In this document: positions 1 through 41,468 of the stretch, one piece after another
Position numbering within the stretch: the first letter of the stretch is position 1
Layout: the number at the start of each line of letters is the position of its first letter
Made by a program: the position numbers and the translations under genes
The notes under the pieces: generated by a model
What the model was told of the DNA's origin: nothing
The model's input: the letters and a program-made list of their open reading frames with translations, nothing else
Databases searched by the model: none
Virus record (IMG/VR): IMGVR_UViG_2541047699_000015
DNA length: 41,468 nt
Direction: 5' to 3' (one strand)
Source of the DNA: a virus
Taxonomy: Duplodnaviria; Heunggongvirae; Uroviricota; Caudoviricetes

Positions 1-516
1 ATGAAATTTAAAAAATGTCTTCTGCCTGTGGCAATGTTAGCGTCATTCACTCTGGCAGGATGCCAGTCAAATGCTGATGATCATGCCGCCGATGTTTATC
101 AAACCGATCAACTGAATACCAAACAAGAAACTAAAACCGTTAATATTATTTCCATTCTTCCCGCAAAAGTTGCCGTAGACAACGCCCAAAATAAACGAAA
201 TGCACAAGCCTTCGGCGCGCTTATTGGTGCAGTCGCTGGCGGTGTAATCGGCCACAACGTGGGGTCTGGCAGCAATTCCGGAACGACGGCAGGTGCAGTT
301 GGCGGCGGAGCTGTTGGCGCGGCAGCGGGTTCTATGGTGAATGATAAAACCTTAGTGGAAGGTGTTTCTCTAACGTATAAGGAAGGCACCAAAGTGTATA
401 CCTCCACCCAGGTGGGTAAAGAGTGCCAGTTTACGACAGGTTTAGCCGTTGTTATTACCACGACGTATAACGAAACGCGTATTCAGCCAAATACGAAATG
501 TCCTGAAAAGAGCTAA
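1..516 (+). CDS. yfgH: Host outer-membrane lipoprotein with glycine-zipper segment (YfgH-like)
   Basis: N-terminal signal peptide with lipobox LAGC; Gly/Ala-rich segment GALIGAVAGGVIGH...AGAVGGGAVGAAAG; 171 aa directly followed by a 179-aa secreted coiled-coil ORF, matching the E. coli yfgH-yfgI pair as remembered (not searched). Confidence 0.6.
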   Translation: MKFKKCLLPVAMLASFTLAGCQSNADDHAADVYQTDQLNTKQETKTVNIISILPAKVAVDNAQNKRNAQAFGALIGAVAGGVIGHNVGSGSNSGTTAGAVGGGAVGAAAGSMVNDKTLVEGVSLTYKEGTKVYTSTQVGKECQFTTGLAVVITTTYNETRIQPNTKCPEKS

Positions 517-531
517 TGATCAGGAGGAGTC

Positions 532-1071
532 ATGAAGAAAGTTTTTCTTTGCGCCATCTTAGCCTCCTTAAGCTATCCGGCTATCGCCTCATCATTGCAG
601 GATCAACTCTCGGCTGTCGCAGAAGCGGAACAGCAAGGTAAAAATGAAGAGCAAAGGCAGCATGACGAATGGGTCGCGGAGCGCAACAGGGAAATCCAGC
701 AAGAGAAGCAACGTCGCGCAAACGCCCAGGCCGCGGCTAATAAAAGAGCGGCAACGGCAGCGGCGAATAAGAAAGCTCGTCAGGATAAACTGGACGCCGA
801 AGCCACTGCGGACAAAAAACGCGATCAAAGTTATGAAGATGAGCTACGCAGCTTAGAGATTCAGAAGCAAAAACTGGCGCTGGCGAAAGAAGAAGCCCGC
901 GTTAAGCGAGAAAACGAATTTATCGATCAGGAACTGAAGCACAAAGCTGCGCAAACCGATGTGGTGCAATCTGAAGCTGACGCAAACAGGAATATGACTG
1001 AAGGCGGTCGCGATCTGATGAAAAGCGTGGGCAAAGCAGAAGAGAATAAATCAGATAGCTGGTTTAATTAA
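532..1071 (+). CDS. yfgI: Host secreted coiled-coil protein (YfgI-like)
   Basis: RBS AGGAGG upstream of ATG 532; signal peptide ending AIA; highly charged K/E/Q/A-rich coiled-coil-like body; 179 aa; symbol from memory. Confidence 0.55.
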   Translation: MKKVFLCAILASLSYPAIASSLQDQLSAVAEAEQQGKNEEQRQHDEWVAERNREIQQEKQRRANAQAAANKRAATAAANKKARQDKLDAEATADKKRDQSYEDELRSLEIQKQKLALAKEEARVKRENEFIDQELKHKAAQTDVVQSEADANRNMTEGGRDLMKSVGKAEENKSDSWFN

Positions 1072-1110
1072 TCGATGTTAGTAACTTCAATCCTATGATT
1101 CGTGAGTATA

Positions 1111-1142
1111 AAAAACCCTCTGTAGTAACAGAGGGTTTTGTT
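1111..1142. terminator. Bidirectional rho-independent terminator at host/prophage junction
   Basis: A5 run, hairpin CCCTCTGT-AGTA-ACAGAGGG (1116-1135), then TTTTGTT; can end yfgI-like transcript (+) and lysis operon (-). Confidence 0.7.
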
Positions 1143-1288
1143 CATTCATAGTGCAGAGTCAAATCATTCCCACTCAATTATTTACGGACACCATAACTAA
1201 TTGAGTGATAACATTTTTCCAAAGATGAATTTTTCTCGTACCGTTTTATATACCGTCACCGGAAATCAGTACCATGAAAAATGCCATG

Positions 1289-1771
1289 CTATCTGGTCAG
1301 TGTGTCGTACTGTTTTTCGCAGACTCTTCCGGCTTCGGCTGCCCGGTCAGCATACTCTGCCAGTTGTCTGTTTCTCTCGAGAGATTTGCTGAGCACGTCG
1401 GCAAGCAAAACTCCGGTGTCTGCGGCTGACGTCCCAGCGCCGACAATGGCGTTATACTGCCTGAGCTGCTCACGGATGGCAAAGAGTTGTTGCTGCAACC
1501 GGCCAGCGCGAGCGGCAGCATCAAGAGCATCATTGCGCGCCTGGTCGATCCTCTGCTGAGCTTCACGTTCATTGGCCACTTTCTCCTGTTCGTAGTACTG
1601 ACGAACTTTGTCTTCTTCGGCTTTGCGGTCTTCTTCCGCCTGCGCATACCCGGCATCGTACTGGCGACTGCCGTGTATATTCCAGGAAACCACTCCGACG
1701 ATGAACAGAGCAGCAAGCATCAACACAATAAGCATCTGTTTCCAATATGCTTTTACGAATGCCCAGATCAT
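1289..1771 (-). CDS. Rz-like i-spanin
   Basis: N-terminal TM helix then charged coiled coil; last gene of lysis cassette; start ATG overlaps endolysin stop (ATGA); contains embedded lipoprotein ORF in another frame. Confidence 0.75.
   Translation of the reverse strand: MIWAFVKAYWKQMLIVLMLAALFIVGVVSWNIHGSRQYDAGYAQAEEDRKAEEDKVRQYYEQEKVANEREAQQRIDQARNDALDAAARAGRLQQQLFAIREQLRQYNAIVGAGTSAADTGVLLADVLSKSLERNRQLAEYADRAAEAGRVCEKQYDTLTR
1297..1533 (-). CDS. Rz1-like o-spanin embedded in Rz
   Basis: Out-of-frame ORF inside Rz starting MMLLMLPLALAGC (lipobox), Pro-rich mature part; start chosen at tandem ATG 1533/1530, the track ORF extends further upstream. Confidence 0.65.
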   Translation of the reverse strand: MMLLMLPLALAGCSNNSLPSVSSSGSITPLSALGRQPQTPEFCLPTCSANLSRETDNWQSMLTGQPKPEESAKNSTTH

Positions 1772-2397
1772 ATAGCCAGCACCTTACTGGCAGTGACGTA
1801 CCGCGCGCGCCGGTCGTCGATGCCGTTCCGGCCACCATTGATAATCAGAGTTACACGTGCAATATCGCCGGTATACTTCATGCATCCTTTGCTGGCAAAG
1901 AACCACGCCGCGCTACGAGCCGCGTATTCGTCCTGCGCCAGCAGTTCAGGACTCTCCAGCAGGTCAACCTTAAGACCGTTTCCACAGTCACGATAGTTAT
2001 TCAAACCGGTAATCTGGATAAGTCCGCGACCACGGTAATTCCAGCCATCACCAGAGGCATTGTTACCCATGCGTTTGCTGTACACCAGATTTGCGATCGC
2101 GCGCTGGCGCTCGAGTGGCAATGGTGGCTCACCAGCACGGCGGCCCAGTGCGTTAGCCTGTCCCTGGGTGAGACGCCCAGCCCGAACGAAGTTAGCCAGT
2201 CCGGTGACGCTGTAGTTGAAATTTTCCTGCAACCGGTTGAAGCCACCAGACTCATGCCCGACCTGAGCAATAAACATTGCCTGATCTTCGGGTTTGCTGA
2301 TACCAAACTCTTTCATCGCAGAAGTTATATGCGAGAACCAGCGTGCGGCCAGCGCCTCGCTAATACCAGCAGCTCGCTGGAATTGTTTAATCTCCAT
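1768..2397 (-). CDS. Endolysin, glycoside hydrolase family 19 (lysozyme/chitinase-like)
   Basis: Motifs GHESGGF and YRGRGLIQITG typical of GH19 phage endolysins; start set at ATG 2397 (MEIKQ) with SD GAGGT 7 nt upstream, not the 286-aa track ORF. Confidence 0.8.
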   Translation of the reverse strand: MEIKQFQRAAGISEALAARWFSHITSAMKEFGISKPEDQAMFIAQVGHESGGFNRLQENFNYSVTGLANFVRAGRLTQGQANALGRRAGEPPLPLERQRAIANLVYSKRMGNNASGDGWNYRGRGLIQITGLNNYRDCGNGLKVDLLESPELLAQDEYAARSAAWFFASKGCMKYTGDIARVTLIINGGRNGIDDRRARYVTASKVLAI

Positions 2398-2695
2398 GTT
2401 TAGACCTCGATATTTTGAAAATATGAACAACGTTACCGCGTGTTTTAATAACCGCGGCAAGCATGACAGCGTTGATAATGACCTCAGATAAATCCACAGC
2501 CATTGGCGTGCGTAACCAGATTGCATAGACGACACGAACAGGAATACTTGCCGCAGCAACAATAAGGAAATAAGCAAGCCACCCTCCCCATCTTCGATGT
2601 TGAGAGCCGTTACGCCGGAATGTGACAACGCGAATTGCTATGCCAGTACAAATAACTGCATTGGTGATAAGCAAAAAAAACTCATGCGTTACCAT
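2387..2695 (-). CDS. Holin/antiholin-like small membrane protein
   Basis: 102 aa with 2-3 hydrophobic helices, directly upstream of and overlapping endolysin start; start overlaps stop of preceding membrane protein. Confidence 0.55.
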   Translation of the reverse strand: MVTHEFFLLITNAVICTGIAIRVVTFRRNGSQHRRWGGWLAYFLIVAAASIPVRVVYAIWLRTPMAVDLSEVIINAVMLAAVIKTRGNVVHIFKISRSKHGD

Positions 2696-3086
2696 CGTCT
2701 TTTCTCCCCGGAATTAACTCGCGTGGATTATCGGAACGGTGATAGAGCCAGATGCCAATACGCACGGCGACAATTGCTGACACGAATGCGCCTGCAGAGA
2801 AAACAATCCCTTTTTCAAAAGAGTCCTGCGTGATGGTAGGGATCAGGCTGGCTATGCCGATAAGAATTGATGCTGCTGGTTTGTAAAAGAGAAGGCCGCA
2901 AAGAAAGCTGAGCATCGACAGGAGCACCCGGCGACGGATGGGGTACTCTACTGCAGAGGTAACAAAAATTACCGCCCCAGCCAAAGCCCCTAAAGCAACC
3001 TCCGGAGGGACACCTGCAATAACCGCAGCAAGAGAACTAACACTAAGCCACTGATTTGAAGTTTCATTGGTTAGTTGGAATGACAT
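2682..3086 (-). CDS. Holin-like membrane protein (3 predicted TM helices)
   Basis: 134 aa, three hydrophobic segments, charged C-terminus; first gene of lysis cassette. Confidence 0.55.
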   Translation of the reverse strand: MSFQLTNETSNQWLSVSSLAAVIAGVPPEVALGALAGAVIFVTSAVEYPIRRRVLLSMLSFLCGLLFYKPAASILIGIASLIPTITQDSFEKGIVFSAGAFVSAIVAVRIGIWLYHRSDNPRELIPGRKDDGNA

Positions 3087-3158
3087 AACGAAACCCGTTT
3101 ATTTGCAAACACCCTGCTTCAGGAAAAGTATACCGCGCAACAACACACCATTTACGGT

Positions 3159-5621
3159 TCAATTCCCTGTTAATTGCAAAACTTGCTCTTCCAGCTTTTT
3201 AACCCTGCGTCTCATCATCGCAGATTCCAGAATCAGAGCCTCTTCATAACGGATACCGTAACATTCACCAGCCTCGACGGCTTCGCGTACCAGAACCTTT
3301 GTCTGTATAAGTGGGTAAACTCCTGCAGAATGCTCTTCTTCCGTCACATCCCTGTATTCTGCCGGGGTCTCATTCCACTTGTCATAACAGATAAATGCCA
3401 GTCGTGACACATCTATGCCTTCATTCTGAAATACACTGATAACATGCTGCGCAACTGCACCAAAGTGCCATCTTGCTCCGTCTTTACCTTTCACTTCGAT
3501 CCTGTCAAGGTACTGGTATGAAACCCATTCCACTCTTTCCCATGCGTCCAGTATTTTCTCATCAATAACCTCTGGAGCAGTCTTGAAACGCGCATCGGAC
3601 AGCACCGTAAACGCTGACTGGGTAAATCCCCCCGACCATGCACGACCAGCCAACCCAAGAGAATAAGTATTCGTTGTCGATGGTGTCATGGCTGAATCAG
3701 AAAACTGTATATATTCTGAATTTCCAGTAGATATTCGAATATTTCCATTTATTAGCGACATAGTGCCTTTAGTATTATCACTATTGAATAATTTCAATTG
3801 CGAACTTATACCGCCTCCCACAGCCAGAGATACATCGCCTTCAGCAAGCATTCTGAATTTATCTGCAGAAACAAGCGTCTGGTTAGCAAGGTTAAAATAT
3901 TTAACCCACCATTCAAAACGCCCTGACATAGTCCCAACGTACTGACCAAGCGCAGGGACGTGAACAACATTGCTATTTGTAGTGCCGTCTATACTGGAAA
4001 TACCAGTCACCGCTGATGCAGAACTCAGAATATTATTTCTGTCACCCGGATGTTTAATTTCAACAAAGTTCCTGATACACCCTTCCTCGAAGGTAACCAC
4101 GCCGGAAGAACTATACATGGGGAATATTGACGCATAATTACTGCGTGCAGCATCTAAGAAACGAATGGTTGTAGATGTCTGCAGATCTCCTGATTCATTT
4201 TTCCCATCACACCCAGTCATTAGAATATTACTGGCAATATTATTATTTCCCTGAACGGTGACTCCGTGCGCCTGCTTTGCGTCCGATTCAGAGTAATCAA
4301 CCAGCACATTCGAAATCAGGTTACCAGTCCCCTTGCCAACAACTACTGCGGCGTATTTTGGGTTGTTAGCCATTACACTGCTAATGATATTATTCGTTGG
4401 GGCAGTTTCCGTCTCAGTTCCATTGTAAACAACGTGCTGACACTCTTCACCAATAACATTGCTGACAATGTTATATTTTGCTGCTGTTTTAAGTTCCACT
4501 GCACCAAACTGAGGATAATTTCTGGCTATCACACCATCAATTAGCGTATTTTGCGATGAATCAAAAAGCACACAACCTGCTTTTTTATTATTTGCGAACC
4601 CTAAATACTCTCCTCTTATATCTCTAACAATGTAACCTGACGGAATACCATTATTCGGATAAGCGATCAAGCTAAATCCTGTTCCTCGCGTATTTGTAAA
4701 TCTGATATTTTTAACCGATACATCATGGCCACCTGAAAATGACACCTGGTGTCCCTGCACACTATCATCTGATTTATTTCCCATAATTGTTAGCGTACTA
4801 AGCATGCCACCATCGGGCATGTTAAAAACCAGATGATTACCATCTCTGTCATACTGTTTTATCGTTCCCCCACCTGTTCCGTACAAGCCACAACGTGAAA
4901 GAGAAACTAAAGATGTATTGAATACCCCTTCCGGAACAAAAACACTGCTAAACGAATGTAATGATTTTGTAAAAGCATCCTTGTTATCATTTAAGATTCC
5001 ATTTTGAGCTCCAAAATCCTTAATGCTGACACCATCACGCATCTTATCCTGGAACGTTCTGTATACCGCTCCAGAACCATACTGAATAAACCAACCAAAA
5101 CCACCAATAACTCCGGCGATTGCAGCATCGACATAATTACGCATTGAGCGATTATTTACAGCGTCCTGCTCAAGTGATGGATCGGCAAGGTTAGATATTC
5201 TGTTTTGCTTTGCATCGTAATATTTTGCAAGCAAAGATGGTTTCATCAATGCACGTCTGAACCACCCAAAACATCGCTGGATCAGCATCGTCAGGTAGTC
5301 AAATGCATCCTCATGAACTTCGGGGAAAAATTTTCCCTGATTGCGAAGATCAGTCTCCTGCACCACATCAAGCACACGCTCTATCGTGATTCGCCAGCCA
5401 GCAGCAAGCGGCGACGGAAGAACCACTGCACCGCCACTATAAGTTCCCGCCCCTGTTACCGTATAACCAGCATCCAGCACTAGTTTTGTAACGTTACCGT
5501 TAAGGTCAGACACCTGAACAACCAGGTCGGATTTTTTGAAAATACGGAAGGTATACGGAAATGATGTCGTAACGCCGTTACCTGTGTATTCGTTGTGGTC
5601 AACTTCGGTTGAGACCGTCAT
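3159..5621 (-). CDS. Tailspike: T7 gp17-like N-terminal anchor, beta-helix (pectate-lyase-like) depolymerase body, C-terminal S74-type autocleaving chaperone
   Basis: N-terminus GNGVTTSFPYTFRIFKKSDLVVQV resembles T7 tail fibre N-terminal domain; Gly/Asn/Ser/Thr-rich repetitive body; C-terminal SDARFK ... WHFG motif of intramolecular chaperone; SD GGAG 8 nt before ATG 5621. Confidence 0.75.
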   Translation of the reverse strand: MTVSTEVDHNEYTGNGVTTSFPYTFRIFKKSDLVVQVSDLNGNVTKLVLDAGYTVTGAGTYSGGAVVLPSPLAAGWRITIERVLDVVQETDLRNQGKFFPEVHEDAFDYLTMLIQRCFGWFRRALMKPSLLAKYYDAKQNRISNLADPSLEQDAVNNRSMRNYVDAAIAGVIGGFGWFIQYGSGAVYRTFQDKMRDGVSIKDFGAQNGILNDNKDAFTKSLHSFSSVFVPEGVFNTSLVSLSRCGLYGTGGGTIKQYDRDGNHLVFNMPDGGMLSTLTIMGNKSDDSVQGHQVSFSGGHDVSVKNIRFTNTRGTGFSLIAYPNNGIPSGYIVRDIRGEYLGFANNKKAGCVLFDSSQNTLIDGVIARNYPQFGAVELKTAAKYNIVSNVIGEECQHVVYNGTETETAPTNNIISSVMANNPKYAAVVVGKGTGNLISNVLVDYSESDAKQAHGVTVQGNNNIASNILMTGCDGKNESGDLQTSTTIRFLDAARSNYASIFPMYSSSGVVTFEEGCIRNFVEIKHPGDRNNILSSASAVTGISSIDGTTNSNVVHVPALGQYVGTMSGRFEWWVKYFNLANQTLVSADKFRMLAEGDVSLAVGGGISSQLKLFNSDNTKGTMSLINGNIRISTGNSEYIQFSDSAMTPSTTNTYSLGLAGRAWSGGFTQSAFTVLSDARFKTAPEVIDEKILDAWERVEWVSYQYLDRIEVKGKDGARWHFGAVAQHVISVFQNEGIDVSRLAFICYDKWNETPAEYRDVTEEEHSAGVYPLIQTKVLVREAVEAGECYGIRYEEALILESAMMRRRVKKLEEQVLQLTGN

Positions 5622-5724
5622 GTTAAATCTCCAGATAGTCGCAGCACCCGTTGCGCCGCATATCTGGTTATTCTATTACCCAAAAAACCATATATGGATA
5701 GAAAGACTGTGAATATGAATAGAT

Positions 5725-5741
5725 ATTACCTTTCAGGTAAT
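5725..5741. promoter_or_regulatory. 17-bp operator ATTACCTTTCAGGTAAT
   Basis: Perfect ATTACC-N5-GGTAAT palindrome in the divergent region between tailspike and plus-strand island. Confidence 0.6.
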
Positions 5742-5777
5742 TTGCAAAACGTGCTGGATAGCAAACAAATTATTTGC

Positions 5778-5797
5778 TACTGTATAAATATACAGTT
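5778..5797. promoter_or_regulatory. LexA (SOS) box TACTGTATAAATATACAGTT
   Basis: CTGT-N8-ACAG with AT-rich spacer, 18/20 match to consensus TACTGTATATATATACAGTA as remembered; 20 nt upstream of SD/start of gene 5818. Confidence 0.75.
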
Positions 5798-5817
5798 ATT
5801 GCATGGAGAAGATTAAG

Positions 5818-6075
5818 ATGCAGCAGTATCACTATCCACTGGAAGAGGGATTTACCGAAAGGATTCACACGCCGGGAGGCGTCAGGTCACTGGTGGAGGG
5901 ATCGCACTTGATGAAATTACTCCGGGATCTCGATAAGGATGGATTTAATGTCGATGGCCCACTTGCCGAACTGACTGCACTGATTAACTACGTCACCAGC
6001 TCACAGATGTCTATGCAGGATCTGCAAACACATCTCGACTATTGTGCCGAACAATTACGAAAACAAACCAGATAA
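5818..6075 (+). CDS. Small LexA-box-preceded protein, paralog of C-terminal domain of ORF6N protein; candidate antirepressor
   Basis: SD GGAGAA 6 nt before ATG 5818 (track start 5803 lacks SD); product aligns with C-terminus of 6889-7608 product (IH-P-GV...LM-LL...DG-V-G-AELT...QTH-Y). Confidence 0.6.
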   Translation: MQQYHYPLEEGFTERIHTPGGVRSLVEGSHLMKLLRDLDKDGFNVDGPLAELTALINYVTSSQMSMQDLQTHLDYCAEQLRKQTR

Positions 6076-6078
6076 GGT

Positions 6079-6122
6079 TTGCAATTACCAAATGGAGTGC
6101 TTATATTTACCTTTGCGGTAAA
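6079..6122 (+). promoter_or_regulatory. Sigma70-like promoter (TTGCAA-N17-TATATT) with overlapping operator TTTACCTTTGCGGTAAA
   Basis: -35 at 6079-6084, -10 at 6102-6107, operator 6106-6122 begins 22 nt after the -35 hexamer, same spacing as at 7653 and 35931. Confidence 0.55.
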
Positions 6123-6155
6123 TTTACATCGCACTCCTCTTGTGCCATAGTAATC

Positions 6156-6194
6156 GGGCACTGGCAAAATCCAGTGCCGGGATTGGCGTCCCGG
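6156..6194 (+). ncRNA. Structured leader: two mutually exclusive hairpins
   Basis: Hairpin A GGCACTGG/CCAGTGCC (6157-6178) and hairpin B CCGGGA/TCCCGG (6177-6194) share the CCGG segment, so only one can form. Confidence 0.35.
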
Positions 6195-6212
6195 ATTACT
6201 AGTAGGCGCATA

Positions 6213-6234
6213 CCACGCCAGACGTGGTTTTTTT
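6213..6234 (+). terminator. Rho-independent terminator/attenuator in leader
   Basis: Hairpin CCACG-CCAGA-CGTGG followed by T7 run. Confidence 0.6.
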
Positions 6235-6389
6235 ATGCGTATAGCACAGTCATATCCGAATTATGGTGGGCTGGGCAGGGGCACCGAAAGGTGCGCCGGT
6301 ACCTACTAGGCCGGTACGCCAACCTTGTCCAGTTCACCACCAGCAATTGGCGTTGCGGTGGTGGGTAACTTACTAGTAGAGGTATCGCT

Positions 6390-6896
6390 ATGCCAGGCCA
6401 AAAAATCTCAAACGACGATCTGTATTGGTTAATTTCTAATTCTCCACTCCTTCTTATGCTAAGGCAAGAAAGTGCACCACTGGTCAGTGAATTGATTAGC
6501 TGTAGAAATAGAATGTGGGATGAAGGGGCAGATTTAGATACCAATTTGTTTGATCATCTTATGCAACTAGCAGTCGATAACAAGGCAAAACTACGCTCTG
6601 AATACAACGCTTATCCAGAAATAGCAAAATACCTTAACGCTGAAATACTTGGTGGACCAGGTCAACCAGACCTAAAAACAAAAGATGGTTACCCTGTTGA
6701 GGTGAAGGTAGATACTTTTTCTCCTTCAGCATTAAAACAATTATTAAGGTATATGGATGCTTCTGGCGCAGATTTTGGTTTTGCTTGTGCAAAAACTCTT
6801 TCTGTAAAACTCCCTGAAAACATAAAGTTCATCCAGTTAGATTATAAAGATAATTGCTATTTCGTCGTGAAAGATGGAGGCAATGAAAATGCGTAA
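6390..6896 (+). CDS. Hypothetical protein (accessory island)
   Basis: SD AGAGG 7 nt before ATG 6390; 168 aa; no family recognised; stop overlaps next start (ATGCGTAA). Confidence 0.6.
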   Translation: MPGQKISNDDLYWLISNSPLLLMLRQESAPLVSELISCRNRMWDEGADLDTNLFDHLMQLAVDNKAKLRSEYNAYPEIAKYLNAEILGGPGQPDLKTKDGYPVEVKVDTFSPSALKQLLRYMDASGADFGFACAKTLSVKLPENIKFIQLDYKDNCYFVVKDGGNENA

Positions 6897-7608
6897 TATA
6901 GCTATTGATAAGTTGCCGATAACAACTCATTGCAACATCCCTGTAATGACTACAGAAATGCTTGCTGATTTGTATGACACAGAACCCAAACTGATTCGTC
7001 AAAACTATCAACGAAATGCAGATCGATTCATTGAGGGAAAACATTGTTTCAAGCTGATAGGCGAAGAATTACGAGCATTTAAGAACGAGTCCTCTCAAAG
7101 AGGTTTGCTTAATATTGCACCAAAAGTAAGTCATCTTTTCTTATGGACCGCTCGCGGTGCAGCACGACATGCGAAAATTCTTGAGACTGAAAAAGCGTGG
7201 GAGGTCTTCGAAAAACTGGAAGATTGCTACTTCGACAGAAAACCCGCAAATGTCAGCGGAGATGTTCGTCTCTCAGGTGGAGCTGATTTATCAAAGGCCA
7301 CTCAGGTAATTGAAAAATTCATGCCCGCCATTATGGAGGCGATCAAGCTGGAAGACAAAAAAGAATACAGTGCCCCACTGAAGCCCGGCTACCGCAGTCT
7401 GATTCATTCTCCGTCTGGTGTTCTCGGCCTGACGGAGAACTCATTGCTGATGAATCTGCTGAATCAGTTGCAGGACGACGGGCATGATGTATCGGGCGCG
7501 GCGGCGGAGCTGACCACCATGTTCTGCTACATCGTCGGTGTGAGCAAATGCCTGCGTGATATCCAGACCCACGCGGAGTACATCAACGACAAAGCAGGAT
7601 TCTTCTGA
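6889..7608 (+). CDS. ORF6N-domain protein (phage antirepressor-like) with C-terminal domain shared with 5818-6075
   Basis: N-terminal segment VMTTEMLADLYDTEPKLIRQNYQRNADRF...LWTARGAARHAKIL resembles ORF6N domain of antirepressor-type proteins; start at ATG 6889 with SD GGAGG 8 nt upstream. Confidence 0.6.
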   Translation: MRNIAIDKLPITTHCNIPVMTTEMLADLYDTEPKLIRQNYQRNADRFIEGKHCFKLIGEELRAFKNESSQRGLLNIAPKVSHLFLWTARGAARHAKILETEKAWEVFEKLEDCYFDRKPANVSGDVRLSGGADLSKATQVIEKFMPAIMEAIKLEDKKEYSAPLKPGYRSLIHSPSGVLGLTENSLLMNLLNQLQDDGHDVSGAAAELTTMFCYIVGVSKCLRDIQTHAEYINDKAGFF

Positions 7609-7652
7609 CGGGCGGCGGCACAGGGATGTGCCTTTAAATAATTCTGTACAGA

Positions 7653-7696
7653 TTGCAGACCGGGGGTGAATAGCGTACTATTACCTTAAAGGTAAA
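7653..7696 (+). promoter_or_regulatory. Promoter (TTGCAG-N17-TACTAT) with overlapping operator ATTACCTTAAAGGTAAA
   Basis: -35 at 7653-7658; operator 7680-7696 starts 22 nt after -35; precedes gene 7738. Confidence 0.5.
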
Positions 7697-7737
7697 CCTG
7701 TTTTTATTTTATACCTGTAACTTACCGGAGATTAAAG

Positions 7738-8064
7738 ATGACAAAACTTGGATTCGTGATGAGAGGTCCGGTAAGAAGCGGAACTCATGCAAAGCGTAGC
7801 AAGAGTCGTATTTTTACTGGTAAGGTTGTAGCACGTAAATCAGCTATTGGCTCGTTCAATAGTGAAAATGCGGCATTGCGCCATATTTTTATCAGCACAA
7901 AGCCAAGAGCATCCGCTGATGTGCATACAATGTCTATTCCTATCACAAAGAATATCAAGCGGATAAAAAAGCTCTCATCTGCAGAATCAAAAGAGATATC
8001 TTTCCGCCAGCTTAACTCATTAGAAACGCATATGAAGGAAGAGGAATTCGATGTTTTTGAGTGA
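7738..8064 (+). CDS. Basic small protein, possible antitoxin-like partner of downstream gene
   Basis: SD GGAG 7 nt before ATG; 108 aa, basic N-terminus, acidic C-terminus; C-terminal RQLNSLETH faintly resembles YefM/Phd NSLEE motif; 14-nt overlap with next gene. Confidence 0.5.
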   Translation: MTKLGFVMRGPVRSGTHAKRSKSRIFTGKVVARKSAIGSFNSENAALRHIFISTKPRASADVHTMSIPITKNIKRIKKLSSAESKEISFRQLNSLETHMKEEEFDVFE

Positions 8065-8563
8065 GTATAGCGGGAAGGTTATACCTACTGGTGAGTTTAA
8101 AACTGATGACTTTCTGATTTCGCTAAAAGATGCTTTTAAACAACACTGGCGTCATGGTCATCATCCTGATCTGGGAAAAGATACTCTTTTTGAAAGACCA
8201 GACGAAGTATTAGGCTTCCATCTCAGAAAGGTTCATGTCAATATTGGTGAATATGCATCATATTCATACTCATGTACTGAACAGTGTTGGGATGAGTGGT
8301 CATATGGATTGATTGATGAACAAGGAAATTACAGGCCAAAACCAACCAGTAACGCATATCTCATATATGCAGTCAATGAAATAAGAGATGCAGCCTTACT
8401 AGCTTATTGGGACCCGCCCGCACACACCAAAGCTAACGCAAAAGTTTGGATGGATTCCGTATTGAATTTCACAAAATTATTTCATGAACGAACGAATACA
8501 GCTCCACTTAGTAGAAATGTTTATCCGTGGGATTATTCGTACAAATCCAAAAAGCCTGCATAG
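8051..8563 (+). CDS. Candidate YafO-like toxin family protein (tentative)
   Basis: Segments DAFKQHWRHGHHPDLGKDTLFERPDE and FHLRKVHVNIGE resemble remembered E. coli YafO (DFISYKRDGVLPDTFGRDALYDD, ERVAHIHLANE); from memory only. Confidence 0.4.
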   Translation: MFLSEYSGKVIPTGEFKTDDFLISLKDAFKQHWRHGHHPDLGKDTLFERPDEVLGFHLRKVHVNIGEYASYSYSCTEQCWDEWSYGLIDEQGNYRPKPTSNAYLIYAVNEIRDAALLAYWDPPAHTKANAKVWMDSVLNFTKLFHERTNTAPLSRNVYPWDYSYKSKKPA

Positions 8564-8644
8564 TAGTTTTTTATGGACGAAACAAAAGTCAGTGCTACAC
8601 TCATTGACGCCACATTGAGGTGGCTTATAGATGGAAATTTCACA

Positions 8645-8806
8645 ATGAAAAAAGCATTTGCTGCACTGTTCGTTTTGTTGTCTCTGGTAGCTTCAACTCA
8701 GGCCTTTGCCGGTCGTTGTCAGCACGACAGCGACACTGCTGCTGACGGCTCCCGCTGCGGTGGGCGTTCTGCGGATTCCCGCCCGGGTGGCGGTGGCATT
8801 CGTTAA
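8645..8806 (+). CDS. Small secreted Cys-containing peptide
   Basis: Signal peptide MKKAFAALFVLLSLVASTQAFA then 31-aa Gly/Ser/Asp-rich mature part with two Cys; start at ATG 8645 rather than track start 8573. Confidence 0.45.
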   Translation: MKKAFAALFVLLSLVASTQAFAGRCQHDSDTAADGSRCGGRSADSRPGGGGIR

Positions 8807-8828
8807 AAACAAGGCCGCGAAAGCGGCC
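8805..8828 (-). terminator. Rho-independent terminator ending the virion operon
   Basis: Minus-strand hairpin GGCCGC-TTTC-GCGGCC followed by TTGTTTTT. Confidence 0.65.
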
Positions 8829-8829
8829 T

Positions 8830-8841
8830 GTGACATGTCAC
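8830..8841. repeat. Palindrome GTGACATGTCAC, copy 1
   Basis: Perfect 12-bp palindrome; contains stop codon of lipoprotein gene; immediately upstream of terminator in direction of transcription. Confidence 0.8.
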
Positions 8842-9218
8842 GCAACGCAATTATTACCGCGCCATGTAACATTTTTAATAATCTTATCAGCACCAAACTC
8901 AACGTAAACAGAGCAACTGAAATGGAGTGTATAACCGCCATCAGTTGTTGCGTATGTGTTTGAATATATAGTATTACCAATTAGATTAGACGTAGTATTA
9001 TACGTTGTGGTTTGTGGTACGTTATAACTACCAGAGCTTGAGTAAACATACACTCTGTTTCCATCTGGAGATGTAAGCTCTCCCTGAGGATACCCCCACT
9101 GCTGAACCATTGCGTCTATACTCTGCCCGCGCCACGTAAGCATATTTCTTTCAAACTGTGCAGCTGACTGGCATCCAACGAGAAGCATAAATCCAAAAAT
9201 CAAAAATACTTTTCTCAT
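8838..9218 (-). CDS. Lipoprotein at end of virion operon (possible superinfection-exclusion or virion lipoprotein)
   Basis: Start at ATG 9218 with SD AGGGG; signal peptide with lipobox LLVGC; Ser/Thr/Tyr/Asn-rich mature protein. Confidence 0.6.
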   Translation of the reverse strand: MRKVFLIFGFMLLVGCQSAAQFERNMLTWRGQSIDAMVQQWGYPQGELTSPDGNRVYVYSSSGSYNVPQTTTYNTTSNLIGNTIYSNTYATTDGGYTLHFSCSVYVEFGADKIIKNVTWRGNNCVA

Positions 9219-9303
9219 AATTACCCCTATCATGGAAAAACAGCACCAATCCACAAATTAACTAGTTATTTTATTATTCTTCCGAACAATACAATTCCGA
9301 ATA

Positions 9304-9426
9304 CTACAAAGCCGAACCATGCCGCTGCACGCAACAGAGATTCCAATTGAAACCCATTTTTATCAAAATGTATGAATAGCATAAAAACGCTGCACATATT
9401 AGTACAATAAAAGTTATTTGAACCAT
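9304..9426 (-). CDS. Small hydrophobic peptide (about 40 aa), not in ORF track
   Basis: SD AAGGAG immediately after stop of upstream gene, 5 nt before second of tandem ATGs; product MVQITFIVLICAAFLCYSYILIKMGFNWNLCCVQRHGSAL; alternative is track ORF 9266-9454 which lacks an SD. Confidence 0.3.
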   Translation of the reverse strand: MVQITFIVLICAAFLCYSYILIKMGFNWNLCCVQRHGSAL

Positions 9427-9437
9427 CATATCTCCTT

Positions 9438-11912
9438 TTATTGCGGAGTGACATCCTGTGGTCGCCACCAGTATGTCTGGTTAAACTCTTTCTTCGAACG
9501 TTGCTCCATTTTACGCAAATAGCCTGGTGAAAAATACTCCTGCATCTGGTTAAAGATCATGTGATCGAGAGCCGCCTTCAAGTACCAGAGATTCGCACCA
9601 GGCATCAAACCTTTCCCCAGCTTCACCAGATCACCACCAGTCTGCTCACTCTTCCCTTCCACAGCATTTAACGGTATGCCCTGAGCAATCTTCACTACGT
9701 CATCAACCAGACCAGCTACCGGGCCAAGCATCGACGCCAGCGCGCCGCTTCCGTACCTAGTGTGATCTGACAATAAAAAGTCACCGTAAAGGCCAAGACC
9801 ACCACCTTTCAGTAGAGCACCAAGCCAGAATTTTGCGGCATCTTCTCCTGTCATCTCTCGAGGATTACGACCAGACGCAAGGTCGTTAAGTTGCTGCGAC
9901 AAAGCGCCAAGAATGGTCGTACTGGCAATAAACGTCGCAATATATGCCGCACGCCCACCAGCAGACGGCATACCCATAGCGCGTGACCAGTGACGCATAA
10001 CAACCGAGATAGGGAACGATTTAAACAGGAAAACACTTCTCGTTAATTCACCTTTCCATGTTCCACGCTGAATACCAGAACCGGTTATCAGTTGCTCACG
10101 TGCTCCCGGTGTAATAACAGCCATATCAACTTCTTCAGTTACGGCACCGAGCAGTTTACGCATTGCCTCAAATTTCACGCGTTCAGGCTCACCAAGATGT
10201 TTAACTGCTGAATCAGGGATACGCATAATGCTTTCCGGTGTCAGCATCGTATTATTACCGTTCCCCCAGTCCTCCTGTTTCGCCAGCTTCCATACGCTCC
10301 AGTCTGTGTCAGTAATCCCTTTGCTTTTCAGGATACGAAAATCAGAGTCATCGAGGCTACGAAGGTCTGGTGTCCGTGACACTACTTCTCCCAGGCTTCC
10401 CATCATGGTTACGCCATAGGCGCGCTTGTGCGCATCTGACCATGCTGTAAGCCCACTGGCACGCATTACCGCCGTTGCCGCCCAACGAGACACTGACGGC
10501 CCCATATTATCCATCGCCCAGCGGTTAACGCTGCCAAGTAGAGATTCCATCGCCAGACCAGCGCGGCGCGCCCGCGCAAGTTCTGTACGGTTCGTTGGGT
10601 CCATAGCTTCAAGCTGGTTGCGGAATAACTGGTTCATTGGAAGGTTGGTAACCTTCGCAGACAGATACATGGTTCCAAGATCAGAGAACGATGACAGCAA
10701 CGCGGATCCGAGTCTGCTGGCAACCAGCCAGTTGCGGATATTGTCAGACCATCGCGCGATGTGCGGATTCGCTACAGGCTGTGTCTTTCCGGAAATAAAG
10801 TTGTACAGATTCTCTGTGTTGTTCGCCAGCCGCTCGACTTTACCGGTTTTACTCGGGTTAGCTGTTGCCGTTTCTGCCTTCACCTGATCAAGAAGAGAGC
10901 GGAAAACATGATCGGGGTTTGGGCCATATGTTTCCACCAGTGCAATATCTTTACTGATACCTTCCAGGTGACAGACCATGATTTCCCATAGAGAGCGATC
11001 GCCATAAAGTTGCTGATATTGCAGATAGGAATCTGCATCTTTGAAATGTATCTGTCGTGATGCATTACCACGGTTAGCACGTGCGCCGGAAATTCGCATT
11101 CCGGTATCAGTAAGCTTATTCAGCCCACCAGTAGCGATCGTGTTATAAGCCTCTCCAAGAAATGAAGACAACTCTGCATCGTTCATCAGTTGTCCATCGG
11201 CTCGGATATAATATTTGCGATCCAGCTTACCTATAACATCGCTAACCCACTTATCCTTTGATACTGCCCCAACCTTTTCCATAGAATGATGTTGAGGGAT
11301 CCCCCAGTTTTCGAGATAGCCAATGTCCCCACCAGCATCATTAAACCGGCGGCGCAGCAGCTCTGTAACTTCTCTCCACGCCTTAGCACCGTTTCTTGCT
11401 TTAGCATTGCCAGTAGTTTGCCCCCGCATTTCATATACCAGGTCACGTACGCCCGCTTCATCTTCAAACAGACCAAAAAAGCGAGGATCAACTGCTTCGA
11501 ATGCCTCCTGCAATTGACTCAATGCATAATCACGGGTGGCTTTTGTTCTGGATTCAACAGAGAGGAAATTAGATTTACCGTCTGCATTAAAAGCTATAGT
11601 ACGGTTAAGAGCGCCAAGTTTCCCATCAGCCCCTTGATAGCTATTGATAAATTTATCCAATCTCTGACGCGCGGCTATAGTGAGAGCCACACGACGTTTC
11701 TTTAATGCCGCTTCTCGCTGTAATTCTTCAGATGCCAATTGTGCTGCTCGATATAGCCGCTCTGATTCGGAAAGTTGTCGCCACGACATAGGGTCATCAC
11801 GAGCAATGGAGCGCATATTTCGATAAATGCGGTCTTCAATGTTCTGTATTTCTCGCGCCGTTAACATGCGCTGCGCCGCCTGCTGAACCGCTTGTATACA
11901 TTCCTGTCTCAT
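9438..11912 (-). CDS. Internal virion (ejection) protein, T7 gp16 C-terminal-like
   Basis: 824 aa; segments FLFKSFPISVVMRHW and LASMLGPVAGLVDD resemble remembered T7 gp16 C-terminal region. Confidence 0.55.
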   Translation of the reverse strand: MRQECIQAVQQAAQRMLTAREIQNIEDRIYRNMRSIARDDPMSWRQLSESERLYRAAQLASEELQREAALKKRRVALTIAARQRLDKFINSYQGADGKLGALNRTIAFNADGKSNFLSVESRTKATRDYALSQLQEAFEAVDPRFFGLFEDEAGVRDLVYEMRGQTTGNAKARNGAKAWREVTELLRRRFNDAGGDIGYLENWGIPQHHSMEKVGAVSKDKWVSDVIGKLDRKYYIRADGQLMNDAELSSFLGEAYNTIATGGLNKLTDTGMRISGARANRGNASRQIHFKDADSYLQYQQLYGDRSLWEIMVCHLEGISKDIALVETYGPNPDHVFRSLLDQVKAETATANPSKTGKVERLANNTENLYNFISGKTQPVANPHIARWSDNIRNWLVASRLGSALLSSFSDLGTMYLSAKVTNLPMNQLFRNQLEAMDPTNRTELARARRAGLAMESLLGSVNRWAMDNMGPSVSRWAATAVMRASGLTAWSDAHKRAYGVTMMGSLGEVVSRTPDLRSLDDSDFRILKSKGITDTDWSVWKLAKQEDWGNGNNTMLTPESIMRIPDSAVKHLGEPERVKFEAMRKLLGAVTEEVDMAVITPGAREQLITGSGIQRGTWKGELTRSVFLFKSFPISVVMRHWSRAMGMPSAGGRAAYIATFIASTTILGALSQQLNDLASGRNPREMTGEDAAKFWLGALLKGGGLGLYGDFLLSDHTRYGSGALASMLGPVAGLVDDVVKIAQGIPLNAVEGKSEQTGGDLVKLGKGLMPGANLWYLKAALDHMIFNQMQEYFSPGYLRKMEQRSKKEFNQTYWWRPQDVTPQ

Positions 11913-11917
11913 TTAAT

Positions 11918-13720
11918 TTAACCTCTCAAGAAACACGCCACAGCGACATCAAACAGGCTGGAATCCTGTATTGCCTGCTCACTTTCCCTGTTCGCTTCAT
12001 CCAGTGCTTCACGCGCACTGCGCGATTGTGGATTACCATCATCATCCAGCACGGTGATTATCATGTCAGGTGATTCAAGCAGCGAGTCTTCAGCTATGCG
12101 CAAATCAATATCTCCTGCCTGATCTGACATCATTTTTTGTTCTGCCTGTTGCAATATTTTATCAGGCTCAAAAGGAGCTACTTCGTCTGGCGTCCTGACC
12201 TCTGCTGTTTTATAGAATGAAACAGCCTGAGCATTAAGTTCACTTTCTGCCTGCTGTCTCCGAGCCAGTTCTGCTCGAGCTTCAAAAAACTGACCGCCAG
12301 GCTCATGCGGTGCCAACGCGTTACGAGAAAATTCCAGGCGTTCTTGTGCCTGCCGGATTCGTTGGTCAATATCGCGAAGTCTGGCCTGTTTATCTGATCG
12401 AGCACGAGATAAAGCCTTACCGCTACCGGCTGGATCTTCTGCAAGAATTTGTGCGCGCTGTTCAGTGAGATTTTCAATAATTCGTTGGCTATTAGCGATT
12501 TCAGACTGGTAAACCTGTCTATCGCCACGCGGCAAAAGCTGCGCGGCCTGTTCTTCAAGCAACCGATTTTCTATAGCGCGCGCCGTTACTCCATCATCTA
12601 CAGATGACAGAGCCTCATTAACTGCCTGAGACAGCAGACTCTTGCGTCCAGGAATTTCACTGAAAGATGCAGACTCAACAATGCTGGCAACGTCTACAGG
12701 TCTCCCCTGGCTAACATCAGACATGGCTTTTCGCAGAGCCTGAATGTGCGAATTACGCGAAAGCACGTTGATCGGCACGCCGGGAGCAATATCAATTTCA
12801 GCATGATGAGCGGCATTCGCCGCCAGTGCAGCATCGATATCAACTGGTGAAAAATTTGGTGCGCTTGTAGACTCGCCGCGAGAGTTAATAAATCTGCCGA
12901 CACCACCAAACGCCACCCCAAGAACAGCATCAATAGCAATTGCCTGTCGATCCAACACATCATACTGGTTAGCCATTTCGCTATAGCCACCATCACGAAG
13001 CGTTTTTGCAGTAAGCCCACGCTGTGCCATACCGAACGCAATATTTGTACCTGCGGCATAGGCAATATCTGGCGTTGCACGTACTGCTGTTGCTGCGGCG
13101 CGTCGCACTGAACTTTCACCCGTCCGCGCAAGCTGAGCCGCCACACCTTCCGCCAGCGCACCACCAGCACGTAACCCGAGGCTCATAGGGATCAGTGTTC
13201 CGGCACCAGCAGTAATACCCTGCACTAATCCCGCTTCCTGCGCCGTCCTGAAATCAACACCCTGTGCTGTAAGCCGTTCAAACTCAGAAAAACCCTGTAG
13301 AGAAGTTACCGCCGCAGCACCTCCGACCGGACCACCGAGCGTTGTACCGACAACAGCCTGCCCGCCCATATCGAACAACCCATAAAGGACCTGCCCGGCG
13401 GTTCCGGTTGTCGCGGCATCAGGCGTCAGCCGCTTAACCTGCTGCTCTGCTAGTTTTCTCTGCTCAGCAATGTATGAAACTGAAGTGTCATTGATCGAGG
13501 TGTTTTCGTTAACAAACTGAGCAATCGGGGATACGATTTTATCCATCCCTGCCCATAGCAACTGATCTGGCTTTGCCACCAGCCCGGAGTACAAACCAGA
13601 CAATGCCGCTCCTACAGCATTGTCGAAAAAACCAACATCGCTGTTAAAGCCAGCTGGATTTGATGCTGCTTCGTCAAGCTGCTGATTCTGGTTTACTGGA
13701 TTAAGGCCAAAGTAACTCAT
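11918..13720 (-). CDS. Internal virion (ejection) protein, Gly/Ala-rich
   Basis: 600 aa, Gly/Ala-rich N-terminal half and charged coiled-coil C-terminal half; between gp15-like and gp16-like genes; ATGA-type overlap. Confidence 0.5.
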   Translation of the reverse strand: MSYFGLNPVNQNQQLDEAASNPAGFNSDVGFFDNAVGAALSGLYSGLVAKPDQLLWAGMDKIVSPIAQFVNENTSINDTSVSYIAEQRKLAEQQVKRLTPDAATTGTAGQVLYGLFDMGGQAVVGTTLGGPVGGAAAVTSLQGFSEFERLTAQGVDFRTAQEAGLVQGITAGAGTLIPMSLGLRAGGALAEGVAAQLARTGESSVRRAAATAVRATPDIAYAAGTNIAFGMAQRGLTAKTLRDGGYSEMANQYDVLDRQAIAIDAVLGVAFGGVGRFINSRGESTSAPNFSPVDIDAALAANAAHHAEIDIAPGVPINVLSRNSHIQALRKAMSDVSQGRPVDVASIVESASFSEIPGRKSLLSQAVNEALSSVDDGVTARAIENRLLEEQAAQLLPRGDRQVYQSEIANSQRIIENLTEQRAQILAEDPAGSGKALSRARSDKQARLRDIDQRIRQAQERLEFSRNALAPHEPGGQFFEARAELARRQQAESELNAQAVSFYKTAEVRTPDEVAPFEPDKILQQAEQKMMSDQAGDIDLRIAEDSLLESPDMIITVLDDDGNPQSRSAREALDEANRESEQAIQDSSLFDVAVACFLRG

Positions 13721-16230
13721 TGCGGAATATCTCCGGAGAATCTCTGACGCTTCTGTGTCAGATTAAGAACAACGGGAGAACCATCATCTTTCAGCAGATA
13801 ACCAGTACCAAGTTTCACCAGGTACTGACTATCGCCGTAACTTTGCAAACCATACTGACCAGGCGGTGTTTTTATCCCGGAGCCGACAACTTGTTCATTC
13901 CAAGCCTGATTAACCTGCTTATCGAATTGCTCTGCAGACATTCCCCACGGCAAAAGGACATTCCCCATTCCGTTATAGTCATGCACGCCACCTGTAGCTA
14001 CGTTAACAGCCTGTTTCCAGACATCATTGTCAATTTCGCCTGATACCACGCCTTTTTTCGCCATCACACCAGCGTAATAATCCTTTGCGATCTCGTATGC
14101 CATTGATGCGCCCTGAGCGTCACCAGCAAATGCATCCTTCACCATGTCAGAAAACTCAAGGCGAAGATCAGCATCTTTAGGCATCGGAATACCTTTCGCA
14201 TCATCAGTACCTTTACGAGCCGCCGCGCCAGCAAGAATTGTCTGCGCAGCGGTTTCAGGAGACACGGAAACATCCGGATTAAACCAGTTTTTTTCTGCCA
14301 AAATACCACCAGGCTTATCCATCAGTATCCCGGCAACGGCAGCAGATGGAGCGTTGGCACTGATCTGCTGTAGTGCTGACATATACACCTGCCCACCACC
14401 AGTGCTCTGCCTGATGGTATCGAGATATGCTGCCTGTTGGGAAACTGGAGCATCACGAAAGAAAACACCGATCTGATTGGCCTCGTCTTTGGAAAAGAAC
14501 GTCAGTGGAGTGCCATATGACTTAGCAAGGTCACTGACCTGAGCGGCACGCAAGGCAACGCTCTGTCCAAAGTTATCCTTATTGCTCATGTCGATAGGCT
14601 TTGCCTGTCCGGAGGCAAGAGAGAACTGCACAGGATCCGACTGCCGCTGCTTTATCACCTGATTTGCAGCCGAAACAACGTTGTCATAAAGAGTTGCGCG
14701 TGCCGCATACCCCTCCCCTGTATCACCAGTATCCGGGCGTAATTGCTCAACATATGCTGTAATGCTGCTTGTCGGCATGTTGCGGAAAGAGCCTATATAC
14801 TGTCCGGCGATCTGCGTATTCTTAAACTCGGTATATCGCAGGTTTCCTTCTCTGACTCCATAAGCTGCAATAAAATCATCCTCACCAGGTGGGTTAGGAA
14901 ATTCAATGCCACGCATATACGCAGCCGTCGCATCGCGAACCCGGCTGTCGAGCATCGTTTTATATTCAGCCTGCTGTTGTCTGGCTAGTGCATCAGTCTG
15001 TCGCAACACGCTGGCCTGATCTGATTCACTTAAAGCATCGAACCAGGCTACACCGGTATAACGTTTATTTTTTGTCGGTAGCTGAGAAAGCCCCAGCGCA
15101 GCACTAACACCTGCAGTTAACTGCTGATCACTGTATGGCTGGCTACCGTTTTCATGATGGATAATGGCTGCACAAAGCGCCTTCAGGGTATCAGGATTTG
15201 ATGCATCGAGAGGCTCATCAGCAGAAACGCCAAGTTGTTCGCACACTGCTTTGATATACGACATAGTGTCATTTTTATCAGTAGGCGGTGCCCAGCGATT
15301 AATTATCTCGCTGACGGTATCAATACCCTGCCGCTGATACGACATCAGGTTCCGCCCTAATGCACGAATACCGTGTTCAGGGGTTTCGAATTTGGCAAAG
15401 CGACCATCATCACCAGTCTGCCCAACCCACGGATTAGTTTTGCTGTATTCAAGATTGCCGGGGTTATTGTTGCGTATACCGCGGGTACGATCGGAAGAGC
15501 CACTATCTGCTACAGCACGGCGAGAACCAGCAGCAGTATCGCTTAACTCGCCGTTTTGCTGTCTTACCTGAAGATAGTTTGCTCCAATAGCATTTTGAGC
15601 AGTTGCTTTTGCTGTTGCTTCTTTAAACTCGATTTTCTTGGCCTGGATTTGCTCGTCACTCCAGCCATGTGCAATGCCGTAATCCTCAATTTGCTGGAAA
15701 GTTTGCTTATTAGCCAATACGTATGCGGCGTTGTCGCCATACAATGCTGCGGCATTTTTACCATTGTTCAGCAGCGTAGCCTGAAACTGGCCTTCTTCGT
15801 AGGCATTTATTTGCCCTATCTCGTGCCGCCCGGCCTGCGTAGTGAACTGAATGCGCTGCTGCTGCGCCTGCTGCATGAAAGCATTACGAGCCTGTTCATC
15901 CGGCAGCGACATAGCCAGTTGTTCGACCTGAGCATCAAACTGCTGCGTATACTCCTGACCTTTTCCAATAGCATTTTTCCCTTGCAGGTTAAGCAAACCT
16001 GTTTCAGGGTTATTCAGCAGATCGCTGCTTATCTGGCTTAAGCTAAGAGAAGCATCCTGAGCCATAGCAACATTCGCACGCTGTTTTGCCTGCGCAATAA
16101 TACCTGCATATTGCTCTGCAACATCGCCAAGTACATCACCGACATTTGGTGTCTGAAACGATGAGAATCCCTGCGTCGAAATCCCTCTGCTCTGAACCTG
16201 ACGGCCCGATGTTGTTGGTACAACTGGCAT
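13717..16230 (-). CDS. Internal virion protein with central lysozyme-like domain
   Basis: 837 aa; central motif RGIRNNNPGNLEY...WVGQ typical of virion-associated peptidoglycan hydrolase domains; SD AGGGGA before ATG 16230. Confidence 0.5.
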   Translation of the reverse strand: MPVVPTTSGRQVQSRGISTQGFSSFQTPNVGDVLGDVAEQYAGIIAQAKQRANVAMAQDASLSLSQISSDLLNNPETGLLNLQGKNAIGKGQEYTQQFDAQVEQLAMSLPDEQARNAFMQQAQQQRIQFTTQAGRHEIGQINAYEEGQFQATLLNNGKNAAALYGDNAAYVLANKQTFQQIEDYGIAHGWSDEQIQAKKIEFKEATAKATAQNAIGANYLQVRQQNGELSDTAAGSRRAVADSGSSDRTRGIRNNNPGNLEYSKTNPWVGQTGDDGRFAKFETPEHGIRALGRNLMSYQRQGIDTVSEIINRWAPPTDKNDTMSYIKAVCEQLGVSADEPLDASNPDTLKALCAAIIHHENGSQPYSDQQLTAGVSAALGLSQLPTKNKRYTGVAWFDALSESDQASVLRQTDALARQQQAEYKTMLDSRVRDATAAYMRGIEFPNPPGEDDFIAAYGVREGNLRYTEFKNTQIAGQYIGSFRNMPTSSITAYVEQLRPDTGDTGEGYAARATLYDNVVSAANQVIKQRQSDPVQFSLASGQAKPIDMSNKDNFGQSVALRAAQVSDLAKSYGTPLTFFSKDEANQIGVFFRDAPVSQQAAYLDTIRQSTGGGQVYMSALQQISANAPSAAVAGILMDKPGGILAEKNWFNPDVSVSPETAAQTILAGAAARKGTDDAKGIPMPKDADLRLEFSDMVKDAFAGDAQGASMAYEIAKDYYAGVMAKKGVVSGEIDNDVWKQAVNVATGGVHDYNGMGNVLLPWGMSAEQFDKQVNQAWNEQVVGSGIKTPPGQYGLQSYGDSQYLVKLGTGYLLKDDGSPVVLNLTQKRQRFSGDIPQ

Positions 16231-16242
16231 CTTATTATCCCC

Positions 16243-16782
16243 TTATCGACCGGTTGGAGTGCCAACAGCAGCAGAAATCGGCGCAGCCTTCTGAGAGAAC
16301 GGGCTCCACGTTCCGCCGCCCATCTGGTATGCACCGTATGCTTTTAGTGGTGCCGTTAACAAAGTGCTGGTCATCGATGATTTAGCAGCCGACTGAGCAG
16401 CAGCCCCCTGTGCCTGAGCATTCATTCCCTGAACCTGATACCCATATGCCTCACGCTGAGCATTATTCACTGTCGTTAACGCATCAAGAGTGCCGAACTG
16501 AGCATTATCCGCAAAAACGTCAAGAGCTGTTCCGCTACTTAATTCCGCACCGGTAGCCCCCATAGTGGCCGCCGCAGTGCCTGAGCGTTGACGCATTTCA
16601 CGACGACGCTGATCCGCTTCAATATTCCCACGATTGATTGAATCCTGTGCCTGAGCTTCAGCAATTTCAGCATTCCGATCAGCTATGGCTGACTGGTATT
16701 TTGCCTGCTTGCTCTGGCTGTACATTGACGCGGCTGTGGATGCCACTGTGACGGCAACCAAAGCGATGGCTGGGTTACACAT
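16243..16782 (-). CDS. Internal virion protein B (T7 gp14-like)
   Basis: 179 aa; C-terminus APISAAVGTPTGR matches remembered T7 gp14 C-terminus APIVAAKGTKTGR; Ala/Gln-rich. Confidence 0.6.
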   Translation of the reverse strand: MCNPAIALVAVTVASTAASMYSQSKQAKYQSAIADRNAEIAEAQAQDSINRGNIEADQRRREMRQRSGTAAATMGATGAELSSGTALDVFADNAQFGTLDALTTVNNAQREAYGYQVQGMNAQAQGAAAQSAAKSSMTSTLLTAPLKAYGAYQMGGGTWSPFSQKAAPISAAVGTPTGR

Positions 16783-17246
16783 TATTTTCTCTCCATGTGA
16801 AATCTGTGGAAATTAAGACCAAGAGCACCATAAGGCGCGGCTTCTTCAAGCCTGAATCCAAGCCAGTGCAGCCATGCTTTGGCAACATGGTTTCGCTCGT
16901 CGACGTAGTTTTCCAAGCGCGGATAAACTGCCAGCATCTGCTGCAATACAGGGCGGCAGTGGCGCAGAAATGTCTTCTGATATTTTTCAATACGGCTGGT
17001 CCCGACCAGCCATGGCGTACCATTGCCACCGATCATTGACGCCGGAGATACACCAAACATGGTTACCAGCTCTCCGTTCGCGAACCCTGACCAGGCCATA
17101 GTCGCAGTGCGCAGACCAACACGCAGCGCATCTTCGGTAGTCATCAGCGATACCGCATACAGTTCGTCAATATCAGCCTGACGAACATCCGGCAAAATCA
17201 TCTGAAGATGCTCTTCGGTAGCGGGAATAATTCGAACATCGATCAT
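16782..17246 (-). CDS. Virion protein, possibly T7 gp13-like internal virion protein A
   Basis: 154 aa, position between tail tubular B and gp14-like genes; assignment by synteny only. Confidence 0.4.
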   Translation of the reverse strand: MIDVRIIPATEEHLQMILPDVRQADIDELYAVSLMTTEDALRVGLRTATMAWSGFANGELVTMFGVSPASMIGGNGTPWLVGTSRIEKYQKTFLRHCRPVLQQMLAVYPRLENYVDERNHVAKAWLHWLGFRLEEAAPYGALGLNFHRFHMERK

Positions 17247-19717
17247 CAGAATCCCCCAACAGTAAGGCGAGGAATAACGGCAAGAACAGACAGCGGCAAC
17301 GGGTCAAGCTGACGGATTTTTACACGTCCGTTTTTGCCCCAGTTACTGTCCAGTTTCACTTCTACTTTTCCGGTAGCATCATCAACAGGATCATCGTAGA
17401 ACTCGAATTCACGCTGTGGATATTCGTACCATTTACCGCCGGGCGTAGTCGCCCAGATGCCGCGGCTGGCATTCACAACCAGAGTAACGGACGGGATCAC
17501 CTGTTTTTTGTCCAGCAGCGTTTCCTGTCCGTTAATGTTGATATCCAGTGTTTCGAATTCAGCAGTTATTGGCAGGCCGATGTGAACTACAGCCCCCGGA
17601 GATTCCAGCGTGACGGCACCTCCGGAAACCACTTTCTGTGGTTCCACGTTCGCATCAGAGAGAATGTTTACGGTCTGGCCTTCAAGATGAGACAGGCCTC
17701 CAAATGTCCGGCGCGCCATCTGCCAGTTCGTGGTGGCCACATTCCTGAGGGATGGCGGGACGTTCCTGTTAGCACGAACCACTACAGCGGTATTGCTGGT
17801 TACAGAAATAATGTCGCAACGTAATTCTTTTGACACCTCATCACCAGTATCAGGATCAGTTCCGGTATAAGGGAACTGTAGTTGCGCGCCGACATCACTA
17901 CTGGTGAAGTACGCACCACCAGAAACACTGATTGTATATTCCGCGCGGTAATCCCATTCACCAGAACCACCAGTGATGGTCATCGTTCTGTCAGACGTAT
18001 TTCTTCCATCATAGCTAAGGCCAGAATCAACAAAGAAAGCATCTTCATCGCTGGTAAATAAACGGCTGGACAGTCGCTCGATGTATCTCACTGTTTGCCC
18101 GTTAACGGTTCGGTTAACGACGAAATACACCGCATCTTCATTTCCTTCGCTGATACTGCATGTGCTTTCATATTTTCCGGTACTGGATTGTGGTGCCCAT
18201 GCAAAAACCTGCTGATCACGCAAATAGGTCATCACCAGTAATTTACCGTCATCACGAATGCAGAAGGCGCTGGAGTAAGGGACAATAGAGAAGCACCAGT
18301 CAACAATACTGTGCTTCTGAAAAAGATGATTGGCAAGGATGGTCAGGTCGTTCCCCTGATAGCCGTCAACATCGAATGAGTAGGCCAGATCACGGACAAC
18401 ACTGCCTTTCTCCTGGACGAACAGAGCAATATTCGCCACGGCAATTGGTGGGACATTGCTCGAGCCATTTGATCCCTGAGAGCTGAATGCAAATGATGAT
18501 GGGGTAAGCACTTTGTTCTGGTCGCCAGTGATGACGTACTCACCTCCGGAAGTCAGCGCCACCAGCGAACCAACATCAATCAGGTGACGGATCTCATTAA
18601 CCTGACGCCCGGCATAGGTGTAGATAATTCTGTCGTCATCCTGCGTAGGATTGCTTTTGCCAAAATCCTTATAATCCCCGGTACGGCTGGCCCAGATAGT
18701 CTGAGGAAACGCAGTCGATGCGGCGAAGTAAAGACGTTGTTGATAATAAACAACAGTGCCAGGATAACCATTAACACTGTTCCAGGCATATTTAGCCCAT
18801 TTATAGCTGGCATTATCCTCGCCAACTACCTGCGAAGGGATATAGGAAATCACCTCGGCAGTTGCAGTAGTTCCATTTGCAGCAGTGATACGGGCAATGC
18901 CAAAACCACTGTGCAGATATTCCCACTCAATGCCAGTATCATCATCACCGGATCCGCCCCAGCCATCCCATGATGTGCCTTCTGTATGCGAAGGGCGCAA
19001 AGTACCTGTTTTGCCTGCTTTAACGGCGCGATAGTAGTTACTGTCTGCTCGGCGAATATCGCCAATCGACGTACTCTTACTGGTTTCCCATACCGGCACA
19101 GAATCCACTGCAGGCTGTTCCAGATAGAACAATTTGCCTACCTGCTCCGCGCCAAAAATAGAGGCGCTTGCCGTTAGCGTAATTGTCCCGGTGCTGGCGC
19201 TGGCATAAACCGTCACTGACTCGTCAATATTGATATCTTCAAATGGCCCGTTCTTCGTTACCACATCAACCAGTTGCCAGTTGTCATGCGCATAGCGGCG
19301 CAACTCTTTCGGCGGGTATGCCGGATGAACCAGCGTAAGCACGTCTGCGCTTTGCGTGAATTTAATTCGGAACAGATCGGCTTCAGTATATGGCGTGGAA
19401 ATTTCATAAATAACATTGCTGCTGTTCAGCACCAACGCACCATCTTTGATAACGCGCATGTACTGGTGTCCGAACTCCAGAGCATAAGTCTGAACCGTCG
19501 AGAACTGGAACGGGATCAGGCGGCATTTCCGATTTGGATATTTGGCGGCACCGACAAAACGCGTACCAGGTCGATTCTCAACGCCGCCATACTGCCGCAC
19601 GATAAAGTTATCGCACTTGCGCAATGCCACCTGGTACTTCGCCATGTCGATACGTCCGTACAACGACGGTCCAATCTCACCACCAGCAAAGCTGGGCTGG
19701 ATCCAACTGATAGCCAT
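17246..19717 (-). CDS. Tail tubular protein B (T7 gp12-like)
   Basis: 823 aa; size and position after gp11-like gene; N-terminal pattern loosely resembles T7 gp12; start overlaps upstream stop (ATGA). Confidence 0.55.
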   Translation of the reverse strand: MAISWIQPSFAGGEIGPSLYGRIDMAKYQVALRKCDNFIVRQYGGVENRPGTRFVGAAKYPNRKCRLIPFQFSTVQTYALEFGHQYMRVIKDGALVLNSSNVIYEISTPYTEADLFRIKFTQSADVLTLVHPAYPPKELRRYAHDNWQLVDVVTKNGPFEDINIDESVTVYASASTGTITLTASASIFGAEQVGKLFYLEQPAVDSVPVWETSKSTSIGDIRRADSNYYRAVKAGKTGTLRPSHTEGTSWDGWGGSGDDDTGIEWEYLHSGFGIARITAANGTTATAEVISYIPSQVVGEDNASYKWAKYAWNSVNGYPGTVVYYQQRLYFAASTAFPQTIWASRTGDYKDFGKSNPTQDDDRIIYTYAGRQVNEIRHLIDVGSLVALTSGGEYVITGDQNKVLTPSSFAFSSQGSNGSSNVPPIAVANIALFVQEKGSVVRDLAYSFDVDGYQGNDLTILANHLFQKHSIVDWCFSIVPYSSAFCIRDDGKLLVMTYLRDQQVFAWAPQSSTGKYESTCSISEGNEDAVYFVVNRTVNGQTVRYIERLSSRLFTSDEDAFFVDSGLSYDGRNTSDRTMTITGGSGEWDYRAEYTISVSGGAYFTSSDVGAQLQFPYTGTDPDTGDEVSKELRCDIISVTSNTAVVVRANRNVPPSLRNVATTNWQMARRTFGGLSHLEGQTVNILSDANVEPQKVVSGGAVTLESPGAVVHIGLPITAEFETLDININGQETLLDKKQVIPSVTLVVNASRGIWATTPGGKWYEYPQREFEFYDDPVDDATGKVEVKLDSNWGKNGRVKIRQLDPLPLSVLAVIPRLTVGGF

Positions 19718-20322
19718 CAGGACAACCTCGCAATGGTAAACTCGTCAACCGGTGGCTGTGGTTCCTGTGATTCATTCTGGCTATGCGAGCCAGCACTAAG
19801 AATCACGCGATTGTACATATTGAGGGCAAACGTACCGAGGTCTGCATTCCCAGTCAGCGCCATGTTAATAGCTGCCGCAAGACGCCAGGCCAACGCCTCC
19901 ATAAAAATGGCATCAAACATGTTCACATCTGTAACGCGAGAGACATACTTGAGCCATGCCTGAGGCTGGTCTGTGTAGATCAACTTTCCTGTTCCGTTGG
20001 TGTCTGCACCAACTTCGTACTGAACGCGCATTGCTGCTGTTGGATTGCGTACACCAGGAAGCATAATTTCAGTAATGCGCAGACAATCTGACGGGTACTG
20101 GTACGCATATTCCCAGTCAGGCGGTGGATTGCTCGTATCTGCAAGCGCCACGCGTTTGGTAGCAAAGTTCCAGTCAAAATCAGAAAGCACAGTATCACGG
20201 CAGGCCTCAAAGTGCAGCGAACATTCCCCCGCTTCCTTGCTGGCTTCCGTCAGGCTGTTAATGCTGCGGCTGTTGCCAATATTGGACAGCGCACGATTAC
20301 AGATCTCTACTACAGAGGCCAT
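19717..20322 (-). CDS. Tail tubular protein A (T7 gp11-like)
   Basis: 201 aa; N-terminus VVEICNRALSNIGNSRSINSLTEAS resembles T7 gp11 NDILASIGEPPVSTLE; SD GGAGGTGA before ATG 20322. Confidence 0.55.
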   Translation of the reverse strand: MASVVEICNRALSNIGNSRSINSLTEASKEAGECSLHFEACRDTVLSDFDWNFATKRVALADTSNPPPDWEYAYQYPSDCLRITEIMLPGVRNPTAAMRVQYEVGADTNGTGKLIYTDQPQAWLKYVSRVTDVNMFDAIFMEALAWRLAAAINMALTGNADLGTFALNMYNRVILSAGSHSQNESQEPQPPVDEFTIARLS

Positions 20323-20645
20323 CACTCACCTCCGTTACCGTACAGAGTTTCAGCCGCTGATTTTTCTACATCCCCGGAAACAGGAGCGATCGCCATATCA
20401 GTGATCTGCAGATCGGCGCTGCGATTAACGCCATCGTCAGTTTCTCTGGCAGACAGGCCTCGAATAACAGCCTTTGCAGTTATCATCACTTCCGTTCCGA
20501 CGCCCTTAGGTTGCGCCTTCAGCTTATTCAATGTGTCGTTATTCAGCGTGATGCACAGCCCCCACGGGTATTCATCGCGAGTTCTGGTTTCTCCGCTCTC
20601 ATCCTGGTAGCTGTCAGTGCCGGTTTTGAGGTTTACGAGTTCCAT
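20322..20645 (-). CDS. Small virion-module protein
   Basis: Start at ATG 20645 (SD AGGAG 5 nt upstream); follows hairpin 20662-20679. Confidence 0.5.
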   Translation of the reverse strand: MELVNLKTGTDSYQDESGETRTRDEYPWGLCITLNNDTLNKLKAQPKGVGTEVMITAKAVIRGLSARETDDGVNRSADLQITDMAIAPVSGDVEKSAAETLYGNGGE

Positions 20646-20661
20646 ATACACTCCTGCAATA

Positions 20662-20679
20662 AAGGGGCCGAAGCCCCTT
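20662..20679 (-). other. Stable RNA hairpin (UUCG tetraloop) between capsid-proximal and tail genes
   Basis: Minus-strand AAGGGGC-TTCG-GCCCCTT followed by weak U run (TATTG); possible partial terminator or processing/stability element. Confidence 0.45.
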
Positions 20680-20695
20680 GTCTGATCCGCGAGGC

Positions 20696-21031
20696 TTACA
20701 CGCCCAGTTCTTTACGCTTATCTGCGATCTTCTCGCGGAGCGTTTCGGCTTTGGCGTTATGGTGTGGCTTCTGGTTAAAGAGCAATTCGTACTCTTCACG
20801 GAGCTTATCCAGTTCACCATCATCTGACACATCGTTGATGATTTTGGTGCTGGTTGCTGCCATTGACACCTTTCCTGCAACTTTTGCTTTTGCCTGTCTG
20901 GCTGCATCGTTAACAGGTTCCAGTGCGCTACCAGGCTCACCTTCGTATTCGATTTCTGCCCCCTCCGGCCACAGAGTGTTATGGATATGAGAGAGGCGCA
21001 GAACGCGGTATCTTGGTTTCTCACCTGACAT
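20696..21031 (-). CDS. Small virion-module protein
   Basis: Start at ATG 21031 with SD AAGGTGA; 111 aa. Confidence 0.5.
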   Translation of the reverse strand: MSGEKPRYRVLRLSHIHNTLWPEGAEIEYEGEPGSALEPVNDAARQAKAKVAGKVSMAATSTKIINDVSDDGELDKLREEYELLFNQKPHHNAKAETLREKIADKRKELGV

Positions 21032-21041
21032 CAATATCACC

Positions 21042-21479
21042 TTAACCAGTTACTTTTGAGCGGATCGGATACGGCGTATTGGCATCAACATCCAGACTGA
21101 TACCCGCAGTGAATTTGCCGGCCGTTAGTGGGCCAGTTGCGACGGAGTAGTTAACACGCAGATATCGCTGAACACCGGCAGGCACCTTTGCAGAAACAAC
21201 TCGTTTACCTGCTGTCAGGGTATCCTTTGCCAGTGCGCCACTATCATAAATAGTGGACCATGAGCTGTTATTCTCACTCGTCTGCAACTGGATGTTTACA
21301 GTTTCCTCACCACTTGCCGTGGCGGCTTCGTTAACCAGCACCCAAAACTCAAGCGGATAACCCACGCCGATATCACGACGTTTTCCGTCAATTGGACCGA
21401 GATCGATTACGTCAGTAGAAGCCGCGGTATTCGTAACCGCCTGAGCTTCGGAGAACATCAACAGTTTGTCGGTGATCAT
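21042..21479 (-). CDS. Capsid-associated structural protein (possible decoration protein)
   Basis: 145 aa, Thr/Ser/Val-rich beta-type sequence directly downstream of capsid gene; SD GGAGAAAG. Confidence 0.45.
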   Translation of the reverse strand: MITDKLLMFSEAQAVTNTAASTDVIDLGPIDGKRRDIGVGYPLEFWVLVNEAATASGEETVNIQLQTSENNSSWSTIYDSGALAKDTLTAGKRVVSAKVPAGVQRYLRVNYSVATGPLTAGKFTAGISLDVDANTPYPIRSKVTG

Positions 21480-21494
21480 CTTCTTTCTCCATTA

Positions 21495-21514
21495 GTGGGT
21501 CTGTTACGACCCAC
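21495..21514 (-). other. RNA hairpin between capsid and downstream gene
   Basis: GTGGGTC-loop-GACCCAC, no U tract; possible RNase III/processing site. Confidence 0.35.
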
Positions 21515-21530
21515 AGGTTAATAACAGGCG

Positions 21531-22517
21531 TTACACCACGCGGGCTTCTGTTTCCAGAAGCGCATCAGTTTCACGGATTGGTACACCACGGAATGAAGTC
21601 CACCACTCGCCTTCTGTCTCTTTTACGCTGATCGCCAGAGATGTTTTCTCCAGAGATTGCAGATCAAGAGCCTGGCCTACAGTGCGGTTCATGTAGAACA
21701 CCGGGCGACCCATGCCACGATTTGGAATGCGATGCAGTGCTTTAACCATCAACTTCGCAATATTTGCGGCAGAGGAAGGTTCTGAAAGATTGCTGACATC
21801 GATGTTTGCAATGCGAACAACATAACGCCAGTCACGCAGAGCAAGTCCGTTGTCCCATTTGTAATGGGTACGGTAGCCTTCGTACTTGCCGCCATTCGCA
21901 TCTTCCAGTGTCACCTGGCCTTTATCTTCCATCTGGATGCCAGCCTTCTGCCCTTTCGGGAAGATGCCATGCACGGTGTTTTCGCCCCACACCACTAACC
22001 AGATTGAGGTGTTATCTGTACTCGTGCCACCAGCATCAATGATGTTCTGAGCATTACCCGCAGACAGGCTGGAATAGCGGGAGGACAGTCCCATAAACTG
22101 CTGAGGGTTAACGCTGGAATCACCATAAAACAGTGTCTGCGCCATCTGCTGATTCATCGCTTCAATAAATGCGCGGTCTTCAGACAGGCGGAATTCGGCA
22201 GTATTACCGTTCAGATCAGCCAGTGACTTATCGACTTCAGCATAGGTTTCCAGCATGCCAACGGAATCGGTTACCTGCACTGTGGTTGATTTGCTTGGCT
22301 GTACGCCATAGTTCAGCAAACGCCAGGTAGCTGAAGGTAAACCAGAACGAATGGTGGTTCGGTGTCCGGTAGGAAGGTTCCCTTCGACAAAAGGCATATC
22401 CTGAAGGATCGGGTTTGTTTGACCGAGAAGCTCGATAATCTTATCGACTTTCCCGTTTGGATCGACGCGCTTACCCCAGTCAGCCAGCGTTAGCGCAGTT
22501 AAGCCTTTAACAGCCAT
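21531..22517 (-). CDS. Major capsid protein
   Basis: About 329 aa, position after scaffold gene, start at second ATG (22517) with SD GAGAGGAA. Confidence 0.65.
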   Translation of the reverse strand: MAVKGLTALTLADWGKRVDPNGKVDKIIELLGQTNPILQDMPFVEGNLPTGHRTTIRSGLPSATWRLLNYGVQPSKSTTVQVTDSVGMLETYAEVDKSLADLNGNTAEFRLSEDRAFIEAMNQQMAQTLFYGDSSVNPQQFMGLSSRYSSLSAGNAQNIIDAGGTSTDNTSIWLVVWGENTVHGIFPKGQKAGIQMEDKGQVTLEDANGGKYEGYRTHYKWDNGLALRDWRYVVRIANIDVSNLSEPSSAANIAKLMVKALHRIPNRGMGRPVFYMNRTVGQALDLQSLEKTSLAISVKETEGEWWTSFRGVPIRETDALLETEARVV

Positions 22518-22531
22518 TGTCATTTCCTCTC

Positions 22532-23227
22532 TTATTTGCCATAGAGCACTTCGGCCGCACTACGCTGGCCTTCATTACCACCGGTGACCATGCCATCTTC
22601 AGACATCGCCTTTCCGATTCTCACGAACGTTTTGACCAGATCAGGGTGATTACCCAGCCCGGTGGTGTTCAGATATTCTTTGAGTTCAGGTGTCCCGAAC
22701 TGGTCAAGCGCACGCTGTGCGACGCTAAGGTTAGAAATCAACTTGCCGCCACCGATTTCTTTGTCAGCTTTTACATCCGCAGCCCACTGCTCGGTTGTTT
22801 TCTGCCAGGCTTCTGCCTGGCGCTGCTGAACACCTGCCAGAATCTTCGGATAAGCATCAACCAGCTTTTGCGCTTGCTCGTTGGTCAGGTTAAGTTCTCG
22901 CGCCACCGGCTCGAATTCCTTCAACGCTTCTGTATCCAGCTCTACGCCTTCGGCAGCCTGAAACTCGTACTTCTCAGGCGCACCCTCTGGTTTATCGCCG
23001 TCCTTTTTTTCACCCTGCTTATCGTTTTCAGGCTTTTTGTCATCAGCAGGTTTATCGCCATCAGCAACAGGTTGTGGCTTATCACCTTCCGGTTGTGATG
23101 GATCACCAACTGGAGCAGGGTTATCACCTGCAGGCGCTGACGGTTCTGACGCAGCCGGAGCTGCTCCACCATCGACTGGTTGCTCATTGCAAAGACGGCG
23201 ATACAGCAAACGCTCAAATAAATTCAT
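22532..23227 (-). CDS. Scaffolding protein
   Basis: Highly acidic low-complexity N-terminal region (PAG/DKP repeats) and helical C-terminus, between portal and capsid genes; SD AGGAG before ATG 23227. Confidence 0.6.
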   Translation of the reverse strand: MNLFERLLYRRLCNEQPVDGGAAPAASEPSAPAGDNPAPVGDPSQPEGDKPQPVADGDKPADDKKPENDKQGEKKDGDKPEGAPEKYEFQAAEGVELDTEALKEFEPVARELNLTNEQAQKLVDAYPKILAGVQQRQAEAWQKTTEQWAADVKADKEIGGGKLISNLSVAQRALDQFGTPELKEYLNTTGLGNHPDLVKTFVRIGKAMSEDGMVTGGNEGQRSAAEVLYGK

Positions 23228-23229
23228 GA

Positions 23230-23526
23230 TCACTCCTGTTCACTGGCCTCTTTGGCCATCTTCAAATACTGTTCAGGGCAATGCGCCATAACGCGCTGAA
23301 ACAGTTCCAGCGCCAGATTGCGTTGCCCCTCATTAAATGCCATTGCCATAGCGTCCATCGGTGAGATAGCGGAAAACACACGGCCTTTCTCCAGCACCGA
23401 CCAGACAACGCGACGCCCCTGTTCACTGCTCATGACAAAGCAAATGTCATCAATTTCACGCTGTGCCATGTCACGTTGCTTACGGGCGTTTTCTTCTTTC
23501 AGTTGATCGTCTTCGTAATCTGTCAT
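23230..23526 (-). CDS. Small acidic head-module protein
   Basis: 98 aa, start overlaps portal stop (ATGA). Confidence 0.5.
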   Translation of the reverse strand: MTDYEDDQLKEENARKQRDMAQREIDDICFVMSSEQGRRVVWSVLEKGRVFSAISPMDAMAMAFNEGQRNLALELFQRVMAHCPEQYLKMAKEASEQE

Positions 23527-25202
23527 TGTGATTGCCCACCCTGACCACTAACTGCATTCGCCATAGCTGACAAAACACTCGGATCCGAAGTTTTAGCTTC
23601 GCTTAGCGTCTTGGCACCCTGTGCCGCCGCCATCCCCATCGCCATCATTTGTTGCTGCTGTTGTTGCTGTGCCCGTTGCTGGCGAGCCTGCTCAACCTGT
23701 TCCTGCGGAACAATGACGGTTGGAGACACTCCGGACATATCAGCGAATGCATCGATCGCCTGATCAACGTTGAGTTTGTCGAGAGCTTCTGGTTTCGCTT
23801 GCGCAAGTTGACCAATGAAGTTGACCGTAGACGCCAGACTGGACAGGCCGATAGACTTCTGCGCCTGAGCCATGACGGAAATGTATTCGACCTTCAGGGG
23901 CATACCTTCCATCACGTCAGGCGGTGGCGGCAGCATGTTTTTACGCACCATCATCGAGAAAGCGCGGTCAATGAGAGGATTAAGACATTCGTCGTTCAGA
24001 CGCTCCAGAACCGGCCCCAACATCAGAAGTTTTTCTTCTTTCATTTCGATCACCGCTTCAACAGGCATCGAGCGGGTATTGATGTTCTGCAACATCATGA
24101 ACAGATCGACAAAGTAGGCGCTGTTAATGATTTGACGGGTGTCCTGAATGTCTGCCACCAAATCTGCTGTACTGGGGTTAACCAGATAAGCAGGCCTGAA
24201 ACCATCCTGACCAGTAATCAGATCGATATACGTGATGTCGCCAGGAAGAAGGGAGGCACGCTGATTCTTGAGGGAAGTCGGAGCAACCATCGGCGGATTG
24301 GTGGCTTTATCAATCAACTGCGACTTGCGCTTCTGGAGAAGCTGCAATGCCTTAACAGGTCCAAGCGCCAGCATACCCGGGCATGATGATCCATAAACAT
24401 CTTCGCCGTTAACTTCCCAGCGCGGAGCCATAATTGGAAACTCATCGAATCCGGACTCACGCAACAACTTGTCGTTATCGCCACCAACCTCGTAATAAAC
24501 CGATTTGAATGGCTTGTTCTTGCTATCCAGCTTCGATGTATCGCGGTCAATGTTCGGGTAAACCGAATGCATCACTTCAATCCACTTCTCGTAGGTTCCG
24601 CTTTCCCACATGCTTTTTACGGATTCGCTGACGTTATTTAGCCCGAACTCCTGAACAAGCTGACGAACAGTCATAGAGAACTTGCGAAAACAGGTGTCCA
24701 CACTGCCACGAGGTGAGTTAGCCAGGTAGTAACTGCCTATCGGGAATGGCATTGTGCGAATGATGTCCTCGTCATCCTCCAGCACTGCCATTGCACCAGT
24801 GCTGTATGTGCCGAGGCTTCCGTATAACTGCGGCAGCGACTGATAGAGATTCGACTTATTGAACATATCGTTCATGCGGTTCTGCACCGCCTCAAGCCAC
24901 AACTTAACAGGGCCATAATCCATCATTTCAGGATCTGGCGTAGCCAGGCGAAACCACGGACGCGCGGGGCTTGTGATGCCTGACATCATGCCGCTGGCGA
25001 GAGTGCGCGCCGCCATAGTCCCGGTCGAATCAATAATGCGTGTATTGCGTCGATCGTTACGGTTGACCTCAGAAGTCAGAAAGCGGGAACCACGCGGGTT
25101 GATGTAATCACTCAACTCGCGCCAGTGCGGCTCGAACGACTGACGCTCGCTTTCAAGTTGTGCGAACTGTTTGTTCAATCGCTCTTTAGTTGTTTCCGCC
25201 AT
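23523..25202 (-). CDS. Portal protein
   Basis: 559 aa, position upstream of scaffold and capsid, Gln/Ala-rich C-terminal tail; SD GGAG 8 nt before ATG 25202. Confidence 0.65.
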   Translation of the reverse strand: MAETTKERLNKQFAQLESERQSFEPHWRELSDYINPRGSRFLTSEVNRNDRRNTRIIDSTGTMAARTLASGMMSGITSPARPWFRLATPDPEMMDYGPVKLWLEAVQNRMNDMFNKSNLYQSLPQLYGSLGTYSTGAMAVLEDDEDIIRTMPFPIGSYYLANSPRGSVDTCFRKFSMTVRQLVQEFGLNNVSESVKSMWESGTYEKWIEVMHSVYPNIDRDTSKLDSKNKPFKSVYYEVGGDNDKLLRESGFDEFPIMAPRWEVNGEDVYGSSCPGMLALGPVKALQLLQKRKSQLIDKATNPPMVAPTSLKNQRASLLPGDITYIDLITGQDGFRPAYLVNPSTADLVADIQDTRQIINSAYFVDLFMMLQNINTRSMPVEAVIEMKEEKLLMLGPVLERLNDECLNPLIDRAFSMMVRKNMLPPPPDVMEGMPLKVEYISVMAQAQKSIGLSSLASTVNFIGQLAQAKPEALDKLNVDQAIDAFADMSGVSPTVIVPQEQVEQARQQRAQQQQQQQMMAMGMAAAQGAKTLSEAKTSDPSVLSAMANAVSGQGGQSQ

Positions 25203-25216
25203 TTCAATGACTCCGG

Positions 25217-25423
25217 TTACTGACCAAGCAGCGTTTTACCGCTGGTATTAGCAGTTGATGTGTCGCCCTGAGAACCGGTAAGCAGCGTAGAACTACGACC
25301 AGCAGCAGCGCGACGGCGACGAGTTTCTTCGTCGCGGGCATCAACAACGGCGGCATCCTGCTCCTGTGGTGCTGCCTGAACTTCTGGTGTTGCAGGCACT
25401 GATGGTGAGCTACCCATGCACAT
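25217..25423 (-). CDS. Small protein upstream of portal
   Basis: SD GGAG 8 nt before ATG 25423; its translation-initiation region CGGAGTCATTGA is duplicated in front of the portal gene. Confidence 0.5.
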   Translation of the reverse strand: MCMGSSPSVPATPEVQAAPQEQDAAVVDARDEETRRRRAAAGRSSTLLTGSQGDTSTANTSGKTLLGQ

Positions 25424-25491
25424 ATCAATGACTCCGTACGCAATTAAATTATTACCAATTTAACCACATATGATTTATTTATCGTAGACAG

Positions 25492-25529
25492 TTGACATTT
25501 AACGCGCGAATTATTACCTTTCAGGTAAC
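25492..25529 (+). promoter_or_regulatory. Promoter (-35 TTGACA) with overlapping operator ATTACCTTTCAGGTAAC upstream of tRNA
   Basis: TTGACA at 25492-25497; operator 25513-25529 covers -10/+1 region. Confidence 0.5.
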
Positions 25530-25850
25530 CAAAGAGTTCATTCCGGTTACTAACCTGACTGGCTTGTCGTTAAATTGAACAGGTGGAGTGAGCTTTTATT
25601 TTGAGCAGTACGGCGTATGGCACATGCGCCGATAGCGGTCTGGATGCGTTTAAGGGGCACCCTCCCTGGCTGTGGCAAACGAACCAGGTAGCCGGAATGT
25701 GCAAGTCGAGCGGTTTTATTCCGCGCACGGGGATTCACCATCCCGGCGATTCGGTGTGACGCCTCGGAAGAGACGAGGGTACAACGATGAGAGCATTTAT
25801 GGAGCCGCGACAAAGTGTGGCGCCTTAACAGGCTAAGTGCTCTCAGCGTT

Positions 25851-25927
25851 GTGGCATTAGCTCAGTTGGACAGAGCAACCGCCTTCTAAGCGGTTGGTCG
25901 CAGGTTCGAATCCTGCATGCCACGCCA
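25851..25927 (+). tRNA. tRNA-Arg (anticodon UCU), phage-encoded argU-like
   Basis: Cloverleaf read by eye: acceptor stem GTGGCAT/ATGCCAC, D-arm GCTC...GAGC, anticodon stem ACCGC/GCGGT with loop CTTCTAA (anticodon TCT at 25885-25887), T-arm GCAGG-TTCGAAT-CCTGC, discriminator G, encoded CCA. Confidence 0.9.
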
Positions 25928-25970
25928 GAATCACGCCTAAGGACCGTGATGCCAGAAGTTCCAGGTGCTT

Positions 25971-26012
25971 GGCGGTGATGGTTTCCCTTGAAGGACTATC
26001 ACCGCCCTTTTT
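25971..26012 (+). terminator. Terminator after tRNA
   Basis: Hairpin GGCGGTGAT...ATCACCGCC followed by CTTTTT. Confidence 0.55.
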
Positions 26013-26090
26013 ACAGCAGGACGCCATTGCGATGACTTCATGCTGTAAACCAGTACAGCCACGGAAGGCATAACTCATTGCTTCCAGTTC

Positions 26091-26114
26091 GCCCGGTTCG
26101 CCGGGCATTTTTTT
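26091..26114 (+). terminator. Second terminator immediately before RBS of gene 26126
   Basis: Hairpin GCCCGG-TTCG-CCGGGC followed by ATTTTTTT. Confidence 0.65.
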
Positions 26115-26125
26115 AAGGTGAGATT

Positions 26126-26548
26126 ATGAAAACAGCCGACATGCTAGCTAAATATCTAAATGAATGGCCGTGCAAATATGTACGCATTGTTCAGGGTGAT
26201 GACTCAATTTTTTATGGTGTTTTTGCAGGAAATGAAATGCTTTGTGAAGCAATTCCAGGTGAGCGACTTGCCGGGTTAACGCTTAGCGATGACCATGGAA
26301 TAGGAGTTACTTGCCATGACTGGATTTCAGCGCAGAAAACTGAAATGGAAAAAGGCAATGTGTTTGATATTTCTCGCGCTGTATACGCCAAAGAAAAAAG
26401 TGATGATGATTACATGCGCGAAAACTTATACAACATGAAGTTACAATGCCTGGCTGAAGTGCTTAGTAAAAGATCTTTACTTGATGTGGTTGGTGCTGAG
26501 CAGGACGCCAAGGCAATCAACGCCGCATTCGATAAAATAACCTTCTAA
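26126..26548 (+). CDS. Hypothetical moron protein (140 aa)
   Basis: SD AAGGTGAG before ATG 26126; opposite strand to flanking late genes; no family recognised. Confidence 0.6.
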   Translation: MKTADMLAKYLNEWPCKYVRIVQGDDSIFYGVFAGNEMLCEAIPGERLAGLTLSDDHGIGVTCHDWISAQKTEMEKGNVFDISRAVYAKEKSDDDYMRENLYNMKLQCLAEVLSKRSLLDVVGAEQDAKAINAAFDKITF

Positions 26549-26552
26549 CGCC

Positions 26553-26564
26553 GTGACATGTCAC
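26553..26564. repeat. Palindrome GTGACATGTCAC, copy 2
   Basis: Perfect copy 4 nt after stop of gene 26126-26548 and 5 nt before terminator. Confidence 0.8.
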
Positions 26565-26569
26565 AATCA

Positions 26570-26593
26570 GCCCGCCGATTCGCGGGCTTTTTT
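26570..26593 (+). terminator. Rho-independent terminator of moron
   Basis: Hairpin GCCCGC-CGATTC-GCGGGC followed by T6; overlaps stop codon of terminase large subunit on the other strand. Confidence 0.7.
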
Positions 26594-28067
26594 ATGCAAA
26601 AGGATCATAGTCTGTGATGGCTTTGCCTTGCTGGTTCTGCTGCCCAGGAATTCGCAGACGCTTCGACACAGGGAAAGCAAACGTCAGCAGTAGCGCATCG
26701 CCTTTACCCGGCGAACGCCCAAGCCGCTCCTTGATATCTTCCTTCGGTTCGATAACGATTTTACCGTCCACACGAACTTTGTACTCTGCTGCCGACAGGT
26801 CGTCCGCTGTTTCCTGGTCATCCAGCATGCCGCCGAGCCTCAGCCATGTCTTGCATGAGTTGAACATCTCCCCACGCTTGTTGAGCATCTGCGGGTCAGT
26901 AGACGCGCCACCGAACGGAACAAGTTGCCATGTACGACCCCAGCCGTCACCGATTGACTTCAAACCGGTTCCGTAACCGAAGTCGATGAACACCGCGTCA
27001 GCCTGATACTGGTCTTCAAAGTCAGCGATACGCTTCGCCATAATCAGATCGTCGGTAGTCTTGTTGCCAGTCCACAGCACCTTACTGTGTAGCCCCTGCC
27101 GCAGGTATATCACAGCGTCATCAACGCCGGAGTATGCCGGGTCAACGCCGATTATCACCGGAGCATGTGCAACCTGCGCAGCGGTTACCACCCGTTTCAT
27201 TGCCTCGTCAGTAAGACCGGTAGGGATAAACTGCAATTCAGATGCATCAGGGAATATGCCGCGCACACGGATTTTAACGAAGTCGCTATCTTCCCCGTAG
27301 TCATCAACCCATTTCTGCAACTGCTGTTTGTTAGTGCCTTCCACCGTCCGGCTGTCAATCTGCGCAGTTTTCCAGCGGTGTTTATATTTGCGGAAACATT
27401 CGCGGAAACGCCCGGTGTTACGTGTAGGGTTTCCGAACGCTACCCAGATAATCTCAGTGTCTTCGTCCGTAAGCGCACCCTCAGCAACTTCCCACACCAG
27501 ATCCGCAATGTTCGACGCTTCATCGAATACCACGATGATGCGTTTGCGCTCGTTGTGTAGTCCGGCGAACGCCTCAGTGTTGTGCTCAGACCAGGGGATT
27601 GCGTCAGCTCGCCACCGCTTGTCGTGCCCAGGGTCATTGCTGTACATCGCGGTAGCGGTACAGGTAAACCAGTCTTTCGTGATAGCAAGGTTTGACCACT
27701 TGATAATTTCCGGCCAGGTCTTCGTTCGTAGCTGGTTGTCGGTGTTGGCGGTCACCACGACCTTACAATCCTCGCAAGTGGACATGCCCCAGTTGATCAG
27801 CATTGAGATGAATGCGGATTTACCAATACCGTGACCAGAAGCACGTGCCAGCATAAGCGGCTGATATCGCGTCTCTGGATTCTGCAGGTGATCACGTATC
27901 TCTCGGAACGCATCAGCCTGCCACTGACGTGGGCCGGTGGCATGTGCCAGTTCAGTCCCCTCTTCCCCCCATGGGAACGCATAGAGGGCATAGCCAAGCG
28001 GATCGTGAGTGAACCCTGCAATATCCTCGATTAACTGCTCTTCAGGAGATAACGCTGTATCTGTCAC
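26592..28067 (-). CDS. Terminase large subunit
   Basis: 491 aa; Walker A-like ASGHGIGKSAF; acidic nuclease-type C-terminal half; overlaps small subunit gene by 4 nt. Confidence 0.8.
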   Translation of the reverse strand: MTDTALSPEEQLIEDIAGFTHDPLGYALYAFPWGEEGTELAHATGPRQWQADAFREIRDHLQNPETRYQPLMLARASGHGIGKSAFISMLINWGMSTCEDCKVVVTANTDNQLRTKTWPEIIKWSNLAITKDWFTCTATAMYSNDPGHDKRWRADAIPWSEHNTEAFAGLHNERKRIIVVFDEASNIADLVWEVAEGALTDEDTEIIWVAFGNPTRNTGRFRECFRKYKHRWKTAQIDSRTVEGTNKQQLQKWVDDYGEDSDFVKIRVRGIFPDASELQFIPTGLTDEAMKRVVTAAQVAHAPVIIGVDPAYSGVDDAVIYLRQGLHSKVLWTGNKTTDDLIMAKRIADFEDQYQADAVFIDFGYGTGLKSIGDGWGRTWQLVPFGGASTDPQMLNKRGEMFNSCKTWLRLGGMLDDQETADDLSAAEYKVRVDGKIVIEPKEDIKERLGRSPGKGDALLLTFAFPVSKRLRIPGQQNQQGKAITDYDPFA

Positions 28068-28663
28068 TGATTGCCATCCTGACGTTCTTTCAGTCTCTTC
28101 CTGGCTGCCGCTATGCGATCAGCAATTGTCACATTCACATTAACATCCAGGCGTTCTTTGAATGCGTTGACGTCGACGTGCTTACCAATCAGTTCGAGGT
28201 TCTTCACCTTGTCAGGCCATTTAATTTTTTTGAGGATGCCAACCAGCTCTTTCTCGTCTCCACGGCCTTCGAACATGTCGGCCAGTTCGAAACCTGTCAG
28301 GTACTGCCGCCAGACCTTAGGCCATTCCGAGACCGGCTTGATGCTCATATCGTCGTTGAGAATGTCAATCACGTCCATCTGGTCGATCTCCACCAGGCGC
28401 ATGAGAACGTAATCAGCACTGACGCGCATTCGTTTGTTGCGCTCCTCCATCAACTCGGCAATCCGTTTTTGAATGCGTTCATCGCGCATCATGACACTGG
28501 CTTTAACTGCCGCTGTATTTGGGGAGAATCCTGCGTTAATCGCTGCCTGAGTCTGGTTTTCAGGCGTTTTGATGTATGACTGGCAATAAGCCTCCTGCAT
28601 TGCTGTTAGTGGCTTAAATTGCGTTGATTTGCGTTTATAGGTTTTAGGTTCAGCAGGCATCAT
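28064..28663 (-). CDS. Terminase small subunit
   Basis: About 200 aa directly upstream of and overlapping large subunit; start at tandem ATG 28663/28660 (track start 28741 is TTG). Confidence 0.65.
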   Translation of the reverse strand: MMPAEPKTYKRKSTQFKPLTAMQEAYCQSYIKTPENQTQAAINAGFSPNTAAVKASVMMRDERIQKRIAELMEERNKRMRVSADYVLMRLVEIDQMDVIDILNDDMSIKPVSEWPKVWRQYLTGFELADMFEGRGDEKELVGILKKIKWPDKVKNLELIGKHVDVNAFKERLDVNVNVTIADRIAAARKRLKERQDGNQ

Positions 28664-28696
28664 AACCACCGTGGTAATAGTTACCGTTGTGGTAAT
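28662..28696. promoter_or_regulatory. Tandem operators at start of late (terminase) operon
   Basis: GTTACCGTTGTGGTAAT (28680-28696) and ATAACCACCGTGGTAAT (28662-28678), the latter overlapping the terS start codon. Confidence 0.55.
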
Positions 28697-28704
28697 AGTA
28701 CCAT

Positions 28705-28732
28705 GCAAAATAAAGCCGCCATAGTTGGCGGC
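28705..28732 (-). terminator. Terminator between early operon and terminase genes
   Basis: Minus-strand hairpin GCCGCC-AACTAT-GGCGGC followed by TTTATTTTG. Confidence 0.6.
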
Positions 28733-28773
28733 AGTATTCAAAACCCATCAAATTCATCATGCATAACCCACTC

Positions 28774-28785
28774 GTGACATGTCAC
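28774..28785. repeat. Palindrome GTGACATGTCAC, copy 3
   Basis: Perfect copy containing the TGA stop of gene 28782-29123, about 40 nt upstream of terminator 28705-28732. Confidence 0.8.
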
Positions 28786-29123
28786 AATATTAATTTCGTT
28801 TCATGCCAGCCTTTAGTCACCCAGCATTGCGAGTCACCATTACACGGGCATGAATTCACAGGAACTCTCTCGCCGCACTTACCGCAACGTTTTCTGCTGA
28901 TCGATTTTATACGCCCGTGCACGCGCGCATCATCCTGGCGGATCAGTAACGCTATATACTCACCAAATTCGTAAGGCGCACGCCCGGGGCGACGTGTGGC
29001 ACAGTTACGCTCCAGCATTTCAATTTCCTGAGCATCAAGCACAATTTCCAGCTTACGCACACCGGATTCAGCTTGTCTGGCTCTCTGAGCGGCTTTGCGC
29101 TCTGCTGCTGATTTAGCCATCAA
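28782..29123 (-). CDS. Small DNA-binding-like protein: basic RHH-like N-terminus plus C-terminal Cys cluster; candidate late regulator
   Basis: 113 aa; N-terminus AAERKAAQRARQAESGVRKLEIVLDAQE; C-terminal CGKCGERVPVNSCPCNG; last early gene before late operon. Confidence 0.45.
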   Translation of the reverse strand: MMAKSAAERKAAQRARQAESGVRKLEIVLDAQEIEMLERNCATRRPGRAPYEFGEYIALLIRQDDARVHGRIKSISRKRCGKCGERVPVNSCPCNGDSQCWVTKGWHETKLIL

Positions 29124-29394
29124 TATTCACCTTTATCGCGAACACCTTTACCGGTTTATCGCCGAAGTGGGGATGTGTGATTGTCTTTATTTCATATCCG
29201 TCATACGGAACATCAATTCTGCGGCTGGAATCGTCGCGCTTCGGATATCCCTTTGTGATAATCAGGCGGTCATACTTACGGTTAACGAGGCGCTTATTCC
29301 AATAGTCATTACACAGGCGATACTCTTCCGTTTTCTCTCCGCGAATCATGGCATCGAAGTATTCACCTTTGACGGCAAGTTGAAGGTTAGCCAC
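29113..29394 (-). CDS. ASCH/DUF3850-like small protein
   Basis: N-terminal LAVKGEYFDAMIRGEKTEEYR matches ASCH-like pattern as remembered. Confidence 0.45.
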   Translation of the reverse strand: MANLQLAVKGEYFDAMIRGEKTEEYRLCNDYWNKRLVNRKYDRLIITKGYPKRDDSSRRIDVPYDGYEIKTITHPHFGDKPVKVFAIKVNIDG

Positions 29395-30274
29395 GGTTAA
29401 CCTCCTGCGGCGGTTCTGGTAGCGGCATCCAGTACAAGGCGTTCCCTAACCACGATAAAGTGCCGTCGCTCAACTCCACGTATTCCCCTTGTACCTGTCC
29501 TGCCATATACTCGCCGTGCTTTGAATAAATTAAAATCCAATCATCTTGAGCGGGCATTTGCTCACTACAGCTTATCCAACCATCCGGAGTTACCGGATAG
29601 TTGCGCATTGCGACCTTTAATGCCTCATAGAAGCAACCTTTCAGATTGTTGAACTGACGCCCATTTAGCGGGACGTGTTCAGTCAGCATGTTGTGTAATT
29701 TCCATGCCGCGTCGTTTACTTCGTTGGATGACAGGGGAGGCAACTTGTAAGTTTGGCTTACAGGTTCGGCACCATGAAGCATGGCGTCGCTCCGCTCTAT
29801 GCCATCCAGCGCGATTCGCAGTGCCTGAATTGTGGTAATGCTATCGTTTGGGGCTATTCCATATCGCTCGAATACAGCGATATGACCGCGCATAATCTCA
29901 GGCGTAAGCTCTTTGTAAGCATAAGCAAGCGACCCTGATGCATCATCCGGCACAACCGACGCAGGCGCGGCAGCATAAACAGGAATAACGTCCGCTTGCT
30001 CTTTATTGCTTTCATCCGTTAAAGCCCAGAATAATTTCCCGGCCGGATGTTTGAAAATATAAGCAACTGGTTCTGCTTCCAGCGATGCCAGCACGATACG
30101 CGCCAGCTCACGCACAACTTCCGGCGGCGCGTAACGGTCATTCAGGTCATCCCACAGGCGTAGCATGTTATCGCTACCAGGGTGAACATCCTCGTTAGTT
30201 CCGGCCAGCGCACTAATAACCTCATCGGCTGCTTCAATAATTTTCTGTGCCTGTTCTCTGGTAATAGTGGTCAT
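29387..30274 (-). CDS. Hypothetical protein with C-terminal DUF551-like domain
   Basis: C-terminus WISCSEQMPAQDDWILIY...LYWMPLPEPP resembles DUF551 signature as remembered. Confidence 0.5.
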   Translation of the reverse strand: MTTITREQAQKIIEAADEVISALAGTNEDVHPGSDNMLRLWDDLNDRYAPPEVVRELARIVLASLEAEPVAYIFKHPAGKLFWALTDESNKEQADVIPVYAAAPASVVPDDASGSLAYAYKELTPEIMRGHIAVFERYGIAPNDSITTIQALRIALDGIERSDAMLHGAEPVSQTYKLPPLSSNEVNDAAWKLHNMLTEHVPLNGRQFNNLKGCFYEALKVAMRNYPVTPDGWISCSEQMPAQDDWILIYSKHGEYMAGQVQGEYVELSDGTLSWLGNALYWMPLPEPPQEVNRG

Positions 30275-30284
30275 TTGTTATGCC

Positions 30285-30482
30285 TCAATACACGAAATCT
30301 GTTTTAAATTCATGGTTACATTCTGGACAGCATGTTTCGTAACCTTTTATTTCTTCACATGCCTGTTTAGCTCCAGAAAACTCCCAGAAATCAGCATCAC
30401 AAAGCAGATCGAAATTGTGACCGCATTTTGGGCATTCGGTATCAAGTGACAGATTCCAGTAAGCAGTGGTGTTTTTATCCAT
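30285..30482 (-). CDS. Small zinc-ribbon protein
   Basis: Start at ATG 30482 with SD AAGGAGA; two CxxC pairs (CPKC ... CPEC); track ORF start at 30644 would overlap upstream gene by 160 nt. Confidence 0.5.
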   Translation of the reverse strand: MDKNTTAYWNLSLDTECPKCGHNFDLLCDADFWEFSGAKQACEEIKGYETCCPECNHEFKTDFVY

Positions 30483-30483
30483 A

Positions 30484-31113
30484 TCAGTCTCCTTTGATGC
30501 GAATGCCAGCGGCGCGCTCGGCTTTACTTTGTTCCCAAAACCACTTGTGAAGCTCCATAAGCTTTTCGTCAATCGGTGCATATTTGCGATTAAAGTAGGC
30601 CTGAGCATCTTTCTCAGATTCGTCCGGCAATTCGCCTGGGCCAAACAGTGTGTTATAAATCCATGCCAGTCCGCTCTTAGCGTCGCCAGTTGCCTGCCAT
30701 TCGATAATCGCAGCCTGCATGACCAGAATGTTTTTCCCGATTAACAGGTCCAGTTCTTTGTACCGGTTGCGGATGTATGCATTCTCGCTTTGTAATTTTG
30801 CGTTGCGCTTCTCTGCGGCTTCCAGCTCAACACGCAGCTTCCCTACCGTTAGCGCAATATCCTCGTTCTCCTGGTCACGGCGTTTGATGTATTGCTGGTT
30901 TCTTTCCAGTTCATCCAGTAATGCCAAAGCAACCTTTGGATTAAAGGCAGCAATAAATTCAGCGTTGTTTTTCAGAACGTGTTGCGCAATGGCCTGACCA
31001 CTTAGTCGGACCTTATAACCACGTGCGCCACGGTGTGGTTTATATGAGTCCCAGTCTCCCCACGTTGCTTTTTCTGCCTTTTCACGCAGTGCCTGATAGT
31101 TAATCTCGCTCAC
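30484..31113 (-). CDS. Ead/Ea22-like protein
   Basis: N-terminus YQALREKAEKATWGDWD and coiled-coil region resemble Ead/Ea22-like prophage proteins as remembered. Confidence 0.5.
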   Translation of the reverse strand: MSEINYQALREKAEKATWGDWDSYKPHRGARGYKVRLSGQAIAQHVLKNNAEFIAAFNPKVALALLDELERNQQYIKRRDQENEDIALTVGKLRVELEAAEKRNAKLQSENAYIRNRYKELDLLIGKNILVMQAAIIEWQATGDAKSGLAWIYNTLFGPGELPDESEKDAQAYFNRKYAPIDEKLMELHKWFWEQSKAERAAGIRIKGD

Positions 31114-31334
31114 TCTTCATCCTCCAAGTCGGCAACGGCGTCCATCACATCAGAACCGCGAATAACCTCAAAAGCACGGCAGGCCATTTGAAATACCAGT
31201 TGCTCTTGCGGGTGAGGAGACTCCCAATATTTGAAGCCTGGGCGATGCGTGTACCCCATCATTGAATAAAAATCACCAGCAAGCTTAATCGCGGCATCGA
31301 CAAGCTCTCTGTTAGTCATTCTTTTTCCGCTCAC
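31110..31334 (-). CDS. Hypothetical early protein
   Basis: 74 aa ORF with 4-nt overlap in early operon. Confidence 0.45.
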   Translation of the reverse strand: MSGKRMTNRELVDAAIKLAGDFYSMMGYTHRPGFKYWESPHPQEQLVFQMACRAFEVIRGSDVMDAVADLEDEE

Positions 31335-31768
31335 TGGTTGCCTCCTTTGCGAAGCTGGGCGGCTAACTCATCACATATGTGCGTCAAAGAACAAAGTTTG
31401 ATTGATGGATGTTCGCGCATCATCTCTACCCCCTGCGCCCGCACTTCAGACAGGAAAGCATCGGTGTCTGGCATATTTCCTGTTGCCTTCATTGCCTCCA
31501 AAATAACCAGAACGCCATCTCGCCCAATCTCCTCGCAGATAACCTCGGTGCTGTCGCCAACAACATCGCAAAATGCCTGAACTGCTTTACGAGCCAGCGC
31601 ATTCTCCGCAGCCAGCGCATTAGCACGCACCAGTTGCACTTCCAGCTGCGTTGCCAAATCGCTGATCAGCTTTGCCACACTGCGCATATCAACGGCACCA
31701 CATTCTGCTTTCAGTTCCGAAGCCATCTCATGCCCGGCGGAAACTAACCCTTTGATATTACTTTCCAT
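31331..31768 (-). CDS. Hypothetical early protein
   Basis: 145 aa ORF in early operon; no family recognised. Confidence 0.5.
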   Translation of the reverse strand: MESNIKGLVSAGHEMASELKAECGAVDMRSVAKLISDLATQLEVQLVRANALAAENALARKAVQAFCDVVGDSTEVICEEIGRDGVLVILEAMKATGNMPDTDAFLSEVRAQGVEMMREHPSIKLCSLTHICDELAAQLRKGGNQ

Positions 31769-31818
31769 CTTTACCCTCGCTTATCCACATAACTTATTGA
31801 TTACATTGATAACTAAAA

Positions 31819-31847
31819 AGATCGTCGATTCATGCCGATCTATTTTT
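31819..31847. terminator. Hairpin terminator overlapping HNH gene stop
   Basis: AGATCG-loop-CGATCT flanked by A5 and T5 runs. Confidence 0.45.
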
Positions 31848-32438
31848 CATCAGTGATTCATAAAACTTTTGCCACTTATGCCGACCGAAATTAGCCTTCG
31901 AGTTACAGCTCGAACAAAGGCAAATAAGGTTCTCCTGACGACAATCTTGCTTGTCGTAATTGATGTGATGAGTTGTTAGCCTTTTGTCTGTTCCATCACA
32001 ACCTGGGTTCTGACAAGTAAAACCATCTCGCTCAATAACCCTCTTGCTCGTTTCTCGGAAATCCCACGGATACGGCAATCTCGATAATCCACCAGACCAG
32101 TTTGGATTTCCTTCCCCCTTCATCAGAGAAGAACGCATTATGTTGGAACACTGTTTCGAGCAGCATTTATGACGCTTCTCATGACTCAAGAAAACGGAGA
32201 ACGAAGATCCGCATACGCAGCATATTTTTAATACTCGCTTTAGTTCCCGATTTACCGTCTTGCCTCGCTGTGAAATTCCTACACACTGAAGTGAGCAGAA
32301 CCTTGAAGATGAGTTGGCTCGCTTAACCTGATATTGCCTGCCACATACGGAGCAAACCTTTTCGATTTTCCCACCCTTCCAATTCGGGTTTTTATCACCG
32401 GATACAATCAATCCCGCAGCATTGGGCTTCTCGCTCAT
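31830..32438 (-). CDS. HNH endonuclease with multiple Cys zinc-binding motifs
   Basis: CxxC pairs and HHINYDKQDCRQENLICLCSSCNSK (HNH motif). Confidence 0.75.
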   Translation of the reverse strand: MSEKPNAAGLIVSGDKNPNWKGGKIEKVCSVCGRQYQVKRANSSSRFCSLQCVGISQRGKTVNRELKRVLKICCVCGSSFSVFLSHEKRHKCCSKQCSNIMRSSLMKGEGNPNWSGGLSRLPYPWDFRETSKRVIERDGFTCQNPGCDGTDKRLTTHHINYDKQDCRQENLICLCSSCNSKANFGRHKWQKFYESLMKNRSA

Positions 32439-32788
32439 AGTTCCTCAACCTCCCATCCACCACCGAGCTTTTTAGGTTTTGGATAAGCAACCTGAAAGAC
32501 AAACGGATAGCTGTCTGCCGCAACCTTCATCTTGACTCTCGCATCGTCAGTAAAGACTGACTTACTTCCCTTAACGTCCACCATCACCAACTGCCCGTCA
32601 GCCAACATCACGGCAAAATCTACAGTCAGGAAGCAGTTGTCAGCTAACCGCAGCTTGATACCCTCAAATCGATACCAGGCGATTTCCCCTGCACGTTTAC
32701 GAAGCTCAAGGTGCTGGCAATACGCAGATTCTGTTTTGTTCATCTGGCCTGTTTTGAGTCGACCAAGAGCCTGTATCTGTTTTCTCAT
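32435..32788 (-). CDS. DUF1064-like protein (putative PD-(D/E)xK-type nuclease)
   Basis: MNKTESAYCQHLELRKRAGEI...VDVKG...DDARVKMKVAADSYPF pattern matches DUF1064 as remembered; operator overlaps its RBS. Confidence 0.55.
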   Translation of the reverse strand: MRKQIQALGRLKTGQMNKTESAYCQHLELRKRAGEIAWYRFEGIKLRLADNCFLTVDFAVMLADGQLVMVDVKGSKSVFTDDARVKMKVAADSYPFVFQVAYPKPKKLGGGWEVEEL

Positions 32789-32790
32789 GA

Positions 32791-32869
32791 TTTACCCCTG
32801 AGGTAATTAAAAACCACATAAGACACGAAATCAATAGATTTTAGAATATTTTATTACCTAACAGGTAAT
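32791..32869. promoter_or_regulatory. Two operators downstream of replication genes
   Basis: TTTACCCCTGAGGTAAT (32791-32807) and ATTACCTAACAGGTAAT (32853-32869), between terminator after P-like gene and DUF1064 gene. Confidence 0.6.
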
Positions 32870-32880
32870 TGTCGAGGCGT

Positions 32881-32900
32881 AAAAAAATGCGCTATCGCGC
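32881..32900 (-). terminator. Terminator after replication genes
   Basis: Minus-strand hairpin GCGC-GATA-GCGC followed by ATTTTTTT. Confidence 0.5.
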
Positions 32901-32905
32901 TGGTA

Positions 32906-33691
32906 TTACTTGATAAATCCTGCCGCCTTTCCCCGCCTGTATTCCTCCATCAGCCACTGCGCCGGTGTTATTCCCCCCAGGGTAGCGGCGTTAGGCATAC
33001 ACCCGAAACTTCGCCCTGGTGGATGGTAAACGTCTCTCCCTGTGTCCGGAGGCGTACTCATGGGTTCTGGCTTTGCCTGTATGCTGATCACCGGATCGGG
33101 TATCTGCTGTCCGGAAGCCACCTTTTTCGCCCAATCATCAAGCAGCCTGCGCGCGTGTTTCTCAACCTCAATCTCGCTAAGCTGGCGCTGATACATTGCA
33201 CGGCGGGTATCACATACGACCCAGTACATAACCGGATGCCGCCACGGGAATCTTTCGGGACCACCAGGATATAAACTTTTTTCCTTGCTGTACCGGTGAA
33301 ACTCCGCCATCACATCGTCAATGGTGACGCCAAGAACCATCTTGCTGTCTTTGCACCACTTGATAAATTGCCCTGGAGACGGCCAGAACGGAGATTCACT
33401 GGCGCGGGCGTGGCGCATACCAGCAGAAACCTGTTCACGGGTTCGGATCCCCCCTTCGGCAAACGCAGCAATCCACTGCTGTTTTGCAGCAACTTCCTGC
33501 TCTGGCGTCTTCAGGTTGGTTACCACTGCCGCCGGAAACAGTTGTTTCAGCTGTTTAAAAAGGGCATCAACAAGCCTCTCTGCTGACATGTTCACCACAT
33601 TGTCATTGTTGACGTACTGATGCTCATAACCTGACATGCGAGAAAGGGCTTCTCCGTCACGGTTTTGTATCGCGGTAAAAACGTTGTTCAC
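32906..33691 (-). CDS. Replication protein P-like (helicase loader)
   Basis: Segment QQWIAAFAEGGIRTREQVSAGMRHARASESPFWPSPGQFIKWCK closely resembles lambda P (RRQWVLAFRENGITTMEQVNAGMRVARRQNRPFLPSPGQFVAWCR) from memory; probable GTG start 33691 with SD GGAGGA, overlapping O-like stop. Confidence 0.75.
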   Translation of the reverse strand: MNNVFTAIQNRDGEALSRMSGYEHQYVNNDNVVNMSAERLVDALFKQLKQLFPAAVVTNLKTPEQEVAAKQQWIAAFAEGGIRTREQVSAGMRHARASESPFWPSPGQFIKWCKDSKMVLGVTIDDVMAEFHRYSKEKSLYPGGPERFPWRHPVMYWVVCDTRRAMYQRQLSEIEVEKHARRLLDDWAKKVASGQQIPDPVISIQAKPEPMSTPPDTGRDVYHPPGRSFGCMPNAATLGGITPAQWLMEEYRRGKAAGFIK

Positions 33692-34503
33692 AAGAAATCC
33701 TCCCATGCTTCAGGGCTGTTCCAGTGCGGAACGTTGTTATCAGGTAATGTTGATTGCTTCTGTCTGCTAATCTGCAGCCGCCTTGCCAGCTTCTGCTCCC
33801 ACTGTGCCTGATGGTATGCCTTACCCTCAGCCATCCAGTAAATTCTGAACTCTGCAAGTTCCTGTGCCGTTGGCAGACTGTCCAGGTAGATCCCCTGCAA
33901 TGAGCTTTTCCGAAGAAAGTCATCTGATGGCTGCCATTGTTCATGCATGACAAATTTGCCTAATTGCCCTGGCCCACCAGGAGGAACAAAGTTATTCATC
34001 ACGGCGTTGTTTGCTCCGGGGTCATGAGGCACAGAATCCCCGCTTTTTGTCCTGCTCTCCCTCTCTTGGTTAAATGACTGGTTATATGACTGGTTCTGGA
34101 TCCCGTTTTTGGGATCATTCAACATCCCGTTTTTGGGATCATTCAACATCCCGTTTTTGGGTATATTCCCGTTTTCGGGTATATTCCCGTTTTCGGGTTC
34201 ATTGCCCCCCTCCCGGTTGCCTTTAATGTTCCCGTTTTTGGTTATATTAAGAGAGAAAACCCGCACTCTTTTTGTCGCTCCCTTTCTCTCTCCGGTATCT
34301 GAAATAATCCCCATTTTCATGAGCGATATAAGCCCGGCCTGCACGGTTTTTTTATTCAGGCAAGTGTCTTTAACGAGGCGTTCTATGCTGGGGTAGCAGA
34401 GGTTATATTCATCAGCTCTGTCAGCCATCGAGAGCAGTATGAGCTTTAATGATGAGCTACCTGGATCTGTCTCCCAAGCCCAATCTGTTGCATGTCTGCT
34501 CAT
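33688..34503 (-). CDS. Replication initiator (lambda O-like) with internal iterons
   Basis: N-terminal winged-helix-like domain, central repeat NGNIPENGNIPKNGMLNDPKNGMLNDPKNG encoded by DNA iterons, C-terminal domain; SD GGAG before ATG 34503. Confidence 0.7.
   Translation of the reverse strand: MSRHATDWAWETDPGSSSLKLILLSMADRADEYNLCYPSIERLVKDTCLNKKTVQAGLISLMKMGIISDTGERKGATKRVRVFSLNITKNGNIKGNREGGNEPENGNIPENGNIPKNGMLNDPKNGMLNDPKNGIQNQSYNQSFNQERESRTKSGDSVPHDPGANNAVMNNFVPPGGPGQLGKFVMHEQWQPSDDFLRKSSLQGIYLDSLPTAQELAEFRIYWMAEGKAYHQAQWEQKLARRLQISRQKQSTLPDNNVPHWNSPEAWEDFL
34101..34247. repeat. Origin iterons (six direct repeats, core TCCCGTTTT(T/C)GGG) inside O-like gene
   Basis: Copies start at 34101, 34125, 34149, 34167, 34185, 34230; first two are identical 24-mers. 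Confidence 0.8.
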
Positions 34504-34518
34504 GATTAATCTCCGCTA

Positions 34519-34719
34519 TCAGCTTGAATGTTGTGGGGAGGAATTAATCATGATCTGCTTAATCTCTGCCCTGATGCGACGGTTTGACTCCATGGTGCAC
34601 TCAACACAGTGTCCGTTGTAAACCCAGCGTTCACTGTCATGTCCGTGCTTACATGGTTTTCCGGTGTAGTAGCGTTTAAGTCCGCGCTTTGCGGCATCAA
34701 TACGTGTAATGATTTCCAT
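34519..34719 (-). CDS. Small Cys/His-cluster regulatory protein in CII-like position
   Basis: Start ATG 34719 (MEIITR...); motif GKPCKHGHDSERWVYNGHCVEC; between cro-like and O-like genes. Confidence 0.5.
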   Translation of the reverse strand: MEIITRIDAAKRGLKRYYTGKPCKHGHDSERWVYNGHCVECTMESNRRIRAEIKQIMINSSPQHSS

Positions 34720-34798
34720 GGTAAGCCCTGTTATTAGTATTGGGATTACGGTTATTTTGTGCTGACACAAAAAAAAGATCAACCAGATTTGGTTTTTT

Positions 34799-34815
34799 AT
34801 TACCTTTGAGGTACG
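34799..34815. promoter_or_regulatory. Operator ATTACCTTTGAGGTACG downstream of cro terminator
   Basis: One perfect half-site and one 4/5 half-site. Confidence 0.5.
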
Positions 34816-34824
34816 AATAGATAT

Positions 34825-34847
34825 GAAAAGACCGCCGGATGGCGGTC
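34825..34847 (-). terminator. Weak terminator after cro-like gene
   Basis: Minus-strand hairpin GACCGCC-ATCC-GGCGGTC followed by TTTTC. Confidence 0.45.
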
Positions 34848-34869
34848 TACAGAGGGTTGTTGCCAGATA

Positions 34870-35100
34870 TCATGAGTAGAAGAAGTATGCCAGTTCCGCT
34901 TTTGAGCGCAGCCATTGTCTTGTTTTACAGGCTTTAAAAAGCCCATTCATCAATACCTTACCTGGCATTTTGCGCTTACCTGTTAAGTGAGTCTGGATAT
35001 AGTGACTCGTCGTTCCGGCTTCCTGTGCGAAGGCTTCACGCTCATCCGGAGTAAGTGCAAGCCAGTGCTTTTTGAAATCGAAATGTCCGTTATCGCTCAT
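34870..35100 (-). CDS. Cro-like HTH regulator
   Basis: 76 aa, first gene of the operon that contains the replication genes, divergent from CI-like gene; HTH-like segment AFAQEAGTTSHYIQTHLTG. Confidence 0.6.
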   Translation of the reverse strand: MSDNGHFDFKKHWLALTPDEREAFAQEAGTTSHYIQTHLTGKRKMPGKVLMNGLFKACKTRQWLRSKAELAYFFYS

Positions 35101-35135
35101 AGCTATTGCCTGATATTTATTTCAGATAATAAATA

Positions 35136-35200
35136 TTCACCCATAAGGTAACAAAAATCAAGGATAGTTACCTATGGGGTGCATTTACCTGTTGGGTAAT
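35136..35200. promoter_or_regulatory. OR-like region: three operators between cro-like and CI-like genes
   Basis: TTCACCCATAAGGTAAC (35136-35152), GTTACCTATGGGGTGCA (35167-35183), TTTACCTGTTGGGTAAT (35184-35200); candidate -10 TAATAT at 35197-35202. Confidence 0.6.
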
Positions 35201-35254
35201 ATTGCTTTAAATTGAATCATCTACTGATTCATATATGAGGCGATTTTCCAGAAA

Positions 35255-35839
35255 ATGAAAAGTATCCAGGACGTCCGCAGGCAAAATCTCAACGACTTGA
35301 TCGACCGTGAATTCAATGGTGTTCAGACGCGGATGGCAGAAAAACTTGGAACTCAGGCAAATCTGGTAAACCGCTGGGCTCTTGGCAAGAAGGTTATCGG
35401 CGACCAGGTTGCGCGAAAAATTGAAGCTGCCGCCAATAAACCCCGTAACTGGCTTGATATCGATCGCTCGCTTTCTCAGGAAGGTTTTCAGCCTGTCGGC
35501 CCAAGCGACATTGGTCAGCTGGCAGCTCACAACCTGGAACGCTGGATGAGTGAAAGCCGCGACCTTTCAACTCAGGGAAAACTTCACCGCGCATCCGGCG
35601 TCGCCCAGGTGACAATAAGCCGCCTGTTAAACAATGAGGTCAGCGTTTCCATTTCCACCCTGGAGAATGTTGCATCTGCATTCGGGCGTCACGGATATGA
35701 ACTACTGATTCATCCGCATGACCCTGCGACCATCAACTATGATCGCTCGCGCTACGCATTGTTACCCGAAACCGAGAAAGCAAAGATCGAAAGTTACATT
35801 GAATTTGTCATCAACCAGAACGAAAAAAACAAACAATAA
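35255..35839 (+). CDS. CI-like prophage repressor with two tandem HTH (XRE-type) domains, no peptidase domain
   Basis: HTH1 about residues 20-60 (QTRMAEKLGTQANLVNRW), HTH2 about 110-150 (LHRASGVAQVTISRLLNN); 194 aa; no LexA-like Ser/Lys autocleavage module. Confidence 0.65.
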   Translation: MKSIQDVRRQNLNDLIDREFNGVQTRMAEKLGTQANLVNRWALGKKVIGDQVARKIEAAANKPRNWLDIDRSLSQEGFQPVGPSDIGQLAAHNLERWMSESRDLSTQGKLHRASGVAQVTISRLLNNEVSVSISTLENVASAFGRHGYELLIHPHDPATINYDRSRYALLPETEKAKIESYIEFVINQNEKNKQ

Positions 35840-35860
35840 AACCATATTTTTCAGTAAGTA

Positions 35861-35883
35861 AGTCGCCTTATGGCGGCTTTTTT
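35861..35883 (+). terminator. Rho-independent terminator after CI-like gene
   Basis: Hairpin AGTCGCC-TTAT-GGCGGCT followed by T6. Confidence 0.7.
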
Positions 35884-35895
35884 ATTGCCTATTCG

Positions 35896-35974
35896 ATTAC
35901 CTAACGGGTAATTTTTTTAACTCATATCTATTGACATCAAACCATATACGCATAATTATTACCTCAACGGTAAC
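35896..35974 (+). promoter_or_regulatory. OL-like region: operator, -35 TTGACA, operator
   Basis: ATTACCTAACGGGTAAT (35896-35912); TTGACA 35931-35936; ATTACCTCAACGGTAAC (35958-35974) starting 22 nt after -35. Confidence 0.6.
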
Positions 35975-35992
35975 AGACCGAGGTAACAAGTT

Positions 35993-36145
35993 ATGCAGTG
36001 GAAAATCATCAACGGTTGGTACTGCGTTACTGCATGCGGATTCATGAGCTGGAAGTTCCGCACCTTACAGGAAGGCATTAAGTGGGCTTTCGTCAGCAAA
36101 GAAGCTCGCGATGTGGCCAACGATAACGAGATATGGGAGGGCTGA
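35993..36145 (+). CDS. Small Trp-rich protein (50 aa), not in ORF track
   Basis: SD GAGGT 8 nt before ATG 35993; stop overlaps next start (TGATAATG). Confidence 0.45.
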   Translation: MQWKIINGWYCVTACGFMSWKFRTLQEGIKWAFVSKEARDVANDNEIWEG

Positions 36146-36147
36146 TA

Positions 36148-36447
36148 ATGAACGTTAATCAGCAGAAAAATCTTCAAAAAATCATGCTGGCATTCGACAA
36201 GGACTACCGTCTGTCAGAACAGCTATATGACCGACAAGTTGAACTGATTGAGAGTATCCGGCTTCATCAACTGGCATCAACTTTCGACGTTGTAACAGTT
36301 AAAGGCGTTCGCCAGGAAGTACTGGAGGCCGCTAAAGACAGCCCTGAGTTCGAAGAACTAATGGATGCCTACCGGCGCGAGGCAATGGCAATTATCGCCC
36401 GCTGGGATCTGGCTGATCAGCTTGATGGGCAGAGGGACGCGGCATGA
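36148..36447 (+). CDS. Hypothetical early protein
   Basis: SD GGGAGGG before ATG 36148; 99 aa. Confidence 0.5.
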   Translation: MNVNQQKNLQKIMLAFDKDYRLSEQLYDRQVELIESIRLHQLASTFDVVTVKGVRQEVLEAAKDSPEFEELMDAYRREAMAIIARWDLADQLDGQRDAA

Positions 36448-37265
36448 AACCGGGAATTTATTTCGACATCAGCAACGAAGACTACCACGCCGGTGACGGC
36501 GTGAGTAAGTCGCAACTGGACATGGTTGCCAAGAATCCGGCGCTTCTTAAATGGGTTCAGGCAGCACCAGAAGACGAAGAGAAAAAGTCTGCACTGGATA
36601 TGGGAACCGCATTGCACTGTCTGCTTCTGGAGCCTGGAGAGTTCGACAAACGCTTCATTGTTTCACCGAAATTCGATCGTCGGACGAAACAAGGTAAAGC
36701 TGACGAAGAGGAATTTCTTCGTGATGTGGCGGATATGGGGATTACGGTACTTGATGCCGAGCAGTGGCGGAAACTGGAGCTGATGCGTGATAGCGCAATG
36801 GCTCACCCGGCGGCACGCTGGATGCTGGAAGCACCTGGTTACTGCGAAGCATCAATGTACTGGAACGATGAAGAGACGGGGGAGTTGTGCCGAATTCGTC
36901 CAGACAAATGGCTGAACGAGCACAACGTGATCGTCGACGTGAAAAAGGTTGCAGATATGGACCGTTTTGCACGCCACATCGAGGAATTCCGCTACCACGT
37001 GCAGGACGCAATGTACCGCGAAGGCGCAATGAGGGTTACTGGTCAGCCGCATGGTTTTTTCTTTCTTGCCGTGAGCGAAAGCATTGATTGTGGTCGGTAT
37101 CCGGTACGCGTGTTCGAGCTGGATGCGCAGGATGTCGATGCCGGGCACGCTCTGTTCCGCCGGGATCTGAATACCTATCACGAATGCCGCATCAATGATG
37201 AATGGGGCGGTGTGGAAATCATTAAACGCCCTGAGTGGGCACGCAAACAGGATATGTACATATGA
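36444..37265 (+). CDS. Recombination exonuclease (YqaJ/lambda-Exo-like PD-(D/E)xK)
   Basis: Motifs RPDKW ... VIVDVKK; immediately upstream of annealing-protein gene with overlapping stop/start. Confidence 0.6.
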   Translation: MKPGIYFDISNEDYHAGDGVSKSQLDMVAKNPALLKWVQAAPEDEEKKSALDMGTALHCLLLEPGEFDKRFIVSPKFDRRTKQGKADEEEFLRDVADMGITVLDAEQWRKLELMRDSAMAHPAARWMLEAPGYCEASMYWNDEETGELCRIRPDKWLNEHNVIVDVKKVADMDRFARHIEEFRYHVQDAMYREGAMRVTGQPHGFFFLAVSESIDCGRYPVRVFELDAQDVDAGHALFRRDLNTYHECRINDEWGGVEIIKRPEWARKQDMYI

Positions 37266-38203
37266 GCAACGACATCGCAAACATCAACGCACCAGTAGAC
37301 ACAGCAATCGCTGGAACTGCTGCAACTATTTTCAGCCCAGACGGCTTGAACCAACTGATGAAATTCGCCGAGGTAATGGCGCAAAGCCGCGTAACGGTAC
37401 CGGCGCACCTCGCCGGGAAACCAGCTGATTGCATGGCCGTGGCAATGCAGGCTGCGCAGTGGGGAATGAACCCGTTTGCCGTGGCTCAGAAAACCCATGT
37501 TGTGAACGGCACGCTAGGTTATGAAGCCCAATTAGTAAACGCAGTTATCTCAACGATGTCGCCAACAAAAGATCGCATCAACTACGAGTGGTTCGGGCCG
37601 TGGGAACGCGTGATCGGTAAGTTTGTTGAGAAAACATCCAAAAACGGCAATCCATATATCGCACCAGGCTGGACTCTAAAAGACGAAGAAGGCTGCGGTG
37701 TTCGCGTATGGGCAACCATGAAGGGCGAGGATCAACCTCGAGTGCTTGAGTTAATGCTGTCTCAAGCACAGGTAAGAAACTCCACACTTTGGGCCAGTGA
37801 TCCGAAACAACAACTCGCATACCTTGCGACAAAACGCTGGTCTCGCCTGCACTGTCCTGACGTAATCATGGGCGTCTACACCCCAGACGAATTACAGGAA
37901 ACGGCACCGCGCGTTGAGCGAGACATTACTCCGCAAACGACCACTGCTGCGGGAATGAACAGTCTGATCAACGCTAAACCAGCGAAAAAGCCTGATGAGC
38001 AAACGCGTAAATCGGACAGCCGTGATCCAGAAGAAATGCTGATGGCCTTTACCAGCGCAGCGATGAATTACAGCACTGTCTCCGAACTGGATAAGGCTTA
38101 CAAATACATTGCACAAAAACTTTCAGATGATGACGAACTGCTGGCAAAAGCAACCGACGTTTACAGCGTTCGTCGGGAAGAATTAAACGAAACATCTATG
38201 TAA
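37262..38203 (+). CDS. Single-strand annealing protein (RecT/Redbeta family)
   Basis: DCMAVAMQAAQWGMNPFAVAQKTHVV resembles lambda Bet DAQFIALLIVANQYGLNPWTKEIYAF from memory; paired with exonuclease. Confidence 0.6.
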   Translation: MSNDIANINAPVDTAIAGTAATIFSPDGLNQLMKFAEVMAQSRVTVPAHLAGKPADCMAVAMQAAQWGMNPFAVAQKTHVVNGTLGYEAQLVNAVISTMSPTKDRINYEWFGPWERVIGKFVEKTSKNGNPYIAPGWTLKDEEGCGVRVWATMKGEDQPRVLELMLSQAQVRNSTLWASDPKQQLAYLATKRWSRLHCPDVIMGVYTPDELQETAPRVERDITPQTTTAAGMNSLINAKPAKKPDEQTRKSDSRDPEEMLMAFTSAAMNYSTVSELDKAYKYIAQKLSDDDELLAKATDVYSVRREELNETSM

Positions 38204-38252
38204 CCACCACCGCGGCGCCACGTGCGCCGCACTGCAACCAAGAGAGGTATTC

Positions 38253-38501
38253 ATGAAAGGTGCATTAGGTAAGAAAGAACTCCTGGCGGTGGTGCCACTG
38301 TCATGGAGCACTATCGACCGTATGGAGCGCGCAGGGGAATTTCCTAAACGCTGGTATATCACCGATAAACGCTGCGCATGGAACCGTGATGAAGTTGAGC
38401 GTTGGCTTGATGAACGTCAGGCAGCAAGCCCGGCAGAGTTCCAGGGTAAAAAGCCTCCTGTTCAGCAACGTGTATATCGTCCCGTGAGCAACGCTGCATG
38501 A
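38253..38501 (+). CDS. AlpA-family HTH protein (candidate excisionase/regulator)
   Basis: 82 aa; pattern VPLSWSTIDRMERAGEFPKRWYI...WNRDEVERWL typical of AlpA/Xis-type proteins. Confidence 0.55.
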   Translation: MKGALGKKELLAVVPLSWSTIDRMERAGEFPKRWYITDKRCAWNRDEVERWLDERQAASPAEFQGKKPPVQQRVYRPVSNAA

Positions 38502-38610
38502 GTGCGCTGCTAAGGCACTGGAGCAAATGGTCAGGATGGTACTTATTCCTGGCCTCTGTTTCAGCATGGCTTTATCTGCTGGCATTAATTTTCAGAGAGG
38601 GTTGGATTAA

Positions 38611-38910
38611 GTGAGAAAGTTAAGCCGACTTGAAAAATATCACATGAATAAGGTTTCAATGCGCAGTCCGTCAAAGATTGTCGCCGTTACTCCTGCGGCG
38701 ATAGAGATCGAAAAACGCGCGATTGAAAGAGAGAAAAAAGGGCAATTCCGCATTGCCGCTCACCTTTGGCTTCAGTGTATGGATGTTGCTTCTGGTGATG
38801 TTGAACGTGCAAGGATCGCGGTTCGCAGGGACCAATGTATCACAAAAGGTAACGGCCTTCGCCGTGGCGACTATAGCGGCATAGGATGTTGTGGGGTGGT
38901 TTATGACTAA
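38611..38910 (+). CDS. Hypothetical protein
   Basis: GTG start with SD GAGAGGG; stop overlaps methyltransferase start. Confidence 0.4.
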   Translation: MRKLSRLEKYHMNKVSMRSPSKIVAVTPAAIEIEKRAIEREKKGQFRIAAHLWLQCMDVASGDVERARIAVRRDQCITKGNGLRRGDYSGIGCCGVVYD

Positions 38911-39553
38911 GAAATACACACTAATCTATGCAGATCCACCCTGGGTATACCGGGACAAAGCCGCAGATGGTAATCGCGGTGCCGGTTTTAAATATCCGGT
39001 TATGAGTGTGCTGGATATCTGCCGCCTTCCTGTGTGGGATTTGGCCGATGAAAACTGTCTGTTGGCCATGTGGTGGGTGCCAACACAACCACTCGAAGCA
39101 CTAAAAGTTGTTGAAGCCTGGGGATTCCGTCTGATGACGATGAAGGGCTTCACGTGGATAAAATGTGGTAGTCGACAACCAGATAAACTGGTTATGGGTA
39201 TGGGACACATGACTCGCGCCAATAGTGAAGATTGCCTGTTTGCGGTAAAGGGAAAACTACCTACGCGCATTAATGCAGGGATCGTTCAGTCATTTACCGC
39301 ACCGCGGCTTGAGCATTCAAGAAAGCCAGATATCGTTCGTGAAAAACTTGTGCAATTATTAGGCGATGTTTCTCGCATTGAACTGTTCGCCCGCCAGACG
39401 TCTCATGGCTTCGATGTTTGGGGTAATCAGTGCGAAGACCCGGCAGTGCAACTACACCCTGGATACGCGTTGGATATCGGCGGATTAACAAATGCATTCA
39501 GCAATGCTCCGCTGTCACCAACAGACAACCAGGGGCGGGAGCGTGCAGCATGA
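38903..39553 (+). CDS. MT-A70-family DNA N6-adenine methyltransferase (orphan)
   Basis: Catalytic motif IYADPPW near N-terminus; no restriction endonuclease gene nearby. Confidence 0.7.
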
Positions 39554-40209
39554 ACCTATATCAACGCATCAATGGCGCTGACTGGTGCAATATCTTCGTC
39601 GTCGGCGATCTGCATGGGTGCTACACGCTGCTGATGAACGAACTCGACAAAGTTTCATTCGACCCGGCGCGCGATTTGCTTATTTCCGTTGGTGACCTTG
39701 TTGACCGCGGCGCTGAAAACGTCGAATGCCTGGATTTGATTACTATGCCGTGGTTCCGAGCTGTTCGTGGCAACCATGAGCAGATGATGCTGGATGCACT
39801 GGTCAACGGCGGAAGTTTCGGACATTGGATGTCAAACGGCGGTGGATGGTGGCACCAACTTGATTCTGAGCAGGATGTGCAACTCAAATACCTTCTGCCA
39901 AAGGTTACCAACCTCCCGATGATTATCGAACTGGTTACCGGCAATAAGAAGGTCGTCATCTGCCACGCAGACTACCCGCACAACGAATACGCATTCGATA
40001 AGCCAGTACCGGAAGAAATGGTGATATGGAATCGTGAGCGGGTTAGCGACGCGCAGGACGGTATTGTCTCGGAGATAACCGGTGCCGATTTGTTCATCTT
40101 CGGTCATACGCCAGCACATCACCCACTGGTGTATGCAAACCAAATGTACATCGACACCGGCGCAGTGTTCTGCGGAAATCTGACGCTTACCAAAGTCCAG
40201 GAAGGATAG
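39550..40209 (+). CDS. Ser/Thr protein phosphatase (lambda PPase-like metallophosphoesterase)
   Basis: Motifs GDLHG, GDLVDRG, GNHE; start ATG 39550 overlapping methyltransferase stop. Confidence 0.8.
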
Positions 40210-40211
40210 AA

Positions 40212-41468
40212 TTATTTATTACTGTCTTCCATCCACTTCTCAAACTTCGACGGGGAGAACGGAATCAGATCCGTATGCTCCCCGTTAATCCAGGAATCAA
40301 TCATATCGGCCCACTGCTGCAACATGTAGGCGCGCTGTCTGGCGTATTCCGCTTTGTTATATACGGCGCGCACACCTTTCTGCTCGTGTGCCAGAGCCTT
40401 TTCAATCCAGTCTGAAGGATAACCAGCCTCATGCAACAATGTACTGGCTGTACGGCGCATATCATGTACAGTAAAATCCTGAATATGCTCACCATCTTCA
40501 TTTATTATTTTCACCGTTCTGTCGATCAGAGAGTTCAGCGCGGCATTAGATAATGGCTTCCGGAAATTGTAACGACCAGGAACCAGATATTCACTTCCAC
40601 CAGCGCACATCTGCAACCCGACTAATATATCCTGTGCCTGTTTAGGCAGGTAAATAACGTGCGCCCGACTTCCCTTCATGCGGTCTGAAGGAATTGTCCA
40701 TGTCCATTTTTTAAAATCTATTTCATCCCACGTTGCATTGGTGAATTCTCCCTTACGAACCATGGTGATAAGCACCAGCTTTAAAGCCATTTTCATAGTG
40801 CCCATAGCACCAATGGCATCCAGCGTGCGGAAGAACAGGCCAATTTCTTCTGGTGTCAGTGTTCGCTCTCGTGGTTTAAATATGGCGATAGACGAAGGTT
40901 TAATGTCAGCCGCAGGATTAAACAAACCATGACCACGGTCATTGGCGTGACGGTATACGCTGCTGATGATCTCCCTGGCCTGTACTGCTGTTGCCCGACC
41001 ACCGCGTTCGACAATCCGGTCACACAAATCACGAACCATTGATGTGGTAATTTCAGCCATCATTTTGTTGCCAAGAACCGGAAGTATGTCACGGTCGATC
41101 ACCGCCTGCTTCATTGCGCGGGTACTGTCAGCCAGGATGACGTGTTTCATATAACTGTCGGTATGTACCGCAAACGTCTCGGCACCACGAATCTTTTTAA
41201 TACCGTCACGTTTAGCCGCAGCCGGTGACTGGCCTGCTTTAAGCAGCTTCTTTGCAGCAATCAGTTCTTCTCGCGCTTCTGCCAGGCTGATACCGTCACG
41301 CCCATACTGCCCGATTACCAGTGTTTCGCGGCGACCGTTGATACGGTAGTCATAGCGAAACGAGACCGTGCCTGACGTAAGCACAGCTACATACAGCCCG
41401 TCACGATCGGAGACCTTGTACAGTTTGTCCTGCGGCTTGAGGTTTTTTAATTTTGTATCGGTAAGCAC
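40212..41468 (-). CDS. Tyrosine integrase, P4-type (N-terminus cut by window end)
   Basis: N-terminal LTDTKLKNLKP arm-binding-like domain; C-terminal catalytic region with HxxR (HDMRRTAST) and terminal Tyr region; convergent with phosphatase gene. Confidence 0.8.
   Translation of the reverse strand: MLTDTKLKNLKPQDKLYKVSDRDGLYVAVLTSGTVSFRYDYRINGRRETLVIGQYGRDGISLAEAREELIAAKKLLKAGQSPAAAKRDGIKKIRGAETFAVHTDSYMKHVILADSTRAMKQAVIDRDILPVLGNKMMAEITTSMVRDLCDRIVERGGRATAVQAREIISSVYRHANDRGHGLFNPAADIKPSSIAIFKPRERTLTPEEIGLFFRTLDAIGAMGTMKMALKLVLITMVRKGEFTNATWDEIDFKKWTWTIPSDRMKGSRAHVIYLPKQAQDILVGLQMCAGGSEYLVPGRYNFRKPLSNAALNSLIDRTVKIINEDGEHIQDFTVHDMRRTASTLLHEAGYPSDWIEKALAHEQKGVRAVYNKAEYARQRAYMLQQWADMIDSWINGEHTDLIPFSPSKFEKWMEDSNK

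Follow-up and report, generated by a model that had tools for sequence, protein, structure and literature searches.

A predicted K5-capsule lyase tailspike, most likely ElmA or an allele of it, in an epsilon15-like Escherichia coli prophage

The tailspike encoded in the 41,468-nucleotide stretch of viral DNA analyzed here (the window) is very probably a three-module, receptor-destroying lyase of the Escherichia coli K5 capsule, most likely the known enzyme ElmA or an allele of it, carried on a prophage. It is thus an ordinary, already known type of protein, a member of the KflA/ElmA K5-lyase family, and homology, fold, conserved motifs, genomic context, and an association with K5 hosts were all observed. 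The original prediction of an N-terminal attachment domain, a beta-helix, and a C-terminal chaperone was essentially right, in that all three were picked up by our tools, but it was too general.

The gene starts with ATG and comprises 820 codons, with the stop codon counted in positions 3159-5621 (minus strand), and the predicted mass of the precursor is 89.7 kDa. The protein matched two PHROG tail-spike families (E=1e-223 and 6e-205). The exact protein belongs to a cluster with 384 members, and among 5,426 complete genomes of E. coli, 68 contain an identical gene. The size of this cluster, together with 100% identity in many complete genomes, places the open reading frame far beyond chance and confirms it as a real gene. 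Its modules, and the lysis genes beside it, are as follows.

3159..5621, minus strand: tailspike coding sequence, 820 aa plus stop codon (ORF list, PHROG match)
5037..5621, minus strand: virion-anchor module, residues 1-195 (segment identities, model, Foldseek, PDB sequence match)
3942..5036, minus strand: beta-helix, predicted heparosan (K5) lyase domain, residues 196-560 (2x3h match, model)
4488..4511, minus strand: QFGAVELK motif, residues 371-378 (invariant in 17 K5-lyase homologues)
3600..3941, minus strand: C-terminal stalk of the mature spike, residues 561-674 (2x3h alignment)
3162..3599, minus strand: Peptidase_S74 intramolecular chaperone, residues 675-820, 146 aa (Pfam, 3gw6/3gud matches)
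3582..3599, minus strand: SDARFK, residues 675-680, with Ser675 as predicted nucleophile and Lys680 as predicted general base
1289..3086, minus strand: lysis cassette directly downstream (Pfam; RefSeq annotation of strain 4/0, which has the identical region)
2682..3086, minus strand: holin (Pfam)
2387..2695, minus strand: 3TM holin (Pfam)
1768..2397, minus strand: GH19 endolysin (Pfam)
1289..1771, minus strand: DUF2514 spanin-like protein (Pfam)

In a phmmer search of the PDB, the protein matched both KflA, the K5 lyase of coliphage K5A (2x3h, E=6e-185), and the tailspike of phage E1004 (9vvr, E=1e-225). KflA (Y10025; PDB 2X3H) is 58.3% identical to tailspike residues 201-817, and tailspike residues 201-750 align with KflA 31-580 at a constant offset of 170, without a single gap across 550 residues. 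The two proteins share (i) the catalytic beta-helix, the trimeric stalk, and the S74 chaperone, as well as (ii) the QFGAVELK and S-D-A-R-x-K motifs. Among 17 K5-lyase homologues with identities down to 39%, QFGAVELK is invariant, as are numerous other polar residues, and the tailspike keeps every column that is invariant across this set. The conserved residues include E376 and K378, whose counterparts in KflA are E206 and K208, reportedly proposed as active-site residues by Thompson et al. 2010.

Consistent with this homology, the AlphaFold model of the beta-helix reached a pLDDT of 84-97 across residues 200-520, and its top Foldseek match was 2x3h (E=2.7e-47, TM 0.73 on target), followed by HK620, CBA120, AlgE4, and other beta-helices. 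The Pfam Beta_helix profile scored 19.7 bits at residues 278-438, under its cut-off of 25.9 bits. The depolymerase-type beta-helix foreseen in the original prediction is therefore upheld by the model and by its closest fold match; the label of polysaccharide depolymerase names the right type but is too broad, since the protein is a close homologue of K5 heparosan lyases whose biochemistry and structure have been characterized. Likewise, the helix had been described as Gly/Asn/Thr-rich, which holds for Gly (11.1% of residues 201-560) and Asn (9.7%) but not for Thr (only 6.9%); with Ser at 10.3%, Gly/Asn/Ser-rich is more accurate.

The stalk that follows aligns with 2x3h as far as its last residue, and the equivalent region of KflA is an intertwined trimerization domain; as a monomer, the stalk was poorly modeled (pLDDT <50 at residues 564-604). 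Outside these shared parts, KflA differs from the tailspike in its total length of 632 aa and its N-terminal peptide of ~30 aa, whereas the tailspike carries a 195-aa epsilon15-type anchor and belongs to a temperate phage. The short peptide of KflA would fit attachment through an adapter protein, an arrangement that has been described in K1E/K1-5-type phages. Relative to KflA, the tailspike chaperone also contains 17 extra residues within 751-781. Further K5 lyases, namely those of E1004 (a T7-like coliphage; PDB 9VVR), Kayfunavirus, Vectrevirus, Kagunavirus, and the UE-S5 type, share the lyase and chaperone module at 54-57% identity, but the N-terminal adaptor is particular to each of these groups, with T7 PF03906, a short SP6-type peptide, and PF18668 among those used.

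The C-terminal module is an S74-type chaperone with the SDARFK motif, as had been proposed from the sequence. Peptidase_S74 (PF13884) matched residues 675-735 with E=1.4e-13 and 51.3 bits against a 22-bit cut-off, SDARFK occurs only once in the protein (residues 675-680), and both Ser675 and Lys680 are invariant in 44 homologues. Sequence matches to the chaperones of phage K1F endoNF (3gw6, E=8e-21) and GA-1 gp12 (3gud, E=2.4e-20) were accompanied by fold matches in Foldseek (3gud, TM 0.90 with an rmsd of 2.0 A; 3gw6, E=8e-10), and the AlphaFold model placed a long C-terminal helix at residues 792-819. The chaperones of endoNF (PDB 3GW6), GA-1 gp12 (3GUD), and T5 pb1 (4UW8) share the S74 fold and the Ser-Lys dyad with the tailspike, whereas their enzymatic domains are unrelated to its own and their upstream Arg/Asp sensors are out of register.

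By analogy with the T5 and K1F work, from which the S74 dyad and cleavage position are known, the scissile bond is predicted to be Leu674-Ser675, and autoproteolysis would yield fragments of 72.8 and 16.9 kDa. The 2x3h chain stops at the residue equivalent to Ser675, and the K5 lyase of phage K1-5 is processed from 67 to 52 kDa. In K1F and T5, a folding-sensor arginine contributed by the neighboring chain lies at -14 from the cleavage site, whereas the tailspike and its relatives do not conserve it at a fixed position: R660 of the tailspike lies at -15 and is present in 9 of 17 K5 lyases, and an arginine at position 661 occurs in 11 of 44 S74 proteins.

The N-terminal module is at least 94% identical in E. 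coli prophage spikes with unrelated enzymatic domains, and 63-70% identical to its counterparts in epsilon15/SPN1S/phiV10-type phages. Although the N-terminus of the first full-length model had a pLDDT below 50, a dedicated N-terminal model reached 83-90 across residues 9-82 and showed a beta-sandwich at about residues 9-82 that is joined by a linker to a long helix at 100-125. Its best Foldseek match was the Carin-1 fiber 8ck1 (E=6e-11, 46% identity), with T7-like fiber N-termini next, and a PDB sequence search matched the N-terminus to Dpo31/Dpo36 (E=6.5e-30); domain D1 of Dpo31 has been placed at the virion base. The tailspikes epsilon15 gp20 and those of phiV10/SPN1S, as well as Carin-1 Dpo31/Dpo36 (PDB 8CK1, 28LX), thus have the same N-terminal virion-binding module, but their receptor-binding or enzymatic domains are unlike that of the tailspike.

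This module had originally been called T7-type, which stands at the level of fold but not of sequence. Foldseek matched it to T7 gp17 N-termini (8dsp, E=1.6e-5; 7ey9, E=1.6e-4; 7boz, E=1.5e-3), with TM values of 0.41-0.56 on target and identities of 12-21%. At the sequence level, Phage_T7_tail (PF03906) remained below the Pfam cut-off (12.8 vs 25.2 bits, E=0.099, over only 27 residues, 135-161), none of the close relatives of the anchor module has a precomputed PF03906 match, and profile-profile comparison with T7-like N-termini in hhalign gave E=0.21 and a probability of 0.3%, with a T7-side profile that was thin and heterogeneous. The real family of the anchor is of the epsilon15/Carin-1 type, and it is no sequence-level member of PF03906; judging from the model, it probably works like the gp17 anchor.

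From these likenesses, we infer the catalysis, substrate, cleavage, and virion attachment of the tailspike as follows. The beta-sandwich and helix of residues 1-195 would plug the trimer into the tail, as suggested by homologous Carin-1 and T7 fibers that have been seen attached in virions. Residues 196-674 would form a single-stranded, right-handed parallel beta-helix followed by an intertwined trimeric stalk, and the beta-helix would bind the K5 capsule, that is, heparosan, [-4)-bGlcA-(1,4)-aGlcNAc-(1-]n. The GlcNAc-GlcA linkage would be cut by beta-elimination, leaving a 4,5-unsaturated uronate, and cleavage of the capsule would allow the phage to tunnel to the outer membrane. The S74 chaperone (residues 675-820) would nucleate folding of the trimer. 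After correct folding, Lys680 would activate Ser675 for its attack on the Leu674-Ser675 bond, which would free the 16.9-kDa fragment and leave a kinetically stable, 72.8-kDa mature subunit.

A complete epsilon15-like prophage adjoins yfgI in E. coli, and the tailspike gene precedes its lysis cassette. A LexA box suggests that the prophage is under SOS control. The cassette is the end of the prophage, with yfgI/yfgH beyond it (window positions 1-1071), and the gene set includes integrase, RecT, terminase, portal, capsid, tail, and lysis genes. We ruled out that the gene is left over from a prophage in decay, as all main modules are present and the tailspike gene is full-length in 68 of 68 carrier genomes, K1 hosts included. 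An epsilon15-type capsid staple, a core protein of the T7 gp14 family, and the yfgI site ruled out identity with CUS-3, a known K1 prophage that is P22-like and located at argW. Promoter and terminator scans around the tailspike gene gave nothing above shuffled expectation.

The genomes that carry the gene also point to K5. Among complete E. coli genomes, 36 of 68 carriers (53%) have the K5 capsule gene kfiC, compared with 233 of 5,358 non-carriers (4.3%), a 12-fold enrichment (odds ratio 24.7, Fisher p=7e-30, with clonal genomes counted as independent). One carrier of the identical gene, strain 4/0, has a full kfi locus in the arrangement kpsFEDUCS-kfiDCBA-kpsTM. This co-occurrence supports K5 specificity independently, and it also lends support to the earlier proposal that the central domain sets specificity for the host surface polysaccharide. 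The other 32 carriers (47%) lack kfiC; the only one of them inspected, MCJCHV-1, has a K1 locus, so that the spike no longer matches the host capsule there. MCJCHV-1 retains the kps frame found in strain 4/0, and the replacement is confined to region 2, consistent with a capsule that was switched after lysogeny.

ElmA, the chromosomal 'eliminase' (N-acetyl-heparosan lyase) of E. coli K5, was reportedly cloned by Legoux et al. in 1996, and its reported length of 820 aa is the same as that of the tailspike. The enzyme originally came from an E. coli K5 strain and has been used as a soluble heparosan cutter; it is listed among prophage lyases, with E. coli K5 as its source, and is described as a K5 lyase carrying an ICA/S74 domain. 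ElmA and the tailspike are both E. coli chromosomal, prophage-borne, ICA/S74-bearing K5 lyases, and a phage spike that shares the N-terminus of the tailspike is annotated as 'eliminase'. The names within the protein cluster of the tailspike are generic, and NCBI lists the protein as 'tail fiber domain-containing protein' or 'phage tail protein'. Most likely, the tailspike is ElmA or an allele of it; it may be ElmA itself or a sister allele, because a second 820-aa protein, P0016, also exists, with 89% overall identity and the lowest identity (74%) at residues 201-300, where the beta-helix starts.

A protein of this architecture might act on another substrate, if its beta-helix had diverged from that of KflA to recognize a non-K5 capsule or an O-antigen. 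An identity to KflA of just 58%, short of near-identity, leaves room for a shifted specificity, and both the concentration of P0016 divergence at residues 201-300 and the carriers without kfiC could be read in the same way. We nevertheless consider this very unlikely, because the alignment with KflA contains no indel in 550 residues, the dense set of invariant polar residues is kept, QFGAVELK included, and kfiC is enriched among the carriers, while the kfiC-negative MCJCHV-1 fits the capsule switch described above. Moreover, where prophages of K1 strains share this backbone, an endosialidase takes the place of the K5 lyase, which indicates that this lineage normally swaps whole modules rather than retuning one. 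A spike that only binds its receptor, with catalysis lost, is more improbable still, given that all columns invariant in K5 lyases are kept, including E376 and K378.

At least as unlikely as a changed substrate is a domesticated host enzyme, that is, a soluble or released lyase that serves the lysogen instead of forming a working part of the virion, whether by trimming or shedding its own K5 capsule, by attacking K5 competitors, or by cleaving unsulfated heparan-sulfate domains of mammals. The history of ElmA as a strain enzyme used in soluble form would suit such a role, as would the reported cleavage of unsulfated heparan sulfate by K5 lyase and the persistence of the full-length gene in every carrier, even in K1 hosts, where it gives no help with re-infection. 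However, the anchor module is still nearly identical to those of other spikes, the prophage is fully equipped with genes for structure, packaging, lysis, and integration, and the tailspike gene is part of the late region, with the lysis cassette directly downstream. No secretion signal was found in Pfam and PHROG scans or on inspection of the N-terminus, which also counts against domestication, and release through occasional prophage induction would explain a soluble enzyme without it.

For the kfiC-negative lysogens, a neutral relic of a K5-to-K1 switch after lysogeny is more likely than retention under selection. That selection has kept the gene there because the lyase benefits the bacterium, which could occur, for example, by cleaving unsulfated heparan-sulfate domains on host tissue or by stripping the capsule of K5 competitors, seems to us unlikely. 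If the relic reading is true, prophage spikes could be used as records of ancestral capsule type. The mismatch between K5 spike and K1 capsule provides a modest, testable way to study how clinical E. coli lineages switch capsules.

These findings leave current understanding unchanged, and their practical value is in annotation: the protein can be named as a tailspike of the K5 heparosan lyase type that bears a self-cleaving chaperone, and the spike predicts host range within the epsilon15-like prophage family. K5 lyases also have practical uses, in the sizing of heparosan for bioengineered heparin and as probes of heparan sulfate. Finally, the locus is a clean textbook case of module swapping, in which a single backbone and integration site, with the same anchor, is found with a K5 lyase, an endosialidase, a GH28-like enzyme, or an SGNH esterase. 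The tailspike's catalytic domain has a GC content of 41% (GC3 34%), compared with 50% in the prophage backbone.

The tailspike is encoded by an 820-codon ORF with an ATG start on the minus strand (3159-5621), which coincides exactly with the position given in the original prediction. Judged from sequence, this ORF is clearly a gene: two PHROG tail-spike families match its product (E = 1e-223 and 6e-205), the exact protein belongs to a cluster of 384 member sequences, and copies with 100% DNA identity occur in many complete E. coli chromosomes. These copies bear no annotation beyond "tail fiber domain-containing protein". Residues 201-560 are rich in Gly (11.1%), Ser (10.3%), and Asn (9.7%).

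In PDB sequence searches, the E1004 phage tailspike (9vvr) matched spike residues 192-814 (E = 1e-225), and KflA, the K5 (heparosan) lyase of coliphage K5A (2x3h), matched residues 199-675 (E = 6e-185). KflA (Y10025) and the spike are 58.3% identical over 600 alignment columns, with no gap across spike residues 201-750 and a constant offset of 170. Across 17 aligned K5-lyase homologues, the most distant of them 39% identical, a dense array of polar residues is strictly conserved, including the block QFGAVELK (residues 371-378), in which Glu376 and Lys378 align with KflA Glu206 and Lys208, putative active-site residues of that enzyme. An AlphaFold model of the spike, built from an alignment of 44 sequences, showed pLDDT values of 84-97 across residues 200-520 and the stack of short strands typical of a parallel β-helix. 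Its top Foldseek match in the PDB was 2x3h (E = 2.7e-47, 60% identity, TM 0.73 on the target), with subsequent matches including the S74 chaperones of K1F, T5, and GA-1 and other β-helix enzymes such as the HK620 and CBA120 spikes, AlgE4, and polygalacturonases. The depolymerase-type β-helix originally proposed is thus borne out by both the model confidence and the best structural match. According to reviews, KflA and the ORF46 protein of K1-5 cleave poly[-4)-bGlcA-(1,4)-aGlcNAc-(1-] by β-elimination, the linkage cut by K5 lyase is GlcNAc-GlcA, and sulfation inhibits the enzyme. We consider the spike very probably a K5 lyase tailspike of the ElmA/KflA type.

ElmA is listed as a prophage lyase of E. 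coli K5, an "eliminase" for cutting heparosan, and a named example of a K5 lyase carrying the ICA/S74 domain. The 624-aa spike of phage EC.W1-9, whose N-terminus is 95.8% identical to that of the present spike and whose distal part is different, is also annotated "eliminase", a label presumably transferred from ElmA. ElmA has a length of 820 aa, as do the spike and its 89%-identical allele P0016; that the spike is ElmA itself or an allele of it appears reasonably likely.

The cleavage motif SDARFK occurs once in the spike, at residues 675-680, within an above-cut-off match to Pfam Peptidase_S74 (residues 675-735, E = 1.4e-13). The isolated C-terminus matches the chaperones of the K1F endosialidase (3gw6, E = 8e-21) and the GA-1 neck appendage (3gud, E = 2.4e-20), as well as AS12 gp42 and T5 pb1, and the spike model superposes on 3gud with a TM of 0.90. 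S74 chemistry involves a Ser-Lys dyad spaced five residues apart, a cut immediately before the Ser, and an Arg of the neighbouring chain as folding sensor. Ser675 and Lys680 are invariant in 44 of 44 aligned homologues, including ones with unrelated enzymatic domains, and together with the Pfam and structural matches they confirm the predicted S74 chaperone. The sensor Arg lies at position -14 in K1F and T5, whereas Arg660 of the spike, a less clear candidate, lies at -15 and is present in only 9 of the 17 K5 lyases. The K1-5 K5 lyase matures from 67 to 52 kDa, the Carin-1 fibre Dpo31 loses an 18-kDa D4 domain on processing, and the 2x3h chain ends at the equivalent of Ser675. For the spike, the predicted processing is from 89.7 kDa to 72.8 plus 16.9 kDa. 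Compared with KflA and E1004, the chaperone is longer by 17 residues within 751-781 (nt about 3279-3371), and nowhere does the lyase module diverge more (29-39% identity to other phages' K5 lyases); the equivalent segment in the K1F and T5 structures is a variable "tentacle" hairpin.

The N-terminus had been described as T7-type, a designation that holds for its fold and not for its sequence. Pfam Phage_T7_tail scored 12.8 bits over 27 residues of it, below the 25.2-bit cut-off, and a profile-profile comparison with the N-termini of other K5-lyase relatives, T7-like ones among them, was not significant (E = 0.21). The segment is 63-70% identical to its counterparts in epsilon15, SPN1S, SPC32N, O157 typing phage 10, and TL-2011b, has distant relatives in Pseudomonas phage AF, BPP-1-like phages, and Pelagibacter podophages, and matches the solved Carin-1 fibres Dpo31/Dpo36 (E = 6.5e-30, PDB sequence search). 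A separate AlphaFold model of residues 1-200 contains a β-sandwich (residues 9-82, pLDDT 83-90) and a helix (residues 100-125). Foldseek placed Carin-1 first (E = 6e-11, 46% identity), and then the tail-attached fibre N-termini of PhiM1, LME-1, T7 (8dsp, 7ey9, 7boz), Kp7/Kp9, HRP29, and P-SCSP1u (E = 1e-5 to 1e-3, TM 0.34-0.56 on the target). Because of these latter matches, the anchor probably works like that of T7 gp17 and may be its distant homologue; its proper class should be that of the epsilon15/Carin-1 anchors.

Segment-wise identities revealed a sharp junction near residue 200, at the "...DFGA..." where the β-helix starts. Over residues 1-166, many prophage spikes of E. coli share 94-98% identity with this one; beyond, they are unrelated (10-20%), with GH28-like, peptidase G2, endosialidase, or GDSL distal domains. 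Conversely, K5 lyases from lytic T7-like, SP6-like, siphoviral, and ~73-kb phages share 45-70% identity with the spike at residues 301-560 and show no relationship to it at residues 1-166. GC content is lower in the lyase module (41%, GC3 34%) than in the anchor (46.5%) or the prophage backbone (50%), as would fit horizontal acquisition of the lyase as a cassette. When 25 kb of the window (1-25000) was searched against E. coli genomes, the backbone was found at the yfgI site of other strains with 82-87% coverage and about 97-98% identity; the genome closest to the window was that of strain SURV0398 (96% coverage, 99.7% identity). The classical K1 strains CE10 (O7:K1), IAI39, and APEC O1 carry this backbone at the same site with an "endosialidase catalytic beta-propeller" spike, and other strains carry GH28-related or SGNH/GDSL spikes on it. 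In the yfgI-site prophages, spike cassettes have thus been swapped naturally on a single backbone, which indicates that the lineage normally changes specificity by exchanging the complete module while the anchor stays constant.

A temperate phage's spike is expected to suit the surface of the cell that it lysogenises. Strain 4/0, an E. coli genome with the identical spike gene, carries a complete K5 locus (kpsFEDUCS-kfiD-kfiC-(kfiB)-kfiA-kpsTM) at the pheV island end. A query concatenating a lyase-specific fragment and a fragment of the K5 capsule gene kfiC, run against 5,426 complete E. coli genomes, found 68 genomes with the lyase and 269 with kfiC; 36 genomes had both. Hence, kfiC is present in 53% of lyase carriers versus 4.3% of non-carriers (odds ratio 24.7, Fisher p = 7e-30, a value that overstates the evidence, as many genomes are clonal, although the direction is clear). 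This enrichment supports the proposal that the central domain sets surface-polysaccharide specificity. The other 32 of the 68 carriers lack kfiC, so that in about half of the lysogens the predicted specificity does not match the current capsule, which is mildly unexpected. In the one such carrier inspected, the CSF isolate MCJCHV-1, region 2 holds K1 polysialic-acid genes (neuD/B/A/C/E/S-type) in the same kps frame and a similar island context as kfiDCBA in strain 4/0. The capsule loci compared were:

NZ_CP030111.1, 807858-823855 (L007)
NZ_CP023849.1, 3435298-3452863 (L006)

The simplest reading is that region 2 was replaced after lysogeny, leaving the spike mismatched to its host. One of 337 matches to the combined query lay on a plasmid; since the lyase fragment is chromosomal in 68 of 68 carriers, that match is kfiC-like sequence.

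By analogy with K1F, T5, and KflA, the C-terminal chaperone would bring three chains together and template the intertwined stalk. Motif and fold suggest that correct folding would then set Ser675 and Lys680, with cleavage at Leu674-Ser675 freeing 16.9 kDa, and the Carin-1 and T7 virion structures suggest that the β-sandwich anchor would dock the 72.8-kDa trimer on the tail. On a K5 cell, the β-helix would bind heparosan and cut it by β-elimination, as homology, fold, motif conservation, and host association suggest, after which the phage could descend to the outer membrane. The overall interpretation in the original prediction is therefore supported, if under-specified. The K5 lyase family was characterised genetically, biochemically, and structurally in 1996-2010, and a further virion structure was released in 2025; the spike is an ordinary member of this already characterised family.

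The prophage of strain 4/0 is annotated with a portal, major capsid, Bbp16-like cement, "capsid staple" gp10, T7 gp14-family core, and SLT-domain internal protein, a gene set that is the hallmark of epsilon15-like podophages. After its spike gene come two holins, a GH19 endolysin, a DUF2514 protein, and then chromosomal yfgI and yfgH. The window has the same layout and, judging from its additional genes for integrase, RecT, large terminase, portal, capsid, and tail, appears to hold a complete prophage. A promoter/terminator scan around the spike gene gave no signal above shuffled expectation. Other elements of the window are:

5780-5795: near-consensus LexA (SOS) box TACTGTATAAATATACAGTT (CTGT-N8-ACAG), 7 nt ahead of the ATG (5803) of the plus-strand accessory operon
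5803-8806, plus strand: accessory cluster, opposite to the structural genes, between spike and tail genes
within the cluster, plus strand: a 90-aa ORF, a 168-aa ORF, and a 77-aa Gly-rich ORF
6874-7608, plus strand: ORF6N-domain protein (Pfam E = 1e-18)
within the cluster, plus strand: overlapping pair of 108-aa and 170-aa ORFs
8838-9254, minus strand: 138-aa ORF with a lipoprotein-like N-terminus, MRKVFLIFGFMLLVGCQ
25851-25927, plus strand: tRNA-Arg (anticodon TCT), within the prophage and flanked by its portal and terminase regions

GC is low (42.6%) over 5622-9437. The 170-aa ORF has a weak, below-cut-off likeness to the YafO toxin (E = 9.5e-4), and ORFs 5803-6075 and 6874-7608 look alike, by eye, over their last ~50 residues. 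The 138-aa ORF, flanked by the tail genes and the accessory cluster, had no Pfam match and is a possible superinfection-exclusion or moron gene. The LexA box, about 160 nt upstream of the spike start codon, probably puts an antirepressor module under SOS control, as in the epsilon15-like phage SPC32H. The window contains three CTGT-N8-ACAG sites against 0.55 expected, a second one lying just downstream of the tRNA-Arg gene (26043-26058).

Follow-up and report, generated by a model that had tools for sequence, protein, structure and literature searches.

A probable anti-immunity control region with exchangeable cargo in an epsilon15/phiV10-like prophage of Escherichia coli

The window (the whole 41,468-nt stretch of phage DNA that was analysed) carries six plus-strand genes between a minus-strand tail fibre gene (3159-5621) and minus-strand virion genes (9438-11912), which raises the question of whether they form a foreign accessory island or belong to the phage's own program. 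The preliminary description of this DNA was correct in its gene list, its operator/LexA boundary and its three operator-bearing promoters, and the six genes were found at or near the coordinates it gave; it had taken them for an inserted accessory or anti-phage island. That observation is confirmed, and its interpretation proved only partly right: the backbone belongs to the phage itself and is a known anti-immunity (induction) module, and the region is chiefly the induction switch of an E. coli prophage similar to epsilon15 and phiV10, with swappable cargo added. With a probability of about three in four, we read it as the region that controls anti-immunity (prophage induction) in an epsilon15/phiV10-like (Uetakevirus) prophage of E. 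coli, in which an RNA module of the P1-immI/Gifsy-1-isrK type is combined with exchangeable cargo. What the sequences show directly is homology, membership of RNA families, covarying base-pairing, the coupling of genes, the placement of operators and the distribution among genomes. The backbone circuit was already known, as was the name YafO family toxin for the 170-aa protein (RefSeq, PGAP).

The phage type was assigned from DNA matches to phiV10, TL-2011b, ZX5 and phiv142-3. Its repressor Rep, a 194-aa HTH_3 protein (35255-35839), is identical to the phiV10 repressor and 100% identical to that of ZX5, whose overexpression locks lysogeny (PMC9782041). The operator palindrome TTACC-N5-GGTAA occurs at 5726, 6107 and 7681. 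Sites with at most three mismatches number 16 in the window versus 1.1 expected (no shuffle reached 16), with concentrations near rep and near a strong early promoter. The putative Rep site O1 (TTACCTTTCAGGTAA, 5726-5740) is an exact palindrome that precedes the ant start region by ∼75 bp. It is kept in SPC32H, epsilon15 and phiV10, and GenBank labels its epsilon15 counterpart 'protein_bind: repressor, lysogeny'. The second operator, O2 (TTACCTTTGCGGTAA, 6107-6121), centred near -44, sits directly beside the IsrK promoter's -35 hexamer, and its position is invariant in seven relatives. From these sequences we infer that Rep binds the operators; the direction of its effect at each promoter, as given below, is likewise predicted.

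The first gene of the region, ant (5818-6075, plus strand), encodes a small antirepressor of 85 aa that matches phrog_450. An ATG at 5803 would give 90 aa; the PGAP start at 5818 is preferred because it is favoured by the Shine-Dalgarno (SD) sequence GGAGA. The protein, described earlier as antirepressor-like, is 89% identical to the SPC32H product annotated 'ant: anti-repressor protein' and 85.5% identical to epsilon15 gp19, and it is found in all Uetakeviruses. The Ant of SPC32H, a Salmonella phage, is said to have been studied as a LexA-controlled antirepressor by Kim and Ryu in 2013. A perfect LexA (SOS) box (TACTGTATAAATATACAGTT, 5778-5797) overlaps the ant promoter; its core CTGT-N8-ACAG (5780-5795) has three matches in the window versus 0.55 expected. 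The ACAG half-site of this box is altered in the lytic variant SPC32N, where A replaces the C of SPC32H at one position. Upon DNA damage, LexA would leave the box and Ant would be produced, which, by homology to SPC32H Ant, would inactivate the non-cleavable HTH repressor Rep.

The structured leader that follows ant matches two known RNA families. The promoter TTTACA-17-tgCATAGT (6123-6151, plus strand), whose -35 and extended -10 elements are kept in E. coli, Serratia and other loci, has a predicted start near 6158, which is position 1 of the isrK model. The IsrK-like sRNA (6158-6234, plus strand; Rfam RF01394, 68.1 bits versus a gathering score of 50) ends in an intrinsic terminator at 6212-6234 and is followed by a full-length C4-type antisense RNA (6259-6344, plus strand; RF01695, 76.7 bits versus 45). 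Folding and complementarity place the C4 loop a' at 6302-6309 and the single-stranded segment b' at 6316-6322. Two sets of plus-strand targets complementary to C4 were identified. One lies inside IsrK (b1 6183-6189, a1 6199-6206), where the c4-a1b1 model RF03163 scores 45.1 bits, just under its gathering score of 46.7; the other (6347-6384; b2 6347-6353, a2 6373-6379) directly adjoins the SD sequence GAGG (6381-6384) of the 168-aa gene. Among eight related copies, the a' loop occurs in seven different sequences and b' in two. C4 matches the SD-proximal target with perfect complementarity in every copy; for the upstream a1 target, complementarity at a 6-nt cut-off is seen with five of the seven loop types. 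Whichever ORF comes next, the downstream site adjoins or overlaps its SD sequence. Every relative with a second antirepressor carries both RNAs; SPC32H, with ant alone, has neither.

The same C4-type arrangement is known from the P1 immI region (C4/Icd/Ant; PMC8201110), and the isrK-orf45-anrP locus of Gifsy-1 has an IsrK and C4 leader as here (PMC4825925); both serve as precedents for the mechanism. By analogy, the second promoter, with its -35 element adjoining a Rep operator, would make the IsrK sRNA, and read-through would extend transcription to the C4 antisense RNA and to the message encoding the 168-aa protein and an ORF6N-Ant fusion. The two exposed C4 segments would pair with b2 and a2 and block translation of the 168-aa gene, and the 8-nt overlap of this gene with the next would carry the block over to the second antirepressor. 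The b1/a1 segments of IsrK would act as a decoy copy of both C4 sites, able to relieve the block, so that the second antirepressor, like its counterparts in P1 and Gifsy-1, would be an RNA-gated amplifier or an immunity-specificity device. Such C4 action is predicted here from base-pairing.

The gene at 6889-7608 (plus strand) encodes the second antirepressor. The PGAP start is 6889, and the start at 6874 given earlier is also open. The ORF6N assignment of the preliminary description is borne out for its N-terminal domain (Pfam ORF6N, E = 1e-18), and the protein matches the anti-repressor family phrog_1760 (E = 1.5e-97). Since its C-terminal domain is Ant-like (42% identity to the small Ant, E = 7e-16), we consider the protein a second antirepressor; a Bro-N version of it in ZX5 lowers lysogeny on overexpression (PMC9782041). 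Both Ant and ORF6N-Ant are predicted to bind Rep. The gene is always coupled to the upstream 168-aa gene, and the 8-nt overlap (ATGCGTAA) points to translational coupling.

The 168-aa protein (6390-6896, plus strand) stands in the icd position of the module and is probably a small RecB/Cas4-like PD-(D/E)xK nuclease, judged by its motifs. The residues D94, E104-x-K106 and Q117-xxx-Y121 are invariant in nine homologues. A marginal profile match to Cas4 (4r5q, E = 0.041) aligns exactly the D…ExK…QxxxY motifs, although the Fe-S cysteine pattern of Cas4 is missing. The protein matches phrog_18738, a family of unknown function. If the candidate is active, a minimal nuclease would be made together with the second antirepressor. 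A less likely possibility is that it is not a nuclease but an Icd-like host-directed factor (e.g. a cell-division inhibitor), or simply a long leader ORF that, when translated, exposes the ribosome-binding site of the antirepressor gene, the D/ExK/QxxxY pattern being coincidental. Its position, directly behind the C4 target sites and overlapping the antirepressor start, is exactly that of P1 icd (PMC8201110) and Gifsy-1 orf45 (PMC4825925). No Pfam family matches the protein; two AlphaFold models, one of them of this protein, were poor (pLDDT 49.5 and 46.2), and a fold search for the 168-aa protein returned nothing. However, identity of 71-85% over the full 168 aa in five genera indicates selection on the protein itself and not on its translation alone, and the five invariant residues match the catalytic motifs of Cas4 4r5q in order and spacing, which argues against coincidence. 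The predicted order of secondary structure around D94, E104 and K106 (helix, three strands, helix, strand) also fits a PD-(D/E)xK core, in favour of the nuclease assignment.

The 170-aa product of the gene at 8051-8563 (plus strand), called a YafO family toxin by PGAP, had been described as YafO-like. That stands in the sense of a divergent family member, its own Pfam YafO match (E = 9.5e-4, 19.7 bits) being under the gathering score of 25; no NCBIfam match was obtained, and direct comparison with K-12 YafO gives weak similarity. The Pfam YafO model matches 10 of 12 close and 28 of 43 distant homologues. A profile built without YafO gives K-12 YafO 38.7 bits over its full length, and the invariant F, G, H and H of the family are common to YafO. 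By these family profiles the 170-aa protein is a genuine divergent member of the YafO family. YafO itself belongs to the RelE superfamily and cleaves mRNA in a translation-dependent manner (PMC2814082, PMC11980606); by extension, the 170-aa protein is a predicted mRNA interferase of the RelE/ParE superfamily.

In Serratia, Citrobacter, Salmonella and other loci alike, the gene for the 108-aa candidate antitoxin (7738-8064, plus strand) invariably precedes the toxin gene and overlaps it by 14 nt. Among relatives, this partner is 33-51% identical versus 66-82% for the toxin. The 108-aa protein has a basic N-terminus and an acidic/aromatic C-terminal tail (...KEEEFDVFE). Of the YefM-like C-terminal motif suggested earlier, the antitoxin-like tail was recovered, specifically resembling YafN, while no antitoxin, DNA-binding or other known domain was found in the protein. 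The tail aligns to the YafN C-terminus with an hhalign E-value of 0.09, and in a separate comparison 61 of 500 shuffles scored as high, so that the resemblance is not statistically significant. Three different partners of three YafO-like variants at this locus share with YafN, a Phd/YefM-family antitoxin, an acidic/aromatic end with a terminal Glu.

The third promoter, P3 (TTGCAG-17-TACTAT, 7651-7695, plus strand), would drive this cassette. The palindrome O3 (TTACCTTAAAGGTAA, 7681-7695) covers its predicted transcription start, and every relative has an operator at this place, 54-57 nt ahead of the antitoxin-like gene. In the Serratia copies, P3 has a weak -10 element. Because a Rep operator covers the P3 start, the cassette should be silent in stable lysogens and would be on only with Rep absent or inactivated, upon induction or fresh infection. 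We infer from gene order and sequence that the two genes form a type II toxin-antitoxin pair, in which the 108-aa protein would neutralise the toxicity of the 170-aa protein through its acidic/aromatic tail. Transcription running on from the IsrK promoter could lead to expression of the pair in lysogens despite O3.

Among 5,426 complete E. coli genomes surveyed, the ant and RNA backbone was matched in 532, the 108-aa/170-aa pair was found in 69 and the 168-aa/ORF6N unit in 22. The variable cargo consists of only two pieces, this unit and the toxin-antitoxin cassette, both patchily distributed and at least 99% identical between strains. Elsewhere the same site holds other cargo, including a second YafO-like pair, DUF2335, ClbS beside an IS element, and Rap1a-like genes.

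Could the region be an anti-phage defence island, in which abortive infection, caused by the YafO-like pair and possibly also by the 168-aa/ORF6N unit, protects the lysogen against other phages? The patchiness and near-identity of both pieces are typical of mobile cargo, diverse cargo occupies the site, and the RelE/ParE superfamily includes known defence toxins (PMC11980606). The one match of the region to a known defence-system model, from the PADLOC search, was a domain-level match of ORF6N to PDC-S05 (E = 1.5e-8), but this is an untested candidate matched only over the common ORF6N domain, and neither the pair nor the 168-aa protein has a PADLOC model. Furthermore, the backbone belongs to the circuit by which the phage itself is induced, and a Rep operator over the P3 start would turn the cassette off in the lysogen, where a defence gene is needed on; we therefore regard a defence island as quite improbable. 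It is unlikely, too, that the YafO-like protein is a lytic-cycle effector, an mRNA-cleaving host-shutoff factor with the 108-aa protein as timer or modulator, both being early genes once Rep is gone. The -10/operator geometry of P3 does recur at the early promoter beside rep, and the cassette is kept within Uetakevirus-like prophages of several genera. An SOS-timed parallel exists in chromosomal yafNO, directly downstream of dinB in a LexA-regulated operon. Yet most relatives lack the cassette (69 versus 532 genomes), which is thus dispensable, a ribosome-dependent mRNase would cut phage messages too, and overlapping genes with a faster-evolving upstream partner are the classic signature of a type II toxin-antitoxin pair.

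Besides the induction switch with its two pieces of cargo, the region encodes a 53-aa secreted or membrane-associated peptide (8645-8806, plus strand) that matches phrog_3117 and phrog_14503 ('membrane associated protein', moron category). PGAP calls this 162-nt version of the gene; the longer version from 8573, given earlier, is unlikely in a secreted peptide. A signal-peptide-like N-terminus (MKKAFAALFVLLSLVASTQAFA) can be read directly from the sequence, and the mature part has two Cys. The palindrome/terminator proposed to close the region is present as a GC-rich hairpin (AGGCCGC-GAAA-GCGGCCT, 8812-8829), which has no U-tract on the plus strand; its T-run is on the minus strand, so that it would terminate the converging minus-strand lipoprotein gene.

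By sequence similarity, we assign the window to an epsilon15/phiV10-like prophage (genus Uetakevirus) of E. coli. The accessory island (5650-8830, plus strand) and its flanks match phiV10, TL-2011b, vB_EcoP_ZX5 and phiv142-3 piecewise at 91-96% identity, and hundreds of E. coli chromosomes also match; the E. coli lysogen MLI109 is 99.8% identical. The island lies between the tail fibre gene (3159-5621, minus strand) and the virion genes (from 9438, minus strand). The plus-strand ORFs were found at the positions given in the preliminary description, and the LexA box and operator palindromes proposed there are present, so the original observation is confirmed. The finding is real and is largely explained by known systems. 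Three elements are new: a podovirus that unites a LexA/Ant switch with a C4/IsrK lock, an icd slot occupied by a nuclease-like gene, and a divergent YafO cassette gated by a repressor operator, with a candidate undescribed antitoxin type. Sequence analysis established the homologies, the RNA pairing and its covariation, the gene coupling, the operator positions and the genome distribution.

The first island gene, ant (5818-6075, plus strand; 85 aa; PGAP start, with the SD GGAGA ahead of it), and its promoter correspond by homology to a known switch. Over 98% of its length the product is 89.2% identical to the Salmonella phage SPC32H protein annotated "ant: anti-repressor protein", a match that bears out the antirepressor-like character first attributed to the gene, and it is 85.5% identical to epsilon15 gp19. 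A perfect LexA box (CTGT-N8-ACAG) inside TACTGTATAAATATACAGTT (5778-5797) overlaps the ant promoter and aligns with the SPC32H box. Both the box and the upstream palindrome are kept across an alignment of the promoter regions of the window, SPC32H, SPC32N, epsilon15 and phiV10. SPC32N and SPC32H differ by two bases in the aligned stretch, one of which changes the box half-site ACAG to AAAG. This change agrees with the LexA-box mutation that Kim and Ryu, writing in J Virol in 2013, reportedly found to make Ant constitutive; Ant is said to inactivate a repressor that is itself not cleaved. By analogy with these characterised homologues, LexA would repress ant, and the homology of Ant suggests that it would bind and inactivate a non-cleavable Rep, the phage repressor. 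The window shares with the SPC32H/epsilon15 Ant-Rep-LexA switch (GenBank KC911856, KC911857) the genus, the tailspike/virion locus, the LexA box over the ant promoter and the upstream repressor palindrome. However, ant is the sole gene between the tailspike and virion genes of SPC32H and epsilon15 (260 bp), whereas the window has ~2.7 kb more downstream, comprising the IsrK/C4 RNAs, a 168-aa gene, a second antirepressor, a toxin-antitoxin cassette and a secreted peptide.

The Rep candidate is a 194-aa HTH_3 protein (35255-35839), 100% identical to the ZX5 and phiV10 repressor; overexpression of this identical repressor locks ZX5 in lysogeny (PMC9782041). The palindrome TTACC-N5-GGTAA occurs in the island at 5726, 6107 and 7681 (operators O1, O2 and O3, respectively). 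The window contains 16 copies with at most three mismatches against 1.1 expected, and no shuffle got that many. In the epsilon15 GenBank record, the homologous palindrome upstream of ant is labelled as a repressor-binding site. Operator-like palindromes are clustered on both sides of rep, and one cluster flanks a strong TTGACA-17-CATAAT promoter, with a palindrome beginning directly after the -10. The geometry differs at each of the three island operators: O1 (5726-5740) is located far upstream of the ant promoter (~-75), O2 (6107-6121) abuts the -35 hexamer of the IsrK promoter with its centre near -44, and O3 (7681-7695) covers the start site of P3, the promoter upstream of the 108-aa gene, directly after its -10 hexamer. 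From the placement of O3 we infer straightforwardly that Rep represses P3. The position of O2 resembles the arrangement in lambda, where CI at OR2 activates PRM, and Rep at O2 could either repress or activate the IsrK promoter.

The structured leader noted downstream of ant matches two Rfam families above their gathering scores, namely the C4 antisense RNA (RF01695, clan CL00128) at 6259-6344, full length (1-87) with 76.7 bits against 45, and isrK, an Hfq-binding sRNA (RF01394), at 6158-6234 with 68.1 bits against 50. The c4-a1b1 target element at 6145-6197 falls slightly under its threshold (45.1 against 46.7 bits). The intrinsic terminator of IsrK occupies 6212-6228 and is followed by a T-run. 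The IsrK promoter (TTTACA-17-tgCATAGT, 6123-6151) and O2 are conserved from E. coli to Serratia; a promoter-like sequence further upstream (TTGCAA-17-TATATT, 6079-6107) lacks conservation in the Serratia relatives and was not relied on.

The C4 hairpin loop a' (6302-6309) is complementary to 6199-6206, within IsrK, and to 6373-6379. The single-stranded segment b' (6316-6322), next to a', is complementary to 6183-6189, also within IsrK, and to 6347-6353. The downstream targets precede the SD (6381-6384) and the ATG (6390) of the 168-aa gene. Among eight related copies, the a' loop takes seven sequences (CCTACTAG, CCTTTTAG, CTACGCTGA, CCTGTGAT, TCCTTCGAC, CCTTTGTAG and CCACTTAG) and the b' segment two variants (ACGCCAA and AGACCAA). 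Complementarity is perfect at the downstream target site a2 and at both b sites in 8/8 copies, and at the upstream site a1 in five of the seven loop types, the remaining two having no upstream match of at least 6 nt. In every copy the downstream site abuts or overlaps the SD of the following ORF, whichever ORF that is. Both RNAs are found in every relative with the second antirepressor, and neither in SPC32H. The covariation of loop and targets is the strongest evidence for the predicted C4/IsrK antisense-RNA lock, in which, by analogy with characterised homologues, C4 would mask the RBS and IsrK would lift the C4 block. We also observed a third complementarity, in which GGTGGTGA (6357-6364), following C4 at a distance of 13-22 nt, pairs with the long C4 stem on its 3' strand (TCACCACC). 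It occurs at the same offset in 8/8 copies (the window and related loci L002, L003, L005, L006, L010, L013 and L014) and may represent an alternative structure or a processing signal, comparable to structures A and B of the Gifsy-1 isrK locus.

In the immI regions of P1 and P7, the C4 RNA, Icd and Ant are linked (PMC8201110). The window shares with this system (c4-icd-ant1/2) the C4 RNA, two target pairs flanking C4 of which the downstream pair masks the RBS, a first ORF overlapping the antirepressor gene, a promoter with a repressor operator, and loop variation that sets specificity types (PMC8201110). Unlike P1 immI, the window comes from a podovirus that has an additional antirepressor upstream, under LexA control, its icd position codes for an unrelated 168-aa protein, and an IsrK-type terminated decoy sRNA is present; unlike P1 Ant, the antirepressor joins ORF6N at its N-terminus to a C-terminus resembling that of SPC32H Ant. 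The short IsrK of Gifsy-1 switches on translation of an upstream ORF coupled to the antirepressor (PMC4825925), and the processed downstream RNA STnc1160 is complementary to IsrK (Hershko-Shalev et al. 2016, PMC4825925). The Gifsy-1 locus isrK-orf45-anrP resembles the window in its IsrK sRNA with terminator and in the read-through into an ORF translationally coupled to the antirepressor. However, that ORF is 45 aa long as opposed to 168 aa in the window, Gifsy-1 is a lambdoid siphovirus, and its locus has neither downstream toxin-antitoxin cargo nor an upstream LexA-controlled ant.

A positional and functional analogue of the region is the immI of P22 (mnt-arc-ant with sar RNA), an antirepressor operon beside the tailspike gene of a temperate podovirus that is under antisense-RNA control. 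A P22-type immI in the window was rejected, as sar, arc and mnt are all missing, the RNA is of the C4 type and the proteins are unrelated. Such a region is present only in the relative TL-2011b. In this phage (L003 6494-7678, 7440-7507), the C4/IsrK module is accompanied on the opposite strand by a P22-type Arc-like repressor, Ant and sar RNA (Rfam, 44.8 bits against 43), so that two different immI systems are adjacent.

The ORF6N protein (6889-7608, plus strand) is, by its homologies, assigned as a second antirepressor. The ORF6N domain named in the preliminary description was recovered at its N-terminus by Pfam (E = 1e-18), and the entire protein is a match to phrog_1760 "anti-repressor" (E = 1.5e-97). 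Over the C-terminal ~80 residues (~160-239) it shares 42% identity with the small Ant (E = 7e-16), and extra tblastn matches of Ant confirm a C-terminal domain common to both antirepressors. Since this antirepressor-like protein accompanies Ant, the phage has two antirepressors. Relatives carry Bro-N, Rha, AntA/B or P22-Ant-like N-termini upon apparently the same C-terminal module, and overexpression of the Bro-N version of ZX5 lowers lysogeny (PMC9782041). The C-terminal domain that they have in common would be the part that binds Rep. Ant would be gated by LexA, and the second antirepressor by RNA and possibly also by Rep; the latter protein, as in characterised homologues, would amplify derepression.

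The 168-aa gene (6390-6896, plus strand) takes the place that icd has in P1. With the start of the ORF6N gene it shares 8 nt (ATGCGTAA), and it contains an internal SD (GGAGG), an arrangement of translational coupling. In Salmonella and Enterobacter it is always found directly upstream of the ORF6N antirepressor, with or without the toxin-antitoxin pair. Identity among homologues from five genera is 71-85%, with D94, E104-x-K106 and Q117-xxx-Y121 among the invariant residues. Pfam gave no useful match for this family up to E = 10. The sole PDB profile match is the Cas4-family exonuclease 4r5q (E = 0.041), and the alignment sets these invariant residues on its D, ExK and QxxxY motifs. An AlphaFold2 model from a shallow nine-sequence alignment (pLDDT 46.2) is too poor for a firm fold, its order of secondary-structure elements fits a PD-(D/E)xK core, and a Foldseek search with it against the PDB found nothing meaningful (best E = 0.73). 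Taken together, the motifs tip the balance slightly towards a small RecB/Cas4-like PD-(D/E)xK nuclease as the candidate activity, and the anatomy of the protein suggests that it would act as a nuclease. Cas4 proper was rejected: the protein lacks the four Fe-S cysteines of Cas4, and the only three cysteines that it has (C38, C133, C156) do not follow the Cas4 pattern.

The overlapping genes at 7738-8064 (108 aa) and 8051-8563 (170 aa), both on the plus strand, had been proposed as a toxin-antitoxin-like pair with a YafO-like second member. YafO belongs to the RelE/ParE superfamily and is an mRNase whose activity depends on translation (PMC2814082, PMC11980606). The Pfam search alone did not sustain the assignment, as the 170-aa protein scores 19.7 bits (E = 9.5e-4) with YafO_toxin PF13957, below the curated cut-off of 25, whereas family profiles and invariant residues did. 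PF13957 matches 10 of the 12 close homologues and 28 of the 43 members of a deeper family set. A profile built from 42 family members, YafO excluded, retrieved K-12 YafO (reference sequence from the MG1655 record) at 38.7 bits over residues 4-129 of 132, and F29, G42, H62 and H125 are invariant across the family, YafO included. Direct comparison of the 170-aa protein with K-12 YafO gave an hhalign probability of 3%; Smith-Waterman comparisons of three YafO-like variants with K-12 YafO were marginal (31, 5 and 2 of 500 shuffles) and are superseded by the deeper profile. NCBIfam gave no match for any island protein, though PGAP names the 170-aa protein a YafO-family toxin. A sequence search of the PDB with the toxin profile returned spurious lectin matches only, and an AlphaFold2 model (shallow 12-sequence alignment, pLDDT 49.5) is too poor for a firm fold. 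On profile evidence, we conclude that the 170-aa protein belongs to a small, divergent and longer branch of the YafO family. A search of 1.84 billion representative proteins recovered only 58 clusters (50% identity).

The partner gene has 100-112 codons and in every case lies ahead of the toxin gene, the two overlapping by 14 nt (Serratia, Citrobacter, Salmonella and metagenomic loci); in these and in E. coli the pair is co-directional and co-inherited. The partner diverges faster than the toxin (33-51% vs 66-82% identity) and has no recognisable domain in Pfam (up to E = 10), NCBIfam or PADLOC. Its conserved end, ...SLEDRMKEEEFDxFE, lines up end to end with the tail of YafN (...YLNDMTDDDFNDFKE), an antitoxin of the Phd/YefM family; the alignment covers the last ~28 residues only and is not statistically significant (hhalign E = 0.09, shuffle test likewise). 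Of the YefM-like C-terminal motif suggested earlier, a non-significant resemblance to the YafN tail is thus retained, while membership in the YefM/Phd family was rejected for lack of a domain match. Two more YafO-like variants occupy this locus, each paired with an unrelated partner that likewise has an acidic/aromatic tail with a terminal Glu, of 59 aa in TL-2011b (...NYEFVCVAE) and 175 aa in E. coli strain 2/0 (...QELYDDAE). These tails are suggestive of modular antitoxins with a shared neutralising tail, and the anatomy of the 108-aa protein would fit neutralisation of the toxin through this tail. In strain 2/0 (L014 1999-3022, minus strand), the 175-aa partner and a 168-aa YafO-family toxin are encoded between ant and the IsrK promoter; as this is the insertion of a different YafO-family pair, that prophage has two YafO-like cassettes.

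P3 and its operator belong to the junction, since TL-2011b matches the window through the operator and then continues into a different cassette. The operator is located 54-57 nt upstream of the partner start codon in all genera compared. Given this anatomy, P3 would be repressed by Rep and the pair would be made on induction or infection, not in the lysogen. Candidate roles for the pair are a host translation brake, post-segregational or "dead-man" killing, and exclusion. K-12 yafN-yafO lies in the dinB operon (MG1655 record), which is LexA-regulated. It is similar to the window pair in having a YafO-family toxin, four shared invariant residues and antitoxin-then-toxin order (PMC2814082), as well as an acidic/aromatic partner tail and SOS wiring, direct or indirect. 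In contrast to K-12 YafO, the window toxin is ~40 aa longer, with a Trp/Cys-rich insert and a sub-cut-off Pfam score when taken alone, and its partner, unlike YafN, has no recognisable antitoxin domain. The window pair also differs in that its promoter has a phage-repressor operator and no dedicated antitoxin operator, and in being a swappable prophage cassette.

Among 5,426 complete E. coli genomes, the backbone of ant and RNAs has a match in 532 (281 at ≥80% coverage), the toxin-antitoxin cassette is present in 69 (all ≥99% identical), the 168-aa/ORF6N unit in 22, and the whole island at ≥80% coverage in 2. From the backbone count relative to those of the cassette and the unit, we classified the backbone as core to the lineage and both units as mobile cargo; the accessory status proposed for the island therefore applies to these units and not to the backbone. 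Among the other cargo found there are DUF2335, a second YafO-like pair, ClbS with an IS element, and Rap1a-like genes. In E. coli TUM13064 (L015 1792-3549), a ClbS/DfsB-family (colibactin self-protection-like) gene and an ISEc53 transposase gene lie between the tail fibre gene and ant. Rap1a-domain (type VI secretion immunity-like) genes directly follow the YafO-like cassette in Citrobacter/metagenomic relatives (L009 5846-6229 and L010 5873-6295, both minus strand). The anticipated defence-system match did not materialise: none of the PADLOC-DB v2 models covers the pair, the 168-aa protein or the peptide, and the sole match in the island is that of the ORF6N domain to PDC-S05, an untested candidate.

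A bolder reading of these results is tentative, with a probability of roughly one in four: a Rep-gated, non-autoregulated YafO-type module, modular antitoxins with a common plug, and the icd slot as an effector docking site. The cassette would be silent in the lysogen and would fire only with Rep absent or inactivated by Ant. Unrelated antitoxin N-terminal bodies (59, 108 and 175 aa; YafN) would carry one acidic/aromatic C-terminal plug for YafO-type toxins, and a minimal Cas4/RecB-like nuclease would be co-translated with the RNA-gated second antirepressor. If so, the cassette would be an induction- or infection-coupled translation brake or a "dead-man switch", the latter punishing cells in which the phage genome, once early expression has taken place, is destroyed or lost, and the P1 "icd slot" would be a general docking site for induction-timed effectors. 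If this is borne out, a YafO-type module that is gated by a repressor and has a new class of antitoxin would widen the wiring of toxin-antitoxin expression to phage life-cycle decisions.

A temperate podovirus lineage present in ~10% of complete E. coli genomes joins two formerly separate paradigms, the SPC32H LexA-antirepressor and the P1/Gifsy-1 C4/IsrK lock. The seven or more C4 loop specificities may be natural orthogonal RNA "immunity types" and could govern cross-talk among co-resident prophages. The site is a recombination hotspot, where promoter-plus-operator junctions let cargo swap (three YafO-like cassettes, the nuclease-like gene, DUF2335, ClbS and Rap1a-like genes). Most island genes are annotated "hypothetical" at present, and their likely identities are clarified here.

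The last island gene (8645-8806, plus strand) encodes a 53-aa secreted peptide. Upstream of it, an operator-free promoter candidate (TTGACG-16-TATAGA, 8604-8632) was recognised by eye and is absent from the promoter-scan list; if it is real, the peptide alone could be made in lysogens, as a classic moron. The closing hairpin described for the island exists (8812-8829), its T-run serving the converging minus-strand gene and not the island. Right behind it, a 12-bp perfect palindrome (GTGACATGTCAC, 8830-8841) overlaps the stop of that lipoprotein gene. The converging gene (8838-9254, minus strand) encodes a 138-aa protein with a lipoprotein signal/lipobox (MRKVFLIFGFMLLVGC) that matches phrog_3716 (function unknown). 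At this site SPC32H and phiV10 have only a 46-aa membrane protein, and the 138-aa lipoprotein could be a moron, for example a surface/exclusion lipoprotein. Finally, the window contains a tRNA-Arg gene (anticodon TCT; 25851-25927, plus strand), and an operator identical to O1 (TTACCTTTCAGGTAA, 25514-25528) is located ~320 bp upstream of it.

What the first reader, a model, noticed from the sequence alone, without database searches (positions are those of the whole stretch)
5725..35974. Distributed 17-bp operator ATTACC-N5-GGTAAT at 13 or more sites, at promoters of nearly every transcription unit
The same palindrome is at the cro/CI switch (3 sites, 35136-35200), the OL-like region (35896, 35958), downstream of the replication genes (32791, 32853), before the CII-like gene (34799), as a tandem pair overlapping the terminase small-subunit start (28662-28696), at the tRNA promoter (25513) and three times in the accessory island (5725, 6106, 7680). 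At three promoters (6079, 7653, 35931) the operator begins exactly 22 nt after the -35 hexamer. Canonical lambdoid phages confine operators to OL/OR; a genome-wide operator set resembles the phiC31 CIR or mycobacteriophage stoperator arrangement and implies that one protein, probably the tandem-HTH CI-like repressor and/or Cro, directly silences early, late and accessory units.
Basis: seen in the sequence. Interest (0 to 1): 0.8.

Follow-up and report, generated by a model that had tools for sequence, protein, structure and literature searches.

The report
Known repressor operators of phiV10-like prophage
The repeated 17-bp palindrome is real and almost certainly the binding site of the prophage's master repressor, but the same scattered sites are already annotated in the related phage epsilon15, so this is a known feature and not a discovery.

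Summary
TTACC-N5-GGTAA occurs 10 times exactly and 4 times with one mismatch in the window, against about 0.7 expected. It is the most frequent hyphenated palindrome there. I count 14 credible sites, and all lie in the 6.7% of the window that is intergenic. Adjacent host DNA (100 kb) has no exact copy.

The window is an E. coli prophage of the phiV10/epsilon15 group (Uetakevirus). Its 194-aa repressor is a full-length homologue of the structurally solved Salmonella phage SPC32H Rep. It also has the SPC32H-type antirepressor Ant behind a LexA box.

The same motif sits at the same syntenic positions in phiV10, epsilon15, SPC32H, Tyrion, a Klebsiella phage and a Serratia prophage. The epsilon15 RefSeq record already labels seven of these sites as repressor-binding.

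It is not new. The stoperator analogy fails, because the sites are palindromic, intergenic and absent from inside operons. Phage P1 C1 is the better analogue.

Small additions: four promoters share one operator geometry; paired operators keep a 62-bp spacing; the operator at 6106 heads an isrK/C4-RNA plus antirepressor operon. No protein binding was tested here.

The parts
35255..35839 (+). rep: prophage repressor, 194 aa. N-terminal HTH DNA-binding domain plus a C-terminal HTH_3-like oligomerisation/Ant-binding region.
   Evidence: Full-length match to SPC32H Rep, PDB 5D50 (E 4e-42). 100% identical to the phiV10/ZX5 repressor. Pfam HTH_3 at residues 106-147 and a weak YdaS/Cro-type hit at 21-61. 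N36, L37, R40 and W41 of the helix I presume to be the recognition helix (NLVNRW in this window) are invariant in 16 homologues.
34870..35100 (-). cro-like gene (76 aa), divergent from rep.
   Evidence: phrog_35 'transcriptional repressor', E 5.6e-13. 76% identical to epsilon15 gp39, with an invariant AGTTSHYIQ.HLT stretch.
35136..35152 (.). OR1-like operator TTCACCCATAAGGTAAC, overlapping the -35/spacer of the leftward cro promoter (TTGTTA 35154-35149, TATTAT 35131-35126).
35167..35183 (.). OR2-like operator GTTACCTATGGGGTGCA, with 2 core mismatches.
   Evidence: The 17-bp spacing to OR3 is conserved in epsilon15, SPC32H and BUCT711.
35184..35200 (.). OR3-like operator TTTACCTGTTGGGTAAT, on the rep side.
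35896..35912 (.). OL2-like operator ATTACCTAACGGGTAAT. It starts 17 nt after the rep terminator stem (35860-35879) and lies upstream of the -35 element.
35958..35974 (.). OL1-like operator ATTACCTCAACGGTAAC, overlapping the end of the -10 and the start site of the rightward early-left promoter (TTGACA 35931-35936, AATTAT 35954-35959). It is 62 bp from OL2.
   Evidence: The 62-bp spacing is conserved in relatives.
34799..34815 (.). Single operator ATTACCTTTGAGGTACG, 14 nt downstream of the cro terminator (34848-34829) and 79 nt upstream of the p42 homologue (34519-34719).
   Evidence: Syntenic sites in phiV10 (33112), Tyrion (35365) and BUCT711 (6032).
32853..32869 (.). Post-replication operator 1, ATTACCTAACAGGTAAT. 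It fills the spacer between TCGACA (32875-32870) and TAAAAT (32853-32848) on the minus strand and follows a short GC hairpin with a T7 run.
   Evidence: Invariant in six phages (alignment A2). Annotated as a repressor site in epsilon15 at 35906-35922.
32791..32807 (.). Post-replication operator 2, TTTACCCCTGAGGTAAT. It begins at the last 2 nt of the -10 TTTAAT (-35 TTGATT at 32834-32829), overlaps the ribosome-binding site of the DUF1064 gene, and is 62 bp from operator 1.
28662..28696 (.). Tandem operator pair with 18-bp spacing. It lies between a terminator (28732-28715) and the likely terS ATG at 28660 and overlaps the terS ribosome-binding site.
   Evidence: Syntenic pairs in phiV10 (87/105), epsilon15 (12/30; 12-27 annotated as a repressor site) and Tyrion (67/85).
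25513..25529 (.). Operator ATTACCTTTCAGGTAAC in the divergent region between the head operon (p06 homologue, start 25423, minus strand) and the tRNA-Arg/p03 unit (plus strand). A conserved TTGACA at 25492-25497 (+) lies 15 nt upstream.
   Evidence: Invariant in six phages (A1). Annotated as a repressor site in epsilon15 at 2931-2947.
5725..5741 (.). Operator ATTACCTTTCAGGTAAT in the divergent region between the tail fibre gene (start 5621, minus strand) and ant (plus strand).
   Evidence: Conserved in all six phages, with a one-base variant (ATCACC) in phiV10 (A3). Annotated as a repressor site in epsilon15 at 19895-19911.
5780..5795 (.). LexA box CTGTATAAATATACAG, immediately upstream of ant.
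   Evidence: Sequence. The CTGTAT-N-ATACA core is conserved in all six phages (A3). It matches the SPC32H scheme in which LexA controls ant (Kim and Ryu 2013 abstract, from memory).
5803..6075 (+). ant: small antirepressor. The start may instead be the ATG at 5818.
   Evidence: 89% identical to SPC32H Ant (E 2e-57); phrog_450.
6106..6122 (.). Operator TTTACCTTTGCGGTAAA at the start site of promoter P6079 (TTGCAA 6079-6084, TATATT 6102-6107).
   Evidence: Syntenic sites in phiV10 (20497), Tyrion (21393) and BUCT711 (17377).
6158..6234 (+). isrK-family Hfq-binding sRNA, ending in a terminator hairpin (6212-6228).
   Evidence: Rfam RF01394, 68.1 bits against a gathering score of 50. Fold z-score -4.9. 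Terminator.
6259..6344 (+). C4 antisense RNA, of the P1/P7 immI type.
   Evidence: Rfam RF01695, 76.7 bits against a gathering score of 45, full-length match.
6874..7608 (+). Second antirepressor: an ORF6N N-terminal domain fused to an Ant-like C-terminal domain.
   Evidence: Pfam ORF6N, E 1e-18. phrog_1760 anti-repressor, E 1.5e-97, and phrog_450 on residues 161-242. The C-terminus is 42% identical to the small Ant (E 6e-17).
7680..7696 (.). Operator ATTACCTTAAAGGTAAA at the start site of promoter P7653 (TTGCAG 7653-7658, TACTAT 7676-7681). It lies ahead of the 7738-8806 cassette: a hypothetical protein, a weakly YafO-like protein and a membrane protein.

Best explanation
The 17-bp palindrome ATTACC-N5-GGTAAT is the operator of the prophage's master repressor Rep (35255-35839), a homologue of epsilon15 gp38 and SPC32H Rep. 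Each half-site would be read by one N-terminal HTH domain. Rep is published as a tetramer with two pairs of DNA-binding domains, so it can hold two operators at once. That would explain the conserved pairs: 17-18 bp apart at OR and terS, and 62 bp apart at OL and after the replication genes.

In the lysogen, Rep would sit on operators that overlap the start site or spacer of at least six sigma-70-like promoters: PR, PL, P32875, P32834, P6079 and P7653. It would also sit on operators placed just after terminators at the entry to the terS, head and tail-fibre units. Each insulated transcription unit would then be shut off on its own.

Induction would follow the SPC32H scheme. DNA damage removes LexA from the ant promoter, Ant takes the Rep tetramer apart, and all operators clear together. 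That includes the one at P6079, which releases a second Ant-domain antirepressor operon carrying isrK and C4 RNAs. The Cro-like protein probably uses the same sites during lytic growth.

Shown here: the sites, their enrichment, their positions and their conservation; the homology of Rep and Ant; the LexA box. Inferred: that Rep (and Cro) binds the sites, that paired operators are bridged, and that late units are repressed directly.
For: - Enrichment and location: as detailed in the observation check. Host flank.
- Dimeric-HTH signature: the half-sites are invariant and the central 5 bp vary freely (matrix; A1-A3).
- Syntenic sites in phiV10, epsilon15, SPC32H, Tyrion, BUCT711 and a Serratia prophage: 11-18 sites each against 0.3-0.7 expected where shuffles were run.
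- The epsilon15 RefSeq record marks seven of them as 'protein_bind: repressor, lysogeny'.
- Rep matches SPC32H Rep over its full length. N36, L37, R40 and W41 of its presumed recognition helix are invariant across 42-98% identical homologues, which fits an unchanged operator.
- Published statements: SPC32H Rep binds palindromic sites as a tetramer, Ant breaks the tetramer, and the domain pairs lie about 100 A apart (PMC9638917; PMC9986798).
- Ant is 89% identical to SPC32H Ant and has a LexA box.
- Pair spacing is 62 bp in 11 of 12 pairs across six genomes.
- Overexpressing the identical ZX5 repressor cut endolysin and holin transcripts by more than 99.9% (PMC9782041).
Against:
- The primary papers (Kropinski 2007; Kim and Ryu 2013; Kim et al. 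2016) are not in the held library, so I could not confirm which operators were tested biochemically.
- The Cro-like protein is at least as conserved as Rep and cannot be separated from Rep as the binder by comparative data.
- The operators at 5725, 25513 and 34799 do not overlap a convincing sigma-70 core promoter for the adjacent late or early genes. How they would repress is therefore unclear.
- The terS pair has no recognisable promoter of its own.
Confidence: 0.82

Rival explanations
1. The sites are mainly Cro-like protein sites, used to shut down early and accessory promoters during lytic growth. Rep would act only at OR and OL.
For: The Cro-like protein (34870-35100) falls in a 'transcriptional repressor' PHROG. 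It is 76% identical between this prophage and epsilon15, with an invariant HTH-like stretch, so it matches the invariant motif as well as Rep does. In lambdoid phages Cro and CI share operators (established knowledge).
Against: The epsilon15 authors assigned the sites to the repressor. Rep must bind somewhere at OR and OL, and no other repeated motif is present there. Operators in front of late genes make little sense for a lytic-phase repressor. The two readings are not exclusive.
Confidence: 0.08
2. The motif is the target of a different phage regulator, for example the conserved 113-aa 'transcriptional regulator' (28782-29123) encoded just upstream of terS. That protein would act as an activator of late and accessory units.
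For: Several sites precede late units: terS, head and tail fibre. The regulator belongs to phrog_536, 'transcriptional regulator', and is conserved in the genus.
Against: Half of the sites cluster at the rep/cro and early-left control regions, overlapping core promoter elements in positions typical of repression. A separate conserved palindrome, GTGACATGTCAC, sits next to this gene and at two terminators, and is a better candidate for its target.
Confidence: 0.04
3. The repeats are not protein-binding operators. They would be module-boundary or recombination sequences, or a restriction-modification target carried with promoter/terminator cassettes.
For: The sites lie at junctions between mosaic modules, often just after terminators. 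The phage encodes DNA methyltransferases. The bipartite form resembles some restriction-modification targets.
Against: Invariant half-sites with a free 5-bp centre, strict intergenic placement, fixed register with -10 elements at four promoters, and fixed 17/18/62-bp spacings all point to a dimeric or tetrameric DNA-binding protein. Restriction-modification targets would also occur inside genes.
Confidence: 0.03

Closest known systems
Epsilon15 gp38 repressor binding sites (RefSeq NC_004775.2 / GenBank AY150271; Kropinski et al. 2007, Virology 369:234)
   Same: The same 17-bp palindrome at the same syntenic places: before terS, before the head operon, in the tail-fibre/gp19(ant) gap, at OL, and after the replication genes. 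These are annotated 'protein_bind: repressor' and align column for column with the window's sites.
   Different: The repressors are only 42% identical overall. The epsilon15 record omits its own OR sites (33341, 33358, 33388). It has no equivalents of the window's 6106 and 7680 sites, because epsilon15 lacks those cassettes.
Salmonella phage SPC32H Rep-Ant-LexA switch (Kim and Ryu 2013, J Virol; Kim et al. 2016, PNAS; PDB 5D50/5D4Z)
   Same: Full-length Rep homologue (E 4e-42). Ant is 89% identical. A LexA box precedes ant. SPC32H carries the same motif, with 10 exact core copies. Rep lacks a RecA-cleavable peptidase domain.
   Different: The Rep C-terminal half has diverged. This prophage adds a second, Rep-operated antirepressor operon with isrK and C4 RNAs, which the SPC32H record does not show.
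Phage P1 C1 repressor with more than 17 dispersed operators, including Op51 controlling the immI c4-icd-ant operon (established knowledge: Heinrich et al. 1995; Lobocka et al. 2004)
   Same: One master repressor with operators scattered over the genome at many separate promoters. A repressor-controlled operon encodes a C4 antisense RNA followed by an antirepressor. The window has Rfam C4 at 6259-6344 downstream of the operator at 6106.
   Different: P1 operators are asymmetric 17-mers read by an unrelated, monomeric C1. No protein homology is implied, and P1 is a plasmid prophage.
Streptomyces phage phiC31 conserved inverted repeats (CIRs) bound by the c repressor (established knowledge)
   Same: 17-bp inverted repeats distributed at many intergenic sites and promoters across the genome, bound by one repressor.
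   Different: Unrelated repressor protein and host. The resemblance is in architecture only and was not tested here.
Mycobacteriophage L5/Bxb1 stoperators (gp71/gp69) (established knowledge; PMC1934351 abstract)
   Same: Many repressor sites outside the immunity region. The terS pair, which lies after a terminator and has no promoter of its own, could act as a roadblock.
   Different: Stoperators are asymmetric 13-14-bp sites, oriented with transcription and spread within transcribed regions. Here the sites are symmetric, all are intergenic, and none lies in the 16-kb structural operon.
Lambda OL/OR with CI and Cro
   Same: Divergent rep/cro genes with three operators between them, operators overlapping PR and PL, and 17-bp pseudo-palindromes.
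   Different: Operators are not confined to OL and OR. Rep has no S24 autocleavage domain and is inactivated by an antirepressor. Published work describes a tetramer rather than a dimer-of-dimers arrangement.

Membership tests
Uetakevirus (epsilon15/phiV10/SPC32H) Rep regulon | Repressor homologous over its full length to epsilon15 gp38 / SPC32H Rep | tested here: met
   phmmer against PDB 5D50, E 4e-42, residues 1-190. tblastn: 100% identity to phiV10, 42% to epsilon15/SPC32H.
Uetakevirus (epsilon15/phiV10/SPC32H) Rep regulon | 17-bp ATTACC-N5-GGTAAT sites at OR and OL and at the syntenic distributed positions annotated as repressor sites in epsilon15 | tested here: met
   plus alignments A1-A3. 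The window sites 25513, 5725 and 32853 align with annotated epsilon15 sites. 28680 and the OL pair correspond by position.
Uetakevirus (epsilon15/phiV10/SPC32H) Rep regulon | Small Ant antirepressor whose promoter carries a LexA box | tested here: met
   Ant is 89% identical to SPC32H Ant. CTGTATAAATATACAG at 5780-5795, conserved across the genus.
Uetakevirus (epsilon15/phiV10/SPC32H) Rep regulon | Genome synteny with the genus (terS-terL, head/tail, ant, tail fibre, lysis, int, recET, rep/cro, replication) | tested here: met
   97.7-98.6% nucleotide identity to phiV10-like phages over the immunity/replication region. Gene order matches the phiV10 record.
Uetakevirus (epsilon15/phiV10/SPC32H) Rep regulon | Physical binding of Rep to the sites | not testable with these tools
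   Needs EMSA, footprinting or ChIP. The primary SPC32H and epsilon15 papers are not in the held library.
Mycobacteriophage stoperators | Asymmetric site with a fixed orientation relative to transcription | tested here: not met
   The sites are perfect or near-perfect palindromes.
Mycobacteriophage stoperators | Sites spread within transcribed regions and operons | tested here: not met
   All 14 sites are intergenic. No match at <=1 mismatch lies between 7,696 and 25,513, which spans the whole structural operon.
Lambda-type CI/Cro switch | Operators restricted to OL and OR | tested here: not met
   Nine sites lie outside OR and OL.
Lambda-type CI/Cro switch | Repressor with a RecA-stimulated S24 autocleavage domain | tested here: not met
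   Pfam finds only HTH families in Rep and no Peptidase_S24.
P1-type immI module (c4 RNA - icd - ant under master-repressor control) | C4 antisense RNA gene upstream of an antirepressor gene | tested here: met
   Rfam RF01695, 76.7 bits (gathering score 45), at 6259-6344. Antirepressor at 6874-7608.
P1-type immI module (c4 RNA - icd - ant under master-repressor control) | Operon promoter overlapped by the master repressor's operator | tested here: inconclusive
   The operator at 6106-6122 overlaps the -10 end and start site of a 9/12 consensus promoter at 6079-6107. Neither promoter activity nor repression was measured.
P1-type immI module (c4 RNA - icd - ant under master-repressor control) | C4 target sites (a'/b') in the ant leader and an icd homologue | not tested
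   I did not search for complementarity between C4 loops and the 6345-6900 region. The 168-aa ORF (6390-6896) belongs to phrog_18738, of unknown function.

The most novel reading that the evidence does not exclude
Rep tetramers (or octamers) bridge the conserved 62-bp operator pairs and the single operators. The prophage would then be silenced by a looped, multi-operator network that directly blocks late units (terS, head, tail fibre) and a second antirepressor operon with isrK and C4 RNAs. This would be functionally convergent with P1 C1. As far as I can tell it has never been tested for this phage group; PMC9986798 states that the repression mechanism of SPC32H Rep 'has not been extensively characterized'.
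Probability: 0.4. Interest if true: 0.4.

Novelty: already known. Interest (0 to 1): 0.2.

Why it matters
It matters modestly. phiV10-like prophages are common in E. coli: the left junction segment is at least 80% covered in 523 of 5,426 complete genomes. They include O157 serotype-converting phages. Knowing that one Ant-sensitive repressor probably gates every transcription unit explains why these prophages can be silent and still switch on all at once.

The analysis also yields a compact set of orthogonal operator/promoter parts with one fixed geometry. And it points to a concrete untested question: whether a tetrameric repressor uses 62-bp operator pairs and operators placed after terminators to repress late genes directly. 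As a discovery, however, the operator set is already annotated in epsilon15.

Tried and rejected
- I tried to read the primary literature: Kropinski 2007 (PMID 17825342, PMC2698709), Kim and Ryu 2013 (PMC3807360) and Kim et al. 2016 (PMC4983836). None is held. I relied on the epsilon15 GenBank features and on later papers that describe SPC32H Rep.
- Full-text searches for the motif itself and for Uetakevirus operators found no paper describing it.
- I planned a specificity-covariation test: do operators change when the recognition helix changes? It is not possible. Key residues of the presumed recognition helix (N36, L37, R40, W41) are invariant in all 16 aligned homologues down to 42% identity, and the motif is unchanged even in a Serratia prophage.
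- Chance is rejected. A host-wide motif is rejected.
- The stoperator reading is rejected, because the sites are symmetric and intergenic only.
- 5494 is probably not a real site. It has one mismatch, lies inside the tail-fibre gene, has no counterpart in relatives, and host DNA shows about 2-3 such one-mismatch hits per 40 kb.
- I looked for an operator ahead of the lysis genes, as in phiV10 (24692) and epsilon15 (24704). There is none in the 72-bp gap at 3087-3158, because this prophage lacks the oac module.
- The site near int that relatives carry (TTACCTTAAAGGTAT) would lie beyond the right end of the window.
- Pfam and NCBIfam gave nothing for the cro-like, p42 and 113-aa regulator proteins.

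Full report
**1.
ATTACC-N5-GGTAAT is exact at 5725, 32853 and 35896. The 15-bp core TTACC-N5-GGTAA is exact at ten positions and has one mismatch at four more, against 0.67 +/- 0.87 matches in dinucleotide-preserving shuffles.

An unbiased count of every hyphenated 5+5 palindrome with gaps of 0-12 puts TTACC-N5-GGTAA first with 10 copies. Unrelated palindromes reach at most 3.

With the weaker third OR site (35167-35183, two core mismatches) there are 14 credible sites. A fifteenth match at 5494, inside the tail-fibre gene, is probably chance.

Under a gene map built from the ORF list and phiV10 synteny, only 6.7% of the window is intergenic, yet all 14 sites are intergenic. The half-sites are invariant and the central five bases vary freely. 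That is the signature of a symmetric dimeric DNA reader.

**2. What the window is.**
The window is a prophage of the phiV10/epsilon15 group (genus Uetakevirus). It is 97.7-98.6% identical to phiV10, PAS61 and related phages across the immunity and replication region.

Bases 1-1071 are the host genes yfgH and yfgI. The attR core (aatcattcccactcaat, the reverse complement of the published attP core quoted) is at 1163-1179. The window ends 6 nt beyond the integrase start codon.

Relative to the phiV10 record the window is reverse-complemented.

**3.
I fetched 100 kb of chromosome next to a near-identical prophage in E. coli ECSC054. It has no exact core match and six one-mismatch matches. The motif is specific to the phage.

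**4. The arrangement is conserved and already annotated.**
The same core occurs far more often than expected in each relative:

| Genome | Matches at <=1 mismatch | Expected from shuffles |
|---|---|---|
| phiV10 | 14 | 0.65 |
| epsilon15 | 15 | 0.61 |
| SPC32H | 18 (some likely chance) | not run |
| Enterobacter phage Tyrion | 15 | 0.51 |
| Klebsiella phage BUCT711 | 13 | 0.49 |
| Serratia ficaria prophage, 20.6 kb (repressor 54% identical) | 11 | 0.30 |

The positions are syntenic:
- a tandem pair just before terS;
- one site before the head operon;
- one site in the tail-fibre/ant gap;
- one site after ant;
- the OR cluster and the OL pair;
- one site after the cro terminator;
- a pair after the replication genes;
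- in relatives only, one site before the lysis genes and one before int.

Alignments of three of these regions show the operators as islands of invariance in otherwise divergent DNA (A1-A3).

The epsilon15 RefSeq record carries seven 'protein_bind: repressor, lysogeny' features: 12-27, 2931-2947, 19895-19911, 32479-32494, 32554-32570, 32616-32632 and 35906-35922. Three of them align directly with the window's 25513, 5725 and 32853. The rest correspond by position to the terS and OL sites.

The distributed operator set was therefore recognised by the epsilon15 annotators. From memory, Kropinski et al. 2007 give a consensus of the form ATTACCWDWWNGGTAAT. I could not open that paper, so this is a recollection, not a check.

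**5. Who binds.**
The 194-aa product of 35255-35839 matches SPC32H Rep (PDB 5D50) over residues 1-190 with E 4e-42. It is 100% identical to the repressor of phiV10 and ZX5.

Pfam sees an HTH_3 domain at residues 106-147 and a weak Cro/YdaS-type hit at 21-61. It sees no S24 peptidase.

Later papers describe SPC32H Rep as having an N-terminal DNA-binding domain, a middle dimerisation domain and a C-terminal tetramerisation domain that also binds Ant. They report that it binds palindromic DNA as a tetramer whose DNA-binding pairs come from different dimers, and that the paired domains lie about 100 A apart (PMC9638917; PMC9986798).

Across 16 homologues from E. coli, Citrobacter, Raoultella, Serratia, Enterobacter, Klebsiella and Salmonella, the N-terminal 70 residues are the best-conserved part. 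The helix I take to be the recognition helix reads NLVNRW in this window, and N36, L37, R40 and W41 are invariant. This fits the unchanged operator but rules out a covariation test.

The Cro-like protein (34870-35100; phrog_35 'transcriptional repressor') is also highly conserved. It probably shares the sites, as Cro does in lambda. Comparative data cannot separate the two proteins.

Overexpressing the identical ZX5 repressor lowered endolysin and holin transcripts by 99.97-99.99% (PMC9782041). That is consistent with repression of lytic genes but does not show direct repression.

**6. Anatomy of the sites.**
Four promoters share one geometry: a -35 hexamer, a 17-nt spacer, and a -10 hexamer whose last two bases are the first two of the operator. 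The operator therefore covers the transcription start.

| Promoter | Strand | -35 | -10 | Operator starts |
|---|---|---|---|---|
| PL | + | TTGACA 35931 | AATTAT | 35958 |
| P6079 | + | TTGCAA | TATATT | 6106 |
| P7653 | + | TTGCAG | TACTAT | 7680 |
| P32834 | - | TTGATT | TTTAAT | 32807 |

The other sites are placed as follows:
- At P32875 (TCGACA, 16-nt spacer, TAAAAT) the operator fills the spacer.
- At PR (TTGTTA at 35154, TATTAT) the OR1-like site covers the -35 and spacer.
- The OL pair and the post-replication pair are built alike: terminator, operator, a 'CTATTGA' -35 element, -10, operator, ribosome-binding site, ATG. Both are 62 bp centre to centre. This spacing is 62 bp in 11 of 12 such pairs in six genomes and 63 bp in the twelfth.
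- The terS pair (18-bp spacing, conserved) follows a terminator, has no recognisable promoter of its own and overlaps the terS ribosome-binding site. Rep could act there as a roadblock to read-through.
- The sites at 5725, 25513 and 34799 lie upstream of the adjacent genes' likely core promoters, so how they would act is uncertain.
- At 25513 a conserved TTGACA (25492, plus strand) points towards tRNA-Arg (25851-25927) and the p03-like gene.

**7. The 'accessory island' is mostly secondary immunity.**
- The gene at 5803-6075 encodes an Ant that is 89% identical to the characterised SPC32H antirepressor.
- It is preceded by a perfect LexA box at 5780-5795, conserved across the genus.
- Downstream of the operator-bearing P6079, Rfam finds an isrK-family sRNA (6158-6234, 68 bits) and a C4 antisense RNA (6259-6344, 77 bits).
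- These are followed by a 168-aa ORF and a 244-aa ORF6N protein whose C-terminus is 42% identical to Ant.

This resembles the P1 immI c4-icd-ant operon, which the P1 master repressor C1 controls through one of its many dispersed operators (established knowledge). P1 C1 is therefore a closer functional analogue than stoperators.

**8. Comparison and verdict.**
- The system is a member of the epsilon15/SPC32H Rep regulon by every feature I could test.
- It is not a stoperator system: its sites are symmetric, intergenic and absent from the 16-kb structural operon.
- It is not a lambda-type switch in the strict sense: it has operators beyond OL and OR, and Rep has no S24 domain.
- It resembles the phiC31 CIRs and the P1 C1 operators in architecture only.

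What remains open, and is worth a modest experiment, is whether Rep really represses late units directly and whether the 62-bp pairs are bridged by one tetramer.

Noticed in passing
window 6158-6234 and 6259-6344 (+): Rfam isrK Hfq-binding sRNA (68.1 bits) and C4 antisense RNA (76.7 bits) lie in tandem. They are downstream of the operator-bearing promoter P6079 and upstream of an ORF6N-Ant fusion antirepressor (6874-7608). This is a P1 immI-like module inside a podovirus prophage.
   Followed up: partly
window 5674-5696 (-) and 25450-25472 (-): A second conserved motif, CATAT(A/G)TGGTT-N5-GGTAATA, occurs exactly twice. Both copies are in the late-gene direction, 45-57 nt downstream of a Rep operator: one ahead of the tail-fibre gene, one ahead of the head operon. 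It is nearly invariant in six phages and contains an operator half-site. It may be a late promoter or an activator site.
   Followed up: partly
window 8830-8841, 26553-26564, 28774-28785: The 12-bp perfect palindrome GTGACATGTCAC occurs three times, each 0-41 nt upstream of a rho-independent terminator hairpin. One copy sits between the 113-aa regulator gene and the terS terminator, where GTGACA-18-CATGAT also scores as a promoter. It is conserved at 2-3 syntenic places in all five relatives and absent from 100 kb of host DNA. It may be a late-regulator or antitermination element.
   Followed up: partly
window 5780-5795: A perfect LexA box, CTGTATAAATATACAG, lies directly upstream of the Ant homologue and is conserved across the genus. 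It implies SOS induction through an antirepressor rather than through repressor cleavage.
   Followed up: yes
window 1-1288: The left end is host DNA (yfgH, yfgI), with the attR core aatcattcccactcaat at 1163-1179. At least 80% of the 3.2-kb junction segment is present in 523 of 5,426 complete E. coli genomes, so this prophage type is common.
   Followed up: partly
window 28660-28741: The 225-aa terS ORF that starts at TTG 28741 (and the equivalent 224-aa phiV10 annotation) probably starts too early. Epsilon15 and Tyrion terS begin right after the operator pair, which corresponds to the ATG at 28660 here.
   Followed up: partly
window 8838-9218 (-): A 126-aa ORF has a lipoprotein-type signal sequence (MRKVFLIFGFMLLVGC...) and lies at the end of the structural operon. 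It has no Pfam or NCBIfam match and no operator of its own. It may be a moron.
   Followed up: no
window 25857-26108 (-) vs 25851-25927 (+): The ORF homologous to phiV10p04 overlaps tRNA-Arg(TCT) on the opposite strand, so the phiV10p04 annotation may be spurious.
   Followed up: no
window 3087-3158: This prophage lacks the O-antigen acetylase (oac) module found between the tail fibre and lysis genes in phiV10, SPC32H and Tyrion. It also lacks the operator that precedes the lysis cassette in those phages. The lysis genes here are presumably co-transcribed with the tail-fibre gene.
   Followed up: partly

Follow-up and report, generated by a model that had tools for sequence, protein, structure and literature searches.

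The window, by which we mean the whole 41,468-nucleotide stretch of DNA analyzed, comes from a temperate, ε15/phiV10-like podophage of E. coli (genus Uetakevirus). The small gene ant, the LexA box in front of it, and the repressor gene rep most likely make up an SOS-induction switch orthologous to the Rep-Ant-LexA system of SPC32H, the closest system we found (Kim and Ryu, 2013, J Virol 87:11775; Kim et al., 2016, PNAS 113:E2480; PDB 5D50, 5D4Z), a reading of the sequence to which we give a probability of about 0.88. Read in this way, the switch from LexA through Ant to Rep is already known, being the E. coli-phage copy of the published one. The earlier note on this DNA had proposed SOS induction through a LexA-controlled antirepressor, with a repressor that does not cleave itself, and this proposal holds up: Ant and Rep are orthologs of the SPC32H proteins, whose complex has been solved (5D50), and the LexA box is homologous. 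What the analysis itself establishes is the sequences and their homologies, together with the conservation and the statistics of the sites; LexA binding, Ant-Rep binding, and the resulting induction in the present phage we infer from the SPC32H work. The two phages belong to the same genus, their Ant proteins are 89% identical and of about the same length, ant and the tailspike gene diverge in both, their LexA boxes coincide in the alignment, Rep is homologous over its full length and has no cleavage domain, and the same operator palindrome is found at syntenic sites. They differ in that the host here is E. coli, that Rep is 42% identical, and that ant is followed by an insert of ~3 kb, while in SPC32H it is followed by a terminator and structural genes.

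The small antirepressor gene

The ant gene (5818-6075, + strand) begins with an ATG at 5818, ends with a stop codon at 6073-6075, and is preceded by the Shine-Dalgarno (SD) sequence GGAG at 5806-5809; PGAP calls the identical open reading frame (ORF) in E. coli MLI109. Its 85-aa product is the ortholog of the 86-aa SPC32H Ant and matches chain E of PDB 5D50, the 'Anti-repressor protein', with E=1.6e-47 (residues 2-84 against 3-85). As with SPC32H-type Ant, the gene has the tailspike gene on one side and the structural operon on the other, and the divergent arrangement with the tailspike gene recurs in ε15 and phiV10. PGAP labels the product 'hypothetical protein', PHROGs place it in phrog_450 ('unknown function'), and it is hypothetical in nearly all phage records except those of SPC32H/N and two Salmonella phages. 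Within the window, Ant aligns with residues 158-231 of the protein encoded at 6889-7608 (42% identity over 74 aa, E=6e-16), as had been noticed earlier in the form of a match to the C-terminal domain of an ORF6N protein.

A tblastn search of 50,697 phage records with Ant (E<=1e-3) matched 35 records, every one of them ε15/phiV10-like, with E. coli, Salmonella, Enterobacter, and Klebsiella as hosts; no relative beyond these phages was found in that search. This bears on the parallel that the earlier note drew with Gifsy prophages and coliphage 186 Tum, which stands where functional analogs are meant but fails for homologs. Passages of PMC7380047 and PMC3121763 describe 186 Tum, GfoA/GfhA of Gifsy-1/-3, and AntC of N15 as small antirepressors behind a LexA box that accompany a non-cleavable repressor. 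What is shared with them is the logic, namely SOS induction by protein-protein inactivation of the repressor; unlike them, Ant is of another sequence family, as judged indirectly from the tblastn of phage records. P22 immI (mnt-arc-ant) is a further antirepressor cassette that a temperate podophage carries next to its tailspike gene, with its ant under Mnt, Arc, and the sar RNA and not under LexA.

The LexA box and the divergent control region

The LexA (SOS) box TACTGTATAAATATACAGTT (5778-5797, unstranded) is identical to the E. coli LexA consensus TACTGTATATATATACAGTA at 18/20 positions, with perfect CTGT and ACAG half-sites and a spacer made up entirely of A/T, as the earlier description of a near-consensus box with an AT-rich spacer had it. 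It is the sole site in the window with <=3 mismatches to the consensus, none of 100 shuffled sequences yielded any such site, and the second-best 20-mer of the window reaches 14/20. Other CTGT-N8-ACAG sites in the window, at 21501 (9/20) and 26043 (12/20), have G/C-rich spacers. In an alignment of five phages whose hosts belong to three genera (the window, phiV10, SPC32H, ε15, and Tyrion), the boxes fall in one and the same column; CTGT and ACAG are invariant throughout, and the spacer varies. Between SPC32H and SPC32N, the ant region shows a change from ACAG to AAAG within the LexA box, in the same column as the box of the window. This mutation in SPC32N is reported to make Ant constitutive. 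From the end of the box to the SD of ant there are 8 nt and from its center ~19 nt, so that a distance of 20 nt, as previously given, is roughly right when measured from the center.

The promoter that this box would control is placed by conservation, since a consensus promoter scan called no sigma-70 promoter at the box. The candidate ant promoter (5755-5783, + strand) consists of a -35 element TGGATA (5755-5760), a 17-nt spacer, and a -10 element TACTGT (5778-5783), supplied by the left half of the LexA box; TATAAA (5783-5788) and TATACA (5789-5794), both within the box, are alternative -10 hexamers. The sequence TGCTGGATAG from this candidate promoter region is invariant in the window, phiV10, SPC32H, and SPC32N, and nearly invariant once ε15, Tyrion, and the Klebsiella phage are included. 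On the opposite strand, a candidate tailspike promoter (5670-5698, - strand) is inferred from a -35 element TCCATA (5698->5693) and a -10 element TAGAAT (5675->5670). It falls under the threshold of the consensus scan in the window, and aligns, in a conserved block, with the scan-found SPC32H site TTCATA-17-TAGAAT.

The tailspike and ant genes share a divergent control region of 196 bp (5622-5817), and the location of the LexA box within it, together with the missing promoter call at the box, would fit a box that serves the tailspike gene, or one that is a chance AT-rich palindrome, with ant expressed independently of SOS. We consider this very improbable. A chance origin is hard to square with the consensus match and the shuffles or with half-sites that are conserved across genera around a free spacer, and ~100 bp separate the box from the candidate tailspike promoter, to which it is upstream, against 8 nt from the SD of ant. 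The SPC32N box mutation, moreover, is said to have an Ant phenotype.

Rep and its operators

The rep gene (35255-35839, + strand) encodes a homolog of SPC32H Rep with two HTH-type domains. Pfam assigns HTH_3 to residues 106-147 (E=1.2e-9), and residues 21-61 give a weaker N-terminal HTH-like match under the Pfam cutoff. Peptidase_S24 is absent from Rep, the Pfam scan (E<=0.01) having returned HTH families alone, and it is absent as well from ten further mid-sized window proteins that were scanned; the repressor is thus as it had been described before, with two HTH domains and no S24 module. Because Rep cannot self-cleave, SOS induction would go through the antirepressor. Direct inactivation of Rep by RecA-stimulated cleavage, as in lambda, with Ant dispensable, is hardly credible for a protein that lacks this peptidase domain and can be aligned with SPC32H Rep over its whole length, and nothing was found that speaks in its favor. 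The latter reportedly stays uncleaved during SOS.

Rep matches PDB 5D50_A ('Repressor') over residues 1-190 (E=4e-42) and 5D4Z_A (Rep 92-198) over residues 89-190 (E=4e-20). The 42% identity to SPC32H Rep extends over the full length, and the C-terminal ~30 residues, the Ant-binding tetramerization domain, are ~55% identical by a hand count on the alignment, above the average of the protein. In SPC32H, according to the passages of PMC9638917 and PMC9986798 that deal with it, Rep is a tetramer, and an Ant tetramer binds two Rep dimers via the C-terminal tetramerization domain. As Rep is 42% identical to its SPC32H counterpart, the binding of Ant to Rep in the present phage is an extrapolation.

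The stronger conservation of Ant than of Rep between these two phages (89% versus 42%) would be expected of a factor that recognizes many Reps, which raises the possibility that the main role of small Ant is in trans, against other prophages or during superinfection (anti-immunity), in the manner of P22 Ant or Gifsy cross-talk. Trans-acting antirepressors are documented in Gifsy/Fels prophages (in passages of PMC3121763 and PMC7380047), and the long paralog of Ant in phiV10 is annotated as 'anti-immunity protein'. We regard a mainly trans-acting role as rather unlikely; it is also compatible with self-induction. The LexA box ties expression to damage of the host cell, which makes more sense for a prophage already resident than for a phage that is just infecting. 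SPC32H Ant is also said to act on its own Rep.

The presumed targets of Rep, TTACC-N5-GGTAA palindromes, form a 13-copy family in the window. With <=1 mismatch allowed, the core is observed 14 times against 0.67 expected, a number reached in 0/100 shuffles, while matches with an N6 spacer (TTACC-N6-GGTAA) stay at chance level. One member, ATTACCTTTCAGGTAAT (5725-5741, unstranded), is located in the stretch from which the tailspike and ant genes diverge, upstream of the candidate ant -35 element and between the two divergent candidate promoters. It is 36 nt upstream of the LexA box, in agreement with an operator reported at about 40 nt. Its half-sites are kept and its spacer varies across six phages, and in the ε15 GenBank record the homologous site is annotated as protein_bind 'repressor', with an IHF site adjacent. 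The constitutive Ant ascribed to SPC32N suggests that Rep alone does not silence ant, and the palindrome upstream of ant could, in line with the dual control hinted at in the earlier note, be an extra control layer beyond the simple model.

Further members of the family are found elsewhere in the window, all unstranded. The palindrome TTTACCTTTGCGGTAAA (6106-6122) begins 31 nt past the ant stop codon, and its half-sites are kept around a variable spacer in the window, phiV10, Tyrion, and the Klebsiella phage; a third palindrome of this region, ATTACCTTAAAGGTAAA (7680-7696), is upstream of ORFs 7738-8064 and 8051-8563. An operator cluster (35136-35200) with 15-mer cores at 35137, 35168 (2 mismatches), and 35185 separates rep from a divergent cro-like gene (34870-35100; product matching phrog_35), and has syntenic counterparts in SPC32H and ε15. 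Downstream of rep and upstream of the leftward early genes, an operator pair (35896-35974) has its 15-mer cores at 35897 and 35959, 62 bp apart. Equal 62-bp pairs occur in SPC32H (33604/33666; 35972/36034) and in ε15, where the operators downstream of rep are annotated as repressor sites.

A second antirepressor module

Downstream of ant, the segment 6079-7608 is, on the evidence of its layout and RNA families, a second antirepressor module of the P1 immI/Gifsy-1 isrK type. It opens with two promoter-like sites (6079-6151, + strand), TTGCAA-17-TATATT (6079-6107) and TTTACA-17-TGcCATAGT (6123-6151, predicted start near 6158), which the scan picks up in the window and again at the equivalent places of Tyrion and the Klebsiella phage; TTGTGCCATAGT of this promoter/operator stretch is invariant. 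The palindrome at 6106-6122 is wedged between the two sites, and would appear a clearer case of Rep control than the one at 5725-5741. An isrK-type RNA follows (6158-6234, + strand; Rfam RF01394, 68.1 bits, gathering 50), with an intrinsic terminator (6212-6228 and a T run) and the upstream C4 targets X1, TTGGCG (6183-6188), and Y1, CTAGTAGG (6199-6206). At the same place, RF03163 (c4-a1b1) scores 45.1 bits, just under its cutoff of 46.7. A C4 antisense RNA is next (6259-6344, + strand; Rfam RF01695, 76.7 bits, gathering 45), with the loop CCTACTAG (6302-6309) and a single-stranded CGCCAA (6317-6322), and then a second set of C4 targets (6347-6384, + strand) made up of X2, TTGGCG (6347-6352), and Y2, CTAGTAGAGGTA (6373-6384), where Y2 spans the SD (GAGG, 6379-6382) of an ORF beginning at 6390. 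Homologs of the C4 RNA are found in phiV10, Tyrion, and the Klebsiella phage, and neither isrK nor C4 was found within the 5.5-kb ant loci scanned in SPC32H and ε15.

In a cross matrix of C4/target duplexes from four phages, the cognate pairs on the diagonal score best; by this comparison of predicted duplexes, C4 and its targets covary among the four phages and pairing is phage-specific. This segment-level contrast of cognate and non-cognate pairs supersedes a whole-molecule RNAduplex calculation, which ignores intramolecular structure and in which the observed energy was reached by 15/300 shuffles for C4 with isrK and 1/300 for C4 with the downstream region.

The ORF at 6390-6896 (+ strand), also called by PGAP, encodes 168 aa (phrog_18738, E=6e-119, 'unknown function') and has no Pfam or PADLOC match. 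Its stop overlaps the start of the following gene by 8 nt (ATGCGTAA). That gene (6889-7608, + strand) encodes the long antirepressor, with an N-terminal ORF6N domain (Pfam ORF6N, E=1e-18) and the C-terminal Ant-like domain; PHROGs assign phrog_1760 'anti-repressor' (E=1.5e-97) to the ORF6N half and phrog_450 to residues 161-242. In relatives, Bro-N replaces ORF6N and the C-terminus is unchanged. The ~3-kb insert after ant also carries a putative YafO-type toxin pair and more small ORFs; PADLOC found no defense-system match among the inserted ORFs, weak ORF6N-type ones aside.

The module resembles P1/P7 immI (c4-icd-ant) in having a C4 RNA upstream of the antirepressor, two C4 target copies (the first upstream, the second covering the RBS that serves the first ORF), an upstream ORF overlapping the antirepressor start, and a repressor operator at the promoter. 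Unlike in P1 immI, the repressor is Rep and not C1, and the antirepressor C-terminus is the lineage-specific Ant domain; the likeness to the P1 c4-icd-ant operon is one of layout and RNA. With Gifsy-1 isrK-orf45-anrP (Hershko-Shalev et al., 2016, PMC4825925) it has in common an isrK RNA with its own terminator and read-through from it into an upstream ORF, the translation of which is coupled to that of an antirepressor-like gene. The stable processed RNA downstream of isrK is STnc1160 in Gifsy-1, and the corresponding position here is taken by a C4 family member. Unlike in Gifsy-1, the module stands directly behind a LexA-controlled antirepressor gene and has Rep operators, no antQ is nearby, and the upstream ORF is 168 aa long versus 45 aa.

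Such an elaborate, conserved control module, and the C-terminal domain common to both proteins, could mean that the long ORF6N-Ant under isrK/C4 is the real inducer, with small Ant an accessory or modulator, e.g. through mixed oligomers. Overexpression of the ZX5 homolog lowers lysogeny, with lysogens down from 1e9 to 1e6 (PMC9782041), and in Gifsy-1 the isrK-controlled AnrP sets off prophage induction (PMC4825925). We nevertheless hold this to be improbable. Salmonella members (ε15, SPC32H, and others) have a single Ant-like region by tblastn, the scanned SPC32H and ε15 ant loci are without isrK and C4, small Ant alone is present in the solved Rep complex (5D50), and the long gene of phiV10 is split by a frameshift. 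SPC32H itself reportedly switches through small Ant. The LexA-controlled small Ant is our preferred trigger, and yet, with a second antirepressor of the same C-terminal domain present, it may be neither the sole nor an essential inducer.

Model for induction

In the lysogen, host LexA would sit on 5778-5797, overlapping the ant promoter or start site, and keep ant silent. Upon DNA damage, RecA would become active, LexA would cleave itself, and ant would be transcribed. Ant would then bind Rep, the two-domain repressor incapable of self-cleavage, and, as in SPC32H, tetrameric Ant on the C-terminal tetramerization domain would split the DNA-binding Rep tetramer into weakly binding dimers. Rep would come off its TTACC-N5-GGTAA operators (13, before early, packaging/structural, and accessory transcription units), leading to lytic growth. 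A passage of PMC7380047 (citing Kim and Ryu, 2013; Shearwin, 1998; Lemire, 2011) describes LexA-cleavage-dependent antirepressors as inhibiting the lytic repressor by protein-protein interaction. Among E. coli Uetakevirus prophages, ZX5 is mitomycin C-inducible (PMC9782041), and 21- and 47-fold induction by a DNA-damaging microcin has been described (bioRxiv 10.64898/2026.05.26.727859).

With lower confidence, the model may be extended to the second module. Once Rep is gone, the operator-flanked promoters at 6079-6151 would fire and yield isrK, the C4 RNA, the 168-aa ORF, and the longer antirepressor that shares the Rep-targeting C-terminal domain; C4 would gate translation of this isrK-C4-orf168-long Ant operon, and the decision would thereby be reinforced. 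A + strand terminator from the ant stop to the isrK terminator was found in none of three divergent phages, so the SOS-induced ant mRNA should have IsrK/a1b1 at its 3' end. A stem GGAGTGC/GCACTCC (6096-6137) was rejected as an ant terminator, having no T run and not being conserved in Tyrion or the Klebsiella phage. It is possible, as a tentative reading, that both antirepressor genes work together as a single coupled switch with two stages, so far undescribed. Here, LexA-gated small Ant would be the trigger, IsrK/a1b1 on the ant mRNA would act as C4 decoy or activator, and removal of Rep would open the promoters of the isrK-C4-orf168-long Ant operon. If this is true, the threshold of induction and its irreversibility would depend on LexA, Rep, and an antisense RNA of phage-specific pairing together.

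Implications

The 5622-7700 region is present, at least in part, in 533 of 5,426 complete E. coli genomes, so that a large number of E. coli prophages can probably be induced by SOS through the unlabelled ant gene. The experimental paper on ZX5 studied the long antirepressor only and missed small ant (PMC9782041). The practical value of the finding is the annotation of small ant, now labelled hypothetical or of unknown function. Its scientific interest is a LexA-controlled antirepressor directly upstream of a Rep- and C4-controlled paralog, and ant with its isrK/C4 neighborhood offers a natural system for combined protein/RNA control of one induction decision.

Identity of the predicted Ant/Rep pair

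The phage is assigned by sequence to the ε15/phiV10-like temperate podophages, genus Uetakevirus, and its region 5500-8000 matches phiv142-3, vB_EcoP_ZX5, phiV10, TL-2011b, ε15, and SPC32H. A prophage of E. coli MLI109 is 99.6% identical over the 2.1-kb stretch 5622-7700; at least part of this stretch is present in 533 of 5,426 complete E. coli genomes, and at least 80% of it in 21. The small antirepressor gene ant (5818-6075, plus strand), for which PGAP predicts the same ORF as read here, lies divergently upstream of the tailspike gene (3159-5621, minus strand), an arrangement found in every relative examined. The 85-aa small Ant shares 89% identity with the product annotated as ant in SPC32H, the Salmonella phage with a characterised LexA/Ant/Rep switch; among solved structures it matches chain E of 5D50 ("Anti-repressor protein", E=1.6e-47) alone. 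The repressor Rep (35255-35839, plus strand) aligns over its full length with chain A of 5D50 (E=4e-42), and it also matches 5D4Z, a fragment spanning Rep 92-198; its identity to SPC32H Rep is 42%. Every feature testable from sequence places the small protein in the SPC32H Ant family, and the locus is the orthologue of this genetically and structurally characterised switch. An earlier note had likened the small product to the C-terminus of the 6889-7608 protein, which the alignment bears out (residues 158-231, 42% identity, E=6e-16), and the ORF6N domain it ascribed to that longer protein is found at the N-terminus. It had also described Rep as carrying two HTH domains and lacking an S24 peptidase. 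One HTH is clear (HTH_3 at 106-147) and the N-terminal HTH-like match is weaker, while the domain scan found no S24 peptidase in Rep, nor in ten other mid-sized window proteins. The ant gene is mis-annotated almost everywhere: its family is of "unknown function" in PHROGs v4 (phrog_450) and a "hypothetical protein" in PGAP and most phage records. A study of ZX5 lysis-lysogeny genes overlooked small ant.

Predicted LexA control of ant

Eighteen of the 20 positions of the LexA box (5778-5797) agree with the E. coli consensus; both half-sites, CTGT and ACAG, are perfect, and the spacer is entirely A/T. As the earlier note proposed, this near-consensus site precedes the small gene (Shine-Dalgarno GGAG at 5806-5809, start ATG at 5818); it is the sole site in the window within three mismatches of the consensus, the next best 20-mer matching at 14/20, and none of 100 shuffles gave any. 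When the control regions of six phages of E. coli, Salmonella, Enterobacter, and Klebsiella are aligned, the box occupies identical columns in all six, with half-sites invariant in five (ATGT in the Klebsiella phage) and a variable 8-nt spacer. The homology, the site conservation, and the statistics of the switch are direct observations. A consensus promoter scan called no promoter at the LexA box; because TGCTGGATAG is invariant, we suggest a candidate ant promoter with -35 TGGATA (5755-5760) and -10 TACTGT (5778-5783), in which case the box would cover the -10 element and the start site. The deposited genomes of SPC32H and its LexA-box variant SPC32N differ by ACAG→AAAG in the box. Two nucleotide differences are seen between them in alignment A1 (columns 8-9 and approximately 196), both inside the aligned stretch: this C→A and a G→A among the opening codons of the tailspike gene. 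In a 2013 abstract by Kim and Ryu, the single ACAG→AAAG change is said to abolish LexA control, making Ant constitutive and forcing lytic growth.

In the most likely mechanism, LexA on the box would block ant; DNA damage would lead to LexA cleavage and ant expression, Ant would bind Rep and release it from its operators, and the lytic programme would begin. The Ant/Rep homology and the conserved LexA box, as in SPC32H, argue for the SOS induction through a LexA-controlled antirepressor envisaged at first, and LexA binding, Ant-Rep binding, and the phenotype would be expected in the window phage by analogy with SPC32H. According to papers citing the SPC32H work, the antirepressor is made after LexA self-cleavage and inhibits the repressor through protein-protein contact (PMC7380047), Rep binds DNA as a tetramer, and an Ant tetramer contacts two Rep dimers via the C-terminal tetramerisation domain, breaking the Rep tetramer (PMC9638917; PMC9986798). 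Mitomycin C brings ZX5 lysogens to 1e9 PFU/mL (PMC9782041), and a DNA-damaging microcin induces phiV10-species prophages 21- and 47-fold (bioRxiv 10.64898/2026.05.26.727859). The parallel once drawn with Gifsy prophages and 186 Tum stands for the mode of action but not for relationship, since Tum, GfoA/GfhA, and AntC work in the same way as Ant yet are not its detectable relatives. The LexA-controlled ant switch itself is already known.

Rep operators and accessory genes

The Rep palindrome TTACC-N5-GGTAA starts at 13 positions (5726, 6107, 7681, 25514, 28663, 28681, 32792, 32854, 34800, 35137, 35185, 35897, and 35959), with a weaker copy at 35168; at one mismatch or fewer there are 14 sites against 0.67 expected. 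A palindrome at 5494, inside the tailspike gene, is probably a chance match. The palindrome recurs at syntenic positions in SPC32H and ε15, 62-bp-spaced pairs among them, and the ε15 GenBank record annotates seven as repressor-binding sites, one of them upstream of gp19, the ant homologue, adjoining an IHF site. The operator proposed earlier at 5725-5741 is therefore correct and already annotated at the syntenic site in ε15, being a real member of this over-represented family. About 14 bp separate it from the candidate ant -35 downstream, and a candidate tailspike promoter lies on its other side. It may give ant the dual control hinted at in the earlier note; the phenotype reported for SPC32N suggests that Rep alone does not silence ant. 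The thirteen palindromes precede most transcription units, several as 62-bp-spaced pairs, an arrangement that fits a tetrameric, looping Rep. Operator half-sites are identical in the window and SPC32H despite 42% identity of Rep against 89% of Ant, which invites the question whether phages of the genus can cross-induce one another or confer cross-immunity.

A tRNA-Arg (anticodon TCT, 25851-25927) lies near the 25514 palindrome, upstream of the portal operon; a tRNA-Arg is likewise present in the corresponding region of SPC32H. After the palindrome at 7680-7696 come two overlapping ORFs, likely a moron cassette: 8051-8563 is a YafO-family type II toxin according to PGAP (weak Pfam YafO match, E=9.5e-4), so 7738-8064 may be its antitoxin. 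The antirepressor region is followed, before the structural genes, by ORFs 8573-8806 and 8838-9254 (minus strand), which comprise a membrane-associated protein family (phrog_14503) and one of unknown function with a lipoprotein-like signal sequence (phrog_3716). The left end holds two probable lysogenic-conversion or accessory genes, at 1-516 and 532-1071, which encode a glycine-zipper/TraT-like lipoprotein and a DUF5384 protein.

The isrK/C4 antirepressor module

Directly downstream of ant, Rfam identifies an isrK Hfq-binding RNA (6158-6234; RF01394, 68.1 bits) and a C4 antisense RNA (6259-6344; RF01695, 76.7 bits), with a near-threshold c4-a1b1 target match overlapping isrK. Both RNAs occur in phiV10, Tyrion, and the Klebsiella phage, and neither was found in the scanned ant loci of SPC32H and ε15. 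A second Rep palindrome (6106-6122) sits between the -10 of a promoter-like site at 6079-6107 and the -35 of another at 6123-6151, the latter with a TG extension and a start predicted at about 6158, where isrK has its 5′ end. Three divergent phages conserve this promoter/palindrome/promoter arrangement. Two sets of targets are complementary to the C4 loop CCUACUAG (6302-6309) and to CGCCAA (6317-6322): one lies within isrK (6183-6188, 6199-6206), the other over the Shine-Dalgarno of the ORF at 6390 (6347-6352, 6373-6384). Across the window phage, phiV10, Tyrion, and the Klebsiella phage, loop and target covary (alignment A3: CCUACUAG/CUAGUAGG, CCUUUUAG/CUAAAAGG, CCUUUGUAG/CUACAAAGG, CCGUUUAG/CUAAACGG). 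In a cross matrix, the cognate pairings (-22.6 to -24.7 kcal/mol) are more stable than any off-diagonal one (-9.6 to -20.9), which suggests a phage-specific RNA "immunity", as between P1 and P7.

The 168-aa ORF (6390-6896, plus strand; phrog_18738, unknown function), without a Pfam or PADLOC match, ends 8 nt over the start of the long antirepressor (6889-7608, plus strand), an overlap that suggests translational coupling. In phiV10, Tyrion, and the Klebsiella phage, C4 is followed directly by the long antirepressor, the 168-aa ORF being inserted between them in the window. The Ant-like C-terminal domain of the long protein was found solely in the phage group to which Rep is also confined, and the N-terminal domain is swapped, ORF6N in the window and Bro-N in phiV10, Tyrion, the Klebsiella phage, and ZX5. 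A frameshift splits the phiV10 long antirepressor (L003, 3287-3966) into two annotated ORFs.

This layout of isrK, C4, 168-aa ORF, and long antirepressor is that of the P1 immI operon and the Gifsy-1 isrK-orf45-anrP locus, and the second module belongs among C4/isrK-controlled antirepressor operons. In Gifsy-1, the short form of IsrK switches on translation of the read-through transcript, and AnrP sets off induction of the prophage (PMC4825925). Among the papers searched, none ties Uetakeviruses to isrK or C4 or treats the two antirepressors as one unit. No plus-strand terminator was found between ant and isrK in the three phages scanned, so SOS-induced ant mRNA may carry a copy of the C4 target at its 3′ end, and removal of Rep should also open the second-module promoters. 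In essence, the tandem arrangement raises the tentative, on balance rather unlikely, possibility that ant and the isrK/C4/long-antirepressor module form a coupled two-stage switch.

Follow-up and report, generated by a model that had tools for sequence, protein, structure and literature searches.

The leader at positions 6079-6392 of this prophage DNA is, with a probability that we put at roughly 0.88, a secondary-immunity module of the immI type found in phages P1 and P7 and a homologue of the isrK locus of Gifsy-1, as judged from sequence comparison. The window, by which we mean the whole 41,468-nucleotide stretch that was analysed, represents an epsilon15/phiV10-like (Uetakevirus) Escherichia coli prophage of the podovirus type that is integrated in the chromosome, and the stranded features of the leader and its two genes lie on its plus strand. 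Three known RNA elements, c4-a1b1, isrK and the C4 antisense RNA, were found adjacent to one another in the leader by Rfam. The whole reads as a single transcription unit, in which the sites a1 and b1 are followed by an intrinsic terminator, a C4 RNA carrying a' and b', and finally the sites a2 and b2. The 3' part of the unit is composed of a gene for a 168-aa protein and an overlapping gene for an ORF6N anti-repressor.

Systems of this sort are already known, and the leader module is an ordinary, unannotated copy of a phage switch. There is little new biology in the region, which holds a standard secondary-immunity switch deciding whether the prophage anti-repressor is made. The stretch from 6060 to 6900 has a match in 456 of 5426 complete E. 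coli genomes, with an identical copy in, for example, E. coli MLI109 (NZ_CP117008), and the PGAP annotation of RefSeq E. coli leaves the element unmarked, giving only hypothetical proteins and an ORF6N protein. No tRNA or tmRNA was found in the leader; the sole tRNA found is Arg(tct) at 25851-25927.

The C4 antisense RNA (6259-6344) matches Rfam family RF01695 with 76.7 bits (GA 45; E 6.8e-15) over model positions 1-87 of 87, and alignment to the annotated 77-nt C4 RNA of P1 predicts a mature RNA, also of 77 nt, at 6265-6341. Its basal stem of 17 bp pairs 6264-6280 with 6323-6339, and its inner hairpins are a GAAA-loop hairpin at 6281-6294, which had been proposed earlier and was confirmed by folding, and a second hairpin at 6295-6315. 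The minimum free energy (MFE) structure of 6259-6344, at -46.7 kcal/mol, is the family structure, comprising the stem, the two hairpins and a 7-nt single-stranded segment. RNA folding was one of the checks named in the original prediction, and it came out in favor of structure, since both the leader (6114-6400; z = -4.3) and the C4 region alone (z = -4.9) are more stable than shuffles. Among 11 homologues, the C4 helices are 86-94% paired, with the basal stem at 93.6% and carrying 5 compensatory pairs. An RNAalifold run on 62 C4 regions aligned with MAFFT had picked up just the two inner hairpins, the basal stem being disrupted by alignment gaps, and it was replaced by an 11-sequence alignment of the full leader with a named structure. 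The C4 RNA with its 17-bp basal stem, which is the central element of the leader, had been missed in the original prediction.

Immediately downstream, the 3' strand of the C4 basal stem can form another hairpin with the sequence that follows (6335-6363), as identified by folding and a complement search. Its 7-bp stem, CACCACC at 6335-6341 with GGTGGTG at 6357-6363, had been recognized before, although at the wrong coordinates (6345-6366), and it displays a2 at its top. At other loci, the complementarity between the C4 3' arm and the next 42 nt is 5.8 nt within the same locus versus 4.3 nt with other loci.

Upstream of C4 lies a segment resembling the short RNA IsrK, the putative a1b1 decoy, at 6158-6234. 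Here the isrK model (RF01394) matches over its full length with 68.1 bits (GA 50; E 4e-14), which passes the gathering score, and this homology supports an earlier suggestion that a small RNA may end at 6234. The c4-a1b1 model (RF03163), also matched in full at 6145-6197 on the plus strand, scores 45.1 bits (E 8e-10) and misses its GA of 46.7 by 1.6 bits; the P1 reference itself scores 51.0 bits, and the overlapping isrK model passes here. The segment is made up of hairpin 1 (6158-6177), hairpin 2 (6178-6193), b1 and the terminator. Hairpin 1 is formed by GGCACTGG and CCAGTGCC at 6157-6178 and hairpin 2 by CGGGA and TCCCG at 6178-6193; in the 11-sequence alignment, 100% and 96% of their cells, respectively, are paired, and compensatory changes are present. 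The intrinsic terminator expected at about 6213-6234 was recovered by a terminator scan as ACCACG-CCAGA-CGTGGT plus T7 (6212-6234), with the stem at 6212-6228 and the T-run extending to 6234. Of 82 viral loci, 58 have a comparable hairpin with a T-run separating a1b1 from C4, versus 4 of 73 control segments, and P1 has such a hairpin as well. Such a terminator would separate short a1b1 transcripts from read-through transcripts that bear C4.

A promoter upstream of a gene, with hairpins and an intrinsic terminator between the two, is also what a classical attenuator or riboswitch-like leader would offer, and the original prediction had proposed an attenuator as one possibility. Formation of the terminator at 6213-6234 would then depend on mutually exclusive hairpins, described as sharing CCGG. 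Both hairpins exist, but they have only the 2 nt CC (6177-6178) in common rather than CCGG. They are adjacent, can coexist and are both maintained by covariation, and therefore do not constitute a terminator/antiterminator pair; moreover, neither overlaps the terminator stem. No leader peptide is conserved, a search of Rfam at E values up to 10 yielded no further family, riboswitch and leader families included, and the C4 system accounts for all of the elements. An attenuator is thus disfavored to the point of being extremely improbable. The leader had also been described as free of open reading frames (ORFs), which is incorrect in that mechanical ORFs exist at 6042-6368, 6263-6376 and 6325-6432; PGAP annotates none of them, and their reading frames are not conserved.

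Two promoter candidates precede this RNA. The upstream candidate, TTGCAA-17-TATATT (6079-6107; 9 of 12 matches in a consensus scan), bears out the promoter-like element proposed at this location, and its hexamers align with those of the annotated sigma-70 promoter P2c4 (P51a) of P1, which occupies the equivalent position. The downstream candidate, TTTACA-17-CATAGT with an extended -10 TG (6123-6151), was found by a promoter scan; it aligns with the P51b hexamers and is the equivalent of P1 promoter P1c4 (P51b). The start predicted for it, near 6158 and 7 nt past the -10 element, corresponds to position 1 of the Rfam isrK model. Between the two promoters lies a perfect 17-bp palindrome, TTTACC-N5-GGTAAA (6106-6122). 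Sites with no more than two mismatches to this palindrome occur 12 times in the window versus 1.09 expected, a number reached in 0 of 100 shuffles, and several are located at 35100-35255, between divergent cro-like and HTH_3 repressor-like genes; an HTH protein of 194 aa is encoded at 35255-35839. The palindrome at 6106-6122 is a candidate operator for the prophage repressor.

The antisense character of the module resides in two sets of short complementary sites. The site a1 (TTGGCGT, 6183-6189), in the loop of hairpin 2, is complementary to a' (ACGCCAA, 6316-6322), a single-stranded stretch of the C4 multiloop, and a' pairs 7/7 with a2 (TTGGCGT, 6347-6353). This triplet of a1, a' and a2 had escaped notice earlier. 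The site b1 (CTAGTAGG, 6199-6206) is complementary at 8/8 positions to b' (CCTACTAG, 6302-6309), the loop of C4 hairpin 2, and the b2 site (6373-6384) includes CTAGTAG at 6373-6379, which pairs 7/7 with b' over 6303-6309. This b2 site adjoins or overlaps the Shine-Dalgarno sequence (SD) GAGG (6379-6382) upstream of the ATG at 6390, in agreement with an earlier remark that the last repeat copy lies at the SD of that gene. Contiguous pairing between b' and b2 extends for just 7 bp, and the SD is reached via a 2-nt bulge, with a duplex of -14.9 kcal/mol covering 6372-6387. Overall, the duplexes of C4 have energies of -31.7 kcal/mol on the downstream side and -37.1 kcal/mol on the upstream side, compared to about -22.5 kcal/mol for shuffles.

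In the original prediction the b sites appeared as three TACTAGTAG-like copies that could pair with each other. The latter idea was right in substance, given that the copies are b1, b' and b2 of the C4 system. Two are exact copies of TTACTAGTAG (6196-6205 and 6370-6379) and the third is the related ACCTACTAG (6301-6309), but their number is not above chance: TACTAGTAG-like words occur 4 times in the window versus 3.1 expected, and TTGGCGT occurs 10 times versus 6.9 expected. Indeed, b1, b' and b2 resemble direct repeats solely because this allele is nearly palindromic. With word counts at chance level, the significance of the sites had to rest on position and covariation.

Covariation was another check named in the original prediction, and the pairings prove to be conserved. 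In the 11-sequence alignment, 85.7% of cells are paired, compared to at most 46% with slid partners, and 27 pairs exhibit compensatory changes. The a1:a' helix is 100% paired with 3 compensatory pairs, a':a2 is 96% paired, and b1:b' carries compensatory changes in 7 of 8 pairs across relatives. Misalignment lowers the values obtained here for the b':b2 helix (57-59% paired) and for the terminator helix (49%), and exact-match tests are the better evidence for both. Such tests reveal a full 7-mer complement of a' upstream in 66 of 83 loci. The 121 viral hits carry 89 different C4 loop sequences, each complementary to its own flanks. For 83 distinct loops, the longest complement upstream averages 6.7 nt at the loop's own locus versus 4.7 nt for loops of other loci, and the corresponding downstream values are 7.2 and 4.4 nt. 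Among loci with different loops, the variable dinucleotide NN of a' covaries with both of its targets. The viral scan includes chance pattern matches that lack the C4 fold (for example L010, L015, L028, L037, L038, L044 and L050), which were kept in the viral-locus statistics and merely dilute the signal. By analogy with P1/P7 and Gifsy-1, the b sequence would act as an allele that sets immunity specificity, with CUAGUAG in this prophage and CUAAAAGG in phiV10.

The placement of these sites also bears on whether C4 might control termination in the manner of the CI RNA of satellite phage P4. Such an RNA could bind nascent a1/b1 and alter termination at 6212-6234, thereby autoregulating read-through, or could bind a2/b2 and terminate transcription early, independent of translation. 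The end of b1 is only 5 nt ahead of the terminator stem, the terminator is conserved at the same place across loci, and the Gifsy-1 authors drew a comparison with P4 CI/seqA/seqC (PMC4825925). However, b2 is positioned at the SD, with a start codon following at a median distance of 8 nt, in 62 of 65 loci, which suggests that selection has favored translational occlusion. Furthermore, no alternative pairing was found by which C4 binding would disrupt or complete the terminator hairpin, and 24 of 82 loci are without a terminator by a simple test. We therefore consider termination control to be very unlikely.

The first gene that C4 would regulate (6390-6896) is an ORF for a 168-aa protein of unknown function whose sole assignment is to a PHROGs family of unknown function (phrog_18738), with no sequence match in Pfam, NCBIfam or PDB. 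PGAP annotates it as a hypothetical protein, no more than 11 homologues were found, and its AlphaFold model, with a mean pLDDT of 44, is too poor for a fold search. The protein, whose position is that of icd, was also considered as a relative of P1 Icd, and no similarity was found. Because the first ORF after the leader varies across loci from approximately 69 to 286 codons (10th to 90th percentile), icd is P1-specific and not a family-defining component. The second gene (6889-7608) encodes a predicted anti-repressor with an ORF6N domain (Pfam ORF6N, 1e-18; phrog_1760 anti-repressor, 1.5e-97) that is 54% identical to Gifsy-1 AnrP in the N-domain, over 114 aa. Its start, placed by PGAP at 6889, overlaps the stop of the 168-aa gene (ATGCGTAA).

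The closest described counterpart is the immI region of P1 and P7 (RF01695, RF03163; c4, a1/b1, a2/b2, icd, ant1/ant2), in which the RNA elements have the same order and spacing. In P1, a1, b1, C4, a2, b2 and both promoters are annotated, and the isrK, C4 and c4-a1b1 trio is arranged as it is here. An alignment of the window with P1 and phiV10 extends across the two promoters and C4 as far as the start codon, with the tandem promoters of P1 matching hexamer for hexamer. P1 likewise has a1 in the loop of the second 5' hairpin, a U-run hairpin before C4, the same C4 fold with a mature RNA of 77 nt (predicted here), a2 just 3' of C4, b2 at the SD, and a first gene that overlaps the anti-repressor gene. 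The two systems differ in their b sequences (GUUAGUG in P1 versus CUAGUAG here) and a sequences (UUGACAG versus UUGGCGU), and in the first gene, which encodes the 73-aa Icd in P1 and the unrelated 168-aa protein here. Ant1 of P1 has a KilAC/ANT domain, whereas the anti-repressor here has ORF6N. The P1 C1 operator is absent, and a different palindrome occupies the inter-promoter position. Finally, P1 is a plasmid prophage rather than a chromosomally integrated one.

The isrK-orf45(STnc1160)-anrP locus of Gifsy-1 (RF01394; PMC4825925) has the same Rfam trio, in which isrK is immediately succeeded by a C4 match, and next comes an ORF6N anti-repressor. Its a sequence, UUGGCGU, is identical, and its short terminated RNA has the same length as the 77 nt predicted here. 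In contrast, its b sequence is AUCACCG, its anti-repressor gene directly follows C4 without an interposed 168-aa gene, and it resides in a lambdoid late region near Q instead of between tail spike and ejection-protein genes. The published Gifsy-1 model also treats the C4 region as a coding uORF (PMC4825925). In phiV10 and its relatives (Uetakevirus), the module occupies the same slot, after a tail-fibre gene and an epsilon15p19-like gene. The phiV10 leader is 85-93% identical through the promoters, a1b1, the terminator and C4, but its b1, b' and b2 differ coordinately (CUAAAAGG versus CUAGUAG(G) here). A Bro-N anti-immunity protein is encoded directly after this leader, in which the terminator is the sole annotated element. 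The sar RNA of P22 immI and the CI RNA of P4 are likewise small phage RNAs that keep anti-repressor or replication genes, respectively, turned off, and P4 CI is also cut from its own leader with target copies on both sides (PMC12197685; PMC4825925). P22 sar differs in being a true cis-antisense transcript from the opposite strand, and P4 CI in acting via premature termination; neither family was detected in the leader by the Rfam scan.

By analogy with P1/P7 and Gifsy-1, transcripts would begin near 6158 and, from the second promoter, near 6114. A portion of these would end at 6234 to yield a 77-nt IsrK-like RNA, and read-through transcripts would be cut to a 77-nt C4 RNA (about 6265-6341), whose 5' end might be made by RNase P as in P1. 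The b' loop and single-stranded a' of C4 would then bind b2 and a2 and block ribosome entry at 6390. If the first gene is not translated, the overlapping anti-repressor gene would go without translation and, via polarity, without transcription, and with the anti-repressor off, the prophage repressor would remain active. Because the first gene is unrelated to icd, the translation-transcription coupling of P1 is an assumption here. The a1b1 copy, either free or in cis, would compete for the same C4 surfaces and could serve as a threshold-setting decoy. In P1, full repression of ant requires C4 (PMC8198154; P1 annotation). In Salmonella Gifsy-1, IsrK has been observed as a terminated sRNA, and binding to Hfq and activation of the downstream anti-repressor by this RNA are known for Gifsy-1 only (PMC4825925); both IsrK and STnc1160 are abundant in lysogens (PMC7067206).

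Work on Gifsy-1 suggests a different primary function, wherein a1b1 pairs in cis with a'b' ('structure A') and thereby keeps the read-through mRNA closed until the RNA ending at 6234 opens it in trans. Translation of the small uORF at 6263-6376, across the C4 region, would then be coupled to the gene that follows, in line with the proposal for orf45-anrP. Homology to the Gifsy-1 isrK locus is in favor of this function, and the MFE structure of the whole leader includes the cis a1b1:a'b' helix in preference to the C4 fold. In addition, the ATG-initiated ORF at 6263-6376 has 37 codons, and 14 nt separate its end from the ATG of the first gene. The published genetics count for this function and also for the C4 module favored above (PMC4825925): mutations in a1 (G28, G31) and a' (C162, C159) increase anrP translation, the G28A/C162U double mutant has anrP expression below that of the a' single mutant, both double mutants return to the wild-type conformation in native gels, and IsrK supplied in trans increases anrP translation at least 100-fold. 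The cis a1 mutations of Gifsy-1 cause expression to go up, not down, which would not be expected from a pure decoy model.

However, a conserved uORF across C4 (an orf45 analogue) gives no frame-specific signal in the 44 loci that have an ATG at the 5' boundary of C4. The uORF frame behaves like the other two, ending near the gene start in 11 of 44 loci versus 8 and 11 for the other frames, and it has stops inside C4 in 13 of 44 loci. There is no SD ahead of 6263, and the C4 region has the score and the compensatory changes of a structured RNA. In Gifsy-1, a stable processed RNA from this region, STnc1160, was observed by the authors of that work themselves (PMC4825925). We consider it quite unlikely that activation by an IsrK-type RNA is the primary function here, and such activation would in any case not exclude repression by C4.

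One further arrangement, which we regard as doubtful, would extend repression by C4 into a three-way switch of decoy, antisense RNA and mRNA, any one of which could bind both of its partners. Because the b element is a near-perfect palindrome (UACUAGUA), it is conceivable that the IsrK-like RNA pairs directly with the ribosome-binding site via b1:b2 and that C4 loops kiss one another. The sites b1 and b2 are complementary at 8/8 positions, and this pairing is present in the MFE structure of 6158-6400. If true, the switch would exhibit threshold behavior outside the predictions of the P1 or Gifsy-1 models.

As a C4 module of the immI type, this intergenic region would be accounted for by routine Rfam annotation. 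Its b allele predicts which related phages, phiV10 for example, would be hetero-immune at this level. Taken jointly, the window, P1 and Gifsy-1 reveal that IsrK is the counterpart of the a1b1 segment plus terminator, and orf45/STnc1160 that of C4. On this correspondence, the IsrK and C4 literatures, which are kept separate in a 2025 review (PMC12197685), describe one module.

Direct inspection of the stretch from the tail-spike gene (3159-5621, minus strand) to the gene at 6390 bore out much of the inventory of the original prediction. The promoter-like site at 6079-6107 is present, as are the intrinsic terminator (stem 6212-6228, with a T-run reaching 6234) and the GAAA-loop hairpin at 6281-6294. 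The predicted 7-bp stem also exists, but it is formed by 6335-6341 with 6357-6363 rather than at the coordinates first assigned to it. Among the three proposed repeats, two are exact copies of TTACTAGTAG (6196-6205 and 6370-6379), whereas the third (6301-6309) is the related sequence ACCTACTAG. The dominant structure had been overlooked: a 17-bp stem (6264-6280 with 6323-6339) surrounds two hairpins, one of which has the GAAA loop. As judged by folding, the leader is significantly more stable than dinucleotide shuffles (z = -4.3 for 6114-6400, -4.9 for 6259-6344 and -3.6 for 6145-6236). Plain word counts of TACTAGTAG and of TTGGCGT do not exceed chance. The two 5' hairpins are both real, but they have only 2 nt in common and are not alternatives to each other, and so the interpretation of this leader as a classical attenuator with mutually exclusive hairpins is rejected.

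An Rfam scan of 5600-7000 returned exactly three matches, which are neighbouring and all on the + strand: c4-a1b1 (6145-6197; 45.1 bits, cut-off 46.7), isrK (6158-6234; 68.1 bits, cut-off 50) and C4 antisense RNA (6259-6344; 76.7 bits, cut-off 45). The isrK match agrees with the earlier proposal of a small RNA ending at 6234. The GenBank record of phage P1 annotates this system in the order C1 operator Oc4, promoters P2c4 (P51a) and P1c4 (P51b), a1 and b1, the 77-nt C4 RNA, a2 and b2 (“repression of icd ant translation”), icd and ant1/ant2. The window and P1 can be aligned from the hexamer pairs of the two promoters, through the two 5' hairpins, U-run and CCGAATTATGGTGGG junction, and on to C4 and the start codon. 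The same three Rfam matches occur in P1, where the isrK match is sub-threshold and spans the hairpin and U-run between b1 and c4 (L123, 631-712, +). The leader is a genuine, functional-looking feature, but it belongs to a system that is already well known.

The suggestion that the repeats pair with one another proved right, since alignment and complementarity identify the copies as b1 (CTAGTAGG, 6199-6206), b' (CCTACTAG, 6302-6309, within the hairpin 2 loop of C4) and b2 (CTAGTAG, 6373-6379). Their likeness to direct repeats is due solely to the near-palindromic form of this allele, which has a CTAG core. Another complementary triplet escaped the first reading: a1 (TTGGCGT, 6183-6189) lies in 5' hairpin 2, within the loop; a' (ACGCCAA, 6316-6322) belongs to the unpaired portion of the C4 multiloop; and a2 (TTGGCGT, 6347-6353) sits at the apex of the hairpin 6335-6363. 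The b':b2 duplex is predicted at -14.9 kcal/mol across 6372-6387 and, given a 2-nt bulge, would cover the Shine-Dalgarno (SD) sequence GAGG.

Comparative data, which the original prediction had called for, support these pairings. Viral contigs searched by pattern for the invariant C4 core yielded at least 120 loci, with 89 different loop sequences among the matches listed. Among these listed matches, the longest exact complement averages 6.7 nt upstream and 7.2 nt downstream when a locus is compared with its own loop, against 4.7 and 4.4 nt with the loops of other loci, and the complements lie at fixed places, approximately -100 and +50 relative to the core. The two variable a' bases covary with TTGGCNN in 66 of 83 of the listed loci upstream and 61 of 83 downstream, and a hairpin with a T-run separates a1b1 from C4 in 58 of 82 (4 of 73 control segments). 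A start codon follows b2 in 62 of 65 listed loci, at a median of 8 nt. This placement of b2 on the SD in nearly all listed loci makes termination control of the P4 type less consistent with the data than occlusion of the SD. Coupling of the downstream gene to translation of a frame across C4 is not supported comparatively, because the ATG frame is no different from the other two. A whole-leader alignment of 11 sequences (P1, Gifsy-1, phiV10, seven viral contigs and the window itself) gives 85.7% pairing for the named structure versus at most 46% with slid partners, with compensatory changes at 27 pairs; a1:a' is 100% paired, and 7 of 8 b1:b' pairs carry compensatory changes. Between the window and phiV10, which are ~86% identical, all three b sites switch jointly from CUAGUAG(G) to CUAAAAGG.

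To this directly observed architecture, with its complementarities, their co-evolution and their position on the SD, and its anti-repressor cargo, can be added mechanistic steps taken from P1/P7 (P1 annotation; PMC8198154; PMC12197685) and Gifsy-1 (PMC4825925; PMC7067206). Transcripts from the downstream promoter would begin at ~6158; its -10 element CATAGT (6146-6151) is equivalent to that of P51b, and position 1 of the isrK model falls on this start. Initiation at ~6114 is expected from a second promoter. Some transcripts would stop at 6234 to yield an IsrK-like RNA, whereas read-through RNA would be processed to C4 RNA (~6265-6341), which would occlude the ribosome-binding site of the gene for a 168-aa protein (6390-6896, +). 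The start of the ORF6N anti-repressor gene lies inside the stop codon of this gene (ATGCGTAA at 6889-6896, PGAP start), suggesting that its expression requires the first gene to be translated. By competing for C4, a1b1 would act as a decoy, which fits the trans-activation by Gifsy-1 IsrK and its loss in a1 mutants G28A and G31A (PMC4825925). A pure decoy model does not, however, explain why these mutations raised expression in cis (PMC4825925). We also noted a 14-nt inverted repeat (86% complementary) between 6148-6161, in the -10 region of the downstream promoter, and 6188-6201, in the b1 region, which is present in close relatives and absent from P1. Its 5' arm occurs only in upstream-promoter transcripts, and thus b1 could be masked there and free in shorter ones.

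The 17-bp palindrome (A/T)TTACC-N5-GGTAA(A/T) occurs 12 times in the window (5725, 6106, 7680, 15976, 25513, 28680, 32791, 32853, 35136, 35184, 35896 and 35958) versus 1.09 expected by chance. Sites cluster around a divergent cro-like gene (34870-35100, minus) and a HTH_3 repressor-like gene (35255-35839), and one perfect copy (6106-6122) lies between the two leader promoters, overlapping the expected upstream start and centred ~44 bp before the predicted downstream start. The prophage repressor probably uses this palindrome as its operator, with copies dispersed through the genome like the C1 operators of P1. In phiV10 (~3044-3060) both arms of the inter-promoter copy are kept, and the central 5 nt are reverse-complemented (TTTGC to GCAAA), a difference expected of the free spacer of a protein-binding palindrome, although inversion of a hairpin loop could also produce it. 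A tRNA-Arg gene (anticodon tct; 25851-25927, +) resides inside the prophage ~320 bp downstream of site 25513.

Just upstream of the leader, and outside the operon that C4 would control, a 90-aa ORF (5803-6075, +; phrog_450, epsilon15p19-like) constitutes a stand-alone anti-repressor C-terminal domain, with 42% identity (E 6e-17) to the last 83 residues of the ORF6N anti-repressor (6874-7608, +). Its product could modulate the anti-repressor or its target. The 168-aa protein received no family assignment; its 11 homologues found are from Enterobacteriaceae only. An invariant stretch, GGPGQPDL-x-TK-x-GYPVE-x-K, is reminiscent of a PD-(D/E)xK nuclease motif; the secondary structure is predicted as alpha-beta-beta-beta-alpha-beta, and the AlphaFold model is poor (pLDDT 44). 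Directly after the anti-repressor gene and palindrome site 7680, the overlapping pair 7738-8064 (+) and 8051-8563 (+) is a probable toxin-antitoxin moron, as the second product is annotated as a YafO-family type II toxin (PGAP) with a weak Pfam YafO match and a phrog_1651 match.

The window represents an E. coli prophage of the Uetakevirus-like (epsilon15/phiV10) type, and phiV10 has this leader at the corresponding genomic position, where only the terminator is annotated; the leader RNA is without annotation in RefSeq. The leader matches 264 phage records, and 6060-6900 matches 456 of 5426 complete E. coli genomes, with 22 of the 456 covering at least 80% of the query. In 2010, c4 and c4-a1b1 were described as widespread among Proteobacteria and phages (PMC2864571), and routine Rfam annotation has already placed c4 and isrK beside an anti-repressor-type gene in APSE phages (PMC7313666). 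A 2025 review keeps IsrK and c4 as separate RNAs (PMC12197685). In Gifsy-1, a C4 match (69 bits) immediately follows isrK and precedes the ORF6N protein AnrP, which is 54% identical to the anti-repressor of the window. This match (L124, 34131-34214, -) falls at the exact place of orf45/STnc1160 (PMC4825925), which is thus the C4 homologue. Given also the IsrK-like hairpin and U-run in P1, the IsrK and c4 literatures describe one homologous module.
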